A stretch of DNA of 64,000 bases, taken from positions 1-64,000 of IMG/VR virus record IMGVR_UViG_3300034375_007061; one strand, given 5' to 3'. This document shows, in pieces, positions 1 to 64,000 of the stretch; the stretch's first letter is position 1, and the number at the start of each line of letters is the position of its first letter. The stretch comes from a virus (taxonomy: Duplodnaviria > Caudoviricetes). Under the pieces are notes generated by a model. It saw only the letters and a program-made list of their open reading frames with translations. It searched no databases and was not told the DNA's origin. The position numbers and the translations under genes were made by a program.

Positions 1-7
1 AGACAAC

Positions 8-1393
8 GTGCTAGGTTATGGTGTCATTCCAGATACAAACGTTGCATTCTCAGAAGCAACGGTTAGCCGTTATGCACTAGGTATCTACACAACAGATACG
101 AACGTAACAGCAGGTATTAATGGTTGGAGTACCCAAGCAGACGGATACAATGGTACAACTTATACAGATGCCGACGGAAATTCTGTAAATTATGGTAATG
201 GTGACGACACTATTGGTATCAGTTGGACTTGGACAGGTGTTAGCGCAGGCGACATAATGGAAGCAAGTTATGCATACATCTTTGGACCAAGTGCGTTTGA
301 TGCAGCAGAAGATGCTATTACAGGTGGTGCTGGCGGTGGTGCTGACGTTAGTAGTTGGGGTACATTAGAGGATGTTGGTTCAGCAACAGATGCGGCAAGC
401 GGCGGAGGTTCAACTCCAGAACCAGTTATCACAACTGAAACCGTAGTTGACACAAGTCGTCCAGTACTAACAGCAAGTATTACACACCATGAGTCAAGTG
501 TAGCAGCAGGCGTTCAAACTATTGATCGTGAAACTACTACAACTACAACTACTCCAATGGTAACCAACACTTACACAGATGGTACACTTACTTCAAGTGC
601 AGTAGCAGATAGTGCTATAACTTCAGCAGTCACAGATCCAGGTGCATTTGTTGGACGCATGGATCAAGTTGATCAAATGATGGCACTAAATCCACACAAA
701 AGCCTAGGCATTGCTGATGGTGTATCAGGCGGCAGAATATCACATGATATGGGCAACGGCTACAGCGCAGAAACAACAGCATACGGACTAGGACATAGTG
801 TTGGCACAGACAACGGAATGTTAGTAAGTGGCGGCATCAACTTTGCTGATACAACGCTAACAGGTGAAGGCAGTAGTGGTGAAATGAGCACAATGATTAT
901 TCAAGGTAGAGTTGGTAAAACATTGGACAATAGAGATGCAACCGTTAGTGTTGGTGCTCACATGGCCAACAGCGATATATCATACAACAGAACCATTGGA
1001 GACTTTGGTGCAGCAGGTGAAACCACAAGCAGAGATATGGGTGCAACCATTATGGTAGAAAAGTCAACAGGCACCGTTCGTCCGTTTGCTGGTTATACAC
1101 TTGGATCACAATCTACAGATGCTTGGACAGAAACTGGCGATGTACAAGCGGTTATTGATCATGCAGCAGCAGATGAATCATATCGTTATGCTACCATTGG
1201 TATGAATATTGATACTGGTGTATTCACAGCAAGTTTCGCTAAAGACTTTGACGATGCAGAAACAATGCGCATAGGCTTAGGTATCAACAAAGATATCAAT
1301 CAGCGTGTGAGTTTTGGAGCAAATGCAAACAGAGTCACAGCAGGTGACAACACGAGCACATATATTAGTGCTGGTATTAAAATTCGATTCTAA
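8..1393 (+). CDS. Autotransporter-like outer-membrane beta-barrel protein, probably 5'-truncated by the window edge
   Basis: Gly/Thr/Ser-rich N-terminal region, C-terminal amphipathic beta-strands (VRPFAGYTL, YISAGIKIRF) and terminal Phe. Confidence 0.55.
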   Translation: MLGYGVIPDTNVAFSEATVSRYALGIYTTDTNVTAGINGWSTQADGYNGTTYTDADGNSVNYGNGDDTIGISWTWTGVSAGDIMEASYAYIFGPSAFDAAEDAITGGAGGGADVSSWGTLEDVGSATDAASGGGSTPEPVITTETVVDTSRPVLTASITHHESSVAAGVQTIDRETTTTTTTPMVTNTYTDGTLTSSAVADSAITSAVTDPGAFVGRMDQVDQMMALNPHKSLGIADGVSGGRISHDMGNGYSAETTAYGLGHSVGTDNGMLVSGGINFADTTLTGEGSSGEMSTMIIQGRVGKTLDNRDATVSVGAHMANSDISYNRTIGDFGAAGETTSRDMGATIMVEKSTGTVRPFAGYTLGSQSTDAWTETGDVQAVIDHAAADESYRYATIGMNIDTGVFTASFAKDFDDAETMRIGLGINKDINQRVSFGANANRVTAGDNTSTYISAGIKIRF

Positions 1394-1925
1394 TAATCGA
1401 ACAACCTAAAGCAGTGGCAGCCGCATCTTGTATATCAAAGCGGCTGTCGCCTAGTTCTTTAGCAACACCTACAGCAAGTGCAGCGGCACAGCCTTTCCAT
1501 CTGCTACCTGTGTAGTATGATACCGTTTCACCCACAGCAGCACCAACTAAAATATGTCCTATTTTATCGTCGTCTCCTGTCAAACTATAGTTACCATATG
1601 CAGCATGAGCATGAATAATGCTCATTGGAATTGCTAAAATATCCAATCCTTGATCGTGCATCCAATAGTTTAATCCAATACGAGCAGCAAAATATAATGC
1701 TACTTCTCCTTGACTAGGATATGGACCCATGATTATGTTTTTTTCTCTGTATCCGTCCCAACCCCTACTAGCAATCATATCTGTGCTATGCCAGTCTAAT
1801 GCTATCCAAGCACTACTTCGCCAGAAGTTATCTCGTGTTTGTTTGTCCCAATCTTCCCATGATAGTGCTATATTTGGTAAAAATACCAGTAAAAATGCTA
1901 AAATCCTCATTGTTGGCGCCCTCAT
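1377..1925 (-). CDS. Secreted/membrane protein with YfiM/DUF2279-like C-terminus
   Basis: Signal peptide; DDKIGH...AAALAVGVAKELGD...DAAATALG pattern. Confidence 0.45.
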   Translation of the reverse strand: MRAPTMRILAFLLVFLPNIALSWEDWDKQTRDNFWRSSAWIALDWHSTDMIASRGWDGYREKNIIMGPYPSQGEVALYFAARIGLNYWMHDQGLDILAIPMSIIHAHAAYGNYSLTGDDDKIGHILVGAAVGETVSYYTGSRWKGCAAALAVGVAKELGDSRFDIQDAAATALGCSIIRIEF

Positions 1926-1963
1926 TCTAATAGTATTTAACTAAATAGTTTGAGGGCTATAAT

Positions 1964-2341
1964 ATGAAATATTTAATGATCGCTGTTCTCGCGGTGTGGG
2001 CAACTTCCGTGAGTGCAAGTGAGTCAAACAAAATGGCTAAATGGTGTGTGGATAATACCGCAAACTGGAATGCCGCCGCAAGTTGCCACGCAGAATATAG
2101 ACAAAAAGTTCGTGCTGAACAATATGCCGAACTACGAGACTTTCTCAAACACAATCCAAGATATCGTGTGCCAGGACAGAGTTTAAATCGCTGTTGGGGC
2201 AAACCACGAGAAATGCCATTTGAAAGTGCTTATATTAAAGTTGACAATAATGGGTTTGAAGCAGGTGTAAATTACAAAGATAAACTGCCAGCAGGTTGTT
2301 ATGAAAATGCTCCTTGGGACAACAGGGAGGCAAAACAATGA
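1964..2341 (+). CDS. Secreted hypothetical protein
   Basis: Signal peptide, 4 Cys, GAGG RBS and TAAATA motif upstream. Confidence 0.6.
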   Translation: MKYLMIAVLAVWATSVSASESNKMAKWCVDNTANWNAAASCHAEYRQKVRAEQYAELRDFLKHNPRYRVPGQSLNRCWGKPREMPFESAYIKVDNNGFEAGVNYKDKLPAGCYENAPWDNREAKQ

Positions 2342-2496
2342 AATGGCTAGTACTTGTTACAATCTTAACTTTTGTTGGACTCGCAATGGTAGTGTATGAT
2401 GGACCTAGTAAATCTTATTGGGAAGATGTTGGACCTTCATGGGACCGTATGCTTAATCCAAATAAATACAAGGAACAGCAAGATGAAGGAAGTTAA
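2338..2496 (+). CDS. Small membrane protein
   Basis: ATGA overlap with the previous gene; hydrophobic N-terminus MKWLVLVTILTFVGLAMVV. Confidence 0.5.
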   Translation: MKWLVLVTILTFVGLAMVVYDGPSKSYWEDVGPSWDRMLNPNKYKEQQDEGS

Positions 2497-2498
2497 TA

Positions 2499-4553
2499 AT
2501 GTTGAAAAAAATTCTCCTGTCACCTCTGTGGAGCGTAGTGGTTTTAGGCGTCTTAGCCTACACGATTTGGTTGTCGCCAAACTTCCTGCAGAGCATCCAG
2601 TTACGGTACTTCGACCAACTGATAATCAGTCAACCAAAAATTGAAAACAATATCTACACGGTAGACATTGACGAAGCAGCAATCGATCAGTATGGACAAT
2701 GGCCGTTTCCTAGAGGCGATTACGCAGCAATCATAGAGGATTTATACAACAGAGGCGCAGGTTTGGTTGTGTGGAATGTGCTTATGAGTGAGCCAGACAG
2801 ATCAGGCGAAGATCAAGAACTTGCCTTGACAATGCAGTCATTTCCAGTTATACTTACTATGTTAGGAGCCGAGGAGAGCAAGAATGAAGCAATCAATCCA
2901 GGTGCTACTATTGTTAATAGTGAGTTTAGGGATAGGATACCTAGTGTTCCGGGAACCATCGCAAATATACCAGATATTGAATACAGCGCCGTTGGTAGTG
3001 GAATCACCAATAGCTGGCCCGAGCTTGACGGAGTCACAAGAAGAATCCCACTAGTTGTTCGTGCTGAAGACACAGACACGCTATATCCAAATGTTACAAT
3101 GGAAGTTTTGCGTGTACTTGCAGGCGATCCTTCGTTCCAAATAAAATTAAATGAGTTTGGTGTAGACAAATTACGCATACCAGCATACGGCTTCCTACAA
3201 ACAAATCCTAGTGGTGAAGTATGGATAGACTGGAGCCAAGGATACAAGTCACACAGCGTAACCAACTTGCCAGATGATTTTGCTGGCGGTATAGTATTTG
3301 TAGGACCTACAGCAGCAGGTGTAACACAGCCAATAGCAACAGCAGCAGGTTCAGTGTTTCCGCATCAAATACAGGCAGTAATGCTTGGAACCGTTTTTAA
3401 TGAATCAAACATAAGCAGACATCCTGACGCAGAACAATGGGCTGAACTAGCAGCGTTTATTGGTGCAGGTATTCTGTTAATCGCACTCGCCCGATGGACA
3501 TATGTAGGTATAGCCTTTTTTATTATGTCAGTAGGCGGCTTTATCGGAGTTAGTATATATGTATTCAATACACAAAACATTCTTATTGATGGCGCTACTA
3601 TCAGTGCTTTCCTCTTGCTGGTGGGTCTCAAACGATACGTGCTTAAATTCATCGACGAGTTCTTGCAAAAGCAAGCCATTAAAAAACAATTCGAAGGATA
3701 CGCCAGCCCAGCAGTTGTACGAATACTACAGGAAAATCCCGCTCTTGTTAAAGATGGGATAAAGAAAGATGTGAGCATTGTATTCTCAGACTTGCGTGGC
3801 TTTACGCCACTAGGTGAATCATTTGGAGATGATGTAAAAGGACTTACAAGAATAATGAATGGCTATATGGATGCCATTACACAACCTGTGCTAGATGCAG
3901 ACGGAATGATTATCAAGTATATAGGTGATGCTAGTATGCACATACACAACGCACCTATAGATGATGAAAGACACGCACACACAGCAGTGCAGTGTGGATT
4001 AGATATGCTTAAAGCAGTGGAGAAGTTCAATGAAGAAATCATTATACCAGAGGGTAGGCCACCTGTTGGTATGGGTGCTGGTATCAATACTGGTCTTGGG
4101 TACATTGGCGAAATGGGCTCAACTAAGCGCCATAGTTATGACGTACTTGGGGATGCGGTAAGCACAGCAGCAAGAGTTGAAAGTAAATGTAAAGAATACG
4201 GATGTCTATTGCTTGTTGGAGAAGCGACATACAAACAAACCAAAGACGACTTCTTCTGGCTCAAAGTAGATGACTTGCAGGTTAAAGGTAAAAGTGTTGG
4301 CTTATCAATATACACCGTGTTAGATGATGTGAAACCAGTTTGGGCTAGTGCGCAGAAGAAACACGAACAAATGCACGAAGACTATCGTGCGCAGCGTTTT
4401 GATGATGCTATAGATAAATGTCGTATGCTACACGATCACTTTGATCACAAGATGCAAGGTTATTACGATATGTGGATCGAACGCTGTGAGTATATGAAAA
4501 CACAAGACTTGCCATCAAACTGGAATGGTGTGTTTATCGCAACAAGTAAATAG
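2499..4553 (+). CDS. CHASE2-domain class III adenylate cyclase
   Basis: N-terminal TM, CHASE2 motifs (DIDE, GQWPFPR, DGVTRRIPL), 3 TMs, cyclase motifs FSDLRGFT, KYIGDA, YDVLGDAVSTAARVE. Confidence 0.9.
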   Translation: MLKKILLSPLWSVVVLGVLAYTIWLSPNFLQSIQLRYFDQLIISQPKIENNIYTVDIDEAAIDQYGQWPFPRGDYAAIIEDLYNRGAGLVVWNVLMSEPDRSGEDQELALTMQSFPVILTMLGAEESKNEAINPGATIVNSEFRDRIPSVPGTIANIPDIEYSAVGSGITNSWPELDGVTRRIPLVVRAEDTDTLYPNVTMEVLRVLAGDPSFQIKLNEFGVDKLRIPAYGFLQTNPSGEVWIDWSQGYKSHSVTNLPDDFAGGIVFVGPTAAGVTQPIATAAGSVFPHQIQAVMLGTVFNESNISRHPDAEQWAELAAFIGAGILLIALARWTYVGIAFFIMSVGGFIGVSIYVFNTQNILIDGATISAFLLLVGLKRYVLKFIDEFLQKQAIKKQFEGYASPAVVRILQENPALVKDGIKKDVSIVFSDLRGFTPLGESFGDDVKGLTRIMNGYMDAITQPVLDADGMIIKYIGDASMHIHNAPIDDERHAHTAVQCGLDMLKAVEKFNEEIIIPEGRPPVGMGAGINTGLGYIGEMGSTKRHSYDVLGDAVSTAARVESKCKEYGCLLLVGEATYKQTKDDFFWLKVDDLQVKGKSVGLSIYTVLDDVKPVWASAQKKHEQMHEDYRAQRFDDAIDKCRMLHDHFDHKMQGYYDMWIERCEYMKTQDLPSNWNGVFIATSK

Positions 4554-4556
4554 TAT

Positions 4557-5207
4557 ATGCTAAACTATATCAAACAAATATTTGGAACCTTGCCTGCGGA
4601 AGAAAAACGCACTACTAATGACATCAATGTGATATGGTGCCATGGTGCAAACCAAACAAGTCTAAGTTTCAAGTATTTGCAAACCAAAACTCAATTTCCA
4701 AATGAAATAATGGTAAACTATTCAAGCATGAATCGATTTTATGATAACTTGGAAATGATAGCAGATACATGTAAAGGCAAAGGTCCACATTTTGTTATAG
4801 GACATAGTATGGGCGGGTTGTATGCACTACACTTAACCAAATATGTTAGAGTTGTAGGTGGTGTGAGTATTAGCACACCGTTTCGTGGTAGTAGTACAGC
4901 AGATTGGGCAAAATATATTGTGCCAAGTTATCCGCTGTTCAAAGACATTGGTAGAAAAAGTGATCCAATCAAAGAAGCAAATGAAATAAAACTAACTATA
5001 CCTTGGACACAAATAGTTACTACAGCAGGTTCAGTTCCTTATCACAACGGACCTAATGATGGAGTTTGCACAATTGCTAGTATGTCTCATAGAACTGATA
5101 TGACGCACACGGAAGTAAATCACACACACTACGAAACTATGGTTTCTGATCGTGTTGCAGAAATTATTCAGACTTGTTACTCTCGTGCTTTAACAAAAGC
5201 GCATTAA
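4557..5207 (+). CDS. Alpha/beta hydrolase (lipase/esterase-like)
   Basis: CHGA oxyanion motif, GHSMGG nucleophile, STPFRGS, NDGV, C-terminal His. Confidence 0.8.
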   Translation: MLNYIKQIFGTLPAEEKRTTNDINVIWCHGANQTSLSFKYLQTKTQFPNEIMVNYSSMNRFYDNLEMIADTCKGKGPHFVIGHSMGGLYALHLTKYVRVVGGVSISTPFRGSSTADWAKYIVPSYPLFKDIGRKSDPIKEANEIKLTIPWTQIVTTAGSVPYHNGPNDGVCTIASMSHRTDMTHTEVNHTHYETMVSDRVAEIIQTCYSRALTKAH

Positions 5208-5391
5208 CTTCGTCAGTCTTTACTAGCCACCCTGCCTCATTTACAATAAACACATCGCCCGGTTTGTATAACCAATGATCCTTTGGTGTGCCATCTTTTT
5301 GAACACCCATTACTTCGCCAGGCCAATCACCTTTAACACGGAATGCGTGTCCGTTGCCGGCACTTTCTACAATATAGTCCATCCAAATCAT
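5164..5391 (-). CDS. Hypothetical protein
   Basis: ORF coupled to its neighbour by an overlapping start/stop. Confidence 0.55.
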   Translation of the reverse strand: MIWMDYIVESAGNGHAFRVKGDWPGEVMGVQKDGTPKDHWLYKPGDVFIVNEAGWLVKTDEVNALLLKHESNKSE

Positions 5392-5660
5392 ACTCGTTCA
5401 ATCCTTTGCTTGCCATGTTTAATACCAAACAACAATGCTTGATCTTCATTGTCAATATCAACATATATGTCGCAACGACAATACGTATCTGCTACAAAAC
5501 CATCGCTCTTTAGCAATACAAGTGTGTATTCTTTTTCGTTGATTTCTCTGTATAGGTCTTCGCCTATTTCACGGCGCACCCATATCTGTTCCATGCGCTC
5601 GTTGCCCTTCTCGGCAGTGTGCGACCATTTATACTCGCATTGTCCTAAGTAGTATCTCAT
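5388..5660 (-). CDS. Hypothetical protein
   Basis: ORF in a minus-strand operon. Confidence 0.55.
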   Translation of the reverse strand: MRYYLGQCEYKWSHTAEKGNERMEQIWVRREIGEDLYREINEKEYTLVLLKSDGFVADTYCRCDIYVDIDNEDQALLFGIKHGKQRIERV

Positions 5661-5668
5661 ATAGATAC

Positions 5669-5794
5669 TTATTTTTGTTTACTATCCTTGCAATCACATC
5701 TGGTACAAACGTCATTAACACAATCCTTGCAATCAGGTGAATAGCAATGACATTTGTGTCCGCAGCTTTTACAAGTGCGTTCTTTTCCTATCAT
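5669..5794 (-). CDS. Cys-rich metallothionein-like peptide (41 aa, not in the ORF track)
   Basis: MIGKERTCKSCGHKCHCYSPDCKDCVNDVCTRCDCKDSKQK; ATGA overlap with the upstream stop. Confidence 0.6.
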   Translation of the reverse strand: MIGKERTCKSCGHKCHCYSPDCKDCVNDVCTRCDCKDSKQK

Positions 5795-6183
5795 CTACTG
5801 GTTCTCTTTTTCATAGGTTCTTTTTTTGGTTCTTCTGGCGCAGGCGCCTCTTTCGTTTTTTCTTCTTTACCAGTGCTGTTAAATGCTTGACTAGTGCTTT
5901 GATATTTTGCTACAACAGAATCTAATTCAGCTTGTTGGTCTTTGTCCATCATTGCACGATGTTCTAATACCATACTCAACTTGCTGTTGAGTCGTATCAT
6001 ATCATTGTCTAACATACGCACACGATCAACAAGTTTAATCAGCGTACCCATTGTTTCACCTAGCACAGGATCAATGGTTTCTGTCACCCATTTCCAGATG
6101 AAGAAGATAAAATATCCCATTCCCATAGCAGCAATGATAGGAAATCCGTACTCACTAACCGCTTGTGCTAGATCAAATTCCAT
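5791..6183 (-). CDS. YvrJ/holin-like single-TM coiled-coil protein
   Basis: YGFPIIAA TM segment followed by coiled coil (RVRMLDNDMIRL). Confidence 0.6.
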   Translation of the reverse strand: MEFDLAQAVSEYGFPIIAAMGMGYFIFFIWKWVTETIDPVLGETMGTLIKLVDRVRMLDNDMIRLNSKLSMVLEHRAMMDKDQQAELDSVVAKYQSTSQAFNSTGKEEKTKEAPAPEEPKKEPMKKRTSR

Positions 6184-6399
6184 TTATTCTCCGAACATTC
6201 CTATTAAGTCTGGACCAAAACTGCTGGCTGCCCATCCTACAGCTAACATAGCAACCACTCCTAAAAACAGCCATTTCATTTTGAAATCGTCAACTGACAT
6301 TTTAATTGCTACTAGTTCATTGCCTAGTATGCGCAGTTGTATCTCCATTTTACCTTTATCGTCTACATTAGTCTCTTCTGGCATCATTCTTTCCTTCAT
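6184..6399 (-). CDS. Small membrane protein
   Basis: C-terminal TM helix; lies within the operon. Confidence 0.55.
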   Translation of the reverse strand: MKERMMPEETNVDDKGKMEIQLRILGNELVAIKMSVDDFKMKWLFLGVVAMLAVGWAASSFGPDLIGMFGE

Positions 6400-6646
6400 T
6401 TGCTGCTATACGATCTATGTTAGGTTTTACATTAAGAGCATAACTCAGTAATGCATCTATTTTAACAAGATCGTTGTTCATTGTTTGAACACGATTATCT
6501 AGTTGCCCTATGATATTTTTTAATGTTGTTACACTACCTGTAACACCAGCAAGTATGAATTTAAGAGTAAGAAAGACAAAGCCTCCTGCTGCTAATGCCC
6601 CTGCAATTGGAAAACCTACATCTCCTACTAGTGTTAAAAAATCCAT
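6368..6646 (-). CDS. YvrJ/holin-like single-TM protein, paralog of 5791-6183
   Basis: VGFPIAGA TM segment; RVQTMNNDLVKI. Confidence 0.6.
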   Translation of the reverse strand: MDFLTLVGDVGFPIAGALAAGGFVFLTLKFILAGVTGSVTTLKNIIGQLDNRVQTMNNDLVKIDALLSYALNVKPNIDRIAANEGKNDARRD

Positions 6647-6673
6647 GTTTGTGCGCCCTCACGCTCTGCTATA

Positions 6674-7459
6674 TTGTATTTAGTTGTTGACAATACTAAA
6701 ATTGGTGTTATAATAAGACAAATGGAGAATATTATGGCTACAAGTGAAGAAAAACAAGAAACAATTGATACATTAAAAGGTGAACGCTATTATCGTGTGT
6801 TAATCAGCGGCTACGGCGGCGAAGCAGCATATATGAGCATTTCGAAAGAAGCACATGATTTTTGGAAACCTATCTTAGATGAACACGGTGACAATGATCT
6901 AGTAGCATATATGGCCGCCGACGATGATGAAGAACCAGAGTATGATGAGATTGATGGTGTACCAGAAGAAGCACAATTCTTACATGACAAAGAAGATGAC
7001 AACTACAAGCGTCCTTGGTATGAATCACACACAGAGTTTGAACATCAGTATGGCGGAACTTGGGATAGTTGCCATATTTGTATTGATGAAGTAGATTCAG
7101 AAGAGTATAATGCAAGCGTAGTTGCAGAAGTGCTTGACGAACGTATTGATGAACTGAATGATCGCTTAGGTGAAGAAAGTGATTACGAAGTTGAGTTGGT
7201 ACAAATGGGTGTTTGTGATGAAACACCAGAAGGCACTGAATATATTGCTCAACTTTACAGCAGTGAAAAAGGCACATTCTTTGAAGGTTGTATTACTACC
7301 TATGGTGACTTTGATGTTAAAAAACTAACCATTGTAACTACAGAGTTCTTGAATGGTGAAGATACTATTACTGAAGTCGAGTATGATGGTCAAATTGTTG
7401 ATAACGGCGGAGGAGACACAAACGGCAAAGGTTATTATGCCAGTGTTTGGAAAGCATGA
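6674..7459 (+). CDS. Highly acidic hypothetical protein (true start probably MATSEE, about 6734)
   Basis: Long ORF; GGAG RBS before ATGGCTACA. Confidence 0.7.
   Translation: MYLVVDNTKIGVIIRQMENIMATSEEKQETIDTLKGERYYRVLISGYGGEAAYMSISKEAHDFWKPILDEHGDNDLVAYMAADDDEEPEYDEIDGVPEEAQFLHDKEDDNYKRPWYESHTEFEHQYGGTWDSCHICIDEVDSEEYNASVVAEVLDERIDELNDRLGEESDYEVELVQMGVCDETPEGTEYIAQLYSSEKGTFFEGCITTYGDFDVKKLTIVTTEFLNGEDTITEVEYDGQIVDNGGGDTNGKGYYASVWKA
6687..6714 (+). promoter_or_regulatory. sigma70-type promoter
   Basis: TTGACA-16 bp-TATAAT. Confidence 0.7.
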
Positions 7460-7641
7460 GTATGATGCAGAATTATAACATCGAAACAACTTGGACACAA
7501 CCGTATAGGACACATGGTTGTCTTTGGGAAGCAATTGAAACACAGGCAATCTGTGACGAAATGGAAGAACTAGAAAGCCAACTACGCACCACAGCACTTG
7601 CGGAGCGTATGCTGAATGATATTGGAGTAAAGATCAAATGA
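7447..7641 (+). CDS. Hypothetical protein
   Basis: Coupled small ORF. Confidence 0.45.
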   Translation: MESMSMMQNYNIETTWTQPYRTHGCLWEAIETQAICDEMEELESQLRTTALAERMLNDIGVKIK

Positions 7642-7829
7642 TTGTAATTGGATATAGACCAAACGCTAACTTTGTGGAAGCACAGATTGCCATCAGCAAG
7701 CACACTCATTTCAATCTAAGTGAAAGTAAGGCAATTTGTGATGCCATACAAGAAGGACAAGGTGTAAAGTTACCTGATGATTTTGTGTTGCGTGAAGATT
7801 TAGAAGACCTTAACTTTTTGGTGGATTGA
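7638..7829 (+). CDS. Hypothetical protein
   Basis: Coupled small ORF. Confidence 0.5.
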   Translation: MIVIGYRPNANFVEAQIAISKHTHFNLSESKAICDAIQEGQGVKLPDDFVLREDLEDLNFLVD

Positions 7830-8017
7830 TGGTAAATAATAATCTAATTGAATACAAAGTAGAAGACATTTTTGAGGACGATCCGGACAATCCTGAAAAT
7901 GTGTTAATGAAAATACCAGACGAAATTGCAGAACGCATGGGCTGGCAACCAGGAGATACGTTGAGTATTAAAGTAGAAGACAAAATGATGTCCATTACGA
8001 AAGTGGATAATGGCTAA
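7826..8017 (+). CDS. AbrB/MazE-like small DNA-binding protein
   Basis: [26 protein letters not shown] resembles the swapped-hairpin motif. Confidence 0.6.
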
Positions 8018-8225
8018 AGAAGGTATATTAGAATTCGAAGGCAGCATTGTAGAAGTGCTGCCTAATCAAATGTTCAAAGTAAAATTAGACAACGAACATA
8101 TAGTCACATGTTATACAGGCGGAAAGATGCGCCAGTTTAAGATTAGACTAGTAGGCGGTGATAGAGTGCTTATTGAAATGACACCTTATGATTTAGACAA
8201 AGGTCGTATCACTCGCAGATTGTAG
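8010..8225 (+). CDS. infA: Translation initiation factor IF-1
   Basis: [42 protein letters not shown]. Confidence 0.95.
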
Positions 8226-8240
8226 GTTGACAACCATTGT

Positions 8241-8579
8241 TTGCTATGCTATAAAGTATGCAACAAGGAGGGCAACATGGCTGTATTAGAATTAGCAAGT
8301 TTTGAAATGATTAAAAAAGCTGAAGATTATTTGGGCAATCATCAGTGTGTGTTGAGTTTTGGCGACGAATACGAACTTAGCATTATCACAGGCGAAGGTG
8401 TTTACAGCACAGAATCTGCTCCATATGAGATTGCTGTTATTAAAAACGGTGATTTGATATACATGCCTGGCATCACAGATGAAGATGATACCGTCAAAGG
8501 TTACTTGACAGAAGCAGATGTAAGTGCTATAATAAAGAAAATGTACTTGTTAACTGGCAAAACACCGAGGCAAATATGA
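8241..8579 (+). CDS. Hypothetical phage protein (start probably 8277)
   Basis: GGAGG RBS; TTGACA promoter at 8227. Confidence 0.6.
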   Translation: MLCYKVCNKEGNMAVLELASFEMIKKAEDYLGNHQCVLSFGDEYELSIITGEGVYSTESAPYEIAVIKNGDLIYMPGITDEDDTVKGYLTEADVSAIIKKMYLLTGKTPRQI

Positions 8580-8974
8580 TATATGTACAAGGCGGCACAA
8601 AAGCACAACGCAAGTATGCTTACAGCATGGCAGACTACGTTTGTAACAAATTTAATATAAATCCTGACATTGAAATCTCATTCCGCAGACTTACAAACGA
8701 TCGCAGTCTAGGTGGTTGTGTGCAAGTTGATAATCACGAATACGAAATTGACATCAAACGTAGTTTGCGACTACGTGACTTACTTACTACTCTTGCACAC
8801 GAGCTTGTGCATGTAAAGCAATATGAGCTCGGTCAACTCAATCATTGTGCAGAAGAAGAATTTGACTATTGGGACAAGCCTAGCGAAATCGAAGCGCATG
8901 GCAGAGAAACAGGTTTGTTTGTTACATGGGCTGAACAAAACAAACTAGCACATAAGAAGTGGACACAAGTATGA
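8576..8974 (+). CDS. Zincin-like metallopeptidase
   Basis: TLAHELVHVKQY (HExxH) and downstream PSEIEA. Confidence 0.75.
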   Translation: MIYVQGGTKAQRKYAYSMADYVCNKFNINPDIEISFRRLTNDRSLGGCVQVDNHEYEIDIKRSLRLRDLLTTLAHELVHVKQYELGQLNHCAEEEFDYWDKPSEIEAHGRETGLFVTWAEQNKLAHKKWTQV

Positions 8975-9474
8975 GTAAATTCTTTTTTGAACGTTTGCAT
9001 CAAGGATACAAAGGTCAAAAATATTCATCAAATATTAGATGTAATTATCATTTTTGTAATAATAATGCTACATTAAATAAGGGTGTTGGTGAACGTTACT
9101 GCGATCATCATCAAAGTTTACTGAGAGAATATGGCGGACCTGCACGGACAGATCGCCCGTGGACCTTTAATAAAAAATCTTGTTGTGATTTCTGTGGCAA
9201 GGATCCATGGCAGCATCCTAAAGTAAAACAAATCAGTGACGAGCTTATACGTGATCGTGTTGCATGGGGAATGTTGATTGTTGATCATATTATCCCACAA
9301 AAATATGGCGGTAGTGATGCACCTGAAAACTGCCAAACACTTTGTTTAGATTGTAATCAAATTAAAACCACGCTGGCTTGTGATAGTATGCCAAGAGCAT
9401 TATACAATGATAAATCAGAATATGATTCAGTAAAGCAAAGATTAAAGCCTTGGTTAGATAAGTTATTTGGTTGA
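8959..9474 (+). CDS. HNH endonuclease
   Basis: CDFC...VDHIIPQKYGGSDAPENCQTLCLDCN. Confidence 0.85.
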   Translation: MDTSMSKFFFERLHQGYKGQKYSSNIRCNYHFCNNNATLNKGVGERYCDHHQSLLREYGGPARTDRPWTFNKKSCCDFCGKDPWQHPKVKQISDELIRDRVAWGMLIVDHIIPQKYGGSDAPENCQTLCLDCNQIKTTLACDSMPRALYNDKSEYDSVKQRLKPWLDKLFG

Positions 9475-10241
9475 CAATGGATGATTATCCTGCTATTATA
9501 AGTTATAAAGAAAACTTAGGCACAATAAAGGCACTGATAAAACAAATGACTACATACAAGACAGAATATCTAATTGCGTTGGCATATGCTGCATATCGTG
9601 TAAACAACGGCTACGAGAAACAAACTCGTAGACACAGCGAAAACCCTCCTACTTACAGCAACAAAGAATTGATTGCTTATACTGCAAGTGCAAACAACGA
9701 GCAAAGTCCTTTTATTCCAGAAGACTTTACTCCACTGCAAGTAACAGACGCAGACCATGCGTCTGTTGCTGAAGGCAAAAAACATATGCGCCGTTACACA
9801 ATGCTTGCAATGGGTGACTTGCCTCAATTTGAAGCAGACTTGTTTGCAGCATATAGCAGTGACGAAATGCCAATTGGTCGGATAGGTTTGATTGCTTATT
9901 TGCCAGCGTTTATTGATCGTCAAGTTAAAGACAAGGTTTATAAACAACGTATCAAAACAGAGTTTGCAGATAGTAAACATCTTGTTGGAGATCGTATTGA
10001 ACCTAGTGAGGTAGAAATCCTTAAAGTCATTCCTCTAAACAATGACTTTTATGGTGAGCCAGCATACTTGCACTTTGGTGCTATTGGAAAAGATTTGGTG
10101 TGCTTTTCAGTAAAACAAATGTATGCTGTTGGAGATACGTATGACATTGTCGCACGTATAAAAGGGGAGGATCTCGAGCGTGATTCAAAAACACCAATGA
10201 CACGCTTAAACTACGTTAAACTCAGAAAACAGGAGATCTAA
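9471..10241 (+). CDS. Hypothetical protein (start probably about 9546)
   Basis: Long ORF downstream of a TTGACA/TATAA promoter. Confidence 0.65.
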   Translation: MTMDDYPAIISYKENLGTIKALIKQMTTYKTEYLIALAYAAYRVNNGYEKQTRRHSENPPTYSNKELIAYTASANNEQSPFIPEDFTPLQVTDADHASVAEGKKHMRRYTMLAMGDLPQFEADLFAAYSSDEMPIGRIGLIAYLPAFIDRQVKDKVYKQRIKTEFADSKHLVGDRIEPSEVEILKVIPLNNDFYGEPAYLHFGAIGKDLVCFSVKQMYAVGDTYDIVARIKGEDLERDSKTPMTRLNYVKLRKQEI

Positions 10242-10242
10242 T

Positions 10243-10485
10243 ATGAATCGAGTTACAAAAAAATTCTTACTAAAACTATCACCATTTGCTATCGGAGTTG
10301 TCTATACTTGGATTGCTCTAGAAGTTGCAGGTTTATTTGAAGATCCATTACACGGAATCTTTGCTGCAGGTGTTATGGTAATTGGACCAATGATAATTTA
10401 TATGCTTCGCGAAACATGGCTACAAGCCAAGCGTGAAGTAGATTGGGAAAACGAAACAATGATGAAAACATTGAAGGATTCATAA
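10243..10485 (+). CDS. Two-TM membrane protein
   Basis: Two hydrophobic segments, AGGAG RBS. Confidence 0.6.
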   Translation: MNRVTKKFLLKLSPFAIGVVYTWIALEVAGLFEDPLHGIFAAGVMVIGPMIIYMLRETWLQAKREVDWENETMMKTLKDS

Positions 10486-10661
10486 TGTTTAATTATTATA
10501 ATGTTTGGCTAGTAGATAGTGAAGGTCGTAAGATTAAACATATTGATACGGTTAAATGTCTAAGCGAAAGCACTGCGGAACAGCAGTGCTTTATGCACTA
10601 TGGTTCAGCGAGTAAATATAGTGGATGGGGCAGAGACAATTTTAAGGCGGAAAAATGTTAG
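10443..10661 (+). CDS. Hypothetical protein (start probably 10485)
   Basis: Coupled small ORF. Confidence 0.5.
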   Translation: MGKRNNDENIEGFIMFNYYNVWLVDSEGRKIKHIDTVKCLSESTAEQQCFMHYGSASKYSGWGRDNFKAEKC

Positions 10662-10882
10662 AACAAATTTTGTATAATGAAACGACATACTGGTTGTTGG
10701 GCACAGCAATACTTTTTACTTTTGTAGGACGTTGGATGAGTTTTCGTGACATTGTAGGTCAGGTAACTGAAGCAACTATTGATAGTTTGATTCGAGATGG
10801 TTATCTTAAGACTCGTGGCGTAGGACGTGACATGGAAATCTTAAAACACGGGGAAAATGATGACAAAACTCTACGTGATTGA
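10655..10882 (+). CDS. Small membrane protein
   Basis: N-terminal TM. Confidence 0.5.
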   Translation: MLEQILYNETTYWLLGTAILFTFVGRWMSFRDIVGQVTEATIDSLIRDGYLKTRGVGRDMEILKHGENDDKTLRD

Positions 10883-11131
10883 TACAGCAGAAACAGAATA
10901 TCACATTTATGCATTAGATATAGACGATGCTTTAAATACATTTGATGGACGTTCAGACGACATTATTTGTATTAAAGAATACGAAAATTATTCACAAAAT
11001 GACACGTTACACTAAAGAAAGTAGTAAAAAACTATATAAGAAATGGAAACAACATTTAAGCAATAGTAGGCTTACTGAAGAAGAAATTGTGCGTAGAGCA
11101 AAAACTTTTACAAGGAAAGGAATGAAGCCAA

Positions 11132-11335
11132 ATGAGTCATGATTACTTGGGTTTTGAGAACACCTTGGATGAAGATGATTACGGATTCATTTTGGATCAA
11201 GAAGGTAACCTAAAAGGTATTTGGATACCAAAAGGTCATGAAGATGAAGACGTGCCAGAAGCTATTGTGCAGTTGCTCAAAGAAAAATGGGGCATTGATC
11301 CTAATGATGATTCAAATTACGGATATTTACATTGA
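11132..11335 (+). CDS. Acidic hypothetical protein
   Basis: ORF within the operon. Confidence 0.55.
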   Translation: MSHDYLGFENTLDEDDYGFILDQEGNLKGIWIPKGHEDEDVPEAIVQLLKEKWGIDPNDDSNYGYLH

Positions 11336-11562
11336 CACCTGTAGAAATTTTTGAGTACAAACAACGATGGAAACCTGGTTATTCAGTAAGATTACATAGT
11401 GATGTAGTTGACAGAGGTAAAGCATTTGCTAAACGTAACTGCCAAAAACATCAATGGAGTGTTACAACTTGGACTAATGTATATGAGCATACCTTTCATT
11501 TTGAGTATGAAGAAAGTGCTAGAAAATTTAAAATTGCAATGGGAGAATTCGCAGATCAATGA
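11332..11562 (+). CDS. Hypothetical protein
   Basis: Coupled ORF. Confidence 0.55.
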   Translation: MTPVEIFEYKQRWKPGYSVRLHSDVVDRGKAFAKRNCQKHQWSVTTWTNVYEHTFHFEYEESARKFKIAMGEFADQ

Positions 11563-11846
11563 CAGAAACTTTGACAAAAACAGAAGCAGTAGGTAGGCTT
11601 ATTGAACTAGCTAAAGAAATGGAAGTTACAGATCCAATTGATTGGTCTAAGGTTAATGTTACTGAAGATCAAATTTATGAAATGATGGCCGGAAGTGTTT
11701 TAGACCAGATGTATAGTGTGCCATTAGAACATAGAGAAACGGTTAGCATGGCAACGCTTACTAAATTACTGGTAGAAAATTTCACACTTAAATTTAACTT
11801 AGAAGAGGAAAAGAAAAAACATGCCCTTAGTGCCAATAGTCGTTGA
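11559..11846 (+). CDS. Hypothetical protein
   Basis: Coupled ORF. Confidence 0.55.
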
Positions 11847-12438
11847 ATCAGAAGCAAGAGGCGAACGTAGTTACGATATCTATAGCAGACTACTAAAAGA
11901 CCGTATTATTATGCTTAACAGCGTAGTAGAAGATAATATGGCTAATTTAATTGTAGCACAGATGTTGTTCTTAGAAGCAGAAAATCCTGACAAAGATATT
12001 AACTTGTATATTAACTCGCCAGGTGGTTCAGTTACAGCAGGTCTTGCTATCTATGATACAATGCAGTTTATCAAACCGGATATTAAAACTATTGTAATGG
12101 GTCAAGCTGCAAGTATGGGTAGTTTTCTAGCACAAGCTGGTGCAAAAGGCAAACGTTGTGTGTTGCCAGAATCACGCACTATGATCCATAGAGTGTCAAG
12201 TGGTACTAGAGGTACAAGCGGTAGTGTGCATGTACAAGAACTAGAGTTTGAAGATGCACGTAGACATTTTGAAGAAAGTAAACGGTTAAATGAACGTCTA
12301 ACAGAACTTTATGTAAAACACAATACTGCTGGCAAAACTTATGAAGAACTATTTGAAACTATGAAGTTTGATACCTTCTTAAGTGCAGAACAAGCAGTAG
12401 AAAACGGTTTTGCAGATAAAGTTATCGAACAACGATGA
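11821..12438 (+). CDS. clpP: ATP-dependent Clp protease proteolytic subunit
   Basis: [36 protein letters not shown]. Confidence 0.95.
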
Positions 12439-13058
12439 AATACAGCACAAATATAGACTTTAAGACATGCGACATGCATGACTTATATTGGAGTGAGTTT
12501 GGACACAAACTTGATGATCCAAAACTATATTTTGCTGATAAAAGAATATTACCAGTGGTTACAGGATTTTTAATCACTGGTAAAGACATACAATGGCCAG
12601 TTGATAGTTTAATGAACACACTTGGTCTTACATTAGTAACAGCAAGATTGTTTGTTACTAATCCAAATAGGAAATTGCAAATACATAGAGATTGTGTAGC
12701 ACAAAGTAAAGAACTTAGATCTTGGGCTATCAATATACCAATTTCTCATTGTGATTTGGGTACTAATGAATGGTTTGCAGATGACGAAAATGATTTTGGT
12801 AAAGAAACTTATGCACCCGGCGGCAGTGCTATTATGCCAGAAAAATACGACAACGATTATGTTGTAAGTGAATCTTGTGTGTTAAATAGTATTAAGTTGA
12901 TTAGAACAGATGTTATGCATCGTAGTAATAATTTAGGCAATGATAATCGTAGAGTTGTTTTAAGTTTACGTGGTGATAATAATTTATCTTATGATCAAGT
13001 AAAGGAGAGAGTAGATGGCTTCAACCGAAGAGTTGCAGAAGACTTTAGCAGATCTTAA
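12435..13058 (+). CDS. Putative 2OG-Fe(II) oxygenase/cupin
   Basis: HxD (IHRD), distal H (VMHRS), R (RVVLSLR). Confidence 0.6.
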
Positions 13059-13362
13059 AGGCATTCCTACAAGACAGGAACTTCTTGATTTATTAGCAAA
13101 AGAAATTGTTGATGTTACGTTTGATAAATTGAGTGGCGACGAACGCACTATGAAATGTACTTTAGTTCCTAGTATGTTACCACAAGCAGAACGTGATGAT
13201 AAATTAAGCCAAACTAAAATTAGAAACTTAGAAGACAAAGTATTTGTTGTATGGGCGATTGACATTGAACCAAGTGCATGGCGTAGTTTCCGCTATGACC
13301 GTGTTAAAAAGGTTGAAGTTGATTATATGTGGGGTAACGGCGGAGGTTACAACGACGGATGA
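13015..13362 (+). CDS. WYL_2-like SH3-fold protein
   Basis: VTFDKLSGDERTMKCTL...AWRSFRYDRV. Confidence 0.7.
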   Translation: MASTEELQKTLADLKGIPTRQELLDLLAKEIVDVTFDKLSGDERTMKCTLVPSMLPQAERDDKLSQTKIRNLEDKVFVVWAIDIEPSAWRSFRYDRVKKVEVDYMWGNGGGYNDG

Positions 13363-13922
13363 TATACAATATTAAAACAGGATACGATTTAACACCTTTT
13401 TTGACTGCGGATTACGAACAGCATAAAGGCAGTTGTATAAGTTATCAAGTACGTGAACAAGAAGATATACACAAAACATTTGGTGGCTTTCCTGATAGCT
13501 ATCACGAAGATAATACACGTATACAACAGCTATGGTTTGATGATGGCGATCCGGGTGTAGATTACTTTACACTAGGTGCATTGCTTGGTATTGACATTGT
13601 AACTATTAGCAGCATACTTCAGCCACCAGGCAACACCATTACAATGCATAGAGATACATTTTTTAAAATAAACAATATGTATCCTGCTGATACTCGTAAA
13701 AAAGTTCGTGCTAACATTTATTTAGAAGACTGGGCACCTGGACACTTTATCAATTATCAAGATGAAAACAAAGAATGGCAAACCAGCACACATTGGAAAG
13801 CTGGCGAAGGATTTATTTGGGATAGCGAACATTTGCATTTAAGTTCAAATGCAGGACTTACACCAAAATATACTCTACAAGTATCAGGATTTTGGAATAA
13901 AAAGGTTGACATGTTTGTATAA
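13359..13922 (+). CDS. Putative 2OG-Fe(II) oxygenase
   Basis: QPPG..MHRD, YLEDW.PGH, HLSSNAG..KYTLQVSG. Confidence 0.65.
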   Translation: MIYNIKTGYDLTPFLTADYEQHKGSCISYQVREQEDIHKTFGGFPDSYHEDNTRIQQLWFDDGDPGVDYFTLGALLGIDIVTISSILQPPGNTITMHRDTFFKINNMYPADTRKKVRANIYLEDWAPGHFINYQDENKEWQTSTHWKAGEGFIWDSEHLHLSSNAGLTPKYTLQVSGFWNKKVDMFV

Positions 13923-13961
13923 GTGTTTATAATATAAATATAGGCACACGGAGAGGCTAAC

Positions 13962-14468
13962 ATGAAAAAATTATTGATTACAACTGCTGTTCTTTTTGCA
14001 ACTGCAACTAGTGCATTTGCAGCAGAATATGCAAGAATTACTAAAGTTGAACCACGTTACACAACAGGTTATAACAACGTTCCTAGTACACAATGTAGAG
14101 ATGTTGAAGTTCCTATTTACAGAAATGTGCAAGGCGGTGGCAATGCCGTAGAAGGTGCTGTCGGAGGTGCAATCATTGGTGGCATTTTAGGGCAAGCACT
14201 AGGCGGTGATAAACAATCACGCAATGCTGGTGCTATTTTTGGTGCTATTGTAGGCGGCGATAAAGCAGCGAACGGAACACGACAAGAAATTATTGGATAT
14301 GAAGTTCATAGAGAATGTTCAGAAGTAATTGTACGCCAACAAGTGAATCAAATTAGAGATTATCTTATTACATTTGAATGGAATGGTGTATATGGTAGCC
14401 AGTACACTTATAATAACTATAGCGTAGGGCAACGTATTCCTATTACCGTAAGTATAAGAGCCAAATAA
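13962..14468 (+). CDS. YcfJ-like glycine-zipper secreted protein
   Basis: Signal peptide; GAVGGAIIGGILG and GAIFGAIVGG. Confidence 0.8.
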   Translation: MKKLLITTAVLFATATSAFAAEYARITKVEPRYTTGYNNVPSTQCRDVEVPIYRNVQGGGNAVEGAVGGAIIGGILGQALGGDKQSRNAGAIFGAIVGGDKAANGTRQEIIGYEVHRECSEVIVRQQVNQIRDYLITFEWNGVYGSQYTYNNYSVGQRIPITVSIRAK

Positions 14469-14634
14469 TGACGCCAACATATGAAATACAACAACTTCTA
14501 TACGAAGTTTTAGATAGACTATCTCGTATTGAAAAAAAATTACAAATAGAAGATACATCTTCGTCAGAATCTGACGGAGGTGTAAAGTTCTCTGTAGTAT
14601 CAAACGAAAAAATTATAGAGTTTCCAAAATTAGA

Positions 14635-15354
14635 CTAGGTTTTTACAACTTGTTTTTGGAAAAAATTAAAAAATCCTGTTAGAGTTAATCTAACATTTTC
14701 ACCTGCATCTTTATCTACACGAGTAATACCGTGTACTACATTTTTACCAATTAAAACAAGTCTATTTGGTTTAGGAGACACAAAGGTGCCTAATCCATAA
14801 TCTATTAAGTTTTTTTGTTTTTCTGATTGCTCAAACATTTCTAACGTGCCGACACCTGCGTAAGTATCTATTTGCTTTGTACCAGGCAACTTAGGCATTA
14901 TTTGTTTGTAATGTACGCTACCTTTTGGCAAAACTAATAGTGTGCTATCCCAATTGATTTGCCAGTGCTTGTGCAAGTAATAGGAATATGTTACACCTCC
15001 CATGTCGCTATGCCAAGGATTTTTTGATCCTACAGGATAACCGTGGCAACGCATTGCAATATCTGTATAACCTTTTACAAAGTCTTGAGCTTCTACGCAA
15101 TTGTCGGCAAAGTCACGTATTGCTTCTGCCCATATATCATAGTTATTGTCAAACGGTGCATCTCTTAAAAAACGTTTGCTGGCTTTATAGTTTGGTCCAT
15201 CGGTTATGTGCCAATACTTGTCATCAGTTTGACTTTGTGTCCATTCATCACACTGCACTTGATTGTGCAATCTATCCCAACTATCTTGATCTAAGAAATC
15301 ATCAACTACTAATATTTCGGGTGTTTTCATTACAACATTATACATAACTTTCAC
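14635..15354 (-). CDS. 2OG-Fe(II) oxygenase (prolyl-hydroxylase-like)
   Basis: VVDDFL, WHSD, PKPNRLV, VVHGITRV, RLTLTGF. Confidence 0.8.
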   Translation of the reverse strand: MKVMYNVVMKTPEILVVDDFLDQDSWDRLHNQVQCDEWTQSQTDDKYWHITDGPNYKASKRFLRDAPFDNNYDIWAEAIRDFADNCVEAQDFVKGYTDIAMRCHGYPVGSKNPWHSDMGGVTYSYYLHKHWQINWDSTLLVLPKGSVHYKQIMPKLPGTKQIDTYAGVGTLEMFEQSEKQKNLIDYGLGTFVSPKPNRLVLIGKNVVHGITRVDKDAGENVRLTLTGFFNFFQKQVVKT

Positions 15355-16336
15355 ACGTTCCTTCTCTAGTCAAATCCAGTGTAACACAATGTAATCCTCC
15401 ATCCCAAAAGAACTTGTGTCTAAAGTTAAATGGTACCATTTCTACACTATAGCGTTTTAATTGTGCAGCAATGTCTTTGTCATACCCATTGGTAATAACA
15501 AGTTCAGGTGACACACTTACAACATTCACATCAAATATAGTTTCGTCTACGTGTCCAATCCAACTATCTAACCAAGTTGCTACATTTTTAGCACGTAATG
15601 GTTGCATTTTACTTTGCCAAAATTGTTCTGGGACAGGTTGTTTTGGTACTTGTATGTAGTCCCAATGCTTTAGTTCGTCTGGAATCATTTCAGGCAACCA
15701 ACACATAAGCAGTCCAGGTTTGATCAATGCTATCTTTCCATCTGCGTGTCCGCTTTCGTGTAAACCAATCCATTTAGCATCGATTTTGTTTTGTATCCAT
15801 TCTAAGCCTGCTTGTGTGCCTCTGCCAAATTGTCTAGTCATTGGATATGTGCTGTCGTTGTATGGTGCTGTATACAGCAGCGTATCGCCGCATTTGAGTA
15901 TGTTAGCAGCGTGATACAATGGTGTACCTTCCATAGCACGATATGGTTGATAAAAACTGCCTAGTGTAGGAGTAGGCATAGCACTATAACGTCTATCCAA
16001 GTTGAGTATAATATCATTGTAGTGCTGTCTTTCGTAAAATCTATTTGGATCTCCTCCAATAGTACCTACAACTTGATCACCGTATACAACGTGCATATCA
16101 CGAGGACACACAGCAGGATAACGAAAGTCACCTTTGTACTCGCAACGTGGTCTGTGTACTTTAACACCATAACTTTCAAAAAGTTGTGCCAAATCGTAGA
16201 AGTCTTCTTCTGACTCTTCAAATATTCTTTGTAGACCGTTGCGAAACTCTATATCTTCTATGTGTGCTATATCATTTGGATCATACACACGCCCAACAAT
16301 GATTTCTTTTAGGGGATCCCATTCTGTCCATATCAT
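15338..16336 (-). CDS. Amidinotransferase (AGAT/StrB1 pentein family)
   Basis: EWDPLKEIIVGR, CPRD, HADG, GGLHCVTLDLTR with catalytic Cys. Confidence 0.85.
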   Translation of the reverse strand: MIWTEWDPLKEIIVGRVYDPNDIAHIEDIEFRNGLQRIFEESEEDFYDLAQLFESYGVKVHRPRCEYKGDFRYPAVCPRDMHVVYGDQVVGTIGGDPNRFYERQHYNDIILNLDRRYSAMPTPTLGSFYQPYRAMEGTPLYHAANILKCGDTLLYTAPYNDSTYPMTRQFGRGTQAGLEWIQNKIDAKWIGLHESGHADGKIALIKPGLLMCWLPEMIPDELKHWDYIQVPKQPVPEQFWQSKMQPLRAKNVATWLDSWIGHVDETIFDVNVVSVSPELVITNGYDKDIAAQLKRYSVEMVPFNFRHKFFWDGGLHCVTLDLTREGTCESYV

Positions 16337-16368
16337 AAAATTATTTACAAAAAAGAAACATTCAATGG

Positions 16369-16397
16369 TTGACTTCTGGTAAGTAATATGGTATATT
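16369..16397 (+). promoter_or_regulatory. sigma70-type promoter for tRNA unit 1
   Basis: TTGACT-17 bp-TATATT with extended TG. Confidence 0.65.
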
Positions 16398-16440
16398 GTA
16401 TAAGTAAGCAGTAATGCTTACATGCTGTTTGAAATATTTA

Positions 16441-16530
16441 GGACAGGTGGCTGAGTGGTCGAAAGCGGCACCCTGCTAAGGTGTTGAGGGGGCAACTCCT
16501 CCCAGGGTTCGAATCCCTGTCTGTCCGCCA
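16441..16530 (+). tRNA. tRNA-Ser(GCT)
   Basis: Cloverleaf, loop CT-GCT-AA, long variable arm, TTCGAAT, encoded CCA. Confidence 0.95.
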
Positions 16531-16531
16531 C

Positions 16532-16607
16532 GCTGGTTTAGCTCAGTTGGTAGAGCGCTTCACTTGTAATGAAGATGTCGCGAGTTCGAATCTTGCAACC
16601 AGCACCA
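16532..16607 (+). tRNA. tRNA-Thr(TGT)
   Basis: Cloverleaf, CTTCA-CTTGTAA-TGAAG, CCA end. Confidence 0.95.
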
Positions 16608-16610
16608 TAT

Positions 16611-16695
16611 GCGGATATGGTGGAATTGGTAGACACGCTAGATTTAGGTTCTAGTGCCGCAAGGCGTGGGGGTTCAAGTCCCTCTATCCGCACCA
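16611..16695 (+). tRNA. tRNA-Leu(TAG)
   Basis: CTAGA-TTTAGGT-TCTAG, variable arm, CCA end. Confidence 0.95.
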
Positions 16696-16710
16696 AATTA
16701 AAAAAAGTGG

Positions 16711-16739
16711 TTGACAAACCAAACTAAATAAAGTATAAA
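16711..16739 (+). promoter_or_regulatory. sigma70-type promoter for tRNA unit 2
   Basis: TTGACA-17 bp-TATAAA; the -10 region overlaps TATAAATA, a T4 late-type motif. Confidence 0.75.
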
Positions 16740-16765
16740 TAAGTATAGACAAAAGGAATACTAAC

Positions 16766-16828
16766 ATGATCAAGACTAACACAACATCGATAATAGGTTG
16801 GCCATCACGAAAGTGGGGTATGTCTTGA
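16766..16828 (+). CDS. Putative attenuator leader peptide MIKTNTTSIIGWPSRKWGMS
   Basis: AAGGA RBS about 8 nt upstream; the 3' end overlaps the antiterminator arm; codons match downstream tRNAs. Confidence 0.75.
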   Translation: MIKTNTTSIIGWPSRKWGMS

Positions 16829-16863
16829 CGTGACTTTTTAAAAAGTTATTTGAGATAAGCCCC
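16815..16863 (+). promoter_or_regulatory. Antiterminator hairpin, mutually exclusive with the terminator
   Basis: GGGGUAUGUCUUGA (16815-16828) pairs with UUGAGAUAAGCCCC (16850-16863); inner stem GUGACUUU/AAAGUUAU. Confidence 0.7.
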
Positions 16864-16891
16864 TAGCATTAAGTTGTTAGGGGCTTTTTTT
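16857..16891 (+). terminator. Intrinsic terminator of the attenuator
   Basis: AAGCCCCTAGCA-TTAAGT-TGTTAGGGGCTT ending in a T7 run. Confidence 0.9.
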
Positions 16892-16917
16892 ATTAAAGGA
16901 GTGAAACATAGTTTTTT

Positions 16918-17005
16918 GTCGGTTCGGTGCAGTTGGAGTGGCACACTGGTCTCCAAAACCAGGATTAGAAATAATCAGGGGGTTCGAATCCCTCAACCGA
17001 TGCCA
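16918..17005 (+). tRNA. tRNA-Trp(CCA) with an atypical long variable arm
   Basis: CTGGT-CTCCAAA-ACCAG; extra arm GATTA-GAAA-TAATC; GTCGGTT/AACCGAT acceptor, G-CCA. Confidence 0.85.
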
Positions 17006-17007
17006 AT

Positions 17008-17084
17008 CTTGGTGTGGCCTAGTCTGGTAAGGCGCTTGATTTGGGTTCAAGAGATCGCAGGTTCGAATCCTGCCACCAAGACCA
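17008..17084 (+). tRNA. tRNA-Pro(TGG)
   Basis: CTTGA-TTTGGGT-TCAAG, CCA end. Confidence 0.95.
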
Positions 17085-17088
17085 TTAT

Positions 17089-17161
17089 GCGGATGTTCTC
17101 CTGGGAGAGGACTCAGCCTTCCAAGCTGATGGAGTCGGTTCGAATCCGGTCATCCGCTCCA
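17089..17161 (+). tRNA. tRNA-Gly(TCC)
   Basis: TCAGC-CTTCCAA-GCTGA, U73, CCA end. Confidence 0.9.
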
Positions 17162-17165
17162 ACAA

Positions 17166-17253
17166 GGAGAGTTGGCCGAGCGGTCGAAGGCGCTAGTCTT
17201 GAAAACTAGAGTACGGCAACGTACCGTGGGTTCGAATCCCACACTCTCCGCCA
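17166..17253 (+). tRNA. tRNA-Ser(TGA)
   Basis: CTAGT-CTTGAAA-ACTAG, long variable arm, G73, CCA end. Confidence 0.95.
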
Positions 17254-17257
17254 TAAT

Positions 17258-17334
17258 GCTCCTGTGGTGTAACGGTTAACACTCACCGCTCATAACGGTC
17301 GCGATTGTAGGTTCGAATCCTACCGGGAGCACCA
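17258..17334 (+). tRNA. tRNA(CAT), probably Ile2 (lysidine type) rather than Met
   Basis: CCG-CTCATAA-CGG anticodon arm typical of Ile2; lacks initiator features. Confidence 0.8.
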
Positions 17335-17337
17335 TAT

Positions 17338-17431
17338 AGTCCCATAGTTTAGCGGTAAAACACCCGGCTTATATCCGGCATTGTCTCCAGATTAGAGAGC
17401 GTCCCAGGTTCGAATCCTGGTGGGACTACCA
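17338..17431 (+). tRNA. tRNA-Ile(TAT) with a long extra arm
   Basis: AGTCCCA/TGGGACT acceptor, CCGG-CTTATAT-CCGG, about 24 nt variable region, perfect T arm, A-CCA. Confidence 0.8.
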
Positions 17432-17446
17432 TAACTAAATATCTTT

Positions 17447-17677
17447 ATGTATAGTGTAGAATTTGACCACGATGAAGTTTGTATAACTATTTTAGATGAT
17501 AATGGCAATCATGGCGATTTGATCGTAAATAGTTTTGATGATTTAGTTTACATAAGGCAATACGATCCAGAAACAGATACAGATTATATTATTGAAATAA
17601 GTCCTGAAATGTGGGAGGAATTAATTTCTGCTATACACAGCAAAGAAGGCTTTTTCAAAAGGGTACGCAATGTTTAA
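17447..17677 (+). CDS. Hypothetical protein
   Basis: ORF after a TAAATA motif. Confidence 0.55.
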   Translation: MYSVEFDHDEVCITILDDNGNHGDLIVNSFDDLVYIRQYDPETDTDYIIEISPEMWEELISAIHSKEGFFKRVRNV

Positions 17678-17828
17678 AGCAACAAAAGAAGTGATATGGC
17701 ATCTTACCTGTCAAAAATGCAAAAATTGGTTTACATATGCAACAATGGAAAAAATGTGTATTAATAGATACAACTTTCATTGTCCGCATTGTGGTAATAA
17801 AGGAAACGTAGAACAAGATGATCAATAA
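17670..17828 (+). CDS. Small Zn-ribbon protein (52 aa, not in the ORF track)
   Basis: CQKC...CPHC. Confidence 0.55.
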   Translation: MFKATKEVIWHLTCQKCKNWFTYATMEKMCINRYNFHCPHCGNKGNVEQDDQ

Positions 17829-18297
17829 CGAAGACATATTGGTCTTCGATTTTGATTTTGATAAGAGCACACTGCTTGATTTTTGGAATCAAAATCAAGA
17901 TAATACCGAACCCTACACAGACCGACGTTTTGGTAAGTTTGTAATGAACAACTGGCGTATACTTAAAAATATTGAAATAGAATATGCAAAAAAACTTTGT
18001 GAATATTTTGACATTGAAGCAGATCCAAAGTTTTATGTACTAAAAGCAAACACTCAATTACTTCCCCATATAGATCAAGATACAACATGCAGCATCAACT
18101 TTTTGTTAAGCGACGGTGCTGCTCCAGTGCGGTTTACTGATAGTGAATATTATTATCGCACAGCATTATTAAACACAAGTAGAAAACATTCAGTTGACAA
18201 ATATCCAAAAGACCGTATACTATTTAAGTTAAGTGTAAAGAATGAGGGTTTTGGTATAGTTAAGCAAAAGATAATAAATACTATATCAAGGAGTTAG
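17818..18297 (+). CDS. Putative 2OG-Fe(II) oxygenase/cupin
   Basis: PHID, CSINF, KHSV, RILFKLS. Confidence 0.6.
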   Translation: MINNEDILVFDFDFDKSTLLDFWNQNQDNTEPYTDRRFGKFVMNNWRILKNIEIEYAKKLCEYFDIEADPKFYVLKANTQLLPHIDQDTTCSINFLLSDGAAPVRFTDSEYYYRTALLNTSRKHSVDKYPKDRILFKLSVKNEGFGIVKQKIINTISRS

Positions 18298-18298
18298 T

Positions 18299-19045
18299 AT
18301 GGGCGGAAAAGTATTTGACGGTACAAGTGATTTTGATCACAATGCTATAGAAGAATTATTAGACGATGTAAACAACAAAGTGCTAAAAGGCACAGGCATT
18401 GAATGTATTCCAGTAGGAAGTGCTGCAACACCTACACCAGGTAAACGTAGTGGCGACTTAGATGTAATTGTAGATGAAAATGCTATAATTAGTTTTTTCA
18501 ACAGCAAAGATGTCAAAGAAGCAAAACAACAACTTGCTCAATACATTAACCAAAAAGGTTACAATACAAAAGTAATAGGCACTAATGTACATGTACAGAT
18601 GCCACTAGGTAGCAAAAGTCATCAACTAGATATTATGGTTGTTACTGATGCGGCAAAAACTGCCAAGTTCCATACACATGATATTCCGCAAGGATCTCCC
18701 TACAAAGGTATTCACAAACAACTTGCAATGAGTAAGATAGCCAAAGCTAAAGGTTTATTATGGAGTGCTTGGAAAGGCTTGTTCAAACGTAACGAACAAG
18801 GTAAAACAGGCGAGTTTATCACTAATGACTTAAACGAAATAGCAAGAATACTATTAGGCGACAATCGCAGTGCAAACGACTTGGGTAGTTTAGAAACTAT
18901 ACTTGCTGCTATGCCCAAAGATCAAGCAGATGCACTTATGGCAGAACTAGAACAAGATCGCAATTGGAACGTACCTCCTAAAGTAGAAAGTCTAGCAGAT
19001 AAAAATCACAACAGAATTGTTGAATTATTAAAGGCAATGGCATGA
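18299..19045 (+). CDS. Pol-beta superfamily nucleotidyltransferase-like protein
   Basis: VGS...SGDLDV and QLDIM motifs. Confidence 0.65.
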   Translation: MGGKVFDGTSDFDHNAIEELLDDVNNKVLKGTGIECIPVGSAATPTPGKRSGDLDVIVDENAIISFFNSKDVKEAKQQLAQYINQKGYNTKVIGTNVHVQMPLGSKSHQLDIMVVTDAAKTAKFHTHDIPQGSPYKGIHKQLAMSKIAKAKGLLWSAWKGLFKRNEQGKTGEFITNDLNEIARILLGDNRSANDLGSLETILAAMPKDQADALMAELEQDRNWNVPPKVESLADKNHNRIVELLKAMA

Positions 19046-20166
19046 GATATCAAGAACTAATTGAAGCAAAACAATTAGGTAGGGCATTTAATCACCTAGA
19101 AGACCTTGTTTTCTTCTATGGCAGTGAAGGCGCACAAGAAGCAGTGCAACACTTAGAAGATTTTGCAAGTGACAGCGGATCACAAAGTATTAGAATGAAA
19201 TGGGATGGAAATCCACAAATTTATTGGGGTAGAGAAGTTGCAGGCGGCCCGTTGATTTTAGGCGGACACAACGGATGGGCAAAAGGTGAAAAAACTGATA
19301 GTCCAGAAGCTATCGAAGATTTTATATTAAACAAAAGTGGCAATCCAAAAACAGCAGAAGAGATACAAGCACGTAAAAAGTTTGCTCAAAAATTTGGTAG
19401 TTTATACAATGATTTTGATCGTGCAACACCGCAAGACTTTGTAGGTTTTGTATATGCAGATGGATTGTTTTTAGATAAACCTAAATTAGAAAATGGTGTT
19501 TACACATTCTGTCCAAATCCAAAATCGCAAACTTGTTATCATGTTAAAGAAACAAGCGATTTAGGACGTAGGATCTCAAATGCAAATATAATGGTTGTAG
19601 GACACGCTTTCTTTCCTGAATGGGGAATGCCAGATGCTTCACAAGAACCTATGCAGGATTTTAGTTCATTTGATAACAATCCAAATTTAATTGTGTTAGG
19701 ACCAGTTTATAATCAAAATAAAGTAGAAATAAACACCAGTGCATTACAAAAGATAAGTGATTATGCACAAAAGACAAAAAGTCAAGTTGACGAATTTTTA
19801 GCAGGTATGCCAGGATTAAGCGATTTAAAAAATATAATTTACACATATGTAAATCAAACTGCAAAATCAAAACAATTAAACAATCTTGGATCTAATCATT
19901 TTTTTACTTGGTTAGAAACAAGCAGAGTTAGTAATCCAAAAAGAGAAAAAATAAAACAATTACAACAAAATACAAAAGGACTAGATCATGTTTTTGCACT
20001 AGTTTCTATGATACAAAAAGCAAAAGACAATGTGATAGATCAAGTAGAAGGCGAACAAGGTGATATTTGGGACACAAACGGAGAAGGTCGTGTTCGCTAT
20101 GCAGATCCAAATAAAAAATTTGGTAATGTAAAACTTGTTCCAAGAAAAAGGTGGACCCCAGCATGA
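19042..20166 (+). CDS. Conserved large-phage protein with a ligase-like KxDG motif (DUF6267-like)
   Basis: HLEDL, MKWDG, GEGRV, VKLVPR. Confidence 0.6.
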   Translation: MRYQELIEAKQLGRAFNHLEDLVFFYGSEGAQEAVQHLEDFASDSGSQSIRMKWDGNPQIYWGREVAGGPLILGGHNGWAKGEKTDSPEAIEDFILNKSGNPKTAEEIQARKKFAQKFGSLYNDFDRATPQDFVGFVYADGLFLDKPKLENGVYTFCPNPKSQTCYHVKETSDLGRRISNANIMVVGHAFFPEWGMPDASQEPMQDFSSFDNNPNLIVLGPVYNQNKVEINTSALQKISDYAQKTKSQVDEFLAGMPGLSDLKNIIYTYVNQTAKSKQLNNLGSNHFFTWLETSRVSNPKREKIKQLQQNTKGLDHVFALVSMIQKAKDNVIDQVEGEQGDIWDTNGEGRVRYADPNKKFGNVKLVPRKRWTPA

Positions 20167-20750
20167 GACTAAGACAACTATTCGAAGCACCAGGTGAAAC
20201 GGTAGGACTTATATTTGGAAGATTTAATCCTCCGCACAAAGGTCATAAAGCAGCATGGGAAATGGCTTCTAAAGAAACGCACTGGTATGTTGGTACTAAT
20301 GAAAGCACGGTTGGTCCTAAAGATCCGTTGCCAGCTCAAGTTAAAGTGCTTGCAATGGAGACTATCATGCCAGAAGTGTCAGACCATATTGTATTCAGTC
20401 AAAGTTGGTTGACACTTGCTAGTGAACTATATGCAAAACACCCTGATGCAACATTGGTTTTATTTACAGATGAAGCGTGGGTACCAAAAACAATACAGCA
20501 ATATAATGGTAAAGAAGGTCCACACGGTGTATACAATTTTAAAAATATTGAAACAAAACCTACACCAAGGTTGAGCAGTGCAACAGCGTTACGTAAAGCT
20601 GTTTTGGATAATAGCCCTGAAGAATTTGAAGATGCAGCAGGTGTACCAGCTGATACAAAAATAAATGTACCAGGTGAGGATATAACTTTCTTTGATATGG
20701 TTGCAAAATATTTAGAACCACACAGAGAAAAATTACTTGCTAAAAAGTAG
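20151..20750 (+). CDS. Cytidyltransferase-like HIGH nucleotidyltransferase (start probably 20163)
   Basis: FGRFNPPHKGH, KDPL, SSATALR. Confidence 0.75.
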   Translation: MDPSMRLRQLFEAPGETVGLIFGRFNPPHKGHKAAWEMASKETHWYVGTNESTVGPKDPLPAQVKVLAMETIMPEVSDHIVFSQSWLTLASELYAKHPDATLVLFTDEAWVPKTIQQYNGKEGPHGVYNFKNIETKPTPRLSSATALRKAVLDNSPEEFEDAAGVPADTKINVPGEDITFFDMVAKYLEPHREKLLAKK

Positions 20751-20771
20751 AAAATCTAGTATACTACACTT

Positions 20772-21971
20772 ATGGATTGCTACTTTTTGTTAGATGAGGT
20801 GCTGAATACTCCTCATGCGCCTTTAACAATTAAAACAAATACTTTTATGCAAGATAAAGCAACAAAGTCTATTGACAATTTGTTGGCACATTTTGATGAT
20901 TTTTCTTACAAAAACTTTTTTAATATTAATAGAGTTGATTTACTAGATAAAGACAAACCAAAATTTATATTTAATTTTATGCACATGCCAAGTGAACACA
21001 CACCTCATGTGACACCATTAGCAAAAAAACTTTTGACAAAAAATAAAAATGTGTACCTTATGATTTTTAGTGTGTTAGAGTATCATTTAGATGTAAAACA
21101 GCTAATCAATGAATGCAAAAAGAATAGTTTACCTTTGCAAAAAATAATTGTAGTGTGTAGCAACATTGAATTGCACGGTAAATCATTTGAAGGAATAAAA
21201 TTTATTTGTATAAATTTTTGGGAAAGTTATAGTAGGTTTCATCATCAAATTTTGCCAGAAATTTCTTATGCAACACCTGAAAATTTTAAAAAGGATATTT
21301 TATTAGCACGTAAAGTTTTCCTAAATTTCAATAGGAATATCAAACCGCACAGGATTTGGTGGTACTATTGTATGATTAGGCAAAAGGTTATAGACAAAGG
21401 TCACGTAAGTTATCATTTGCCAAATTTAAACAATAAGGAATATTATCAAGTCAGTAGAAGCACCAACACTACAAAAAGAATTCCACCTGATTTAGAGCAA
21501 GATTTTTTGTATGCATTGGTTAGAGAAATGCCTCCAAGGACACTAGATCCTATTTTACGAACGAACATAATAAATTATAAGTTATCTAGTAATCCATTTT
21601 TTAGAGATAGTGTTGTAAGTATTATCACTGAAAGTGATGCAAGTGTAAACTTTATCACAGAGAAAACCTATAAATCTATAGTTAACTTACATCCGTTTTT
21701 TATTATAGGTAATCCTGATCAGCATTCTTTATTAAGAGCACGGGGTTATCACACCTTTGAAGAATTATTTCAATTAGAACGTGTTACAAATTATGAAGAA
21801 GGCGTAAGTTTATGTAATTGGATACAAAACACAGAGATTGAAAACCTAAAGCGTACGGTGGCCACACAATACATAGATAAATTAATATACAACCAGCAAC
21901 TATTTTTTGAAAGACAAATTAGTTGGAAAACCATTGAAAAAGAGTTGATCAAAACTGCAAATGAAAAGTAA
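20772..21971 (+). CDS. Putative glycosyltransferase-like protein
   Basis: FNRNIKPHR, IITES..FITEKTYKSI...HPF, a GT10-like C-terminus. Confidence 0.45.
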   Translation: MDCYFLLDEVLNTPHAPLTIKTNTFMQDKATKSIDNLLAHFDDFSYKNFFNINRVDLLDKDKPKFIFNFMHMPSEHTPHVTPLAKKLLTKNKNVYLMIFSVLEYHLDVKQLINECKKNSLPLQKIIVVCSNIELHGKSFEGIKFICINFWESYSRFHHQILPEISYATPENFKKDILLARKVFLNFNRNIKPHRIWWYYCMIRQKVIDKGHVSYHLPNLNNKEYYQVSRSTNTTKRIPPDLEQDFLYALVREMPPRTLDPILRTNIINYKLSSNPFFRDSVVSIITESDASVNFITEKTYKSIVNLHPFFIIGNPDQHSLLRARGYHTFEELFQLERVTNYEEGVSLCNWIQNTEIENLKRTVATQYIDKLIYNQQLFFERQISWKTIEKELIKTANEK

Positions 21972-23172
21972 TTTTCCAAAACACTTTTGCATGGCACCTT
22001 GGACACACATGAGCGTGTGGCAAACAGGCGATGCTTATCCATGCTGCATATACCATTGGGATATGCCAATTGACAACATTAATCGAAGCGGACTTAAAGG
22101 TGCTTGGAATAGTGAAAAAATGCGTGACTTAAGATTACGTATGTTAAGCAATCAACCAAGCGAAGGTTGTGTCAAGTGTATTAACTATGACGAGCAAGGC
22201 ATTATCAGTTATAGACACAAGTTTAATACAGAATACAATCATCATTACAATATTGTAAACACAACACAAGAAGACGGAACCGTCGAGCAAATGAATCTAG
22301 CGTATTTTGATGTGCGATTCAGTAACTTGTGTAATATGAAGTGTCGTAGTTGTGGACCACACTTTAGTAGCAAGTGGGCTGAAGATATAAACGGAAAGCC
22401 AGAAGTGGTTGAAATTAATCATCAAGATATGTGGGAAGAAATAGAAGAAGTGCTTCCTAACATTGAAGAAATATATTTCACAGGTGGGGAAAGTTTGTTT
22501 ATGCCGCAGCATTATAGATTACTAGACATGTTGATAGAGCGTGGACTCAAACCAAAGCTAACATACAACAGCAACGCAACACGCCTCAGTCTTAAAGGCA
22601 AACACATTAAAGATTACTGGCAACATTTTGATCGTATCTTCTATTGTGTTAGTTTAGATCAAATAGGACACAAAGCAGAGTATACACGAGCAGGTCAAAC
22701 CTGGGATACGGTGTTTAATAATCTGTGTTGGATACGTGATAACTTTGAACATAATTATGAAAAAGGTGTAGTAATTCAACCAACACCAACTATCAGTGTT
22801 TTTAATATTTTAGATTTACGTAAGATTGTTAACTATTTGTTCGAACACAATATTCCTACAGAATATGATATTAATTTAAGCAATGTTTTAGTAGGACCTG
22901 ATTTTATGAGTATTACTATTTTACCAGAAAAAATAAAACAATATGCTAAAGAAAATATTGAACTATTAAAAGAAGATATAGATAAAATGGATATGTATCC
23001 TCAACGCAAAGAATTTTTATATACTGGACTAGACAATATCATTAATTTCATGTATAGTAAAGATGATTCACATCGAATTCCAGAGTTTAAAAAATACATG
23101 CAAGACCTTGATATGAAACGTAAAGAAAACTTTGTGAATGTGTTTCCAGAATTAAAGGATTTGTATGTCTAA
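21961..23172 (+). CDS. Radical SAM protein with an N-terminal SPASM/twitch-like domain
   Basis: CMAPW..YPCC..CVKC; CNMKCRSC; FTGGE. Confidence 0.9.
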   Translation: MKSNFPKHFCMAPWTHMSVWQTGDAYPCCIYHWDMPIDNINRSGLKGAWNSEKMRDLRLRMLSNQPSEGCVKCINYDEQGIISYRHKFNTEYNHHYNIVNTTQEDGTVEQMNLAYFDVRFSNLCNMKCRSCGPHFSSKWAEDINGKPEVVEINHQDMWEEIEEVLPNIEEIYFTGGESLFMPQHYRLLDMLIERGLKPKLTYNSNATRLSLKGKHIKDYWQHFDRIFYCVSLDQIGHKAEYTRAGQTWDTVFNNLCWIRDNFEHNYEKGVVIQPTPTISVFNILDLRKIVNYLFEHNIPTEYDINLSNVLVGPDFMSITILPEKIKQYAKENIELLKEDIDKMDMYPQRKEFLYTGLDNIINFMYSKDDSHRIPEFKKYMQDLDMKRKENFVNVFPELKDLYV

Positions 23173-24370
23173 AGATTTAACCAAAAGCAAACATTTTTGT
23201 ATGATGCCATGGGTTCATATGCACATGTGGCCTGCAGGATATACCTATCCTTGTTGTATGAGCGATCCTGCGTATCCAATTGGAAATACACAAGATCAAA
23301 GTTTACAAGATATTTGGAATGGTGAGGAATTACGCAACATAAGAATGAATATGTTGCAAGACAAACCTAGTAAAGAATGCCGTCGGTGCTATGAACTAGA
23401 AGAAAGCGGTATGAGCACACTTAGAACTGGCAGTTTACAAAATTATAAACATCATATGAACAAGGTTTATGAAACAAGCGACGACGGTAGTGCTGGTGAC
23501 GTCAATATGGCGTATATGGATATACGTTTCAGTAATTTGTGTAACTTGAAATGTCGTAGTTGCGGCCCTCAGTTTAGCAGCAGTTGGTTTGAAGATCATA
23601 AACAAACACACGGCGACCCAGGACATCCAAAAATACTCAAAGTGCGTGATGACATGTTAAACTTCATGGACGAACTTGAACCATTACTTAAAAGTGTTGA
23701 ACGTGTGTATTGGGCAGGCGGTGAACCGCTAATTACAGAAGAACATTATCGTATACTTGATTATTGGATTGAAAATAACGTTAGTCCAGCAATGGATTAT
23801 ACAACTAATTTTACACAAATGAAATATAAACGTAAGACTGCGTTTGAATACTGGAATGCATTTGAACGTGTAAGAGTTGCAGCAAGTTTAGATGCTAACC
23901 ATGCAAGAGGTGAATACCTGCGTAAGAATATGGATTGGGAACAAGTTGTACAAAATAGACGAGACATGATAGAACAATGTCCTCATGTTTATTTTGAAAT
24001 AACTCCTACCGTAAGTGTGTATAATGTGTTAAATTTACCCGATTTTCACAAAGAATGGATTGAAGAAGGGTTGCTAGAACCGCAAAATATTAGAATTAAT
24101 ATTTTATTAGATCCAACCTACATGAGATTACAGCTACTTTATCCTTGGATGAAAGATAAAGTTACTAAAAGATACCATAAGCATATTGATTATTTAAAGC
24201 AATTTGAAAATACAAGTTGGGTGATAAAAGATTTTGAAAGTGTACTACAATTTATGGAAACTGACAGATCAGATGAAATTGACACGTTTAAATTTAAAAC
24301 ATTTAAAATAGACAAACTAAGACAAGAAGCAGTATTTGATATATTTCCTGAACTAGGTGATTTTGCATGA
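23165..24370 (+). CDS. Radical SAM protein with an N-terminal SPASM/twitch-like domain
   Basis: CMMPW..YPCC..CRRC; CNLKCRSC; AGGEP. Confidence 0.9.
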   Translation: MSKDLTKSKHFCMMPWVHMHMWPAGYTYPCCMSDPAYPIGNTQDQSLQDIWNGEELRNIRMNMLQDKPSKECRRCYELEESGMSTLRTGSLQNYKHHMNKVYETSDDGSAGDVNMAYMDIRFSNLCNLKCRSCGPQFSSSWFEDHKQTHGDPGHPKILKVRDDMLNFMDELEPLLKSVERVYWAGGEPLITEEHYRILDYWIENNVSPAMDYTTNFTQMKYKRKTAFEYWNAFERVRVAASLDANHARGEYLRKNMDWEQVVQNRRDMIEQCPHVYFEITPTVSVYNVLNLPDFHKEWIEEGLLEPQNIRINILLDPTYMRLQLLYPWMKDKVTKRYHKHIDYLKQFENTSWVIKDFESVLQFMETDRSDEIDTFKFKTFKIDKLRQEAVFDIFPELGDFA

Positions 24371-26538
24371 CACAACAAAAAACATTTCACGATTACAAAG
24401 ATCCGAATAGAATTACACCAGAAAAACCTACTGGAACTCTAGCTGAAGACAAACACGTTGCAACTTTAAAGGTTATAGAAAAATATAGCAAGCCTGTACA
24501 AAAAGGCTTAGAAGATTTAAAAATTGAATATGCAGTTAAAAGAGCTACAAGAGTAGCACTATGTTTATTACCAGAATGGGATCCTAGTTTTCCTCCATAT
24601 AACACAGCAAAACTTGCCAGTGCCGTAAAACGTGCAGGATATGAATGCAGAAGTTACGATATCAATGTAGAAGCATATGATAGATATTCAAAAAACCCTT
24701 GGCCAATTGAATTTAATCCTTGGGATGCATTACGTGACTGGCATTGGTACGAAGAGCCCTACTTTAAAGATATACATGAACATCTTGAACCTATTTTATT
24801 AGAGTATGTAGAAAAACTTGTTGAGTACGACCCTCATGTTGTTGGGTTTAGCTTATATTATTGTAATGAACAACCAACAAAATGGATGGCATATGAACTG
24901 AAAAAAAGATTGCCTAATGTTAAAATTGTTGTAGGTGGCCCTGCCACACATGCTAGTTATTACAAAGGAGAAGAAATTTATGATTATGTTGTAAATGGTG
25001 AAGGCGAACAACCTTTACTAGGTATGTTAGCTAATATGGAACGTGAAACAAAAATAATTTACAACGAACAAGCAAAAAGCAAAATTATTAGACAACCAGA
25101 AAATCAGCGTTATAATCTAAGCACATTACCGTTACCTGATTATAGCGATTTTGATTTTAGCAAATACAAGTTTCCAAATGGTGCATTGTGTGAAATATCA
25201 CGTGGATGTATTGCCAAGTGTACATTTTGTGAAGAAACACACTTTTGGAAATATAGACAACGCAATGCTTTAAGTACATTAAATGAAATTGAACATATGT
25301 ATTATGAGCATGGTACAAATGTATTTTGGTTTATTGACAGCTTGGTTAACGGTAATTTAAACGAGCTACGTGGATTTGTAAAAGGCGTAGCTGAAAAAGG
25401 TTTGGATATCCATTGGACAGGATATTGTCGCTGTGATGGACGTATGGACTTAGAATATTATAAAGATCTAAAAGCAGGTGGATGCGAAGTTCTCAACTAC
25501 GGTATTGAGTCTGGAAGTCAAAAAGTTTTAGATCTTATGGACAAAAAAGTTACCGTTGCAGAAATGGAACAAAACTTTGAAGATGGATATAAAGTTGGTG
25601 TTGATGCAATGACCAACTGGATAGTTGGCTTTCCAAATGAAGGACACAAAGAACTTGAAGATACGTTAACATTTTTATGGAGAGTACGTAATAAAGGTTT
25701 AATAGCAATCAGTCAAGGTACAGGATTCAGCGTTGGTGTTGATACTATTGTAGGACAAAATTTTGACAAATTTAATCTTTCACCATTTTATTATTATGAT
25801 CATTGGATTACCAAAGACTTCAAAATGAGTATTGTACATAAATTAATACGGATGAAATGTTTTAGTATTTTCACTGATTTTATAAAAACTGAAAAAACAT
25901 GTAGTAAACCGACAAGACATAATCTAGCAAAAAAACATTATACAATAGAATTCAATCATCCTGATAGAGAAAATGTTATAGATTATGTTTCCGAAGATTT
26001 TGATTATAATATCATTAAACCTAATATTGGTAATTTTGCTGATAGTTTAGTAAATGAAATATGGCCATTTTTACACATTGTATGGAAAATCAAAGGTGGA
26101 TACAAACTCAATCTAAAATTTAAAAAAGAATGGGAATATGAAGAATGGGGTGAACGTAATGCTGCGCCATTGAATGCAGAATACAAGTTTGAAATAGATG
26201 ATGAAGGAAACTGGAAAGCAGACTTTGGTTGGGATTATAGACAAGACCCATATAACGATTGGAACGACAAATACTGGATAGAAAATGGTTTTCAAAAAGT
26301 AAGCGTTGATCCTTGGAGTCCAATTTGGGCAATAATGGATTTTACTAGAGATAATGGTAATGCAGTTGTTAGAGCTAGAAAACTAGCATGGAAAGGCACT
26401 GACAAAGCAAAACGAGATCCATACGATGCATTTGACAGACACGTATTTAGAGAGCACGAAAGAGAATTTATGAAGACTAGAAATATTGATTTTAGTTTTG
26501 TTTACTTTTGGCAGGGGGAAGGAAAATGGAGTGAGTAA
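24367..26538 (+). CDS. Cobalamin-binding (class B-like) radical SAM protein
   Basis: B12-binding region (VVGFS, VGGP, GEGE), SRGCIAKCTFC, GIESGSQ. Confidence 0.85.
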   Translation: MTQQKTFHDYKDPNRITPEKPTGTLAEDKHVATLKVIEKYSKPVQKGLEDLKIEYAVKRATRVALCLLPEWDPSFPPYNTAKLASAVKRAGYECRSYDINVEAYDRYSKNPWPIEFNPWDALRDWHWYEEPYFKDIHEHLEPILLEYVEKLVEYDPHVVGFSLYYCNEQPTKWMAYELKKRLPNVKIVVGGPATHASYYKGEEIYDYVVNGEGEQPLLGMLANMERETKIIYNEQAKSKIIRQPENQRYNLSTLPLPDYSDFDFSKYKFPNGALCEISRGCIAKCTFCEETHFWKYRQRNALSTLNEIEHMYYEHGTNVFWFIDSLVNGNLNELRGFVKGVAEKGLDIHWTGYCRCDGRMDLEYYKDLKAGGCEVLNYGIESGSQKVLDLMDKKVTVAEMEQNFEDGYKVGVDAMTNWIVGFPNEGHKELEDTLTFLWRVRNKGLIAISQGTGFSVGVDTIVGQNFDKFNLSPFYYYDHWITKDFKMSIVHKLIRMKCFSIFTDFIKTEKTCSKPTRHNLAKKHYTIEFNHPDRENVIDYVSEDFDYNIIKPNIGNFADSLVNEIWPFLHIVWKIKGGYKLNLKFKKEWEYEEWGERNAAPLNAEYKFEIDDEGNWKADFGWDYRQDPYNDWNDKYWIENGFQKVSVDPWSPIWAIMDFTRDNGNAVVRARKLAWKGTDKAKRDPYDAFDRHVFREHEREFMKTRNIDFSFVYFWQGEGKWSE

Positions 26539-27739
26539 TACATATTGTGTATATCCATTTATAAACGTACACACAAACACGGACGGACGCTGTAAACTTT
26601 GTTGTCATGTATATGGCGAAGATTATATACAAGTAGACGGCAAAGATGCTGTTCTTGGTAAAACAGATTGGAACAACATATGGAATAGTCAGTACATGTT
26701 AGATGTACGGGCAAATATGTTAGCAGGTAAGTTAGTTAAAGAATGCGGTCGCTGCTACGAGCACGAAGCAAAAGGTTTACAAAGCAGTAGGCAGTGGGCA
26801 AATGAAAACTATAAAGCACCCATGTTGCATAGCAATCCTACTCACCTGGAACTTAGGCTTGGTAATCACTGCAACTTAAAATGTAATAGTTGTTGGAGTG
26901 TTAGCAGCGACAACATTTACAAAGAACGCAAAAAGATTATGAGCAAAGAACGTTTGCCAACTTGGTTACATGATCAATGGGCTCACGAAATCCGCAGTGT
27001 AGAAGAACACGATTGGCAATGGTACGAAACACAAGAGTTTCGCGACTTTGTAGATGCGGTAGCACCGACACTAGAAAGATTGTATATGACAGGTGGTGAA
27101 CCTACACTAATACAAGCAAATCAATATGTATTAGATAAACTTGTAGAGGCAGGTAATGCAAAATGTCATGTTGCATGGACTACAAATATGACCACATGGC
27201 CAGAAGGATTTTATGATAAACTAGATTTCTTTGATAGTAGTGAGATACAGATGAGCATAGATGGACATGGCGATCATAACATGTATATACGTTATCCTAC
27301 AGATTGGAACAAGGTAGAAGAAAATTTTGCCAAAGCAATGACACTGCCGGAAAAAGTACAATTAAAAATATATTTTGTATACCAAGCGTGGAACGTATTT
27401 GATGTATCGCCACTTGTGAAATGGTTAGAAAGCACACAAACACGTAGAGTAGATTTTGTACCTATATTCTTAGAACATCCAGATCAAATACATAGTTGTG
27501 TTTGGCCAGAAGATATCAGACACAAGACACTTGACGATTTACGTATGATTAATACAAAATTACATAAAGATGCTATCCAAAGAATCATTAACTACACACA
27601 TAATACTAATAAATATTCAATAGAAAATTTAAAAAGAATGCGCCAATTTATAAACATCAACGACAAATACAGGAGATACAAGTTTAACGAAGTATTTCCA
27701 TTTTTAGACTATGTATTGGAAACATCATGCAAGATATAA
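26486..27739 (+). CDS. Radical SAM protein with a twitch-like domain (start probably GTG 26531)
   Basis: CVYPF..KLCC..CGRC; CNLKCNSC; TGGEP. Confidence 0.9.
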   Translation: MILVLFTFGRGKENGVSNTYCVYPFINVHTNTDGRCKLCCHVYGEDYIQVDGKDAVLGKTDWNNIWNSQYMLDVRANMLAGKLVKECGRCYEHEAKGLQSSRQWANENYKAPMLHSNPTHLELRLGNHCNLKCNSCWSVSSDNIYKERKKIMSKERLPTWLHDQWAHEIRSVEEHDWQWYETQEFRDFVDAVAPTLERLYMTGGEPTLIQANQYVLDKLVEAGNAKCHVAWTTNMTTWPEGFYDKLDFFDSSEIQMSIDGHGDHNMYIRYPTDWNKVEENFAKAMTLPEKVQLKIYFVYQAWNVFDVSPLVKWLESTQTRRVDFVPIFLEHPDQIHSCVWPEDIRHKTLDDLRMINTKLHKDAIQRIINYTHNTNKYSIENLKRMRQFININDKYRRYKFNEVFPFLDYVLETSCKI

Positions 27740-28719
27740 GAGCAATTGTTCCAGCTAAAGAAAAATGGGTAAGTCTAGTATGGCAAGTAAACGATTGGTG
27801 TAACTTCCGTTGTACCTATTGCAGTGAATGGAACTGGGCAGGACGCAATAAGAATGATAAAGATATTCATCTAATTGTAAACACTTTAGAACGTATTATG
27901 TTGCACTACAAAGATAAAGGATACAAATATTTTAAATTGTATCTCAGTGGCGGCGAACCTACATACTGGGCTGCACTTATTCCTGTTGTAGAAAAGTTTA
28001 GAGAAATTGCAGAATGGCCGGGTAGTTGTGTAGGTATAAACACAAATATGAGTAGGCCTGTTAGCTGGTGGGAACAACACCATCATTTGTTTGAAGATGT
28101 AGTTGCTAGTTATCACGCTGAATGGAGTAAAGATGACAAATATATGGCATCGTATAAATTTTTGCAAGATAAGAAAAACTACTTGTGTGCAAGAATAATG
28201 ATGCACCATAATTATTTCCAGCAGTGCGTAGACTTTGGTAATAGAATCAAAGAAGAATGCAATAATTATATGATTGAATATGCACCAGTATACGATGAAC
28301 TACGTCCTAGTACAGATCCTTATCATTACGATGAGAAATGGCAAATGGATTTCTTCAAGGAAAATAGCACAGCACAACAACAATTAATACCAATTAAAAA
28401 AGATCCAAACTATGCTTGGGCTAAAACACAATTCATTGACGGTAGTGAAGAACCAATTAATACAAATGGAATCATTACTGAAGGTAAAAACTTTTTTAAA
28501 GGATGGTTGTGTAATATTCATGAAAGTTTACACATACATCCAAATGGAAATATTCAACAAGCAAGCTGCGGTGTCGGTCCAATTGTAGGAAATATTGTGC
28601 AGGGAGAATTTAATGCCACACTAAGTGAAGGTGTGTGGTGTCCTAAATCACACTGCCATTGTGCAGCAGATTTTAATATTAGTAAAGCAAGGCCAGAATA
28701 TGCAGAACAAATTAGATAA
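27727..28719 (+). CDS. Radical SAM protein with a C-terminal Cys cluster
   Basis: CNFRCTYC, SGGEP, CPKSHCHCAAD. Confidence 0.9.
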   Translation: MQDIRAIVPAKEKWVSLVWQVNDWCNFRCTYCSEWNWAGRNKNDKDIHLIVNTLERIMLHYKDKGYKYFKLYLSGGEPTYWAALIPVVEKFREIAEWPGSCVGINTNMSRPVSWWEQHHHLFEDVVASYHAEWSKDDKYMASYKFLQDKKNYLCARIMMHHNYFQQCVDFGNRIKEECNNYMIEYAPVYDELRPSTDPYHYDEKWQMDFFKENSTAQQQLIPIKKDPNYAWAKTQFIDGSEEPINTNGIITEGKNFFKGWLCNIHESLHIHPNGNIQQASCGVGPIVGNIVQGEFNATLSEGVWCPKSHCHCAADFNISKARPEYAEQIR

Positions 28720-30037
28720 ACTACCAGAAAAATATTGTTACTTTGCTATGCAAGGATACAGCACACATCCACATGGAAGAACACGCCCTTGTTGTTTTAG
28801 TAGAATTGAAACTAATGCGTACATGCCAAGTGTTAATATTGGTGCAGTACCATACTGGCAAGAACACAAAAACTGGAATAGTCCTGATATTGCTGATTTT
28901 ATGAATGATCCAAAACTAATGGATATTAGATCACAACTTTTAAAAAATGAAACTCCAGAAGGTTGTAAAAGTTGTTTTGCTTTAGAAGATCAAGGTATAC
29001 GTAGTTTTAGACAAACATGGAATGAAATTTATGAAGATGACATAGATGAATCTCTTTCCAATGTAAGTGAAGACGGATACGTAGATCCAAAAGCAGTTAC
29101 TTATTTAGATATTAGTTTAGGTAATGTGTGCAATCTAAAATGCCGTAGTTGTAATCCATGGGCTAGTCATAGATGGATCGAAGAAGGTCCAACGGTTCCT
29201 CATACCGATTGGGACGAAACTGCATATCTTGTAGGAACTATGAGTAGTAAAAATCCTTGGTTTGTACAAGCATTTGAAGACAACTTCTTTGATGAAGTAT
29301 TACCTAATGTAAGAGTAATTAATTTTATCGGCGGTGAACCATTGGTTGTTGAAGAACACTATGCATGGCTAGAGCATATCATTGATAATGGTTGGGCACA
29401 AAACATAGAGCTACACTACAATACAAATGGTACAACTATTCCAGATAGACTTTTACGTATTTGGGATAAGTTTAGAGGTATTGTATTAAGTCTAAGTATA
29501 GATGCTATTGGAGATTTAGCATACTATGTACGTTTTCCTAGCAAATGGAAAATAGTTCAACGTAACGTAGACAAGTTAGCAGAGTTTAGTAAAACAAGAC
29601 ATGGTGTGGTTGTACATACACATGTAACTCTTAGCTTGTTAAATTTACATCAATTACCAGAAATACTTGGATGGTGTAAAGAACAATACGATAAATGGCA
29701 CTACACATGGGATTGGGGTAATCATGGATATCAAAATTGTTTACCTCATTTTAATATTGTTGAACACCCAAGACATTTGAATATTAGAAACCTACCAGCT
29801 GATAGAAAAAAACTAATGAATCAAATGCTAGAAGAACAATATAATAAATTTAAAATAGCAGGATTACCTGACTGGGAAAATTGGGCTATTGAAAACATTA
29901 TTAACTTAAAAAATGTTTTAAACCAAGAACCAAACGAAGGCGACTGGAAAGTATTTGTAGATAACACCAATGCTAGTGACAAATTTAGGAAGGTTGATAT
30001 AAATAATTACATTGATTGGGTTAAGGAGTATTTTTGA
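28625..30037 (+). CDS. Radical SAM protein with a twitch-like domain (start probably 28700)
   Basis: RPCC..CKSC; CNLKCRSC; IGGEP. Confidence 0.9.
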   Translation: MKVCGVLNHTAIVQQILILVKQGQNMQNKLDKLPEKYCYFAMQGYSTHPHGRTRPCCFSRIETNAYMPSVNIGAVPYWQEHKNWNSPDIADFMNDPKLMDIRSQLLKNETPEGCKSCFALEDQGIRSFRQTWNEIYEDDIDESLSNVSEDGYVDPKAVTYLDISLGNVCNLKCRSCNPWASHRWIEEGPTVPHTDWDETAYLVGTMSSKNPWFVQAFEDNFFDEVLPNVRVINFIGGEPLVVEEHYAWLEHIIDNGWAQNIELHYNTNGTTIPDRLLRIWDKFRGIVLSLSIDAIGDLAYYVRFPSKWKIVQRNVDKLAEFSKTRHGVVVHTHVTLSLLNLHQLPEILGWCKEQYDKWHYTWDWGNHGYQNCLPHFNIVEHPRHLNIRNLPADRKKLMNQMLEEQYNKFKIAGLPDWENWAIENIINLKNVLNQEPNEGDWKVFVDNTNASDKFRKVDINNYIDWVKEYF

Positions 30038-30645
30038 AACTTGCAGTTTTTGGTGACGAATTTTGTCATGGTGAAGGAACATTTGGAGGCTTTATTGCAG
30101 ACAAATTAAATATTGAATATGCAGATTGGACATTACCTGATACATCCAATCAACGTATATTCCAAGATGTAATTAATTATGTTTGTACACACCATCCTCA
30201 GGAAAACAATCACATTTTGCTTATTGGATGGACTGATCCTGCAAAAGTAGATGTGTATTTAGATAGTAGATATTATACATTCCAAAAAGATCGTAAGTCT
30301 TATCCTCATTTAATGGTTAACAATTTACATATAGCAGATAGATATTTCTTTGATTCTAATCTAGTTATGAATGATTGGGCAACTATGATTGTTAGTTTAC
30401 AAGGAATGTTAAATTTTATGGGAGTAAAATACTATATGTTTAACACCAGCACCAGTATTCTTAACAATGATCTTACACAGAAAAAATGTGCAGCAATTGA
30501 TACCAAATACTATTGGAATCCTATGAGTGCTAAACACACTTTTAAAAGATTCTGTGATGATAGGAAGATAACTGATGTACCAATGAAGCAAAAAACTTGG
30601 GGCAAACAATTAATGATAAAAATACGTGAGGCAAATTTGTTATGA
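30034..30645 (+). CDS. SGNH-fold-like protein (degenerate)
   Basis: FGDEF.HG, SNQRI, IGWT; lacks the catalytic Ser. Confidence 0.45.
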   Translation: MKLAVFGDEFCHGEGTFGGFIADKLNIEYADWTLPDTSNQRIFQDVINYVCTHHPQENNHILLIGWTDPAKVDVYLDSRYYTFQKDRKSYPHLMVNNLHIADRYFFDSNLVMNDWATMIVSLQGMLNFMGVKYYMFNTSTSILNNDLTQKKCAAIDTKYYWNPMSAKHTFKRFCDDRKITDVPMKQKTWGKQLMIKIREANLL

Positions 30646-31367
30646 AGATACTAGTTGCATTTGGTTGTAGCCATACACATGGAAGTATGATTGATGGCAA
30701 AGACGGTAGTAGTGAATATAATATTCGTAATGGGTTTCCTGGCATGTTTGCAAAAAGGAATGGATACCAACTTATCAATATAAGTAAGCCAGGTGGTAGT
30801 AATCAGTATATTCATAGACAGGTAATTGAATTTATAACTGGACATATGAATCCATCTCATGAATATCTTTTTTTGATTGGTTGGACAAGTTCAAATAGAA
30901 TTGAATTACGGTATCCAGACTATGAAGACCATACCTATCACACCTTAGGAGATTATCAAGATAGAAAGTATGTTGCATTTAGTCAAGGAACTAGTCCAAA
31001 TGTATTTCATACAGACCCTATTAAAAAATTATTAGATTTTACACCGTTATTTCTTGATACATCTGCAATGGAAACTAAATGGGCTGCCTATGCTTGTAGT
31101 TTACAAAATATATTATACAGCAAAGGTATTCCATATTTAATGCACAACACTTGCACTGAATTAAGAAAAAATCATATGAATAATGACATTGTACATGCTA
31201 TCGATACAACATATTACCCTCATCACACTAACAAAAAAATGTGTATGGTACAATATTTACTAGATAAAAAAGTTCCTAAAACTGAGTGCTGGCACTTCCA
31301 AAAAGAAGGACACGCTATGTGGGCAGATAAATTAAGTTTATGGGCTAATCAAGCTGGATTGGTATGA
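30642..31367 (+). CDS. SGNH hydrolase-like protein
   Basis: FGCSHTHG, GGSN, IGWTS..R, WH...GH..WA. Confidence 0.55.
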   Translation: MKILVAFGCSHTHGSMIDGKDGSSEYNIRNGFPGMFAKRNGYQLINISKPGGSNQYIHRQVIEFITGHMNPSHEYLFLIGWTSSNRIELRYPDYEDHTYHTLGDYQDRKYVAFSQGTSPNVFHTDPIKKLLDFTPLFLDTSAMETKWAAYACSLQNILYSKGIPYLMHNTCTELRKNHMNNDIVHAIDTTYYPHHTNKKMCMVQYLLDKKVPKTECWHFQKEGHAMWADKLSLWANQAGLV

Positions 31368-32005
31368 TACGTGATTGCAAATCTAGAAAATTTAGTTATC
31401 AAAGTTTAGAATACAACTTTAGATATGGGCAACCAGATGAAAAGTTTTTTCAACAAGTTTTGTTTGATCGTAGAGTAGAATTTTGGAAAAATATTTTTGT
31501 TCAAGAATTAGATATACAACACGCTATACATTACAATATTTTCCAATCAAGTTTAGATACATTTTGTATTTTTGTAGCAGCAAAAGAACTAGGTCTTGAT
31601 TTTGATAAATCTGGCTTTGACTTTAATGTATTTGTTTATACAAAATTTGCTAACAAAAAAATAAAACACGATCCTGATATTAGTGCTATTTCTAATAATA
31701 TAGTTGTACCAAACATAAAACTAAAAGGAACCGTGATGCACACGAACTACGGTTTAAATAATGATATGTTCATGCAATATTTGTTTCCTACAATGTGTAA
31801 TGATAAAGTTGAAAAACATAGTTGCTTAGGATATACAGATAGAGAAATTGGCATTCCAAAACTTGCAAGGATATGTAAGTATCTTACACCTAACCATATT
31901 TGCTTTCCTAATAAAAATGATGCAACTTACTTTAAAAATTTGTTAGAAACAGAAAATCCTATAAGAATATATTTTATGGTTGACAATAAATTAGAAATTT
32001 GTTAA
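31364..32005 (+). CDS. Hypothetical protein
   Basis: Coupled ORF. Confidence 0.55.
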   Translation: MIRDCKSRKFSYQSLEYNFRYGQPDEKFFQQVLFDRRVEFWKNIFVQELDIQHAIHYNIFQSSLDTFCIFVAAKELGLDFDKSGFDFNVFVYTKFANKKIKHDPDISAISNNIVVPNIKLKGTVMHTNYGLNNDMFMQYLFPTMCNDKVEKHSCLGYTDREIGIPKLARICKYLTPNHICFPNKNDATYFKNLLETENPIRIYFMVDNKLEIC

Positions 32006-32026
32006 GTTACTTCATAGGAGGAAATA

Positions 32027-32560
32027 ATGGGCATAAACAATATATGGGTCATAAGTGACACACACTTTAACCACAAAGCTATTCTAACATTTAAAGATTA
32101 TGCTGGCAAACCTCCTAGGGGTGGGTTTGATAATGTAGATCAAATGAACGAGTGCATGATGGATAATTGGGCTGCGGTTGTAAAGCCTAATGATACAATA
32201 TATCATTTAGGTGATGTATTGTTTGGTCAAAACAAACCTGGTTGGTTGGAAGATAATTTTACCAAATTGCCAGGTAAGAAAAAACTCATACTAGGCAACC
32301 ACGACAATCCAAAGTTTCTAGCACCATTCTTTAAAGAGATAATGCTGTGGAAGGATATGAGTGATATAGGTTTGTTGTTAAGTCACACACCCCAACACGC
32401 AAGTACACTTGCAGAGTCACATAGATTTGGTACTAATCCTGTATTAAATGTTCACGGACACATACACAGCAATCCTTCACCTGAAGGACCATACAAATGT
32501 GTGTGCGTTGAGCAAACAGATTATAAACCTGTAAATGTAGAGGATCTGTTAAATGCTTGA
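32027..32560 (+). CDS. Calcineurin-like metallophosphoesterase
   Basis: SDTH, HLGD, GNHD, HGHIH. Confidence 0.9.
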   Translation: MGINNIWVISDTHFNHKAILTFKDYAGKPPRGGFDNVDQMNECMMDNWAAVVKPNDTIYHLGDVLFGQNKPGWLEDNFTKLPGKKKLILGNHDNPKFLAPFFKEIMLWKDMSDIGLLLSHTPQHASTLAESHRFGTNPVLNVHGHIHSNPSPEGPYKCVCVEQTDYKPVNVEDLLNA

Positions 32561-32867
32561 TGATCACGCAGCAAAGATATTTGCAAAAAATATCAATATG
32601 ATGGTGCCATGGTATCTCATGGCATCATACGCTTACTACAAACAAGACGATGCTATCTTCTCAGATGGCTTCTTTGACGAAATGGGCAAAACAATGTTGG
32701 CCTGTTGGAATGACATTGAACACTTCCACAAAGAACACATAACCGTAGGCGACTTAGAAGCAGGCACTTTCCTAGGAGAGTATCCAAGTCGTGTAGAAGG
32801 TGGATTAGCAGAAGTGCGCAAAAAGTTTTTTACTAAAACAGGTAAGGTAAGGAAAAATGTCTCGTAA
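32553..32867 (+). CDS. Stand-alone protein resembling NAD-dependent DNA ligase domain Ia
   Basis: YAYYKQDDAIFSDGFFDEM matches YY..D....SD..YD. Confidence 0.6.
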   Translation: MLDDHAAKIFAKNINMMVPWYLMASYAYYKQDDAIFSDGFFDEMGKTMLACWNDIEHFHKEHITVGDLEAGTFLGEYPSRVEGGLAEVRKKFFTKTGKVRKNVS

Positions 32868-32969
32868 AGATGACTATGATTGCAACCTCCGTCTCAAACA
32901 CGCTCTCGAAATAGTTCTTGACTATTACGGGGATTGACTATATAGTAAGACATAACAAAGGAGAATGTA

Positions 32970-33164
32970 ATGTCTAAGTATGGTCCGCGAGTTTATGCTA
33001 GTGAAATAGTAAATACAAAAAAGCATTGGGCAGTTGGCACCGTTTGGACTGCTGAAGGCAGCAAAGGCATATACCACATTGAAATGAAGGACAATGGTTT
33101 TACTTGTGATTGTCCAGCGTTTAAAAAGTGTAAACACATCAAAGCAGTTGAGGAGGCATTCTAA
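32970..33164 (+). CDS. SWIM zinc-finger protein
   Basis: GSKG.Y, CDCPAF..CKHI. Confidence 0.75.
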   Translation: MSKYGPRVYASEIVNTKKHWAVGTVWTAEGSKGIYHIEMKDNGFTCDCPAFKKCKHIKAVEEAF

Positions 33165-34369
33165 TGGCAAGGGCAAGTAAAGTAGCAGCAAAACCCAAAA
33201 AGAAAACGGCAAGAGCAGTTCGTCGTGGCGCTAATATGATGCCTCTTATGCCTATGAAAGACATCACTTGGCACAAAGCTCAGTACTATACACACTATGA
33301 AGTAGAATCAAAGGAGTGGTTAACCGTTGTTAAAAACTATATTAAAAAACACTATGATAAAAAGATGGTTACTGCAATCAACAAGTTACCGGATTGGAAG
33401 ATTGGTGGGAAGAGCCATTGGGCGACTGCGGCATTTTTAATTGACAATGATAAAGCAGACATTGTTCCAGAAGGACACAGCAAAGGACTAGATAGATGGA
33501 TCAAAGAACTTACTGAAGAAGGTGCTGCTGTTGTTGAAGAAAAGAAAGCAGAAGAAAAAACTAAAAAGAATGTGTATGTTCCTAGTATTCAAGAACGTAT
33601 CCGTGATCAAGCATATGATGCATGTGAAGCTATTGAAGAATGGCTAGATGGATTTATTACAGACAAGAAAAACTTTGATGCTAAAGGTTTTGACTTTGTT
33701 TCACACTTTGCCAAGTTTAAGGTAACACAAGCACATGCCCGCAAGATTAAAGCATTCTATACTAGCGAATATGAAGAAGCACGTCTTATTCAAAAACTTC
33801 CAACTCCTGGAGAAATCAATCGTTGCAAAGACGAGCGTGAAGCTGACATGCTACAGCAGCTAAGAGAAGGCTACAACCATCTAACCAAAGCAGATGCTAA
33901 AGCATACTTAGAAGCATTAGAGACGCTACACGGCGCTTGTGACGTTGTTATAGACGCTGCTAAAGCAAATCGTAAACCTAAAGCTAAAAAAGCACCAAGT
34001 AAAGAAAAACTGATTGCCAAAATTAAGTACATGGAGCGTGATGATAAACTACAACTTGTTAGCGTTAATCCTTTAGAACTATTGGAGGCTACAGAAGTAT
34101 GGGTTTATAATACCAAGACACGTAAACTTGGCAAGTATGTAGCAGATGAATATCAAAAAGTTATAGGAGTAAAAGGTGCAAGTTTGGTTGGATTTAACGA
34201 ACACAAAAGTATCCAAAAGACACTTCGTAAACCAGATGAAACACTAAAAGCATTTAAGAAAGCAGGCAAGGTTGCATTACGCAAGTTTATGGATGATATA
34301 AAAACTACAGACATTAAACTAAACGGACGTCTAAATTCTGATACTATTATTCTAAAATGTGTAAAATAA
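33164..34369 (+). CDS. Conserved basic large-phage protein
   Basis: 401-aa ORF; WVYNTKTRKL, KTLRKP, LNGRLN. Confidence 0.7.
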   Translation: MARASKVAAKPKKKTARAVRRGANMMPLMPMKDITWHKAQYYTHYEVESKEWLTVVKNYIKKHYDKKMVTAINKLPDWKIGGKSHWATAAFLIDNDKADIVPEGHSKGLDRWIKELTEEGAAVVEEKKAEEKTKKNVYVPSIQERIRDQAYDACEAIEEWLDGFITDKKNFDAKGFDFVSHFAKFKVTQAHARKIKAFYTSEYEEARLIQKLPTPGEINRCKDEREADMLQQLREGYNHLTKADAKAYLEALETLHGACDVVIDAAKANRKPKAKKAPSKEKLIAKIKYMERDDKLQLVSVNPLELLEATEVWVYNTKTRKLGKYVADEYQKVIGVKGASLVGFNEHKSIQKTLRKPDETLKAFKKAGKVALRKFMDDIKTTDIKLNGRLNSDTIILKCVK

Positions 34370-34376
34370 ATATAGT

Positions 34377-34682
34377 ATGACATTAGAGAAACTTGAACGA
34401 CAGGTGTTGTTGTGGAACAGAGCTGCCATACTAGCACCTATTTTTTTTACTGGCCTATTGATGGTAGCATACTTTTTCCAAGTATGTGATTTACAAACAT
34501 TATTCTTTATAGCCTGTGGGTTATATTTTGGTACAGCAGTGATTTGGTGGTGGTGGACTATGAAAAGTATACACCTATTGGTTAAAACACTTACCAGCAC
34601 AAGAGAAGGTGTAATAGAAGTAGCAGCAGAACTCAAAAGTATTCGAGAAGAACTACAGGTTGACAAGAACACTGCTAAGTAG
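34377..34682 (+). CDS. Two-TM membrane protein
   Basis: Hydrophobic segments, WWWW. Confidence 0.6.
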   Translation: MTLEKLERQVLLWNRAAILAPIFFTGLLMVAYFFQVCDLQTLFFIACGLYFGTAVIWWWWTMKSIHLLVKTLTSTREGVIEVAAELKSIREELQVDKNTAK

Positions 34683-34688
34683 TATTAT
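34660..34688 (+). promoter_or_regulatory. sigma70-type promoter of queD
   Basis: TTGACA-17 bp-TATTAT. Confidence 0.65.
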
Positions 34689-34695
34689 TAACTAA

Positions 34696-34753
34696 AGTGG
34701 ACTAGGTGTTCGACCCACTATAAATATTCCGCACACTCCAGTAGCCGAGGAGT
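34696..34753 (+). promoter_or_regulatory. Structured 5' leader, candidate preQ1-I-like riboswitch
   Basis: AGTGG/CCACT stem followed by ATAAA; ACTCC/GGAGT hairpin over the SD. Confidence 0.4.
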
Positions 34754-34758
34754 ATAAT

Positions 34759-35208
34759 ATGAGTTACTATAGCACAAAAACATACGGGCACAACATTGGA
34801 TTGAGTGCCTGCTTTAGACAACCTAAAGCACATAGCCATTGTAGATTTTTACACGGATATAGTTTGCAATTTAGATTTACATTTGCAGCAGACGAACTAG
34901 ACGAAAAGAACTGGGTTGTAGATTTTGGTGGATTGAAACCACTTAAAGCATGGCTTGAAGATACATTTGATCATAAAGTTGTCCTAGACAGAGATGATCC
35001 AATGATGTATAAGTTTGCAGAACTGGAAAACGCAGGACTTGCTGAACTGACTATACTAGACGGTGTAGGTGTAGAGAAGTTTGCCTATCATGCTTGGAAA
35101 CAAGCAAACGAACTTGTACAAGAAATGACAAACGGACGTTGTCGTTGTGTAGAAGTAGAATGTGCTGAGCACGGAGCAAATAGTGCAATCTACAAAGCAA
35201 TGGACTGA
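34759..35208 (+). CDS. queD: 6-carboxytetrahydropterin synthase
   Basis: HCRFLHGY, VVDFG, FDHK, C-terminal EHGANSA. Confidence 0.85.
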   Translation: MSYYSTKTYGHNIGLSACFRQPKAHSHCRFLHGYSLQFRFTFAADELDEKNWVVDFGGLKPLKAWLEDTFDHKVVLDRDDPMMYKFAELENAGLAELTILDGVGVEKFAYHAWKQANELVQEMTNGRCRCVEVECAEHGANSAIYKAMD

Positions 35209-35965
35209 AACTAAAGCAGAAAGAAAAGCTAGGAAGGCCCGTGAAAAAACGGGTCTTTCTAGTGATAAAAAATATGTAGTTTGTTTAAAATGGGGACAAA
35301 AATATAGTGCAGAATATGTAAACAAATTGTATGATATGGTTGATCGTAATATAACCATAGATTATGAATTTGTTTGCTTTACAGAAGATACAAATGGTAT
35401 AAACAAAAATATCGAAGTTAAACCTTTGCCTAATATTCCTGCAACAGGTTGGTGGTACAAACCATATTTTGTAGGTGCTGATGTTCCTTTAAAAGGTACA
35501 ATGCTATTTTTAGATTTAGATGTTATTGTATTTAAAAACATAGACAAACTTTTTGAATATGATAATGATAAGTTCTGTATTATTAGAGATTTTAACAGGC
35601 ATTTACGTCCAACTTGGGATAGAATGAATAGTAGCGTTTTTAAAACTCCAGTTGGTTTAAATGATACACATTGGCAAAATTTTAAAAAAGGTGCAATGAA
35701 CGAAATGAAGAAAAATAGAGGTGATCAAGATTGGATGTTCAAACACATTAGAGGGCACAAGTTTTGGCCTGATGAATGGATAATGAGCTACAAATGGGAA
35801 ATGCGTGATCGTAGAGATTTACAACTTAACACAACAACTAGAAAACGTAATTTTGTTGTTGATGCACCGCCAAAAATTCATAATGATACGTGCATTGCAG
35901 TATTTCATGGTGAACCTAATCCTGCGGATGCAAATGATAGTTGGGTTAAACAACACTGGGGTTGA
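35162..35965 (+). CDS. GT-A fold glycosyltransferase (start uncertain)
   Basis: CLKWG.KY, FLDLDV (DxD), NSS, GDQ, FHGEPNP. Confidence 0.75.
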   Translation: MLSTEQIVQSTKQWTETKAERKARKAREKTGLSSDKKYVVCLKWGQKYSAEYVNKLYDMVDRNITIDYEFVCFTEDTNGINKNIEVKPLPNIPATGWWYKPYFVGADVPLKGTMLFLDLDVIVFKNIDKLFEYDNDKFCIIRDFNRHLRPTWDRMNSSVFKTPVGLNDTHWQNFKKGAMNEMKKNRGDQDWMFKHIRGHKFWPDEWIMSYKWEMRDRRDLQLNTTTRKRNFVVDAPPKIHNDTCIAVFHGEPNPADANDSWVKQHWG

Positions 35966-36166
35966 CAAAATGCATAATCTTTATTATAGTATTAGTATGG
36001 TTAGAACTTATATGATGTATGCAGGTCTTACTTTTCTTGGCTACGAGTATGGCGAGACAGAAGACGCAGTGATTTTTAGAACGGTGGCTAAGTTTGGTCA
36101 TCCAAACAAATGGAATGAAGATGAATATACAGCAAAACTTATTCCACATCCACAAGAGGCAGTAGC

Positions 36167-37201
36167 ATGACTAAACGCATAGGCTTTGCTTGTAAGTATC
36201 TACATTACAATCAAAATCAACCTAAGAAACTATTAGAAGAATTGCAACGTCCACTTACAGAAAAGTGTACAACCGTTGCGTGGCTAAATAGACAAACAAA
36301 GGATGTTGCAGAAGAACGCTTGTGGGATATCATGGTTCATAATGCAGCAGCAGCAAAAAGGTTAGTAGAATATGTGGGAAGCCTTCCTCCAGAACTTCGT
36401 ATGGTCCGATTGGGTAGCAATCAGCTTCCTTGTGCTACCGAGTCTAGCTGGCGCTATTTTTGGAGCAAGCCTGATGTGGTGGCGTACTGCGAGAAACACT
36501 ACGCAGCAGTCGGTGAAGCAGCCAGACGCTTGGATGTTAGACTCTCAATGCACCCAGGACAATTTACGGTCCTTGCTTCAGATAACGATGAAATCGTCGA
36601 AAGGTCAATAGATGAGTTTGAATATCACGTCAACTTACTACGGTGGATGGGCTACGGCAAGAAGTTCCAAGACTTCAAGTGTAATGTCCACATCTCAGGC
36701 AGAAAAGGTCCAGCCGGTATCAAAGACGTCCTTAAACGTCTCTCGCCGGAAGCAAGAAACACTATTACAATCGAGAACGACGAAAACTCGTGGGGACTCG
36801 ACGCCAGCATTGAACTTGCAAACGATCTCGCTCTGGTGCTAGACATACATCACCACTGGGTGAAAACAGGAGAATACATTGAACCAAATGACGACCGTAT
36901 TGGAATTATTATTGATAGTTGGCGTGGTGAGCGTCCTGCTATGCACTATTCTTTATGCCGTGAGGATTACTTACAGGATGCTGACCCAAGTGTACTACCG
37001 AACATGGACACATTACTTGAATCCGGATATAAAAAACAAAAACTAAGAGCACACAGCGATTACTGCTGGAATACAGCAAGTAACGAATGGGCATTGTCAC
37101 ACTGGGAATGGGCAGACATTATGGTCGAAGCAAAGATGAAAAATCTAGCAAGTGCGCAACTTTATAGTATGACTGAAGAGTCAAAACGTATGGCTGCATA
37201 A
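36167..37201 (+). CDS. uvsE: UV damage endonuclease
   Basis: RIGFAC, RLSMHPGQF, IENDE, LDIHHH, AHSD, MVEAK.K. Confidence 0.9.
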   Translation: MTKRIGFACKYLHYNQNQPKKLLEELQRPLTEKCTTVAWLNRQTKDVAEERLWDIMVHNAAAAKRLVEYVGSLPPELRMVRLGSNQLPCATESSWRYFWSKPDVVAYCEKHYAAVGEAARRLDVRLSMHPGQFTVLASDNDEIVERSIDEFEYHVNLLRWMGYGKKFQDFKCNVHISGRKGPAGIKDVLKRLSPEARNTITIENDENSWGLDASIELANDLALVLDIHHHWVKTGEYIEPNDDRIGIIIDSWRGERPAMHYSLCREDYLQDADPSVLPNMDTLLESGYKKQKLRAHSDYCWNTASNEWALSHWEWADIMVEAKMKNLASAQLYSMTEESKRMAA

Positions 37202-37221
37202 ATACTACATGGAGAAAACTA

Positions 37222-37512
37222 ATGAGTTATCTAAACAAAATGTATGCTGCAAAGTCGGCCCAGACCCAATCATCATCTAAAAATCCTAATAGAGTTTTAG
37301 GTGGTTTAAAGGGTGCTGGCGTGAATAGTTTCACTATGTTAGGCGAAGACGAAACAGAAAAACAGATTCCAACTTATGCTTATGTACAAGCATTGGAAGA
37401 AAAGCTCAAGAGACTAGAACAAACCGTACTTGAGCAAGACAAACACATTAGGAGATTGAGAAATGATCAAAGATTGGATCGAGAATCGTTTAAAACAACG
37501 TTCAACCGTTGA
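37222..37512 (+). CDS. Hypothetical coiled-coil protein
   Basis: GGAG RBS, TAAATA upstream. Confidence 0.6.
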   Translation: MSYLNKMYAAKSAQTQSSSKNPNRVLGGLKGAGVNSFTMLGEDETEKQIPTYAYVQALEEKLKRLEQTVLEQDKHIRRLRNDQRLDRESFKTTFNR

Positions 37513-37627
37513 TGGAATACTTATGGTTGCAGCAGGTGCAGCAATCATTGTTTTTTCACCATTAACTAAATTAATTGCATATGGCGCAATTGCATATGGA
37601 GCATATACAATTTGGCGTCAGAGCTAG
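37463..37627 (+). CDS. Small two-TM membrane protein (54 aa, not in the ORF track)
   Basis: AGGAG RBS; MIKDWIENRLKQRSTVDGILMVAAGAAIIVFSPLTKLIAYGAIAYGAYTIWRQS. Confidence 0.55.
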   Translation: MIKDWIENRLKQRSTVDGILMVAAGAAIIVFSPLTKLIAYGAIAYGAYTIWRQS

Positions 37628-38229
37628 ACAAATTAATATATGATTCTAAAATAAATCATGACAAAAAATTAATACATATTTTTACACCAAAGTGTGGCGG
37701 TTCGTCCGTCACACAATGGTTGTATGATTTAGATCCTAAATCAACTTGGTCTAAATTTCCACAGCTTGCTAAATCTATACCACCTGGTTATACATCTTTC
37801 GCAACAATACGGTCTCCAATACCTTGGGTTGTAAGTGGATACAGAATGTTTAAATCAAGATATAACTTACCTTTTGATTTTGAAACTCATTGCGAAATGA
37901 TCATAAATCCGTTGCCATTAATAAGGAATGAATATAAAAATAGAAAACAGGATCCTGAAAATGCTGTTCCGTGGGGAAGTTATTGGTGGCACTGCGGAAT
38001 AACTCCTGATACACATTTATTACCATCTACATATACGTTTAAACTAGAAAAGATAAGCTCTTTACAAAACTGGATGCGTAGATTTTATTCAAATGCATTA
38101 GATGTTCCTTTTGTACACACAAACAAATCTGAAAAAATACCAGTGCAAATGACTAGGACTACTCAGGAACTTATCAAAAGAAAAATGCATTATTATGCTG
38201 ATAGATTTGACTATGGCTGGAACACATGA
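37612..38229 (+). CDS. Sulfotransferase family protein
   Basis: 5'-PSB motif PKCGGSS and 3'-PB motif IRSP..WVVSGY. Confidence 0.7.
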   Translation: MASELDKLIYDSKINHDKKLIHIFTPKCGGSSVTQWLYDLDPKSTWSKFPQLAKSIPPGYTSFATIRSPIPWVVSGYRMFKSRYNLPFDFETHCEMIINPLPLIRNEYKNRKQDPENAVPWGSYWWHCGITPDTHLLPSTYTFKLEKISSLQNWMRRFYSNALDVPFVHTNKSEKIPVQMTRTTQELIKRKMHYYADRFDYGWNT

Positions 38230-38825
38230 AAATAGCAACCTTTGGGTGTAGTTATACAAACTACATATATCCTACTTATGCAGATATTCTAGCACAAGAA
38301 CACGAAGTAAAAAACTTTGGATGGAGTGGTAGTGGCAATGACAAAATTTGGTATCTGCTACACAAAAAAATTGATGAAATAAAAGATCATTTTGTAATTG
38401 TACAATGGAGTTCGTGCAATAGATTTGATTATCTTAAAGGTGCTAAATGGCTAGGCGGTGATGGTAGCATTTTTTTTGACAAAACACATTGGCCTTTAGT
38501 AAAAGATTTTTTTAATGAATCCTACGAATTAGGTAAACTACACAATTATTTAAGAAGCACACGAGCACTATTTCCAAATTCTTTGCAAATGTCAATGAAT
38601 AAAATACAATCAAAATATATAGATGTAAATGATTTATTCGGTACATATAAAGGAACATACAAGTTTAAAGGTGATATAGACTGGCATCCTAATTTATTAC
38701 AACATTTAAAAATTGCCAAAAGTATTGCTCCAGTATCATATGATACAGAGTTAAAAGTGAAAAACTTGCATAATAAGCTGCAAGATGAAGGTTTACACAA
38801 TGACAATACTATTACAATTTGCTAA
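38226..38825 (+). CDS. SGNH hydrolase-like protein
   Basis: FGCSYT, GSGN, VQWS..NR, DWHP..LQH. Confidence 0.6.
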   Translation: MKIATFGCSYTNYIYPTYADILAQEHEVKNFGWSGSGNDKIWYLLHKKIDEIKDHFVIVQWSSCNRFDYLKGAKWLGGDGSIFFDKTHWPLVKDFFNESYELGKLHNYLRSTRALFPNSLQMSMNKIQSKYIDVNDLFGTYKGTYKFKGDIDWHPNLLQHLKIAKSIAPVSYDTELKVKNLHNKLQDEGLHNDNTITIC

Positions 38826-39099
38826 TAGGAATACTAGAGCTTGCTTTCATTTGCCAAACTTTTTTAGCATTTACTCCTCTTTGTTGCGCAAAGCGTTTTG
38901 CATCGCAATTGTCGCAAACATGGAAATAATTATTGTTTAGTCTTTTAGGATCCATACTACCTCGAGGGCGAGTAAATTCTGTATCGCAAGCATCACAACG
39001 TAATACAACCATAGTTTTTTTACGATTGTATGTGTGTTGCTTGCCTAACTTACTTCGGCGCATATGCCAAGTGTCAATTGAATATTCTTTAATGTACAT
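38812..39099 (-). CDS. Zn-binding hypothetical protein
   Basis: CDAC...HVCDNC. Confidence 0.6.
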   Translation of the reverse strand: MYIKEYSIDTWHMRRSKLGKQHTYNRKKTMVVLRCDACDTEFTRPRGSMDPKRLNNNYFHVCDNCDAKRFAQQRGVNAKKVWQMKASSSIPISKL

Positions 39100-39155
39100 A
39101 ACACTATTTACATTAAGATTATAAAAAGCAACGATAAATATTAGAAAGGAACACT

Positions 39156-39518
39156 ATGAGTATACTAACTTTAACACCATCAGCAGAAGCACAAATTGAT
39201 TTACTTTGTAATGAAAATGAATGTTATGGAATCAGTCTTAATATAAAAGGCGGAGGATGTGCAGGCTTTGAATATGATTGGGGCACAATTGCATCGCCTA
39301 TGGATTTAGAAGACGGCGATGAAGTTGTAAAAACAGCAAATGGTTGTGCATTTGTAGTAGGTTCGCATAGTTTAATGTTTCTCATAGGAACAGAAGTTGA
39401 TTATGTAAAAAGTTTAGTTGGCGCTAACTTTGAAATACGCAATCCTAATGCACAAAGTTCATGCGGTTGCGGAGTAAGTGTTAACTTTGATATGGACAAT
39501 TTAGTACCAGAGTGGTAA
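39156..39518 (+). CDS. iscA: Fe-S cluster A-type carrier (IscA/HesB)
   Basis: GGGCAGFEY, NPNA..SCGCG.S. Confidence 0.9.
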   Translation: MSILTLTPSAEAQIDLLCNENECYGISLNIKGGGCAGFEYDWGTIASPMDLEDGDEVVKTANGCAFVVGSHSLMFLIGTEVDYVKSLVGANFEIRNPNAQSSCGCGVSVNFDMDNLVPEW

Positions 39519-39530
39519 AGGAAAAAGTAA

Positions 39531-42500
39531 ATGGCAAGACAAGAAATTGATATTGGTGTAGAGGGTAATGACGGCACAGGCGATAGTATTCGTGAGTCAT
39601 TTAAAAAAGTCAATACAAACTTTCAAGAATTGTATGCAGTATTCGGTTTAGGTGGATCTATTAGTTTTAAAAACTTAGACGATACACCTGACTCTTATCT
39701 AGCAAATCAATTTGCAGTAACCGCAATTAATAGCACTGAAACACAAATCCAATTTTATAAATTTGTAAGTGACAGCGGTCTCAATAACAATGACAAATCT
39801 TCGCCATCTGAAACAACCAATAGTGTATTTGTTGAATTTGATGATGTAGATCCAGCAACACCTGATCTAAGTGGTACAATCAAAATTAGTATTGTTGATC
39901 CACACATTAACAGAGATCCAGATCCAAACTTAACTGCACCGTTGAACATGGAAGCACCTATTGCTTATAGTTCAGTAGTCAATACTAAACTTAGGAACAC
40001 AGGCGCTGGAGATAACATTAACACTCTAGTGACCGAATGGGAAAACGTGCATACAGGTGCACCAGCAATATCAGTAGACAACCTTGTTATTTCAAAAGGT
40101 TATGCAGATGACACATATGTAAATGTCGCAGGGGACACAATGACTGGTGCATTATCAGTACCATCAGGTGCAACCGGAGCACAAGTACCGCAAACACAAG
40201 AAGTTATTACAAGAGCAGGTAGCGTAGCAAACAGAACAATGTTGGATGAATTGTATCTTAATGATCATCCATATCCGCTTGCAGGCGCAGGTACACCAAA
40301 TGGTCCAGACGACTTGCTTGCTGTTTCAAAGTTATATGTAGATACGCAAGGTTTTAGTAGTAGCACGAACTTGTATGTTGCAACAACAGGTGATGATGCG
40401 CAAACTCTAACACCTGCAGGACAAGAAGGGCGCTCACCTCAATATGCATATAAAAGTGTTAGCAAAGCTATGCAACGAGCAACACAAATTATTGAAGCTA
40501 CACCTATCGAACCAGGTCCGTATATTCAAGTTGTTACACATTCGCAAAAGAAATTTAATAGTACAATTTTATCAACAGCAGGATTTACTGCAAGTATTGC
40601 AACAGCAGATGTAGCAAGTAATACTGCAATTGATAACATTGAAGTTGCACAAGAAGCTGTTGTTGATTATTTGACAGCAACTTATCCTGATTTTATATAT
40701 GATAAAATAATTTGTCAACGTGATGCTAAACTTATGATTGATAGTGTGCGTTTAGATGTTCAGCAAGGTTTATCTGCAAACTATTTGACTAGATGGGCAG
40801 CAATAAGATACAATGCAAGTCCTAGTGCAATTAAAGCAAGAACATTACAACTTACACAAACCGTAGAAAGCATTGGTATAATTAAAACAACTATTGTAGA
40901 TGCATTTAATGCATTGAACACTGCCACTCCTGGAAGTATTTCTGCAAGTGTTATTACCGCATATCAAAATCGTTTCGATGAAATTATTTCTATACTTAAT
41001 AACGGAGGAGATATTCCAGGTGCAATTACACAAAACGATGGTACAGAATACGTATTTAATTTTGACAACGGTAATAACTCTGCTGTTGACCAAGGTGTTG
41101 TTGGTAACCCAGATTTGCGTGAAGGTAAAGTCATTGTTGGTAGAACAAGTGGTGCAAAAGGTATTATTACAGATTATGTACGTAACCAAGATGTTGGTAT
41201 AAGTGATAGAGTTAGTATTCAACTACTTGAACCAATTGAATTCCAAATTGGTGAAGAATTAGAATTTGGCGCAAGAACTAGAAGTAACCAAATTACGGTA
41301 AGAGTTGAAAGTGGAATTTATTTTGAACATCTACCAATCAAACTACCAGAAAACGTAAGTATCAAAGGTGATGAATTTAGACGAGTTGTAATTAGGCCAA
41401 AACCAGGAGTATCACAATCTCCATGGGCACCTACATATTTCTATAGAGACATTAACGTAGATGGTTTAATAGCAGCATACTCTCCAATAGCAACAATAAA
41501 CAATGTGAGTGGAGCAGATGTAAGTCGTGCAGCTGGTACATACGCAATCGGTGCAGATGATTGGTCTAGCCCAGGTATTGGCCAAGACGCAACATTTAGT
41601 GTTGTTGTGGACGGATCAGGTGCAGCAACCGTTACCGTTACAAATGCAGGTGATGGATTTATTCAAGGCGAAACAATTACAATCAATGATAGTGATTTGG
41701 GTGCAGGCGGTGGAGCAAATTTAACATTTGATGTTGCTACAACAGGAGGTGGATATAACTTTACACATCCAATCACAGGAATACAAGGTAAGTACGGTCG
41801 TCATTATATGACAGATCCTAGCGAAGATATTCAAATCGGTACTGATGCATCTAGTAATCCTGGCAACTTTGATGATGCAGCAAGATTAATTGAATTGAAC
41901 AAAGATTTTCTTGTTGAAGAAACTATTGCTTTTGTAAATGATACTTATCCTGCTCCTGGATTTACATACAATGAAGCCAAATGTAGACGTGATACAAGAC
42001 TAATTATAGACGGCATTGTAAACGACTTGAGAATTGGCGGTAGAGAAAACACCTTGACTAATCAAGGTGCATACTATGCAGGTGCAGTCAGTGGACAAGA
42101 AACTGAAACAGAAGCAGCAATTTTACATTTAAAACCAGTTATTACAAATATCTTAGCAAACGATAGTGGTAATGGTTTTGTAGTAACTACAGGAAATACC
42201 GAACCTCAAGTATTTGATGAAGATTATGCAGCAGAAACAAACGCTGAAACAAACGCACTTGAACTAGTTGATTGTGTGGCTTTTGCATTTGATCCTGCTT
42301 ACAATCCTCCATTAAACAACAGCGAAATGGATGTGTTCTTGTGTAATGATGGTACTATTGTAAGAAACATTACCGTGCAAAGACATGGCGGATTTATGAT
42401 GACACTAGATCCAGAAGGTCAAATCCTAACACGATCTCCTTATTGCCAAACAGGCACAAGTTTCTCACAATCTAAAGGTGTAGCAAGAAGTTTTGCTGGA

Positions 42501-45500
42501 GGTTTGTTTATTGATGGTTATGCATCTAATATGCCTGCAGATATCATTGGAAAAACTGATAACTTTAATTTACAAGTGCAATCACCAAATGGTGAGGGTT
42601 TATATATTAGAAAACCAGAAACACCATTTCCGTTTTTCAAAGATGGCGCACGTTACCAAGTAAATGTTATTAAAGATTGGGATCAAGCAACAGGTACAGC
42701 AACGCTTGTACTAGACGAAACAAGTAATCCTAGTAGTGTGTTTACAAGAAATATTACAAGTATAACAAATGCAGATCCAGCAGTGATTACAACTACCGTG
42801 GCACATGGATTAGTAGATGGCGATGCTATTACTATTACCGGTGTATCTGGAATGACTGATGTTAATGGTAATACATATTATGTTAATGCTCCGACTACAA
42901 CTACATTACAACTTTATATCGATGAAGATAGAACAGCATCAGTGGATTCTACAGGTTTTGGAACCCATACAGCAGGTACAGGTATAGTTAGAGCACTGGC
43001 AACTGGTAGAGGTTATACTGCAACAATACCAGGTGTACCGCCCTATGATAGCATATTCTTGCAAAGTGGTGGTAACCGATCGATGCTTGCGAACGACTTT
43101 ACTCAAATTAACGACTTAGGTTACGGTGCATTGCTTACAAACAATGCACTTGCAGAACTTGTTAGTATGTTTACATACTATTGTCATACTGGTTATATGG
43201 CTGATAAAGGTTCCCAAATCCGCAGTTTGAGTGGTAACAACTCTTATGGATTCTATGGTCTTGTTGCAGCAGGTGCTGATCCAGATGAGATTCCAACTGA
43301 TGTGACTCTTGCCGATGACATGGTATTTCCTGCAAAGGTATTTAGATCTGCAGGATATTTAGACTTTGCCAGCGCAACACCAGGTACCGTGGTAGCTGAT
43401 CAATTATTATCACAAGGTGCAATCAACGCAAGTATTACAAGCACCAGTACAACCAACCCAGTGCGTGTAACTGCTACAGCACACGGATTATCAAGCAATG
43501 ATGTTGTAACAATAAGCAGTGTAACAGGTATGATTGAGTTAAATGGTAGAACATTCTATATAAGTGTAATTGATGCCAATAACTTTGATTTGTATATCGA
43601 TAGTGGTTTGACAAATGGTGAAGACGGAACAGCTTACTCTGCAGGTACAGGCGGCCTAGCAAGTAAATCAGCAACTGCAACTGCTAAAATTAGTTTTAAA
43701 GGTGAAGGAAATAAAAGACTTTACTTGTATGATATAACAGGTACGTTTAATACAACTGAAACCTGTACAACTCCAACCGGTTCAGCAGGCATACCTAGTA
43801 GTTTTACATCTCAAGAATATGATGCAGACACAGGTGCACTCAAAGTTTTTGCATATGACTTGTCTGGTTATCCATTGAATGTTAGTGAAGCGGAAATTTA
43901 TCATGGAAGTGGGTTGTATCAGCCTTATGAAATTACTAATGCAAATGGTGAAGATTTTAGACTAGGTTCTTACAGCTTTGATGCCACCGATTATGCAACC
44001 GTTGTTACAGGCGGAACTGCTACACCTAGTACAAATGCTCAACTTACAATCACTAAAACTCGTACAGACGGCTATGGTGTAATTGTAGACGATGGTGGCG
44101 GCGGATATGCACAAGGCGAAACTATTGTTATCGATGGACAATACCTAGGCGGTGCTACAAGCACAAACGATGTAACAATTACTATTGATAGTGTATCAAG
44201 TGGTGCAATTGTTACAGCAAGTGTAACAACAGGCGTAGCACAATTAGATGATAGTACACCTATTATTGATGGTAAGGTTTGGACGTTTAACTTAGGCACA
44301 GGTATCGAAGGTACGGCCGAAAATGGATTACAAGAAGCTACATTACACGATAATAGAATTGTTGTAAGACATAAACAAAACTTTGTTTTAGACAACTTCC
44401 CAGAAGAAGAGCTACCTGTTAGACCAAGTACAGCCTTTGTATTTACAGATGATACTACAGATTACACTTATAGAACAATTGCATTCACCACTACAATTAC
44501 AGGGGGTGTGAATGCAACTGGAGATCAAAAAGTTGTAACATTTGATGCAAACTTTAGATATATAGATCTAGTTGTTGATAGTGCAATTTGTGGTGTAACT
44601 GAAGTTTTCTTTAACAGCAATTCTACCGTTGATCCTAACTATACAGATATTGTAGGGACTGCATCATCACCTGCACCAAGTTCTTTAATTACACTTGGTA
44701 ACACAGCGGCAACAACTTCAACAGATGGTAGTAGATTTATTGCAATAAGCCCGCTTGATAGCACAGATCAAGCAAGAATTGCAGGCGGCGAAATGCTTGT
44801 TTCATGGGGCGGTAAAACTTATACAATTGATGCATATGCTGAATATGATTTCAGTGGTGCTACTCATGCAAGTTTTGGAAACGTAACACGTACGGTTGGT
44901 ATAATAGAAATTACAGAAGTTGCTAATAGTGATATCAACTTTCCACAATTGTCAGGTAGTGTATACGGCGGCTTAGGTGCAGCTCTTTATACAGGTACAA
45001 ACGGCGCAGGTATAACATTAAAAGGTGGCTTAGCAGGTGGCGAAGAAGCAGAAATTACCGTTAACATCAGTACATGTCGTGCAACCGGTCATGATATGCT
45101 GGACATCGGTGTTGGTGGATTTAATACTGCAAACTATCCAGAACGTATTTACGGTCAGCCGTTTGGTTATGAAGCAGTGTCTACTAACGATGCTATTGAC
45201 AGCACTGGCAATAAATCAGCGGCACAAACACAAGAAAGAAACAAAGGTCGTGTGTTTAGTGTTTTAACTGACCAAGATGGTTTCTTCCGTGTAGGTAGAT
45301 TCTTTACGGTTGACCAAGGTACTGGTGCTGTTACATTTAACGCTGCACTTGTTCTTACAAATATTGACGGTATTGGATTTAAACGAGGTGTACGTGTAAA
45401 TGAATTCTCAAATGATGACACTTTTACAGATGCAAAAGGTGATGCAGTACCAACACAAACAGCAGTTGAAGGATATATCAATGCACGTTTAGGCTTTGAT

Positions 45501-46760
45501 AGAGACGGAGCAACTGGTGTAAGCACAATTGGTCCAGGAGTTATGAGCTTGGGTGGTCCAGGTTATAGCGAAACACCAATGAACGGCAACCTTAATGTTG
45601 GTAGCAATAGAGTTATAAATGTTTCAGATCCACTTGCTTTAAGTGATGCAGCAACTAAAAACTATGTTGATAATAAAACTGATGAATTAAATGATATTGG
45701 TGACGTAACTATCACAGGTGCAGGTAACACTATTCAAGCACAAATTTTAGGCTTTACTGGTCAAGGTTCAGTAACTGATCAACTCAGTGAAAATATGGCA
45801 GTAACTGGTGATATTGGTTTGACATATGATCCACTTATTCCTAACACAATAACAGCAGCTATTTCGTCAGGTGTGATTGTTAACGGCGATATAAGCGCAA
45901 CAGCAGCTATAGATCAAAGCAAACTGAACATGACTATAGCAACAGCAACAGCAGCAGCACCTACAGGTGATGCAGCAGCTATACAAGCAGCAAGTGGTCT
46001 AGCAAGTTTTGATAGTGCAAACTTTGAAATTACAGACGGATGGGTTGGCATTAAAGCAAACGGTGTTAGTAATGCAGAACTAGCTAACAGCAGTATTACT
46101 ATTGGTAGTACAAGTATTAGTCTTGGTGGTACTGCAACAAGTATTGCTGATATGACAGGCATTGATTTTGCAAGTGGTGTGCTAGGTGGTACATTTACAA
46201 TTAACTTAGATGACGGTGCTAACACGGTGTTCTCTGTTGATTCATCTGGTAACATCTTAGGCCCTGCAAACACAAGCGGTAATGCAACAGGAGATAACGC
46301 TGTTAGCATAGGTGGAAGTTTAAATCGTTATAATACGGTTTGGGCAACTACATTTAATGGTGAAGCAACTAGTGCATTATATGCTGACCTTGCTGAAAAT
46401 TATTTAGGGGATGCTGATTATGAGCCAGGTACCGTTCTAGTATTTGGTGGCGAACAAGAAGTAACCGTATGCACTGCAAAAGGTCAAACTAGTGTAGCAG
46501 GTGTTGTAACTACAAATCCAGCGCACCTAATGAATAGCGCATTAGAAGGCGACAATGTAGTAGGTTTAGCTCTAACAGGGCGTGTGCCATGTAAAGTAAT
46601 AGGTCGGGTGCAAAAAGGTGATATGCTTGTAACTAGTGCCGTTCCGGGTTATGCAATAGTAAACAACTCTCCAGGCGTTGGACAAGTAATAGGTAAAGCA
46701 GTCGGTGTCAAAGATCACGAAGACCGCGGTATAGTTGAAGTAGTGGTAGGGAGAGTATAA
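39531..46760 (+). CDS. Giant baseplate/tail-fibre structural protein
   Basis: T4 gp9/10-like N-terminus (GNDGTGDSIR..F.K.N.NF), repeated beta domains, C-terminal YADLAENY intramolecular-chaperone-like domain. Confidence 0.8.
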   Translation: MARQEIDIGVEGNDGTGDSIRESFKKVNTNFQELYAVFGLGGSISFKNLDDTPDSYLANQFAVTAINSTETQIQFYKFVSDSGLNNNDKSSPSETTNSVFVEFDDVDPATPDLSGTIKISIVDPHINRDPDPNLTAPLNMEAPIAYSSVVNTKLRNTGAGDNINTLVTEWENVHTGAPAISVDNLVISKGYADDTYVNVAGDTMTGALSVPSGATGAQVPQTQEVITRAGSVANRTMLDELYLNDHPYPLAGAGTPNGPDDLLAVSKLYVDTQGFSSSTNLYVATTGDDAQTLTPAGQEGRSPQYAYKSVSKAMQRATQIIEATPIEPGPYIQVVTHSQKKFNSTILSTAGFTASIATADVASNTAIDNIEVAQEAVVDYLTATYPDFIYDKIICQRDAKLMIDSVRLDVQQGLSANYLTRWAAIRYNASPSAIKARTLQLTQTVESIGIIKTTIVDAFNALNTATPGSISASVITAYQNRFDEIISILNNGGDIPGAITQNDGTEYVFNFDNGNNSAVDQGVVGNPDLREGKVIVGRTSGAKGIITDYVRNQDVGISDRVSIQLLEPIEFQIGEELEFGARTRSNQITVRVESGIYFEHLPIKLPENVSIKGDEFRRVVIRPKPGVSQSPWAPTYFYRDINVDGLIAAYSPIATINNVSGADVSRAAGTYAIGADDWSSPGIGQDATFSVVVDGSGAATVTVTNAGDGFIQGETITINDSDLGAGGGANLTFDVATTGGGYNFTHPITGIQGKYGRHYMTDPSEDIQIGTDASSNPGNFDDAARLIELNKDFLVEETIAFVNDTYPAPGFTYNEAKCRRDTRLIIDGIVNDLRIGGRENTLTNQGAYYAGAVSGQETETEAAILHLKPVITNILANDSGNGFVVTTGNTEPQVFDEDYAAETNAETNALELVDCVAFAFDPAYNPPLNNSEMDVFLCNDGTIVRNITVQRHGGFMMTLDPEGQILTRSPYCQTGTSFSQSKGVARSFAGGLFIDGYASNMPADIIGKTDNFNLQVQSPNGEGLYIRKPETPFPFFKDGARYQVNVIKDWDQATGTATLVLDETSNPSSVFTRNITSITNADPAVITTTVAHGLVDGDAITITGVSGMTDVNGNTYYVNAPTTTTLQLYIDEDRTASVDSTGFGTHTAGTGIVRALATGRGYTATIPGVPPYDSIFLQSGGNRSMLANDFTQINDLGYGALLTNNALAELVSMFTYYCHTGYMADKGSQIRSLSGNNSYGFYGLVAAGADPDEIPTDVTLADDMVFPAKVFRSAGYLDFASATPGTVVADQLLSQGAINASITSTSTTNPVRVTATAHGLSSNDVVTISSVTGMIELNGRTFYISVIDANNFDLYIDSGLTNGEDGTAYSAGTGGLASKSATATAKISFKGEGNKRLYLYDITGTFNTTETCTTPTGSAGIPSSFTSQEYDADTGALKVFAYDLSGYPLNVSEAEIYHGSGLYQPYEITNANGEDFRLGSYSFDATDYATVVTGGTATPSTNAQLTITKTRTDGYGVIVDDGGGGYAQGETIVIDGQYLGGATSTNDVTITIDSVSSGAIVTASVTTGVAQLDDSTPIIDGKVWTFNLGTGIEGTAENGLQEATLHDNRIVVRHKQNFVLDNFPEEELPVRPSTAFVFTDDTTDYTYRTIAFTTTITGGVNATGDQKVVTFDANFRYIDLVVDSAICGVTEVFFNSNSTVDPNYTDIVGTASSPAPSSLITLGNTAATTSTDGSRFIAISPLDSTDQARIAGGEMLVSWGGKTYTIDAYAEYDFSGATHASFGNVTRTVGIIEITEVANSDINFPQLSGSVYGGLGAALYTGTNGAGITLKGGLAGGEEAEITVNISTCRATGHDMLDIGVGGFNTANYPERIYGQPFGYEAVSTNDAIDSTGNKSAAQTQERNKGRVFSVLTDQDGFFRVGRFFTVDQGTGAVTFNAALVLTNIDGIGFKRGVRVNEFSNDDTFTDAKGDAVPTQTAVEGYINARLGFDRDGATGVSTIGPGVMSLGGPGYSETPMNGNLNVGSNRVINVSDPLALSDAATKNYVDNKTDELNDIGDVTITGAGNTIQAQILGFTGQGSVTDQLSENMAVTGDIGLTYDPLIPNTITAAISSGVIVNGDISATAAIDQSKLNMTIATATAAAPTGDAAAIQAASGLASFDSANFEITDGWVGIKANGVSNAELANSSITIGSTSISLGGTATSIADMTGIDFASGVLGGTFTINLDDGANTVFSVDSSGNILGPANTSGNATGDNAVSIGGSLNRYNTVWATTFNGEATSALYADLAENYLGDADYEPGTVLVFGGEQEVTVCTAKGQTSVAGVVTTNPAHLMNSALEGDNVVGLALTGRVPCKVIGRVQKGDMLVTSAVPGYAIVNNSPGVGQVIGKAVGVKDHEDRGIVEVVVGRV

Positions 46761-47059
46761 TGGCACAAAAAATAATTAATGTTGGAACAAAAGCAAATAG
46801 CGGAGGGGGTGATCCTCTCCGCGATGCAATGATTAAAATTAATGAAAACTTTACAGAGGTTTATGCTGACATAGCAGCATTAGAAGATGGCAATGTTACA
46901 ACTGATATAAAAGGTAGTGTGTTTGCCGACGATAGTACATTACTTGTTGATGCTGTAAATGGTGTTATTCCGGGTTATGTAAGTTTAGCAACATTGCAAT
47001 CTGAAGTAGCAGCAAGCGCAGACTTTGCTGACTTTCAAGCAAGAATAGCAGCATTGTAA
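46760..47059 (+). CDS. Small structural protein with a gp9/10-like N-terminus
   Basis: GGGDPLRDAMIKINENF. Confidence 0.65.
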   Translation: MAQKIINVGTKANSGGGDPLRDAMIKINENFTEVYADIAALEDGNVTTDIKGSVFADDSTLLVDAVNGVIPGYVSLATLQSEVAASADFADFQARIAAL

Positions 47060-47096
47060 ATATACGATAAATATAAAAAAGAACAGGATTTAGAGA

Positions 47097-48509
47097 ATGG
47101 CAAATAGATTTCCACTAGTAGTAGATACAGATGACGGTAACAAAATTAAAGAATTACCAAGTGGTGATGTCCTTAATTTAGCTAATAGCGGTCTTACAGG
47201 ATTAAGCAGTTTGAGTGTAGTTGGCGCATTAAGTGGTGGTACACTTGCTAGTTCAGGAGATGCAAGTGTAGGCGGTAATTTTACGGTTACTGGTACAAGC
47301 ACTTTTACTGGAAGCATCACAAGCGGCGCTATTTCAAGCACTGGTTCAATTATCACTACTGGCAATATAAGCAGTGGAACCTTAACCGTAAACGGCGAAA
47401 CCGTAGCAGCACAAGTTCAATCAGATTGGGCTATAGCAAACCAAAACGATGTAAGATTTATAAGAAATAAACCTGATTTAAACAATATTAACGAACTAAA
47501 TGATATTGGCGATGTATTTGTTTCTGATGCATTACCAGGCGAAGTTCTAACATGGGACGGATTTAGTTGGCAATCTGAGCCAGCGGCTGGCGGTATAGCA
47601 CTGGCAGATCTAGAAGTAATATCAAATCCGCCATCAGGATCGGGTAGTCTTACATATAACGATGCAACTGGTACATTTACTTTTACTCCTGCTGATCTTC
47701 CTACTACATTACAAGAATTGTCAAATGATCCCGGAGTTAATCCTGATTCATTCTATGTGAACGTTGGTTATCTAAATACAAATGAATATTTAAAACAATC
47801 TAGTGTTCTTGTGACCGCTGGTAGAATTAGTTTAGATAAAACCGTTGACGGAGTAATTACAATTAGTTTTGATGCAAGTGGTTTACTTACTGCTGAAACA
47901 GACACACTTGCAAGTGTTGCTGCACGTGGAGCCGATGCAGAAACTGCTATTGTTGCAACAGCATTTAATGTTTCAGGCACAAGTGTTTTAACAAGTACAT
48001 TAAAAGATGTAGTTGTTGATAGTTTAGATAATGTTGGAAATTATACAACAACAAATGGTAATATCACAACAACAAACGGAGCTATCACTGCTGGCGGCAC
48101 TATACAAGGTAATACACTAACTGCTACGTCCGAAGGTAATATTCCAATCATCAATGGTGTAACACGAGTGCAAAACAGCGGTGGTAATGTTTTACTTAAT
48201 GGTACACGAATAGATATTGACAACGGCTTACTTACATTACGTTCTAGTGCAATTGGCGGCCCTGCTTCACCAACTATTGGCGATATATATTCAGATGGTG
48301 TTACAATATACTTTTATGCGCAGGACAACGGTAGCGGAAGCAATGGGTGGGTACAAATGCCAGGTCAATTTGGTACACTTGGTTTAAATTTACCTGTATT
48401 TGATAATGCAACTCCAGCAGGTGCAGTTAGAGGTGCAATGATATACGACGAAAATGATTTTAAAGTAAAAGTCTTTAATGGTACCAGTTGGGAAACCGTA
48501 GGTCCGTAA
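47097..48509 (+). CDS. Tail fibre-like structural protein
   Basis: Gly/Thr-rich beta repeats, QSDW..IRNKP, LNDIGDV, GEVLTWDG. Confidence 0.65.
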   Translation: MANRFPLVVDTDDGNKIKELPSGDVLNLANSGLTGLSSLSVVGALSGGTLASSGDASVGGNFTVTGTSTFTGSITSGAISSTGSIITTGNISSGTLTVNGETVAAQVQSDWAIANQNDVRFIRNKPDLNNINELNDIGDVFVSDALPGEVLTWDGFSWQSEPAAGGIALADLEVISNPPSGSGSLTYNDATGTFTFTPADLPTTLQELSNDPGVNPDSFYVNVGYLNTNEYLKQSSVLVTAGRISLDKTVDGVITISFDASGLLTAETDTLASVAARGADAETAIVATAFNVSGTSVLTSTLKDVVVDSLDNVGNYTTTNGNITTTNGAITAGGTIQGNTLTATSEGNIPIINGVTRVQNSGGNVLLNGTRIDIDNGLLTLRSSAIGGPASPTIGDIYSDGVTIYFYAQDNGSGSNGWVQMPGQFGTLGLNLPVFDNATPAGAVRGAMIYDENDFKVKVFNGTSWETVGP

Positions 48510-48552
48510 TCATTAATACTTTCCGTGATAAATATATAAAACGGAGATTAAT

Positions 48553-49230
48553 ATGGCAGTCCAAACTATTAACGTAGGTGCTCTTGCTAATGACGGCACA
48601 GGCGATGACCTAAGAGAAGCATTTATAAAAGCAAATGCTAATTTTGAAGACCTTGATATACGTCTAAGCAATGCTACAGATATTGTAGGTGCAAGTGTTG
48701 GCGAAGGTCAAGCAGTTTTCAAAGAACAAGTAGGTACAACATTAAATTTTAGAAAACTTAGTGTAGACCCACTATTTCCAGAAACAATGGCAATACGTGT
48801 AAGCGATGACGGAAATACACTTTATTTTTCAAGCACACAAGCATATTACAGATTCACAGACGGCACTTACACATTAACTTCTCCTGTAGAAAGTGTAATT
48901 AATTTAACAGGTACTCAAGGAGCACAAGTAAGTGTAGATAACTCAACAAAGACAATCACTTTTGATAGTCAAATTGTTAGAGAAACAGCACCTCAATTAA
49001 ATGCAGATCTGAATGCTGATAATAACGCATTGGTTAATGTATCTAGGTTGAATGATATATTACGTGAAGAATTGGATCGTGCATTTAGTTGGGATTTTGG
49101 AGAGCTAGGATCAAATCGCACAAGTTTAATTGACTGGTTTATTAATGAAATTGATGTTGACTTTGGAACATTTATCTTAGGTAAAGATGTAAGTGTTGAT
49201 TTAGGTTTGTTACCAGCAGTTTCGCCGTAA
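48553..49230 (+). CDS. Baseplate-associated protein with a gp9/10-like N-terminus
   Basis: ANDGTGDDLREAFIKANANF. Confidence 0.65.
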   Translation: MAVQTINVGALANDGTGDDLREAFIKANANFEDLDIRLSNATDIVGASVGEGQAVFKEQVGTTLNFRKLSVDPLFPETMAIRVSDDGNTLYFSSTQAYYRFTDGTYTLTSPVESVINLTGTQGAQVSVDNSTKTITFDSQIVRETAPQLNADLNADNNALVNVSRLNDILREELDRAFSWDFGELGSNRTSLIDWFINEIDVDFGTFILGKDVSVDLGLLPAVSP

Positions 49231-49240
49231 GGAGGGTTAA

Positions 49241-52200
49241 ATGGCATTACCACAATGGACGGTTGCAACAGGTGCAGAATTAGCAACTTTTCAAGAACGC
49301 ACAAATGTAGATATTGCTTTACCTTTAGATAGTACTGAAGGTATTACAATAAGTCATATTGCTGGTACTATACCTCCAGGCTTGAGAATAGAAAATTATA
49401 ATTTAAAAGGAGTGCCTTTTGAAGTAGGAAAAACTACAGAATTTGAGTTTGTTGTAAGAGCAAGCAATGATGAAGGTATTGCTGATAGAACTTTACGTGT
49501 AAGAATTGAAGGCGAAGATGCACCACGTTGGATTACTCCTGCAGGTGATCTAGCAATTAGCACAACTCTAAGAAACAAGTATTGGATTGACACAGAAAAT
49601 ACCAATTGGGGAATATTTGCAACAGGCGACACTAGTGTTTTTACTGCACAAACAATCACAATTTACAAAGGTATTCCAAGTAGAGACACAGGAGAAAATG
49701 GAGATTTTGCTTTTGTTACCGATGTACAACAATTTTGGTATAAAACAAATGATCGTTGGTATAGAGTTAACGAAACACAAATGAAAGGAGCTCTTGGAAC
49801 TGATACCGTATTAAAAGTTGATGCTACAACTCCTAATGCAAACTTAACAGACTTTTGGTTTAATTTAAACAAAACTACAAACGGACTTAATTTAAGATTT
49901 AGATTTTATGACGAATCTGGCAACTCACCTGTTTGGAAAAATGTTGATTATACCGTAAGTAAAACAGCACCAATTGATCCTATAAACGATCAACTTTGGG
50001 TGCAAGTTTTTGATAACACATTTGATTTTATAATAAAAATATATGACTCTTTAGAAAAGAACTGGGAAGTTCTTAATGTAATATTTGACAACACACCTCC
50101 AGACAGAGTAAACCAAGCATATTTTGTTTTAGATAGTAGTGTTGTAGATTTCCAATTGCAAGCTATAGACAGCGATTTAGCAGCAGGAGAAAAGTTAAGA
50201 TTTTTCATAGGTGACGATGATGGCGAGTTGCCTCCTGGTTTGAGTCTATCAGAAGATGGTAGAATTACCGGTATTGTAGATCCTATATTAGCACTTGACA
50301 TCGATGCAGAACCAGGGTATGATAGCGGAACATATGATAATAATCCATTAGACTTTGGCAATATAGCAGACGACGATGGGTTTGATAGTTATTTTTATGA
50401 CACAACTTTTTATGGATTTAGTACTCCTACTAGAGCTCCAAAAAAATTAAACAGATATTATAATTTTAGAGTTACGGTGGAAGATGATGTAAGTTCAGTA
50501 AAACGTGAGTTTAGAATGTATGTTGTAGGAGATGATTTTTTAAGAGCTGATAATACTATTATGAAATCCGGTACTGGTTTGTTTACAGCAGACAGCACAT
50601 ACTTACGTAAACCTATTTGGTTGACACCTGGAAATCTAGGATTCAAACGTGCTGATAATTATGTTACACTATTTTTAGATGTGTTTGATCCAAATTCACT
50701 TTTAGGCACAATTAGTTATAGTATAATGCCATTTAATGATGACGGCACACCAAGTGTCATTCCTCCAGGTTTAAAATTAGATGGACTAACAGGTGAGCTT
50801 GCAGGTATTATACCATATCAACCATCAGTTACAAAAGAATATCGTTTTACTATTGAAGCACTAAGACAAGAAAGTGATAGCAATGATATAGTAGAAATTA
50901 ACACAAGTATCATAGAAGACACATTATCTGGTAAATCAAATATTAAAATTAGGAAATTGCCAACGACCAGAGATGATGGTATAAGTGACTTAGATAGTTT
51001 ATTAGGTCAGACAATTAACATTGATAATAACATGTATGATGTTGAATCTGTTAGTGATATGAACGAGGATTATGATGTCTTAGAACTATCAAGACCATTA
51101 GAACCTACATATAAAGCAAGTAAACCATTAGAAATCTATAGAGATGCAATTAATGGTGATGGATTTTTATATGTTAAAGAATTAAGTCAAGCAGATTTAG
51201 ATTTTTATAAAAACAAAACATTAAATTACTCTTCGACAGAATCGTACAAATTAGTGGATGATTATTTAACTACAACATTATGGAAAGAATATGTTGAATA
51301 TGAAATACAATCGGATGATAGTAGCGGAGATTTACAATTTAACTACACTTTAGCTGGAATTGAACCAGTTCCGGGTGAAACATTTAGAGAAGCATTTGAA
51401 AGATATTTGCTTACATTTGATGTTACAACAAGTGAATACAGAATTATCACATTTAGCGATAGATATATAAATTTTGAAATATTAAGCACTGATAAAACAA
51501 GAACAAGAAATAAATTTGTTAGTGTAATTAGCAGTGACGATAGCAGTGTTGTAAACACCACACGTAGTGATCCTTTTTACAAAGTTCCTTTGAGTGCAAA
51601 TTTAACAAGATCAATTTCAAAAAATACACAAATTACTTTTGGTGCTTTAGCTCAAACATTAATTGTACAAAGAATAAGCACAACTAATATAGAGGTTGTA
51701 TCTACACAGAAAACATTTACAATAAATGTTTTAGGAGATGTATCAAGTGAAATTAACTGGATAACTGGTAACGATTTAGGTAATATACTTGCTAACAGAA
51801 TCAGTACATTGAAAATAGAGGCAACTACAACATTGGAAGGGTCTTCATTACGATATGATTTGATTGGTGGTAAACTTCCATTTGGTTTAACATTAAAACG
51901 TGATGGTGAACTTGTTGGTAAAGCAAACCAATATAGTAATTCACAAGGGTTAGGTCTGACTACAATTGACTCACGTACTACGACATTTGACGGTAGTACT
52001 ACAACTATTGACAGGAAATATAGATTTAAGGTTTTGGCTAGAGATCGTTTTGGTTATAGTGCAAGTGTGCGTGAATTTACTCTTGTAGTCAATGATGTTG
52101 ATTCTAAAGTATATTCAAATGTATTCATGCAACCATTTCCTAATATTACACAAAAAACTGCATTCGAATCATTTATAAATGACTATAGAGTTTTCACTCC

Positions 52201-53128
52201 TGAATACATTTACAGACCATTTGATGAAAATTTTGGGGTACAAAAAAATCTTCGTACACTAGCCTATGCAGGAATAGAAGCTAAATCTATAAGTTACTTT
52301 GTAGCTGCTGCTACAAAAAATCATAAGAAAAAGCAGTTTAGATTTGGAGAATTAAAAACTGCCATAGCAAAAAAACCTGGTACAAACGATGTTGTCTATG
52401 AAGTTGTATATGTTGAAATTGTTGATCCTATGCAACCAAATGTAGGAAACACAAATTTTACGGTAAGGTCTAAAACAGGAGAAGCATTAAAAGTCAATGA
52501 TGTAAAATTAGAAACTAAAGATGATGTTACTGCTATAGATGAAGGTGCTGATGTTTATACTATTACGCCAAGAGACGGTGAAATTATACGTATTCCAACT
52601 AGTCAAGGAACTATTTCTATTACTACAAGAGAAGGAGTAGTAGAGGTACCAGCACAAGCACAATTAGAAATTGTTGCACAAGATGGTACAATAATTGTAT
52701 TTAGATCAACAGGTACAACTGCTGCTAATGATACAGCTACAAATAGACTGAGACCAAAATATGATGTAATTACTATTGATAATAACAGCATACTTGTAAG
52801 TCAAAATGCAAATGTACTACGTTATATTAGTAACATAGGAAATATGCGAAAGCGAATAGAAGAAATAGGAGCAAATGAAAGAGAATATTTGCCTCTTTGG
52901 ATGCGTAGTAGTCAAACCACTACAGGACAAGAACTTGATTATGTTACAGCAATGCCATTATGTTTCTGTAAACCAGGAACAGGTGAGTTGGTAAAAGAAA
53001 ATATTATCAATAATGGATTTGAGTTTAATCAAATTAAATACGAAATTGACAGATATATTGTAAGTAATACAGCTAATAACGAAAATGAACAATTTGTTGT
53101 ATTTGGAAATTATAAGTATAATGTTTAA
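49241..53128 (+). CDS. Baseplate wedge-like protein with Ig/cadherin-like repeats
   Basis: Repeated P.W.T..G.L and G.LPPGL.L..G.I.G units. Confidence 0.65.
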   Translation: MALPQWTVATGAELATFQERTNVDIALPLDSTEGITISHIAGTIPPGLRIENYNLKGVPFEVGKTTEFEFVVRASNDEGIADRTLRVRIEGEDAPRWITPAGDLAISTTLRNKYWIDTENTNWGIFATGDTSVFTAQTITIYKGIPSRDTGENGDFAFVTDVQQFWYKTNDRWYRVNETQMKGALGTDTVLKVDATTPNANLTDFWFNLNKTTNGLNLRFRFYDESGNSPVWKNVDYTVSKTAPIDPINDQLWVQVFDNTFDFIIKIYDSLEKNWEVLNVIFDNTPPDRVNQAYFVLDSSVVDFQLQAIDSDLAAGEKLRFFIGDDDGELPPGLSLSEDGRITGIVDPILALDIDAEPGYDSGTYDNNPLDFGNIADDDGFDSYFYDTTFYGFSTPTRAPKKLNRYYNFRVTVEDDVSSVKREFRMYVVGDDFLRADNTIMKSGTGLFTADSTYLRKPIWLTPGNLGFKRADNYVTLFLDVFDPNSLLGTISYSIMPFNDDGTPSVIPPGLKLDGLTGELAGIIPYQPSVTKEYRFTIEALRQESDSNDIVEINTSIIEDTLSGKSNIKIRKLPTTRDDGISDLDSLLGQTINIDNNMYDVESVSDMNEDYDVLELSRPLEPTYKASKPLEIYRDAINGDGFLYVKELSQADLDFYKNKTLNYSSTESYKLVDDYLTTTLWKEYVEYEIQSDDSSGDLQFNYTLAGIEPVPGETFREAFERYLLTFDVTTSEYRIITFSDRYINFEILSTDKTRTRNKFVSVISSDDSSVVNTTRSDPFYKVPLSANLTRSISKNTQITFGALAQTLIVQRISTTNIEVVSTQKTFTINVLGDVSSEINWITGNDLGNILANRISTLKIEATTTLEGSSLRYDLIGGKLPFGLTLKRDGELVGKANQYSNSQGLGLTTIDSRTTTFDGSTTTIDRKYRFKVLARDRFGYSASVREFTLVVNDVDSKVYSNVFMQPFPNITQKTAFESFINDYRVFTPEYIYRPFDENFGVQKNLRTLAYAGIEAKSISYFVAAATKNHKKKQFRFGELKTAIAKKPGTNDVVYEVVYVEIVDPMQPNVGNTNFTVRSKTGEALKVNDVKLETKDDVTAIDEGADVYTITPRDGEIIRIPTSQGTISITTREGVVEVPAQAQLEIVAQDGTIIVFRSTGTTAANDTATNRLRPKYDVITIDNNSILVSQNANVLRYISNIGNMRKRIEEIGANEREYLPLWMRSSQTTTGQELDYVTAMPLCFCKPGTGELVKENIINNGFEFNQIKYEIDRYIVSNTANNENEQFVVFGNYKYNV

Positions 53129-53161
53129 GGTGATAAATATATTTGTTAGAGAGGAATAATA

Positions 53162-53773
53162 ATGGCCAGTAATATTAGTGTTGAGCAAATTGATGTAAAT
53201 TTTCCAATTGCAGGACAAGATAATGATTCACAAGGATTTAGAGATAATTTTAATATTATCGAAAATAATTTTGTAGAAGCAAGGGGTGAAATTAATGCTT
53301 TGCAAGCAAATACTATTTTAAAAGGTCCTTTGGCATCAGGGGATGTTATTGATAACAATTTTAATAACGAAACAATCTATAGATATGTTGCGAAAGAGCA
53401 ATCATTAACACATACTAACAGACTCTCTGGTATTTCTGCCGATGCTGAATTAAGTTTTCAGTCTGGTCACTATTTTACAATTACCGCACAAGCCAATATT
53501 ACATTAACAATAAACGGATGGCCTACTAATGACGAATATTCAGAATTGTATATTCATGTTTATGGTGACGGTGGTGCAACAAGGACGGTAACATTTGCAA
53601 GTGAGTATGGTGCAAGTCAAAGTAGTTTAATGCAAGTTGATGCATCTTTTAGTGGTAGTCCACAAATTACCACAACACTAGCAAGCAACGACAGCACTTT
53701 AATTAAAGCATTTACTTATAACAATGGTGGTAAAGTGTTTTTGCAAAACTTAGGTGCATATTCTCAAGTATGA
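53162..53773 (+). CDS. Virion structural protein
   Basis: FPIAGQDNDSQGFRDNF N-terminus; TAAATA upstream. Confidence 0.6.
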   Translation: MASNISVEQIDVNFPIAGQDNDSQGFRDNFNIIENNFVEARGEINALQANTILKGPLASGDVIDNNFNNETIYRYVAKEQSLTHTNRLSGISADAELSFQSGHYFTITAQANITLTINGWPTNDEYSELYIHVYGDGGATRTVTFASEYGASQSSLMQVDASFSGSPQITTTLASNDSTLIKAFTYNNGGKVFLQNLGAYSQV

Positions 53774-54006
53774 TTCATCCTTTACAAGAAAATCTTGCAG
53801 AATATTCTGACGCAGTTTTAGAACAAAAACTTCTAAAATTAAATCATATGTATTTTGTTACGGATAATCCAGATGTAAGACATCAAATGATATTGTTAAT
53901 GGATGGATATAAATTAGAATTAGAAGCAAGAAGAACTGCTGCTAAGTTAAAACAACAACAAGAAAATGGTGATAATTCTCTTGACGATTTAATAAACGTG
54001 TCATAA
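53770..54006 (+). CDS. Hypothetical protein
   Basis: Coupled ORF. Confidence 0.55.
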   Translation: MIHPLQENLAEYSDAVLEQKLLKLNHMYFVTDNPDVRHQMILLMDGYKLELEARRTAAKLKQQQENGDNSLDDLINVS

Positions 54007-54015
54007 AATACATAT

Positions 54016-54549
54016 ATGCTTATGAGAACTGATGATTTAGGTATCCCACGATTTAGTAATCGCGATTTAATCGATATGATTTATAGTGGTCAATCGGATA
54101 AAGTTCATGTGGTATTGTGTAATCCAAGTGATGACGTAGACAAATTTAATGCGGCAATGGAAGAACAAGGGTTTAACAAACTACAGAAGTATATTCCACT
54201 AGATGTAGATCAAAAGACTTTTGACGGTGTATGTCAAAGTGAATGGTTTATGCCTGATGAATATAAAGCGATTAGCGTATATGAATATGTTCTAGGTAAA
54301 GCAGAAACACCTTGTCCACAACACGTACAAGATCGCATTTGGGAAGAACTAGATGCTTTTAAAGAACGTAATATGCATAACTTACTACGCTATATGATCT
54401 ATCTTGTAGATTTTATGCGTGAGAACGATATTGTATGGGGTGTAGGACGTGGATCTAGTGTAGCAAGTTATGTATTGTATTTGATTGGTGTACACAGAAT
54501 TGATAGCATAAAATACAATTTAGACTGGCGTGAATTTTTACGTGACTAA
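54016..54549 (+). CDS. DNA polymerase III alpha (DnaE) palm fragment, stand-alone ORF
   Basis: R..EEL, LVDFMRENDIVWGVGRGSSVASYVLYLIGVHRID..KYNL..REFL. Confidence 0.8.
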   Translation: MLMRTDDLGIPRFSNRDLIDMIYSGQSDKVHVVLCNPSDDVDKFNAAMEEQGFNKLQKYIPLDVDQKTFDGVCQSEWFMPDEYKAISVYEYVLGKAETPCPQHVQDRIWEELDAFKERNMHNLLRYMIYLVDFMRENDIVWGVGRGSSVASYVLYLIGVHRIDSIKYNLDWREFLRD

Positions 54550-54569
54550 ATATGTGTATATTTTAGGAG

Positions 54570-55007
54570 ATGCCAATGGCAATGAAACAAAAAGGTCGTA
54601 AGACATATAGGAGTATGAAAGGTAAGGTTGTTGATTTAGACTTGCTGATCAAACGCAATGAACTCACACCTGCTGTCGGTAATGCTCGTGTAAATGCTCG
54701 TGGCGACGAATTAGGTCCTGGCGGTAAAATTATTCGTAAAAGAGAAGAAGTGATGCAGGACTACTATAAAGGATCGGCACCTGTTGTTCACGAAAGTGCA
54801 GAAGTAGATGCACCTGTTGAAACAAAATTAACATCAGCAGAAGTTCAAAAACTTGCTGAATTTGACGAAGAACCTGTTCCGCCAAAACCACAAGCACAAG
54901 CACAAGCACAACCAAAAAAAGCATCAGCAACTACAAGCAAAAATACTTCTTCTACGCCTGAATGGGTGGAAGATGAAGATGGAAATTTTGTAAAAAAAGG
55001 TGAATAA
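54570..55007 (+). CDS. Conserved hypothetical phage protein
   Basis: AVGNARVNARGDELGPGG; AGGAG RBS. Confidence 0.65.
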   Translation: MPMAMKQKGRKTYRSMKGKVVDLDLLIKRNELTPAVGNARVNARGDELGPGGKIIRKREEVMQDYYKGSAPVVHESAEVDAPVETKLTSAEVQKLAEFDEEPVPPKPQAQAQAQPKKASATTSKNTSSTPEWVEDEDGNFVKKGE

Positions 55008-55405
55008 TGGCAATTAACACAAATATTATTAATGGTAAATTATCTCCAATTGGTAACAGAGTGATAGTAAGTAATATGTATTTTGGAGAACAAAAAACCA
55101 AAGGTGGATTAATCATTAGAGATGATGATGGTACTACAAGAGGTATTTATCCACGTTGGGGTCAAGTCCATTCTAAAGGCCCTGATAACATTGACGATTA
55201 TCAAGTAGGCGATTGGGTTTTAGTTGAACACGGACGTTGGACAAGAAGTGTAAAAATCGATGAAGGCAAAGGTGAGACTGAACTACGTATGGTAGAAGCA
55301 GAAAGTATTTTAGGATTTAGTAAAGAAAAACCAAATGATGTGCAGTTTGGTGCAGAATATTCTGACGGTCCTGCAGAAATCAAACCTGAATCATTTGTAA
55401 ACTAA
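55007..55405 (+). CDS. groES: Co-chaperonin GroES-like protein
   Basis: LSPIGNRVIV, TKGGLII, VGDWVL. Confidence 0.75.
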   Translation: MAINTNIINGKLSPIGNRVIVSNMYFGEQKTKGGLIIRDDDGTTRGIYPRWGQVHSKGPDNIDDYQVGDWVLVEHGRWTRSVKIDEGKGETELRMVEAESILGFSKEKPNDVQFGAEYSDGPAEIKPESFVN

Positions 55406-55414
55406 GAGGTTGTA

Positions 55415-55774
55415 ATGACAAATCCATTTGAAGATATTGAACGCTTTGGCTCAGCGTGTGATCAAGAGCCATCAGAAGCAAACTATGATATGTATCTCAG
55501 CCTTATTGCAGAAGAATACAACGAACTTGCAGATGCTATTGCAGCAGATAATCGTGTAGAACAACTAGATGCACTAATCGATATTCTTGTTGTTACTATG
55601 GGTGCTATACGTGCCGGTGGCTACGATGGTGAAGGTGCTTGGCGTGAAGTAATGGATACTAACTTTGCAAAGATTGACCCAGACACAGGTAAAGTTCGCA
55701 AACGTGAAGATGGCAAGGTACTAAAGCCAGAAGGTTGGGAACCACCACAACTTGCTAAATTTATAGGAGATTGA
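55415..55774 (+). CDS. MazG-like/PRA-PH NTP pyrophosphohydrolase
   Basis: LIAEEYNEL, DALIDILVV, V..TNFAK, REDGKVLKP. Confidence 0.85.
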   Translation: MTNPFEDIERFGSACDQEPSEANYDMYLSLIAEEYNELADAIAADNRVEQLDALIDILVVTMGAIRAGGYDGEGAWREVMDTNFAKIDPDTGKVRKREDGKVLKPEGWEPPQLAKFIGD

Positions 55775-55775
55775 T

Positions 55776-56459
55776 ATGAATACTAGAACAATGACCAGTG
55801 CTTACTATGACGAAGCACTGAGAACTTTTATGCTTGCACTATATAACTACACTGCAATTGGTTTGGCAATTACAGGTTTAGTTGCATATCTAACTTATGC
55901 AAGTGGATTAATGTACGCAATGGGTCCACTAATGTGGGTAGCAGTGTTTGCTCCACTTGGTATGATCCTATACTATAGTTTTGCTGGACAAAACTGGAGT
56001 TTTGAAACTACAAGAACTTTCTACTATGTGTTTACAGCAGTAATGGGCATTAGTATGAGCACAATCTTTGCTGTATATACAGCAATCAGTATTGCTCAAG
56101 TGTTCTTTATTACAGCAGCAACATTTGCTAGTGCTAGTTTGTATGGTTATACTACCAAAAAAGACCTAAGCGGTTGGGGTAGTTTTTTACTAGTTGGATT
56201 GATTGGTATTATCATTGCAAGCATTGTTAATATCTTTTTGCAAAGCAGTGCTCTTGAATTTGCAGTAAGTGTGATTGGGGTGTTGATTTTTACAGGTCTT
56301 ACAGCATACGATACACAACATGCTAAAAGTATGTTTGTAAGTGGACGTATGAACGCAAAAGAAACAGCCAAATTTGCTATTCAAATGGCACTGAGCTTGT
56401 ATCTAAACTTTATCAATCTATTCCAAATGTTGCTGAGTTTACTCGGCAATAGAGAATGA
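55776..56459 (+). CDS. Bax inhibitor-1/YccA family membrane protein
   Basis: 7 TMs, YGYTTKKDLS, AYDTQ, ALSLYLNFINLF. Confidence 0.9.
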   Translation: MNTRTMTSAYYDEALRTFMLALYNYTAIGLAITGLVAYLTYASGLMYAMGPLMWVAVFAPLGMILYYSFAGQNWSFETTRTFYYVFTAVMGISMSTIFAVYTAISIAQVFFITAATFASASLYGYTTKKDLSGWGSFLLVGLIGIIIASIVNIFLQSSALEFAVSVIGVLIFTGLTAYDTQHAKSMFVSGRMNAKETAKFAIQMALSLYLNFINLFQMLLSLLGNRE

Positions 56460-57070
56460 TTCTTTGTGACGTAGAATTTGAACTACCAAAAGGCCCTGTC
56501 GGTGTGTTGTGCAGCGGCGGGGCTGATAGTTCATTAATCCTTTATTTGTTAATGAAACATAGTAATCAACCATTACATGTCCTTACAATGGCAAATAGAA
56601 AAAAACATTTTACTAATGCTATAGTTGTAAGTAAAGTAATAGATTGGTGTATGAAAAAAACAAACAATAATAATATTGTACATACCGTAAAATACGTCGA
56701 TGAGCAAACAGACGAGCAATTACAACAACTAACAATTCAACATCTAAAAGTATTCCGTACAATTTACATTGGTGATACTTGTTATCCACCAGAAGATATA
56801 CATGATGAATTTGTACAAAATACAGGCGATAGTTTTAATAAACTAGAAGATAGAAAACCAAATAAAAATCGTGCAACAAAAGCAGGGCCAATATATGTTC
56901 CATTTACAAATTATAACAAAAGAAAAATAGCCGAAATATACGAACATCTTGATATTATGGAACTTGCAGATATTACTCGCAGTTGCGAAACATTTGAAGA
57001 TATTGGTACAAAACATTGTGGTAACTGCTGGTGGTGCAAAGAAAGAGAATGGGCTTTTGATAAACGGTAA
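56456..57070 (+). CDS. QueC-like PP-loop ATPase
   Basis: SGGADS, TRSC, HCGNCWWCKER. Confidence 0.7.
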   Translation: MILCDVEFELPKGPVGVLCSGGADSSLILYLLMKHSNQPLHVLTMANRKKHFTNAIVVSKVIDWCMKKTNNNNIVHTVKYVDEQTDEQLQQLTIQHLKVFRTIYIGDTCYPPEDIHDEFVQNTGDSFNKLEDRKPNKNRATKAGPIYVPFTNYNKRKIAEIYEHLDIMELADITRSCETFEDIGTKHCGNCWWCKEREWAFDKR

Positions 57071-57914
57071 AATTATTAATGACAAAATTCTAGTGCATAC
57101 AGCTCAATGGTATATTACTCATACATGTAATATATCATGTAATCATTGTTTGAGTTACAATAACTATAATATTAAAGGACATGACAATTTTAAAGAAAAT
57201 TTAATTTATGCTAAAGAATGGGCTAAAAAAATTATAATCAAAGACTTTACAATTGTAGGAGGCGAAGTTTTTACACACAATAACCTTAATCAATGGGTTT
57301 TTGGCTTACGAGAAATTTTTCCTGACATAGAAAATTTTAAAGTTCTTACCAACGGTACCGTACTATCAAAGTATGCAGATAGCTTTGATAAATGGTTTGA
57401 AAAAAATATAATTATTGAAATTAGTTTTAAAAGAGAAGAAGATTATAATGATCTTTACGAAATTTTAAAAAGATATAAAAATGTTGAACGTAAAATTCAC
57501 TTTATGTATGATGAGGCAATCTATATAAACGGTAAACTTTGTTTCTTAGTTGAATATTGTGACTCGCATATGCAATGGGGAATAAAAGAATACAAAGAAG
57601 GATTTTATGAATTTTATAATAGTAATAGCGAAGAAGCTCATAAATCATGCTGGCAAAAAGATTGTCACTATTTTTACAAAGGCAATTTATACAAATGCGG
57701 AACTATTGTTGGTGCTCAAGAATTTGTAAAAAACTTTCCTGTAAAAGAGCATATTAAAAGTAGAATAAATGGATATGCACCTTTGAAATATGATCATCCT
57801 GAGTTACTTGAACAAATTAAATCTTTAAATAATCATATTCCACAATGCTCATTGTGTCCATCTATTGCTTTAGATGATAAATTAGTTGTTGACAATAAGA
57901 AAATATTGCCGTAA
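56949..57914 (+). CDS. Radical SAM protein (start uncertain)
   Basis: CNISCNHC, VGGE, TNG, C-terminal CSLC. Confidence 0.8.
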   Translation: MILWNLQILLAVAKHLKILVQNIVVTAGGAKKENGLLINGKIINDKILVHTAQWYITHTCNISCNHCLSYNNYNIKGHDNFKENLIYAKEWAKKIIIKDFTIVGGEVFTHNNLNQWVFGLREIFPDIENFKVLTNGTVLSKYADSFDKWFEKNIIIEISFKREEDYNDLYEILKRYKNVERKIHFMYDEAIYINGKLCFLVEYCDSHMQWGIKEYKEGFYEFYNSNSEEAHKSCWQKDCHYFYKGNLYKCGTIVGAQEFVKNFPVKEHIKSRINGYAPLKYDHPELLEQIKSLNNHIPQCSLCPSIALDDKLVVDNKKILP

Positions 57915-57942
57915 TATGTATTAGTAAAAATACGGAGTATAT

Positions 57943-58482
57943 ATGTCTATTCATGCAATGATTGATCTAGAAACACTAGATGTTACGCCAAGTGCAGCAG
58001 TTCTTACCGTTGGTGGAGTTAAGTTTGATCCTAATAGTGATGCAGAACCACACAGCGAATTTTACTTCAAGTTAGATTTAGATGCACAAAGTAGTCGCAA
58101 GGTCAATGATAGTACTATTGCGTGGTGGGGACAACAAGATTCTAAGGTGCAGGAAGAAGCGTTCAGCGAAGATGGTAGAACACATCCACAAGTGTTTCTA
58201 GATCATTTGCCTAAATGGATGGTAGGAGTAGATGTATTATGGGGACATGGCTACGGTTTTGACATTACAATTATCGAAGACATGCTAAGACAACTTGGTA
58301 AACCTATTCCTTGGCAATTTTGGCAAGTGCGTGATAGCCGTACATTGTTTGCTTGTTGTAAAACGGATCCACGTAAATCCATGCAAAGCGACTTGCATAA
58401 TGCACTAGCAGACGCATACTTTCAAGCAAAAGGTGTTCAAATGGCATACAAGGAACTAGGGTTATGCGAATCGAAGGTCTAA
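57943..58482 (+). CDS. DEDDh 3'-5' exonuclease
   Basis: MIDLETL, FDI, RDSRT, HNALADA. Confidence 0.85.
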   Translation: MSIHAMIDLETLDVTPSAAVLTVGGVKFDPNSDAEPHSEFYFKLDLDAQSSRKVNDSTIAWWGQQDSKVQEEAFSEDGRTHPQVFLDHLPKWMVGVDVLWGHGYGFDITIIEDMLRQLGKPIPWQFWQVRDSRTLFACCKTDPRKSMQSDLHNALADAYFQAKGVQMAYKELGLCESKV

Positions 58483-58691
58483 CACAAGCACAATGCGACA
58501 TGCTAGATGCAATGTGGGCATTAGATACTGCTGAAGAATTGTATAATTACTTTCAAACTTTAAGTAATGAAGAATATCAAATAGCTATTACATTACAAGA
58601 AATACTTATTCAAGAATGCGAAGAAGATGAAGTAAAAAATACTAATATGGCAAAACAAATGCTACAAAGCATTGGAGTAAAACTTGCTTAG
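58464..58691 (+). CDS. Hypothetical protein
   Basis: Coupled ORF. Confidence 0.5.
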   Translation: MRIEGLTQAQCDMLDAMWALDTAEELYNYFQTLSNEEYQIAITLQEILIQECEEDEVKNTNMAKQMLQSIGVKLA

Positions 58692-58741
58692 ATGGTATGA
58701 TTATCCTATAGCATTTTTAGCAGCAGATTTTATATGGGCTA

Positions 58742-59128
58742 GTGTTCAACTTGCTCTATTTCATGGCATGTGGTTGGGTGGCATTGGTGCATATGCTGTT
58801 TATAAATATGGCTGGGATTTTTATTGTAACTGGAGGTATGAACAAGAATATGGAGAATAGTCCTATAAACACACTACAGCAGTTGATGACAATCACAATG
58901 GAAGAGTGTGGTGAACTCGTACAACGTTGTAGTAAAATAATGCGCAAGTATGAAACTTTAGACTTGATTGAAGAAGAACAACGTGTTAAACTAGTGGAAG
59001 AACTAGGGGATGTATTTTGTATGATGGAACTAATGGTTGGACACGGTATTACAGATTGGCGTGAATTGCATGATCGTGCAGATGTAAAGAAAAACAAACT
59101 TAAAAAGTGGAGCACACTGATTAAATGA
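58742..59128 (+). CDS. MazG-like pyrophosphatase (start probably about 58852)
   Basis: MEECGELVQ..SK, EELGDV. Confidence 0.75.
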   Translation: MFNLLYFMACGWVALVHMLFINMAGIFIVTGGMNKNMENSPINTLQQLMTITMEECGELVQRCSKIMRKYETLDLIEEEQRVKLVEELGDVFCMMELMVGHGITDWRELHDRADVKKNKLKKWSTLIK

Positions 59129-59595
59129 AAGTGTATATAGGATCATATCCTAATCATAGGTTTTATCACAACTGGTTATACAACTGGTTTGGGTATTCAC
59201 CTAAGCAACGAACAAGTATAAAGATCCACAAATACGATACGTGGAGTATGGATCATACTCTTGCTCCTATTATCCTGCCTATGCTTGTACAGCTAAGAGC
59301 TACAAAGCACGGCGCTCCTATGGTAGACATGAAAGATGTTCCAAAAGAACTACGTGCTACCAAGAAGCAACTGGACGCATACGGCAAGAACGGTGATGTT
59401 GATCCAAAGCACTTTGATCGTTGGGACTGGATCATGGATGAAATGATCTGGGCGTTCGAACAAAAGTGTCGTGACGATTGGATGGAAGATTACTACTACA
59501 ACAAGTGGGATCAAGAAGGTGTGAAAGCACATCAAGATCGTATGTCGAATGGTTTTAGACTTTTTGGCAAATATTATGAAAATTTGTGGGATTAA
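59125..59595 (+). CDS. Conserved hypothetical phage protein
   Basis: DTWSMDHTLA..ILPML, WDWIMDEMIWAF, GFRLFGKYY..LWD. Confidence 0.7.
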   Translation: MKVYIGSYPNHRFYHNWLYNWFGYSPKQRTSIKIHKYDTWSMDHTLAPIILPMLVQLRATKHGAPMVDMKDVPKELRATKKQLDAYGKNGDVDPKHFDRWDWIMDEMIWAFEQKCRDDWMEDYYYNKWDQEGVKAHQDRMSNGFRLFGKYYENLWD

Positions 59596-59771
59596 AAAAT
59601 GACTAGACTTCGTAAGAAAAGGCTGCTATTGTTAGCAAGAGATGGTGGAGATCACAAACGCTGGTATAGTCAATACTGCAAACTAATGAAAGAAGGCTTG
59701 ATTACTTGGCAAATTGGCATTGCCTTTTTAACAGATGAAGGCGCTATAGAATTGTATGAAATGGAAAACAG

Positions 59772-59957
59772 ATGAAAGTAACAATGTGTGATCCGCCCAG
59801 CGGTTGGCGATATGGCTTTCCTAAACCGTTGCCAGCAGACTTAGGTGAAGATGAGAGTATTATTCCTTGGCTGTTGAGTGAGGGGTATCCGCAGAAAGAG
59901 ATTGACAACTGCGGCAAACACTTTTATTGTAGATATTGGGAACAGGAAGAAGAATGA
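59772..59957 (+). CDS. Hypothetical protein
   Basis: DPPSGWRYGFPK; coupled to the next gene. Confidence 0.55.
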   Translation: MKVTMCDPPSGWRYGFPKPLPADLGEDESIIPWLLSEGYPQKEIDNCGKHFYCRYWEQEEE

Positions 59958-60868
59958 AAGAACTATGGGTAGAGAAGTATCGTCCAAAAACGGTGGACGG
60001 TTATGTATTTAGAGATGACGCACAAAGAAAACAAGTTAAGACATGGATCAAAGATAAAACTATTCCGCATTTGCTTTTTAGTGGCAATGCTGGGATTGGT
60101 AAAACTACTCTTGCTAAGTTACTTTTTAACGAGCTCGACATAAATCCATTAGACATATTAGAGATTAACGCAAGTCGCACAAACTCAGTAGATGATGTGC
60201 GAGACAAGATTGTTGCGTTTGTGCAAATGATTCCATTTGGTGACTTTAAAGTTGTGTTGCTAGATGAGGCTGATTACTTGTCGCCAAACGCACAGGCAGC
60301 ATTGCGTGGTGTTATGGAAGAATATCACAATACAGCAAGATTTATTTTAACGTGTAACTATCCAAACAGAATTATTCCAGCGATCCACAGCAGATGCCAA
60401 GGCTTCCACATTGCTAAAATTGATCAAACAGAGTTTACTGCTAGAGTAGCAGAGATTCTTATCACAGAAGGTATTACTCCAGATTTAGATACGCTTGATA
60501 CATATGTAAAAGCAACTTATCCAGACTTGCGCAAGTGTATCAATATGGTACAAATGAATTCAGTTGAAGGGAAACTTGTATCTCCACAAGAAGGCGATAG
60601 CGGAGAAGCTGACTGGAAACTGGACATGGTTGAGCTGTTTAAAGCAGGTAAGATTCATGATGCAAGAAAGTTGTTGTGTGGTACGGTACGTGCTGAAGAA
60701 ATGGAAGAAATTTATCGTTGGTTGTATGACAATATTGAATTGTTTGGAACAGACGAACAACAAGACCAGGCCGTGCTAATTATTAAGCAAGGATTGGTAG
60801 ATCACACATTGGTTGTAGATCCAGAGATTAACTTAGCAGCTACATTGATTCGTTTAGGAGCATTATGA
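59936..60868 (+). CDS. Clamp loader AAA+ subunit (T4 gp44/RFC-like; start probably 59954)
   Basis: LWVEKYRP, G.GKTT, NAS, LDEADYL, SRC. Confidence 0.9.
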   Translation: MGTGRRMKELWVEKYRPKTVDGYVFRDDAQRKQVKTWIKDKTIPHLLFSGNAGIGKTTLAKLLFNELDINPLDILEINASRTNSVDDVRDKIVAFVQMIPFGDFKVVLLDEADYLSPNAQAALRGVMEEYHNTARFILTCNYPNRIIPAIHSRCQGFHIAKIDQTEFTARVAEILITEGITPDLDTLDTYVKATYPDLRKCINMVQMNSVEGKLVSPQEGDSGEADWKLDMVELFKAGKIHDARKLLCGTVRAEEMEEIYRWLYDNIELFGTDEQQDQAVLIIKQGLVDHTLVVDPEINLAATLIRLGAL

Positions 60869-61293
60869 AAATTCTAATATTTGGTTTGCCCGGATCGGGT
60901 AAAACCACATTGGCAAAACCTTTTGCTGAACTTATAGGCGGTGTGCATATTAATGCAGACAATGTGCGTAGTCATTATGCTGATTGGGATTTTACACCAG
61001 AAGGACGTATGCGTCAAGCGGCACGTATGCGTTATCTAGCAGACGGTGTTGTAATGGCAGGCAAAGTAGCAGTTGCAGATTTTGTTGCGCCTACTGATCA
61101 AGCACGTATGGAGTTTAATCCAGATTTTACGGTATGGATGGATACTATTAAAGAAGGTAGATTTGCAGACACAAATAAAATGTTTGTGCCTCCTGCCCAT
61201 TTTGATTATCATGTAAGTAAATGGTTTACGGATACACATGAACAACTTATGAAAATTGTTGCAACTTTTATGGATAGAAATAAAAATGTTTGA
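60865..61293 (+). CDS. Adenylyl-sulfate kinase-like P-loop kinase
   Basis: GLPGSGKTTLA, NADNVR, DFTPEGR. Confidence 0.7.
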   Translation: MKILIFGLPGSGKTTLAKPFAELIGGVHINADNVRSHYADWDFTPEGRMRQAARMRYLADGVVMAGKVAVADFVAPTDQARMEFNPDFTVWMDTIKEGRFADTNKMFVPPAHFDYHVSKWFTDTHEQLMKIVATFMDRNKNV

Positions 61294-61675
61294 TTGGAAA
61301 AAACCAACAGCACAAATGCTTGGGCGGTGGCAACCTTGGCATGATGGGCATACAGAATTATTCAAAAAAGCCTTGACAAATACTGGTCAAGTTTGTATAA
61401 TGATAAGAGATGTTTGCGGTGTTGATGCAGGCATGGGGAACAATGATAATCCTTTTAACTATAGAGTAGCAAGGAAAAATATCATAGACGGGCTTGCTAA
61501 ACACGGTTACACTTGCGGTGAAGAATATGAAATAATAAGTGTTCCTAATATTGTTGATATTAGTTACGGAAGAAGTGTTGGATATACTTTTACACAACAC
61601 AACTTAGGGGAAGAAATACACAATATTAGTGCCACAAAGATTAGAGCAAAAATGAGAGAGAAAGGCGAACTATGA
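61256..61675 (+). CDS. Cytidyltransferase-like HIGH nucleotidyltransferase (start probably 61286)
   Basis: [17 protein letters not shown]. Confidence 0.75.
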
Positions 61676-62013
61676 CATATATTGTAAATGATCAATGCAT
61701 TAAATGTAAACACATGGATTGTGTTGAAGTTTGTCCAGTAGATTGTTTCTACGAAGGTGAAAACATGTTGGTGATAAATCCGCAAGAATGTATTGATTGC
61801 GGAGTCTGTGAGCCAGAATGCCCTGCTGACGCCATTTGGCCTGATACAAAAGAAGGAGCAGACAAATGGGTAGAATTTAATCAAAAATATGCAGACTTAT
61901 GGCCAGTTATTACTGAAATGCGTCCAGAGGATGTGCCAGAGGATGCAGATAAATGGCACGGGATGGAAGGCAAAATGGAATACTTCAGTGAGGCACCAGG
62001 ACGTGGCGACTGA
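61672..62013 (+). CDS. fdxA: 7Fe/8Fe ferredoxin
   Basis: [30 protein letters not shown]. Confidence 0.95.
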
Positions 62014-62172
62014 TAACAAAAGTTTGATAAATGATATTGTAAGAGTAAGTGTATTAGAAGAAGAAATAGAATATTACAAAACACTTTTACAGCCTAGTGA
62101 CACTGGACATATCCACACAACAATAAATTTTTTAAGTCAAAGACTATCTAACATCAAAGGAGAATTAGCGGG

Positions 62173-62865
62173 ATGGCCGTTCGATTAGTAAGTTACACAA
62201 AAGCAACAGAAGAATTTGTAAAAGAAGGCATCAACAACGATGATTTGTTGGATTTGGTTGCATTTTGTGCTAGGGTAAGTAATCCTGCCAATCAAATGAA
62301 TAGTGAAACAAGTGAAAAACTTGTAAAGTATTTGATCAAACACGCACACTGGTCACCACTGGAAATGGTAAACGTGTGTATGGAGATTGACACTACACGT
62401 GATATTGCACATCAGATTGTGCGTCACCGTAGTTTTGCTTTCCAAGAGTTTAGTCAGCGTTATGCAGAGCCTGGCGATATGGGCGAAGTATTTGTAACAA
62501 GTGAAGCAAGACTACAAGATACTAAAAATAGACAGAACAGCATTGAACTAGACTTAGGCGCAGAAGGCAATGCCGAACTTGTTTCACGTTGGGAGGAGCT
62601 TCAGCAAGATGTTTGCTTTACAGCAGGCAAAGCATATGACTGGGCAATCAATAACGGTATTGCTAAAGAAGTTGCACGTAAAGTACTGCCAGAAGGACTT
62701 ACAAAAACAAGATTGTATATGAATGGTACACTGCGTAGTTGGGTGCATTATATTGAGTTGCGAGGTGCTAATGGAACACAAAAAGAACACATGGAGATCG
62801 CTTGGGAGTGTGCTAAGGTCATCGCAGAGATATTTCCTCTTGCAGCAGAACTCAATGCCTCCTAG
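62173..62865 (+). CDS. thyX: Flavin-dependent thymidylate synthase
   Basis: HWSPLE, QIVRHRSFAFQEFSQRY. Confidence 0.95.
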   Translation: MAVRLVSYTKATEEFVKEGINNDDLLDLVAFCARVSNPANQMNSETSEKLVKYLIKHAHWSPLEMVNVCMEIDTTRDIAHQIVRHRSFAFQEFSQRYAEPGDMGEVFVTSEARLQDTKNRQNSIELDLGAEGNAELVSRWEELQQDVCFTAGKAYDWAINNGIAKEVARKVLPEGLTKTRLYMNGTLRSWVHYIELRGANGTQKEHMEIAWECAKVIAEIFPLAAELNAS

Positions 62866-63115
62866 TATTGAAATAGATGTAGAATGGAAAGAACACTATG
62901 CATGGTGGCCTGTGCGTAGTAGTTGGAGTAAAAAACTAATATGGTTTAAAAAATATTGGAAAGGAGAAATCTTCTATGATGCTATGGGAAGACCGCCAAT
63001 AAAGGAAAGTAGTTGGAAACTCGTCTACACGGAAAACGAGTATTTGCTGTATCTTTTAAAACAGGATGAAAAATACAATCATCCTTTAGCATTCAAGAGT
63101 GTAAGGGCTATCTAG
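62855..63115 (+). CDS. Hypothetical Trp-rich protein
   Basis: MPPSIEIDVEW...; 3' part of the 62723 ORF. Confidence 0.5.
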   Translation: MPPSIEIDVEWKEHYAWWPVRSSWSKKLIWFKKYWKGEIFYDAMGRPPIKESSWKLVYTENEYLLYLLKQDEKYNHPLAFKSVRAI

Positions 63116-63123
63116 CCCTTACT

Positions 63124-63855
63124 TTATGCGTCTCCGTAAATTTCTAAGACTTCTTTAACAGCTTCATGTCTTTCAATATCTCCTTTGTGGAAGTTTACCA
63201 CACTAATTGTTTTAGTTTCTGTATTATTTAATTGATTAGTAAAATGTATTAGTCCATTATCTTTGAGCCTATCAGCTTGTGCTAGGTCTCCTGTAACAAC
63301 CATTTTACTACCTTTCCCAATACGTGTAAGCAACATTTTCATTTGATTTGGTGTTGCATTTTGCATTTCGTCAGCAACTATAAAACTATTTTTAAATGTC
63401 CGTCCACGCATGTATGCTAGTGGTGATATTTCAATTACACCTTCTTGAATCATGGATTCAATTTCATTAGCATAAAAATATTCGCGAAATACATCAAAAA
63501 TAGGTCTTGTCCATGGAGCCATTTTTTCTTCTAATGTACCAGGCAAGAATCCTAGATCTTCGTCTGCACTTACAGCCGGTCTAGTGACAACAATTTTTTC
63601 TACATCTGTATCTATAAATGCCTTCACTGCTGCCTGACAGGCTAGTAATGTTTTACCTGTACCTGCTGGACCAATTCCAAATACAATATTTTTCGATTCG
63701 TCTAAAAGTTCAATTACATAATCTTCTTGACTTCTATTTCTTGGAAGTAAAGATACTGATTGACTTTTTTTTGGAAGGAAATTATTTAATCTAACAACAT
63801 TATTACTATTGTTTGCTTTTACAAATGCTTGCCGTCTAGCTTGCTTTTTACCCAT
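63124..63855 (-). CDS. phoH: PhoH-like ATPase
   Basis: GPAGTGKT, RPAV, LGFLPG, YMRGRT, DEMQN, TGD..Q.D. Confidence 0.95.
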   Translation of the reverse strand: MGKKQARRQAFVKANNSNNVVRLNNFLPKKSQSVSLLPRNRSQEDYVIELLDESKNIVFGIGPAGTGKTLLACQAAVKAFIDTDVEKIVVTRPAVSADEDLGFLPGTLEEKMAPWTRPIFDVFREYFYANEIESMIQEGVIEISPLAYMRGRTFKNSFIVADEMQNATPNQMKMLLTRIGKGSKMVVTGDLAQADRLKDNGLIHFTNQLNNTETKTISVVNFHKGDIERHEAVKEVLEIYGDA

Positions 63856-64000
63856 TTACACCTCCTATGAGTTAGGCAGGGTCTTCCATTTGCAGGAAGT
63901 GGCTCCCTGCTAATGTATTTACATTTGATTTGCTATCATAAAGTGCGTACTGAATTTAAACCTATATAGATCTTAAAGTGATAAATATTAAAAAGAGAAA

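Follow-up and report, generated by a model that had tools for sequence, protein, structure and literature searches.

The DNA analysed here (the window, 64,000 nt) corresponds to positions 1 to 64,000 of a 113,734-nt contig of a marine jumbo phage. The sole hint to the host of this phage is a ClpP match to an Oceanospirillaceae MAG. The features on which the analysis relies are the following, with coordinates in the window unless stated otherwise.

1-64,000, no strand: DNA free of ACWGT (ACAGT/ACTGT), by exact counts and expectations; the rest of the contig, up to 113,734, is likewise free of it
59-64, + strand: ACGGTT, example site, sequence verified
440-445, + strand: ACCGTA, example site, sequence verified
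8959-9474, + strand: HNH endonuclease gene, a private insertion of the sublineage, by PHROG HNH matches
41628-41639, + strand: ACCGTTACCGTT, example site with two Thr-Val junctions written as ACC-GTT, a phase-0 avoidance of ACW/GT, sequence verified
105,137-105,670 of the contig (outside the window), + strand: solitary gene of a 177-aa GIY-YIG (Hpy188I-like) nuclease, by sequence profile and fold

An earlier note, made by eye, had claimed that ACWGT is avoided across the window while ACSGT is abundant, and the exact counts bear out both statements. ACAGT and ACTGT do not occur (0 each), while ACCGT is found 55 times and ACGGT 70 times. On both strands, the count of 0 ACWGT compares with 180.55 (sd 13.2), the average of 100 shuffles that preserved the dinucleotides. 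The maximal-order Markov model predicts 94.6 sites and makes ACWGT the most depleted 5-mer of the window (z -9.7), a result far from the near-expected count that would have spoken against avoidance. In the full 113,734-nt contig, 0 sites were found versus 162.6 expected by the Markov model; besides ACWGT, only CGCGC and GCGCG are absent among the 5-mers, and ACSGT is present 214 times. All records are fragments (CheckV gives 32% for the phage contig), and the contig was extended to 212 kb by means of the overlapping G012 and G011, with overlap identities of 100% and 99.99%. The resulting 212,081 nt of the same phage contain no ACWGT, and at the density of its relatives 560-645 sites would be expected in 212 kb. 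Related contigs have 2.64-3.04 ACWGT per kb (G001-G005, O/E 0.98-1.12) or 3.48 per kb (G010). Since the absence recurs in independent assemblies while related contigs keep their sites, it is not an assembly artefact.

The coding sequences carry the mark of this avoidance. As the earlier note had stated, Thr is mostly encoded by ACA/ACT (1,849 of 2,157 Thr codons in the contig ORFs), yet ACC/ACG is used at all 78 Thr-Val junctions, and the three example junctions cited there (59, 440 and 41628) were found at their positions. In the relative G001, by comparison, 226 of 234 Thr-Val junctions use ACA/ACT. When the ACWGT sites of four relatives (108, 107, 78 and 84) were followed to their homologous positions, none was retained in the phage, versus 13-80% for 15 control palindromes in the same comparison. 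The replacements are synonymous and specific to the codon phase: in phase 0 all 40 synonymous cases changed site position 3, in phase 1 the change was at position 2 (45) or 5 (14), and in phase 2 at position 4 (16) or at positions 1 and 4 together (9). In the PolB tree, absence of ACWGT marks one clade. Given that no homologous site was kept, that the lost sites were replaced by phase-specific synonymous changes and that a single PolB clade is affected, it is selection acting on the DNA that removed ACWGT, and the strong selection against one 5-bp site that had been proposed is supported.

As to the agent of this selection, the earlier note had left the choice between a host restriction system and a phage nuclease, suggesting for the latter the HNH gene at 8959-9474. 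No homologue of this gene was found in G001-G010, and in the ACWGT-free relative G006 a radical-SAM-like ORF stands where the phage has the HNH gene. Being missing from an ACWGT-free genome, the HNH gene shows no association with the avoidance and was rejected as its cause. The evidence does favour a phage nuclease, encoded however by a gene other than the suggested one.

Among the DNA first compared, homologues of the 177-aa ORF at 105,137-105,670 occur only in ACWGT-free contigs, namely G000 and G006/G008/L116, where the copy of the latter group lies at a different locus and is 57% identical. The protein matches PHROG 1111 'endonuclease' (E 5.6e-11), and no Pfam family was matched at E <= 0.05, curated GIY-YIG models included. 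A profile of 28 homologues run against the PDB gave Hpy188I as the sole match below E 0.01 (E 1e-4), with T4 EndoII at a non-significant E of 0.55. The AF2 model (pLDDT 91.7, pTM 0.86) was matched by Foldseek at E <= 1e-3 to seven PDB chains, all of them Hpy188I (E 3.8e-6) or T4 EndoII (E 1.7e-5), which on the basis of this predicted structure are the only solved relatives of the nuclease. For Hpy188I, PMC3045582 describes the variant motifs LVY...KIG, with the general base Tyr63 within LVY and Lys73 in KIG. R44-V45-Y46, which aligns with LVY, is invariant in 28 of 28 homologues; K56 is also invariant and followed by I/L-G, and the spacing of 10 between Y46 and K56 is the same as in Hpy188I. 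In the profile alignment only, Tyr88 of Hpy188I falls on the invariant Y73 and the metal-binding Glu149 on the invariant E135, while Arg84 of the 'arginine helix' aligns over the invariant T69, with the invariant R84 of the family 15 residues further; this matching assumes that the PDB chain index equals the numbering in PMC3045582 plus 10. A homodimer was modelled with a score of 0.77, against 0.00 for the best of three controls, a mark that 20 of 30 proteins solved as one-chain pairs attained, as did 1 of 23 solved single; contacts between runs agreed by at least 97%, with a partner pLDDT of at least 86. Since a like complex, the Hpy188I dimer, has already been solved, the score may reflect likeness to it, and shows no binding.

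As an independent test of the link between nuclease and avoidance, unrelated loci were gathered solely by homology to the nuclease. ACWGT was absent from 23 of 25 viral loci and from 34 of 46 metagenome loci whose identity was 43% or more, the latter having 48 sites versus 670 expected from composition, a rough expectation, as methylase-linked contigs also reach only about 0.5 of it. In loci that keep the site, the nuclease adjoins a D12-class N6-adenine DNA methyltransferase (Pfam PF02086 in 4 of 4 neighbours tested, E 1e-23 to 1e-25). By tblastn, the D12 methylase was detected in 28 of 87 nuclease loci, and in these relatives it lies 5-149 nt downstream of the nuclease, or just upstream. The loci were collapsed to 43 nuclease lineages, 22 of which were informative. 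Among the 10 informative lineages with a solitary nuclease, 9 were without sites and 1 had them, whereas all 12 methylase-linked lineages had sites and none lacked them (Fisher p = 2.0e-5 for absence of ACWGT over the 22 informative lineages). Pooled, the solitary lineages held 10 sites versus 318 expected (151 kb) and the methylase-linked ones 104 versus 203 (98 kb). The carriers are unrelated phages; their GC ranges from 0.32 to 0.47 and their other purged motifs differ. In a 219,444-nt contig with a solitary nuclease 51% identical to that of the phage, ACWGT is absent from all 11 pieces, and a contig of 86,739 nt with a solitary copy has two ACWGT, both in its first 2.1 kb; the D12 methylase was found in 0 of 5 such solitary-nuclease records, these two among them.

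In the nuclease tree, the closest neighbours of the phage enzyme are methylase-linked (75-77% identity), and the solitary state arose at least four times. The ORFs that flank the phage nuclease are not methylases, and G000, G006 and G011-G013 yielded no N6_N4, m5C or D12 methylase. With a methylase beside the nuclease in its relatives and none in the phage, the gene neighbourhoods indicate that the phage nuclease is an orphan derived from restriction-modification (R-M) systems.

Some cases depart from this pattern. The solitary carrier L568 keeps 10 ACWGT versus 14.7 expected, and in its enzyme three positions that are invariant elsewhere are altered (Q61S, K63V and Y86F), substitutions which may or may not explain the retained sites. 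The 10 ACWGT of L521 all lie in the final 2.3 kb of what appears to be a mosaic or chimeric contig. The ACWGT-free fragments G013, L008, L012 and L071 span neither nuclease locus. Finally, in a partly depleted lineage (G014, 86 observed versus 235 expected; G015, 17 versus 56; G009, 32 versus 71), the nuclease was not found on the available fragments.

We consider it likely that the phage carries an orphan Type II restriction endonuclease and protects itself by total avoidance of its site. That the nuclease recognises ACWGT is suggested by the correlation across genomes. As the phage DNA would bear no methylation at ACWGT, its own enzyme would cut any such site; each one would have been recoded, mostly synonymously, and new ones would be removed by selection, so that self-avoidance would leave not one site in more than 200 kb. 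During infection, the nuclease probably fragments the DNA of the host, and that of co-infecting phages, as the analogy with T4 EndoII and the chlorovirus enzymes suggests. In all this, the activity of the nuclease, its biological use and the order of events are what we infer.

Several known systems resemble parts of this scheme. R.Hpy188I of Helicobacter pylori (Type IIP GIY-YIG, TCN|GA; PDB 3oqg/3or3) is the best fold match and the sole significant PDB profile match; the two enzymes are alike in size (177 aa versus about 170-180), in having xVY for GIY and K-I/L-G for YIG 10 residues apart, and in the aligned Tyr and Glu, which are invariant. The putative phage site would also be a 5-bp palindrome with a degenerate centre, a dimer was modelled for the phage enzyme, and relatives of the phage nuclease adjoin an N6-adenine methyltransferase, as expected of an R-M enzyme. 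Unlike Hpy188I, with which it shares 22-23% identity over the fold alignment (TM 0.52-0.55), the phage enzyme would read ACWGT and not TCNGA, and its gene stands alone, without a methylase, in a viral genome. T4 endonuclease II (denA; PDB 2wsh) is likewise a phage-encoded GIY-YIG enzyme and the second-best fold match (TM to target 0.64-0.71). It starts the breakdown of host DNA with a loose sequence preference and spares the DNA of the phage, which is protected by base modification (hydroxymethylcytosine). T4 EndoII may thus serve as a functional model for the phage nuclease, although here the phage would be protected by the total lack of a defined 5-bp site, and its enzyme would descend from an R-M system. 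The Type II endonucleases of chloroviruses are believed to serve in degrading host DNA, and these viruses protect their own DNA by cognate methyltransferases, whereas the phage has no detectable methyltransferase and no sites. The site of PacI is 8 bp long, made of A/T only, and its absence from a bacterial chromosome needs few or no changes. The PacI nuclease of Pseudomonas alcaligenes is a lone Type II enzyme without methylase, whose carrier survives with a site-free genome (PMC3488263). The phage nuclease would be similar as a solitary Type II-like enzyme in a carrier without sites, but here the loss concerns a 5-bp site, of which about one per 350 nt would be expected, and it took place over phage genomes of more than 200 kb, repeatedly and in several lineages of phages. 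As in classical restriction-site avoidance, a short palindrome does not occur in the genome of a lytic-type dsDNA phage, and in form it is typical of the orthodox Type II sites described in PMC6286503. In the classical case, however, the enzyme is that of the host, while the best candidate here is in the phage, and the outcome would be self-immunity instead of, or besides, escape.

An explanation by host restriction only, in which a host Type II R-M system cuts ACWGT and the GIY-YIG gene is a passenger, tolerated only in site-free genomes and with no part in keeping the sites out, seems unlikely to us. In its favour, the textbook drivers of site avoidance are orthodox Type II systems, and PMC6286503 reports complete or near-complete site elimination in about a tenth of viral genomes. 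CATG, GTAC, AGCT and GCWGC, which are classical Type II sites, were purged from sister lineages as completely as ACWGT was here (13 state changes over 5 purged motifs in an 81-row PolB tree), and no nuclease was found for these four purges; thus, host restriction alone can probably produce such patterns. A lineage with partial depletion of ACWGT exists, the replacement state agreed only 22 times in 42 comparisons among the three ACWGT-free sublineages, in keeping with a gradual purge, and ACWGT has an O/E of 0.76 in the Oceanospirillaceae MAG, the ClpP of which is 80% identical to that of the phage. What this explanation leaves unaccounted for is that the nuclease tracks the trait in unrelated phages of different GC and with other purges, and that the same gene is found with a methylase in DNA that keeps the site. 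Also, solitary copies conserve the catalytic motifs, which speaks for an active protein, and a sample of 400 genomes from the class of the MAG yielded no member of the nuclease family. Host restriction may well describe how the purge began.

The two remaining explanations concern the target and the process. ACAGT and ACTGT are reverse complements, and the counts would fit equally an asymmetric ACAGT, read by an enzyme of Type IIS or Type III or as a CRISPR PAM, instead of a palindrome. The same ambiguity applies to the GCWGC purge in sister lineages. We regard an asymmetric target as very improbable, as the nuclease is similar to a Type IIP enzyme that acts as a homodimer on a 5-bp site whose centre is degenerate, and a symmetric dimer was predicted for the nuclease. 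In addition, avoidance is described in PMC6286503 as very rare for Type III sites and as not observed for Type I and IIG, and the residual sites of partly depleted lineages follow no clear orientation rule (31:55, 2:15 and 19:13). Least credible of all, and close to negligible, is an origin without selection, either by context-specific mutation (e.g., deamination of methylated C) or as an artefact of sequencing or assembling modified DNA. Changes of C>T at position 2 or the mirror G>A at position 4 do account for 39 of 58 single changes at sites present in at least three relatives. However, changes of W>S and changes at positions 1 and 5 are frequent and cannot result from one chemistry; the changed position follows the codon phase and is synonymous in each, and this dependence contradicts mutation and artefact alike. 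Furthermore, open reading frames stay intact, and the pattern recurs across many independent assemblies.

Returning to the orphan endonuclease, something else must have begun the purge, since the nuclease would have been unsafe to acquire at about 2.8 sites per kb. Host restriction may have started it, in which case the sites would have been purged first and the gene captured afterwards; alternatively, an R-M pair would have come first, followed by loss of the sites and then of the methylase.

More broadly, it is possible, though we hold it as doubtful, that orphan restriction endonucleases are a general weapon of large aquatic phages, with immunity by whole-genome recoding. The purges of CATG, GTAC, AGCT, GCWGC, GCGC, CTAG and CTWAG may then each mark a different captured and so far unrecognised nuclease, the nucleases would be swapped between phages by recombination, and from the word missing in a phage genome one could read what an uncharacterised enzyme recognises; ACWGT itself would then be a hitherto undescribed restriction specificity. 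In a limited literature search, ACWGT was not found in print as a restriction specificity or beside 'methyltransferase', so if the nuclease cuts ACWGT, it would be a restriction endonuclease of a specificity not found in print. A computational rule for specificity would also follow, that of a word missing near solitary copies and present near methylase-linked ones, and total site avoidance in a phage would not be automatic evidence on the defences of its host. The zero counts and the recurrent lineage-specific purges make this abundant marine phage group a tractable system for the speed of genome recoding. If the explanation is true, the virus has the 'R' without the 'M', at the price of several hundred sites erased from more than 200 kb, and a bacterial defence would have been turned into a viral weapon.

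ACWGT (ACAGT or ACTGT) is missing from the window, where exact counting finds 0 ACAGT and 0 ACTGT against 94.6 sites expected under a maximal-order Markov model and 180.55 +/- 13.2 in 100 dinucleotide-preserving shuffles. The earlier note had proposed this avoidance from a reading by eye, and the count of 5-mers against a Markov expectation bears it out, with ACWGT at the top of the ranking as by far the most depleted 5-mer. The abundance of ACSGT, also remarked upon there, is real as well (55 ACCGT and 70 ACGGT). The full 113,734-nt record, whose first 64 kb make up the window, holds 0 ACWGT versus 162.6 expected (Markov), and since CheckV rates this record as 32% complete, the source is a jumbo phage with a genome of roughly 350 kb. 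Two further records overlap the right end of the record at identities of 100% and 99.99%, and the joined sequence of the same phage, 212,081 non-redundant nt, still contains no ACWGT, where 560-645 sites would be expected at the density found in five long relatives (G001-G005, 2.64-3.04 per kb).

Comparison with relatives upholds the claim of strong selection against one 5-bp site. None of the ACWGT positions of four relatives is retained in this phage (0/108, 0/107, 0/78 and 0/84), against 13-80% of sites, typically ~35%, for 15 other NNWNN palindromes in the same comparison. A total of 309 distinct relative-site positions were examined, 302 of them within ORFs, and at 156 of these 302 the difference was synonymous only. 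The altered base is set by the codon phase of the site:

Phase ACW|GTN: change at site position 3, W to S (40 cases).
Phase NAC|WGT: change at position 2 (45 cases), position 5 (14) or both (8).
Phase NNA|CWG|TNN: change at position 4 (16 cases), positions 1 and 4 (9), position 2 (5) or position 1 (5).

This pattern is the signature of selection for loss of a DNA word via silent changes. Because the changed base depends on codon phase, selection acts on the word and not through one mutational chemistry; a single mutational process is thus ruled out, and mutation bias or an artefact is contradicted by the phase-specific replacements. The codon usage noticed in the earlier note is likewise confirmed: Thr is encoded by ACA or ACT in 1,849 of 2,157 codons, yet all 78 Thr-Val junctions are ACS-GTN, whereas ACW-GTN is used at 226 of 234 such junctions in the relative G001. 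Thr-Val dipeptides also occur at about half the frequency found in relatives, with 78 across the 113.7 kb of this contig versus 234 across 170 kb and 112 across 90.7 kb of relatives, and some amino-acid changes may also be a cost of avoidance.

The loss is confined to part of the phage group. Among 80 IMG/VR loci collected via the family-B DNA polymerase (PolB), ACWGT is absent from seven (L004-L008, L012 and L071) and normal in the remaining 73, with 2,600 sites versus 2,707 expected in the pooled 1.02 Mb of all 80 loci; five long relatives (67-170 kb) show observed/expected ratios (O/E) of 0.98-1.12. In the PolB DNA tree, eight ACWGT-free rows lie on one side of a single branch (SH-aLRT 97), forming a clade with a stem of just 0.021 changes per site and three sublineages within. 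Where a site is conserved in five or more of 18 outgroup loci, the replacement seen in this phage was shared in 22 of 42 comparisons across the three sublineages, so the purge is partly inherited and partly completed independently. Other anchor genes recovered more ACWGT-free contigs, for example G006 (59 kb), which is ~79% identical to this phage where the DNA can be aligned, a distance no smaller than that of the normal relatives; just six sites were usable for telling shared from independent replacements in this pair. A separate lineage is partly depleted (86 observed versus 235 expected in G014, 17 versus 56 in G015 and 32 versus 71 in G009), and no orientation or flank rule was found for the residual sites of the partly depleted lineages. 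One further contig, G007, is a mosaic with one part nearly site-free and the other normal. All records compared are fragments. Megablast against the phage collection returned no close cultured relative, the best PolB identity to isolates is 52%, and the moraphage paper (PMC12619734), in the portion consulted, does not seem to describe the present phage group.

As a possible driver, the earlier note had singled out the HNH gene at 8959-9474. This suggestion fails, since the gene has no homologue in ten related contigs (G001-G010), the ACWGT-free G006 included; it is an insertion restricted to this sublineage, with a radical-SAM-like ORF at the same place in G006. Further genes private to this phage or common to G006 were rejected because they are not nucleases and do not track the trait, namely ClpP, a 2OG-Fe oxygenase, a QueC-like gene and a radical-SAM gene, a P-loop kinase and nucleotidyltransferase-like pair (60865-61675), the radical-SAM island, a 179-aa ORF after PolB and the private ORFs of G011, a contig overlapping the record. 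The QueC-like PP-loop gene overlaps the radical-SAM gene (56456-57914), occurs only in this sublineage and could belong to a 7-deazaguanine pathway; its place in G006 is taken by the GIY-YIG nuclease gene described next. One ORF had homologues exclusively in ACWGT-free contigs among all contigs and loci compared up to that point:

Contig 105,137-105,670, plus strand: 177-aa Hpy188I-like GIY-YIG nuclease, outside the window.

Its homologue in the contigs G006, G008 and L116 is 57% identical and lies at a different locus. N6_N4, m5C and D12 methylases were not found in the 212 kb of this phage or in close kin.

The 177-aa protein has no match in a Pfam search and matches PHROG 1111 "endonuclease" (E 5.6e-11). 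In the PDB, the restriction endonuclease Hpy188I is the only match of the single sequence (E 0.11), and a profile of 28 homologues brings it to E 1e-4, with T4 EndoII next at a non-significant E of 0.55. The AlphaFold2 model (pLDDT 91.7, pTM 0.86) matches seven PDB chains at E <= 1e-3, all of them Hpy188I or T4 EndoII. According to the parts consulted of PMC3045582, Hpy188I is a dimer that cuts TCN|GA, in which LVY and KIG replace GIY and YIG and the catalytic residues are Tyr63, Lys73, Arg84 and Tyr88, with Glu149 acting in trans. The phage family likewise has an invariant RVY46 and K56-[IL]-G with identical spacing, and its invariant Y73 and E135 align with Tyr88 and Glu149; the alignment gives no clear equivalent of Arg84. 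Modelled as a homodimer, the nuclease scores 0.77 versus 0.00 for the best of three controls, a mark attained by 20 of 30 proteins whose solved structure is a pair of one chain and by 1 of 23 whose solved structure is a single chain, with at least 97% of contacts agreeing between runs and pLDDT of at least 86. Because the Hpy188I dimer is already solved, the predicted complex shows likeness to it rather than binding. This resemblance bears on the form of the target. ACAGT and ACTGT are each other's reverse complement, and counts alone cannot separate a palindromic ACWGT from an asymmetric ACAGT target, which is a possible alternative; the likeness to a dimer of the Hpy188I type favours the palindrome.

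The association was examined in loci chosen purely by homology to the nuclease. ACWGT is absent from 23 of 25 viral loci (Markov expectation 4.6-36.5 per locus) and from 34 of the 46 metagenome loci whose nuclease identity is 43% or higher (pooled, 48 versus 670 expected from composition), while 16 more distant loci are near normal (66 versus 182). The carriers are unrelated phages, with GC from 0.32 to 0.47, and differ in their other missing words (AGCT with GCWGC; GATC; ACGT with CASTG). In the site-keeping loci L542 (nuclease 77% identical to that of this phage), L576, L577 and L539, the adjoining gene encodes a D12-class N6-adenine DNA methyltransferase (PF02086 in 4/4 tested, E 1e-23 to 1e-25), and tblastn places a D12 methylase beside the nuclease in 28 of 87 loci. 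The loci were collapsed to 43 nuclease lineages, and a lineage was kept if composition predicted eight sites or more and if a methylase was present or the downstream sequence reached 1,200 nt or more. Nine solitary lineages (nuclease without adjoining methylase) have zero sites and one has sites, against none and 12, respectively, of the methylase-linked lineages (Fisher p = 2.0e-5); pooled counts are 10 versus 318 expected for solitary and 104 versus 203 for methylase-linked lineages. In the sole solitary exception, L568 (region 2353-3063), the nuclease differs at three otherwise invariant residues (Q61S, K63V and Y86F), and GTP cyclohydrolase I is encoded close to it; this case could stem either from modified guanine or from a changed enzyme. 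All 10 sites of L521, merged into a zero-site lineage, fall within its last 2.3 kb. None of the 11 pieces of a 219,444-nt record (GC 0.45) with a solitary copy at 51% identity contains ACWGT; in an 86,739-nt record there are two sites, both within its first 2.1 kb, and no D12 methylase was found in any of five whole nuclease-carrying records. In the nuclease tree, the closest neighbours of this phage's enzyme are methylase-linked (75-77% identity), and at least four changes are needed to account for the solitary state.

Host restriction, the other cause that the earlier note had considered, could have been the origin of the purge. As the sole cause it is improbable, since it gives no account of the site being absent where the gene is solitary and retained where the gene is paired. 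A search of 400 sampled bacterial genomes from the class of an Oceanospirillaceae MAG, a candidate host relative, gave no member of the nuclease family. The sole pointer to the host group is a ClpP gene, whose closest match hints at this family, and it is listed here with other genes of the phage:

11821-12438: ClpP, matching the chromosomal tig-clpP-clpX locus of the Oceanospirillaceae MAG at 80% identity; the next 79 matches, mostly Gammaproteobacteria, are at <=59% (next best 58%).
16441-17431: nine tRNA genes (Ser-gct, Thr-tgt, Leu-tag, Trp, Pro, Gly, Ser-tga, Met and Ile-tat).
19042-32560: 13.5-kb island encoding six radical-SAM enzymes, of which two carry SPASM domains and one a B12-binding domain, along with cytidylyltransferase-like, DUF6267, DUF6071 and metallophosphoesterase genes; common to G006 and G010, with matches in G001-G005 at paralogue level only.
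36167-37201: UvdE-like UV-damage endonuclease; its counterparts in Erwinia and Dickeya jumbo phages share 42-46% identity with it.
39531-46760: 2,409-aa ORF adjoining tail-fibre-like genes.
69153-71399 of the contig: ClpB/ClpA-like ATPase.

Related contigs encode dozens of radical-SAM paralogues, FkbM methyltransferases, nitroreductases, an Asn-synthase-like gene and a tryptophan halogenase; with the island, they appear to make up a large and variable set of genes for biosynthesis or modification.

Other words have been purged in the group. Among 332 loci, CATG is missing from 24, GTAC from 19, AGCT from 20, GCWGC from 31 and ACWGT from 13, with single cases lacking GCGC, CTAG, CTWAG or TGCA; the 81-row PolB tree gives 2, 5, 3, 2 and 1 state changes for CATG, GTAC, AGCT, GCWGC and ACWGT, respectively, several of the sister-lineage purges having arisen more than once. 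Among the long relatives, CATG occurs 0 times versus 373 expected in G002 and 3 versus 233 in G005, GTAC 11 versus 307 in G003, and AGCT and GCWGC 0 versus 179 and 0 versus 62 in G004. This phage itself is low in GCTAGC (0 versus 11.9), AAGCTT (0 versus 11.4) and GTGCAC (3 versus 27.6), and has O/E of 0.48 for TCWGA, 0.52 for AGCT and 0.25 for CGCG; GCTAGC and GTGCAC are low in relatives too, GCTAGC being near zero in all long contigs. Searches of PHROGs, PDB sequences and the ESM Atlas found nothing nuclease-like among gene clusters specific to the CATG-, GTAC-, AGCT- or GCWGC-free loci of these fragmentary contigs and, because the contigs are fragments, these purges count as unexplained, not negative. 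A two-gene cassette of G002 (46457-47549; L095:6457-7549, minus strand), whose products are 198 and 164 aa long, the former with a weak J-domain-like match, recurs at 96-99% identity in the likewise CATG-free G005 and is absent from all non-CATG-free DNA compared.

Restriction-site avoidance has long been known and, in the portions consulted of PMC6286503, is mostly linked to orthodox Type II enzymes, while PacI is described, in those of PMC3488263, as a solitary endonuclease tolerated since the genome lacks its site. Within the partial coverage of our literature search, with REBASE outside it, we found neither ACWGT as a reported specificity nor an orphan phage endonuclease derived from a restriction-modification (R-M) system combined with repeatedly arising, genome-wide erasure of a 5-bp word. 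No paper was found for ACWGT together with "methyltransferase", or for a phage-encoded restriction enzyme combined with site avoidance; the string "ACWGT", among the matches listed and judged by titles, apparently belongs to primers or metabarcoding.

On sequence grounds, the simplest reading is that the nuclease family would supply the restriction half (R) of a Type II R-M system recognising ACWGT, and that several phages would carry R without M. Two orders of events are possible, because the nuclease could not have been acquired while hundreds of sites remained. Host restriction of the same specificity may have purged the genome before nuclease capture or, by a second route, the R-M pair may have come first, with imperfect self-methylation selecting against sites and M being lost later. 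The O/E of ~0.5 in methylase-linked contigs, on a rough composition baseline, would fit the second route. A genome with the solitary enzyme would have to hold no ACWGT, and each new site would be lethal, which would account for the exact zeros. T4 EndoII is a phage GIY-YIG nuclease that attacks host DNA and, by analogy, the putative nuclease would shred the DNA of its host, ACWGT occurring about every 870 nt in the Oceanospirillaceae MAG (567 in 492 kb). A co-infecting phage that still has ACWGT would be cut too.

What the first reader, a model, noticed from the sequence alone, without database searches (positions are those of the whole stretch)
16711..17431. Leader-peptide attenuator that appears to sense host tRNA supply and gate a phage tRNA operon
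Seen in sequence: a promoter (TTGACA-17-TATAAA, 16711) and an AAGGA RBS precede a 20-codon ORF, ATG ATC AAG ACT AAC ACA ACA TCG ATA ATA GGT TGG CCA TCA CGA AAG TGG GGT ATG TCT TGA. An intrinsic terminator (16857-16891) follows, then six tRNAs: Trp-CCA, Pro-TGG, Gly-TCC, Ser-TGA, Ile2-CAT and Ile-TAT. The last leader codons (16815-16828) pair with the terminator's 5' arm in a long alternative hairpin. The run TCG-ATA-ATA-GGT-TGG-CCA-TCA (Ser-Ile-Ile-Gly-Trp-Pro-Ser) contains exactly the five amino acids served by the downstream tRNAs. All but GGT are codons those anticodons read. The run ends 8 nt before the antiterminator arm, so a ribosome stalled on its early or middle codons would leave that arm free. 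Established: this is the logic of trp/his/ilv ribosome-mediated attenuation, and phage tRNAs can offset host anticodon nucleases. Inference: normal translation to the stop blocks the antiterminator and terminates transcription, while stalling on depleted or cleaved host tRNAs allows read-through into replacement tRNAs. This would be an inducible multi-codon tRNA-rescue or counter-defence switch. I know of no described example controlling phage tRNA genes.
Basis: partly seen in the sequence, partly recalled or inferred. Interest (0 to 1): 0.95.

Follow-up and report, generated by a model that had tools for sequence, protein, structure and literature searches.

The report
Leader-peptide attenuator before phage tRNA genes
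An uncultured giant phage places a tiny translated test gene and a switchable transcription stop in front of its tryptophan-tRNA-led tRNA genes, so it probably makes these tRNAs only when ribosomes read the matching codons slowly, a kind of control so far described only for amino-acid genes.

Summary
The anatomy is real. A sigma70-like promoter, an SD and a 20-codon ORF (16766-16828) are followed by a 12-bp terminator (16857-16886 plus T7) and then six tRNAs, with no promoter between. The nascent RNA forms a -22.1 kcal/mol hairpin (16815-16863) that takes 7 nt of the terminator's 5' arm.

The module is conserved. Patterns that left out the sensor codons found 64 further loci, giving 62 usable rows and 34 distinct leader+array combinations. 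All have tRNA-Trp as the first gene and a TGG codon in the leader. Promoter, SD, terminator and antiterminator are kept.

Leader codons follow the tRNAs behind them:
- ATA-ATA occurs only with Ile-UAU or CAU tRNAs (6/6 versus 0/28).
- TCA goes with Ser-UGA.
- 42 of 49 non-Trp tRNAs find their own codon in their own leader, against 30.5 in shuffles.

Caveats:
- Independent contrasts are few, so no sign test reaches 0.05.
- Codon 11 also covaries structurally with codon 7.
- Pro codons do not track tRNA-Pro.
- GGT is not read by anticodon UCC.
- Nothing has been tested experimentally, and the counter-defence idea is untested.

This scan had already flagged the same family on other DNA. Eight literature searches found no description.

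The parts
16711..16739 (+). sigma70-like promoter: TTGACA, 17-nt spacer, TATAAA (TATAAATA at 16734-16741)
   Evidence: A homologous TTGAC(A/T/C)-16/17-TAnnnT promoter matching at least 9 of 12 positions is present in 35 of 37 distinct upstream stretches, and was not part of any search pattern.
16753..16757 (+). Shine-Dalgarno AAGGA, 8 nt before the start codon
   Evidence: An SD motif is present in 30 of 36 distinct leaders although the surrounding sequence differs.
16766..16828 (+). leader ORF, 20 codons plus TGA: MIKTNTTSIIGWPSRKWGMS. Control codons are TGG (16799-16801, invariant in the family), ATA ATA (16790-16795) and TCA (16805-16807).
16765..16776 (+). region 1, the 5' strand of helix 1. 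It includes the start codon and pairs with 16822-16832.
   Evidence: MFE. 88% of cells paired across 36 leaders, with one-sided changes only.
16782..16800 (+). sensor hairpin. Codons 6-7 pair with codons 11-12, and codons 8-10 (TCG ATA ATA) sit in the loop. In the window, GGT breaks the loop-closing pair.
   Evidence: Two pairs show compensatory changes: CG 25 / UA 9 / UG 2, and AU 30 / UA 4.
16801..16819 (+). local hairpin GCC.UCAC-GAAA-GUGGGGU. It ties the Pro/Ser codons to the GGGG of region 2.
   Evidence: 100% of cells paired in 36 leaders.
16815..16863 (+). antiterminator hairpin. Region 2 (16815-16833, which holds the stop codon) pairs with region 3 (16845-16863), taking AAGCCCC of the terminator's 5' arm.
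   Evidence: -22.1 kcal/mol in the nascent RNA or with the mid-ORF masked. Present in 36 of 36 leaders, and 33 of 36 exceed at least 95 of 100 spacer shuffles.
16857..16891 (+). intrinsic terminator: 12-bp stem and 6-nt loop (16857-16886), T-run 16885-16891
   Evidence: Kept in 36 of 36 leaders, with compensatory pairs (CG 18 / UA 17).
16918..17431 (+). gated tRNA genes: Trp-CCA 16918-17005, Pro-TGG 17008-17084, Gly-TCC 17089-17161, Ser-TGA 17166-17253, CAT 17258-17334, Ile-TAT 17338-17431
16441..16695 (+). upstream tRNA sub-array (Ser-GCT, Thr-TGT, Leu-TAG) behind its own promoter-like site at 16369-16397. It runs into the leader with no terminator, so it is context rather than part of the switch.

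Best explanation
This is a ribosome-mediated (leader-peptide) transcription attenuator that gates a phage tRNA operon led by tRNA-Trp.

Proposed mechanism:
- Host RNA polymerase starts at the sigma70-like promoter, and a ribosome loads on the 20-codon ORF.
- With no ribosome, or with one that runs through to the TGA at 16826, region 2 (GGGGUAUGUCUUGA...) is held by helices 1 and 3 or covered by the ribosome. The terminator then forms and transcription stops at about 16891.
- If the ribosome is slow at the control codons, it opens helices 1-3 but leaves region 2 free. The control codons are TGG, invariant in the family, and in this phage also ATA-ATA and TCA, with TCG and CCA beside them.
- Region 2 then pairs with region 3 and with the first 7 nt of the terminator's 5' arm. 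Polymerase reads on into the six tRNA genes.
- Because the tRNAs produced read the very codons that cause the pause, the circuit would be a negative feedback on the supply of these (charged) tRNAs.

Shown: the anatomy, its conservation, the alternative folds, and the codon/tRNA association.
Inferred: translation of the ORF, stalling, and regulated read-through.
For: 1. Anatomy and folds. Masking the mid-ORF gives the antiterminator at -22.1 kcal/mol. Masking the stop region leaves only the terminator.

2. No sigma70-like site lies between terminator and tRNA-Trp in the window, in L019 (0 sites) or in L021. The tRNAs therefore depend on read-through.

3. The module is conserved.
- A 5' pattern without sensor codons found 15 loci. 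All 15 have TGG at codon 12 and tRNA-Trp as the first gene.
- In all, 62 usable rows give 34 distinct leader+array combinations, each with tRNA-Trp first.
- The promoter is kept in 35 of 37 distinct upstream stretches and the SD in 30 of 36 leaders.
- The frame is kept through 3-nt indels.
- In two lineages a 2-nt deletion moves the stop to 2 nt before GGGG. The RNA sequence downstream is kept although it is no longer translated.

4. Structure.
- The OFF state is 94.5% paired, with 5 pairs showing double changes; 0 of 500 shuffles reach its covariation score.
- The antiterminator is present in 36 of 36 leaders at a mean of -18.6 kcal/mol. It is more stable than at least 95 of 100 shuffles of the variable spacer in 33 of 36.

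5. Codon/tRNA tracking over the 34 combinations.
- ATA x2 versus Ile-UAU/CAU tRNA: [[6,0],[0,28]], p=7e-7.
- TCA/TCG beyond codon 3 versus Ser-UGA: [[4,1],[1,28]], p=5e-4.
- Cys codon versus tRNA-Cys: [[12,12],[0,10]], p=0.005.
- In phylogenetically independent pairs the tRNA changed the same way in 3, 2.9 and 3.3 pairs and never the opposite way.
- 42 of 49 non-Trp tRNAs find a codon they read in their own leader, against 30.5 with shuffled arrays (0 of 20,000 shuffles). Without Trp, Pro and Cys the figures are 15 of 22 against 7.0 (2 of 20,000).

6. Close contrasts.
- The window and L025 share identical tRNA-Trp and tRNA-Pro genes. The window has GGT with tRNA-Gly; L025 has TGT with tRNA-Cys.
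- L019 and L030 share an identical tRNA-Trp. Only L019 has TCA with tRNA-Ser-UGA.
Against: - No experiment exists: translation, stalling and regulated read-through are all inferred.
- No sign test on independent pairs reaches 0.05, because there are at most 6 pairs. The Fisher and permutation p-values ignore relatedness.
- The ATA association coincides with one deep split, the lineages with long-arm tRNA-Trp.
- Region 2 is invariant and partly fixed by two of the search patterns, so the antiterminator cannot show double changes.
- The antiterminator shares only 5-7 nt with the terminator arm. The energy gained from that overlap (-5.9 kcal/mol) is matched by 220 of 1000 shuffles.
- Codon 11 is largely explained by pairing with codon 7.
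- Pro codons are in a stem and do not track tRNA-Pro.
- GGT is not read by UCC, and GGA/GGG leaders lack tRNA-Gly-UCC.
- 7 of 49 downstream tRNAs have no codon in their leader: 2 Gly-UCC and one each of Ser-GCU, Glu, Arg-GCG, Ala and Arg-ACG.
- The identity of the CAT tRNAs (Ile2 or Met) could not be settled.
- The host is unknown, and no cultured phage carries the leader.
Confidence: 0.65

Rival explanations
1. A translation-independent structured leader. The conserved RNA (helices 1-3, region 2) switches terminator and antiterminator by binding a factor, such as a protein, a small RNA, or a tRNA as in T-box elements. The open frame would be a by-product of structural constraints.
For: - Conservation is at the RNA level. 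16798-16837 is identical in four variants whose tRNA genes are only 64-82% identical.
- GGGGTATGTCTTGA is kept even where a frameshift ends the ORF before it.
- The peptide varies at codons 2 and 7-17.
- Codon 11 covaries with codon 7 as an RNA pair.
- The Pro codons are one strand of a stem.
Against: - SD plus ATG at the right spacing is kept in 30 of 36 leaders although the sequence around it differs.
- The common indels are multiples of 3.
- The stop codon always lies in or 2 nt before region 2.
- Codons in the unpaired hairpin loop (ATA ATA) and TCA follow the tRNA genes downstream.
- No T-box row, and no other family at gathering score, appears in the Rfam searches.
- TGG sits in a stem junction, not in a specifier-type loop.
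Confidence: 0.15
2. A constitutive, partly leaky terminator. Promoter, micro-ORF and terminator form a small stand-alone unit (a peptide or a stable small RNA), and the tRNAs behind it receive a fixed fraction of read-through, which merely sets their level.
For: - The terminator is strong in every variant, mean -16.4 kcal/mol.
- With the full RNA the terminator state is the MFE.
- tRNA regions of related phages are interspersed with unrelated small ORFs and HNH-like genes.
- An RNA-library contig covering a variant leader has high word depth, 152.6. This is weak evidence, since contigs are not transcripts.
Against: - It does not explain why the variable spacer stays complementary to region 2 in 33 of 36 leaders.
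- It does not explain why the stop codon sits inside region 2.
- It does not explain why the module is always fused to a tRNA-Trp gene (62 of 62 rows).
- It does not explain why leader codons follow the tRNA set.
Confidence: 0.12
3. Temporal gating. The terminator stops early transcription, and a phage-made antitermination factor later lets polymerase through to the tRNAs. The ORF plays no sensing role.
For: - TATAAATA overlaps the -10 at 16734-16741. That this matches the T4 late-promoter consensus is recalled, not tested.
- Phage delayed-early genes are often reached by read-through (established knowledge, not tested here).
Against: - No factor or binding site was identified.
- TATAAATA is not conserved in most variants, whose -10 boxes are TATAGT, TATTAT or TATATT.
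- It explains neither the alternative hairpin nor the codon tracking.
Confidence: 0.05

Closest known systems
trp operon attenuator of Escherichia coli (trpL; Rfam Trp_leader RF00513)
   Same: A promoter-proximal short ORF with SD. Trp control codon(s) lie in region 1. Three mutually exclusive helices (1:2, 2:3 antiterminator, 3:4 terminator) are present. A stop codon is placed so that a terminating ribosome masks region 2. The default state without translation is OFF.
   Different: It controls tRNA genes rather than amino-acid biosynthesis genes, and it is phage-borne. There is no sequence or structure homology: 17.2 bits against a gathering score of 41. It has a single invariant TGG plus lineage-specific codons for other tRNAs, and an extra covarying 'sensor' hairpin inside the ORF.
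Multi-amino-acid attenuators thrL and ilvL (Rfam Thr_leader RF00506)
   Same: The leader holds control codons for more than one amino acid (Thr+Ile; Ile+Val+Leu), as the window's leader would (Trp, Ile-ATA, Ser-TCA).
   Different: The Thr_leader match is sub-threshold: 26.1 bits against 55, the first helix aligns with non-standard pairs, and the score rests on the terminator. Those leaders use runs of repeated codons; here there are one to three codons per tRNA. The targets are tRNAs.
T-box riboswitches
   Same: A transcription attenuator that reads tRNA status through a codon-like element and controls genes of the translation apparatus.
   Different: A T-box works without a ribosome, by direct codon-anticodon pairing in a specifier loop and acceptor-end sensing, and it controls aaRS or amino-acid genes. 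No T-box match appeared in the Rfam searches. Here SD, ATG and reading frame are conserved.
pheST operon attenuator (pheM leader) of E. coli
   Same: A leader-peptide attenuator in front of a gene of the decoding apparatus rather than a biosynthetic enzyme. This is recalled knowledge, not tested here.
   Different: It controls a tRNA synthetase, not tRNA genes, and is chromosomal rather than viral.
tRNA gene clusters of T4-like and other large phages
   Same: tRNA arrays transcribed from host-type promoters, split into sub-clusters and interspersed with small ORFs and homing-endonuclease genes. This is seen in relatives.
   Different: I found no published leader-ORF/terminator switch in such clusters. 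The leader has no match in 50,697 GenBank phage records.

Membership tests
Ribosome-mediated (leader-peptide) transcription attenuators (trpL/hisL/thrL/ilvL class) | Short ORF with SD and start codon close behind a promoter | tested here: met
   Window. Family: SD in 30 of 36 leaders, promoter in 35 of 37 upstream stretches, ORF of 15-20 codons in 33 of 33 distinct ORFs. For L053/L074 this takes the internal ATG.
Ribosome-mediated (leader-peptide) transcription attenuators (trpL/hisL/thrL/ilvL class) | Intrinsic terminator between the ORF and the regulated genes, with no promoter after it | tested here: met
   (12-bp stem plus T7; no promoter-like site in 16892-16917). 36 of 36 leaders have the terminator. 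Searches cover two other variants. Only sigma70-type promoters were scanned.
Ribosome-mediated (leader-peptide) transcription attenuators (trpL/hisL/thrL/ilvL class) | Antiterminator mutually exclusive with the terminator, with its 5' arm at the ORF end so that a terminating ribosome masks it and a stalled one frees it | tested here: inconclusive
   Folds fit. The antiterminator is present in 36 of 36 leaders and beats spacer shuffles in 33 of 36. However, the 5' arm never varies, so no compensatory change is possible, and the overlap with the terminator arm is only 5-7 nt.
Ribosome-mediated (leader-peptide) transcription attenuators (trpL/hisL/thrL/ilvL class) | Control codons in the leader correspond to the product that is regulated | tested here: met
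   TGG with tRNA-Trp as first gene in 62 of 62 rows. ATA-ATA with Ile-UAU/CAU in 6 of 6 against 0 of 28. 42 of 49 non-Trp tRNAs matched against 30.5 in shuffles. Exceptions are listed in the Against line.
Ribosome-mediated (leader-peptide) transcription attenuators (trpL/hisL/thrL/ilvL class) | Regulated genes encode amino-acid biosynthesis enzymes (or an aaRS) | tested here: not met
   The genes behind the terminator are six tRNA genes. Hence it works like the class but is a new variant of it.
Ribosome-mediated (leader-peptide) transcription attenuators (trpL/hisL/thrL/ilvL class) | Read-through shown to depend on ribosome stalling | not testable with these tools
   Needs reporter, Term-seq, Ribo-seq or cell-free assays.
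Rfam Trp_leader (RF00513) / Thr_leader (RF00506) | Covariance-model score at or above the gathering score | tested here: not met
   17.2 bits against 41, and 26.1 bits against 55.
T-box riboswitch | Stem I with specifier loop and the T-box antiterminator sequence (Rfam model match) | tested here: not met
   No T-box row among all matches up to E=1 in 16000-18000 or 16700-16920.

The most novel reading that the evidence does not exclude
The leader is a phage-encoded monitor of decoding capacity. It switches on replacement tRNAs when the host's tRNAs for its control codons are depleted or cut, for instance by anticodon nucleases of defence systems. Its codon set evolves together with the tRNA cassette it controls. 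That would make it an inducible, self-limiting counter-defence or tRNA-homeostasis circuit.
Probability: 0.15. Interest if true: 0.95.

Novelty: new variant of a known kind. Interest (0 to 1): 0.85.

Why it matters
Leader-peptide attenuation is a textbook mechanism, but it is known for amino-acid operons. If it holds here, it shows that tRNA genes themselves can be put under feedback control by the speed at which their own codons are decoded.

It would also show that giant phages regulate their tRNA supply instead of expressing it constitutively. That gives a direct handle on the open question of what phage tRNAs are for: codon-usage compensation, late-infection replacement of degraded host tRNAs, or escape from tRNA-cleaving defences.

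The natural variants form a ready-made mutational series, in which leader codons change with the tRNA cassette. The small size of the module (about 180 nt) and its sigma70-type promoter make it easy to test in reporter or cell-free systems. It could also serve as a compact sensor of tRNA availability.

Tried and rejected
1. Relatives found through the flanking 332-aa gene (15 loci) have other tRNA arrays and no leader. My interim conclusion, 'not conserved', was wrong: the leader travels with the tRNA-Trp array, not with that gene.

2. An exact 29-mer that included GGT and a back-translated TTSIIGWPS pattern found nothing, because they contained the variable codons.

3. Rfam gave only sub-threshold rows driven by the terminator.

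4. GenBank phages: megablast matched only tRNA genes. blastn of the leader gave no match.

5. An 18-mer of region 2 gave 2 chance hits without a leader or tRNAs (L037, L038). They were dropped.

6. Rows dropped before the counts: L065 (leader cut by the locus end), L022 and L024 (arrays cut), L028 (contains N) and L042 (T-run under 5). The last two were dropped from the structure sets only.

7. The identity of the CAT tRNAs was left open. Phage annotations are mixed Met/Ile, a second query gave one unannotated hit, and there was no E. coli match.

8. Sequencing runs were all Logan contigs, so no transcript ends or levels can be read. RNA run X18 has no cover over the leader. RNA run X19 holds a 651-nt contig of a variant leader that runs on past the terminator. 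DNA may be present in such libraries, so I use this only as the lead that revealed the variants.

9. Sign tests on independent pairs are underpowered.

10. Structure prediction of proteins, complex prediction and protein searches were not relevant and were not used.

11. The counter-defence idea could not be tested.

12. Supplements of papers were closed. None seemed to bear on the claim.
Full report
**What is in the window**

The window belongs to a 113.7-kb IMG/VR virus record estimated at 32% complete. Near-identical DNA sits in 17 freshwater-metagenome DNA runs. The record carries nine tRNA genes in one array. A 222-nt spacer (16696-16917) splits the array into Ser-GCT/Thr-TGT/Leu-TAG and Trp-CCA/Pro-TGG/Gly-TCC/Ser-TGA/CAT/Ile-TAT.

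- TTGACA, 17 nt, TATAAA at 16711-16739;
- AAGGA at 16753;
- a 20-codon ORF at 16766-16828;
- a 12-bp terminator at 16857-16886 followed by seven T.

No sigma70-like site lies in the 26 nt before tRNA-Trp. The six distal tRNAs therefore need read-through of a strong terminator.

**Folds**

The full RNA folds at -44.5 kcal/mol (z = -5.4) into three elements:
- helix 1, in which the start-codon region 16765-16776 pairs with the stop-codon region 16822-16832;
- two small hairpins inside the ORF;
- the terminator.

Before the terminator's 3' arm is made, or when the mid-ORF is masked as by a stalled ribosome, 16815-16863 forms a -22.1 kcal/mol hairpin. This hairpin uses AAGCCCC of the terminator's 5' arm. 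When the stop region is masked, as by a terminating ribosome, that hairpin cannot form.

Only 6 of 1000 shuffles of the upstream sequence reach the hairpin's energy. The part of the energy that comes from the terminator arm (-5.9 kcal/mol) is reached by 220 of 1000. From this one sequence alone, the switch is plausible but not compelling.

**Codon match in the window**

Against the phage's own codon usage, a run of 7 or more codons from {W,P,G,S,I} with all five amino acids present has frequency 0.0001. Among 595 natural small ORFs of the genome, only this ORF has such a run. Twelve of the 595 have 7 or more codons read by the six tRNAs. The result is nominally significant, but the statistic was defined after the fact.

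**Finding relatives**

Contigs sharing the neighbouring 332-aa gene at 77-93% identity have quite different tRNA arrays and no leader. Patterns that contained the variable codons found nothing.

The lead came from laying sequencing runs. A variant of the leader with GGT replaced by TAT appeared in DNA and RNA libraries. I then searched with parts of the leader that leave out the sensor codons:
- a 27-mer of the ORF's 3' end found 5 viral and 5 metagenome loci;
- a 20-mer around the start codon found 15 viral loci;
- TTGGCC, a gap, then GGGGTATGTCTTGA found 59 viral loci.

Two hits of an 18-mer were chance matches and were dropped. In total there are 65 sources including the window. Three were dropped because the locus end cut the leader or the array. 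That leaves 62 rows, 33 distinct ORFs and 34 distinct leader+array combinations. The host contigs reach 343 kb, so these are giant phages. None of 50,697 GenBank phage records matches the leader.

**What is conserved**

- tRNA-Trp(CCA) is the first gene behind the leader in all 62 rows. In the 15 loci found with the 5' pattern, which does not fix TGG, all 15 have TGG at codon 12.
- A TTGAC(A/T/C)-16/17-TAnnnT promoter matching at least 9 of 12 positions precedes the ORF in 35 of 37 distinct upstream stretches. The other two have a manA-type RNA there instead.
- An SD motif is present in 30 of 36 distinct leaders.
- The ORF has 15-20 codons. The common length differences are 3-nt indels.
- In two lineages a 2-nt deletion ends the ORF 2 nt before GGGG. 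The sequence behind is unchanged. That part is therefore conserved as RNA, not as peptide.
- The four closest variants share 16798-16837 without a single change, while their tRNA genes are only 64-82% identical.

**Structure across the family**

On 36 distinct leaders the OFF-state structure is 94.5% paired. Five pairs show changes on both sides, and 0 of 500 shuffles reach the covariation score. The compensatory pairs lie in the terminator (CG 18 / UA 17) and in a hairpin that pairs codons 6-7 with codons 11-12 (CG 25 / UA 9 / UG 2; AU 30 / UA 4).

The antiterminator's 5' arm never varies, so it cannot show double changes. Its 3' partner varies in sequence and length and nevertheless stays complementary:
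- the hairpin is present in 36 of 36 leaders, with a mean of -18.6 kcal/mol;
- at least 4 bases of the terminator arm are engaged each time;
- in 33 of 36 leaders at most 5 of 100 shuffles of the spacer fold as well.

The stop codon starts 11 nt after the first G of region 2 in 34 leaders and 2 nt before it in 2.

**Do leader codons follow the tRNAs?**

Over the 34 combinations:

| Leader trait versus downstream tRNA | Table [[+,+],[+,-]],[[-,+],[-,-]] | Fisher p | Independent pairs: same way / opposite way |
|---|---|---|---|
| Two or more ATA codons vs Ile-UAU or CAU tRNA | [[6,0],[0,28]] | 7e-7 | 3 / 0 |
| TCA/TCG beyond codon 3 vs Ser-UGA | [[4,1],[1,28]] | 5e-4 | 2.9 / 0 |
| Cys codon vs tRNA-Cys | [[12,12],[0,10]] | 0.005 | 3.3 / 0 |
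| Two TAT vs tRNA-Tyr | [[2,1],[0,31]] | 0.005 | 2 / 0 |
| Gly codon within codons 2-11 vs Gly-UCC | [[2,0],[0,32]] | 0.0018 | 2 / 0 |

Globally, 42 of 49 non-Trp tRNAs find a codon they read in their own leader, against a mean of 30.5 when arrays are shuffled among leaders (0 of 20,000 shuffles reach 42). Leaving out Trp, Pro and Cys gives 15 of 22 against 7.0 (2 of 20,000).

Two close contrasts stand out:
- The window and L025 have identical tRNA-Trp and tRNA-Pro genes. The window then has tRNA-Gly and L025 has tRNA-Cys, and their leaders differ at codon 11 as GGT versus TGT.
- L019 and L030 share an identical tRNA-Trp. Only L019 has both TCA and tRNA-Ser-UGA.

**What speaks against the tracking, or limits it**

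- No sign test reaches 0.05, because there are at most six independent pairs. The other p-values ignore relatedness.
- The ATA trait coincides with the lineages that have a long-arm tRNA-Trp, so it may be one event.
- Codon 11 (TGT, TAT or AAT) pairs with codon 7 (ACA, ATA or ATT) in the covarying hairpin. This explains Cys or Tyr codons in leaders without those tRNAs, and it weakens the Cys and Tyr associations.
- The window's GGT breaks that pair.
- GGT is not read by anticodon UCC under standard wobble. The 17 leaders with GGA or GGG have no tRNA-Gly-UCC behind them.
- Pro codons form one strand of a stem and do not track tRNA-Pro (p=0.53).
- Seven downstream tRNAs have no codon in their leader.
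- Whether the CAT tRNAs are Ile2 or Met could not be decided.

**Reading**

The best-supported explanation is a ribosome-mediated attenuator of the trp type in front of tRNA genes. TGG is the fixed control codon, and lineage-specific extra codons are added; in this window these are ATA-ATA and TCA. The geometry fits:
- A ribosome pausing with TGG or the codons before it in the A site covers the 5' strands of helices 2 and 3 but not region 2.
- A ribosome at the stop codon covers region 2.
- Without translation, helices 1 and 3 hold region 2.

The rivals are a factor-binding structured leader, a constitutive leaky terminator, and temporal antitermination. Each explains part of the anatomy. None explains all three of the following together: the conserved SD/ATG/frame, the position of the stop, and the codon tracking. 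The claim that the switch senses host tRNA depletion or defence nucleases remains speculation.

**Comparison with what is known**

The element works like trpL, and like thrL/ilvL in using several amino acids. It is not homologous to them (17.2 and 26.1 bits, both below the gathering scores), and its targets are tRNAs, which fails one defining feature of the class. It is not a T-box.

Eight full-text searches found no description of a leader-peptide attenuator for tRNA genes, in phage or otherwise. I saw search listings and abstracts, plus passages of PMC3082878 and PMC9964418. Neither paper is relevant to the claim. The library lacks most subscription journals.

This scan had already noted the same family on other genomes. 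I saw those notes after my own comparison, and they agree with it.

**Verdict**

I class it as a new variant of a known kind of control. Confidence in the ribosome-mediated mechanism is 0.65, and interest is 0.85.

Noticed in passing
window 16918-17005; L019:8586-8670; L030 tRNA-Trp: tRNA-Trp(CCA) carries a long extra arm in four leader types: 88 nt in the window and L025, 85 nt in L019 and L030. The other leader types have ordinary 74-76-nt tRNA-Trp genes. It scores only 41.5 bits with the Rfam tRNA model.
   Followed up: partly
window 17338-17431 and 17258-17334: The 94-nt tRNA-Ile(UAU) has a long extra arm, and a CAT tRNA lies beside it that may be a second AUA decoder. The UAU tRNA of L025 (92 nt) is only 63% identical. 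The identity of the CAT tRNA is unresolved.
   Followed up: partly
L030:2718-2928: A manA RNA motif (RF01745, 58 bits against a gathering score of 55.2) lies directly upstream of the leader. It occurs in the two leader types that lack the sigma70-like promoter.
   Followed up: no
L019:8486-8590: A conserved spacer of about 90 nt lies between terminator and tRNA-Trp in several leader types, but not in the window. It folds into a branched structure closed by ACUACACUA/UAGUGUAGU (-27.4 kcal/mol, z = -3.0).
   Followed up: partly
L021:5860-5922: A second 20-codon ORF with two TGG codons lies between the terminator and tRNA-Trp in one leader type.
   Followed up: no
L021:5443-5643: A small gene sits between the two tRNA sub-arrays and is preceded by its own terminator. 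It looks like a cold-shock-domain protein. That motif is recalled and was not tested with a tool.
   Followed up: no
L004:3096-3191, L005:3438-3533, L010:1735-1991, L008:3033-3513: The tRNA arrays of the flank-gene relatives hold two oddities. One is a tRNA-like stretch ending in GGTTCGATTCC...ACCA that ARAGORN does not call. The other is a set of ORFs with Cys-rich/HNH-like sequence, one of which seems to sit inside a tRNA-like sequence.
   Followed up: no
window 16734-16741: TATAAATA overlaps the -10 box. As recalled, this is the consensus of T4-type late promoters. It is not conserved in most other leaders.
   Followed up: partly
window 14635-16336, 2499-4553, 20772-30037: Neighbouring genes include an amidinotransferase-like gene, an endonuclease V-like gene, a CHASE2-adenylate/guanylate cyclase, and a block of radical SAM enzymes.
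   Followed up: no
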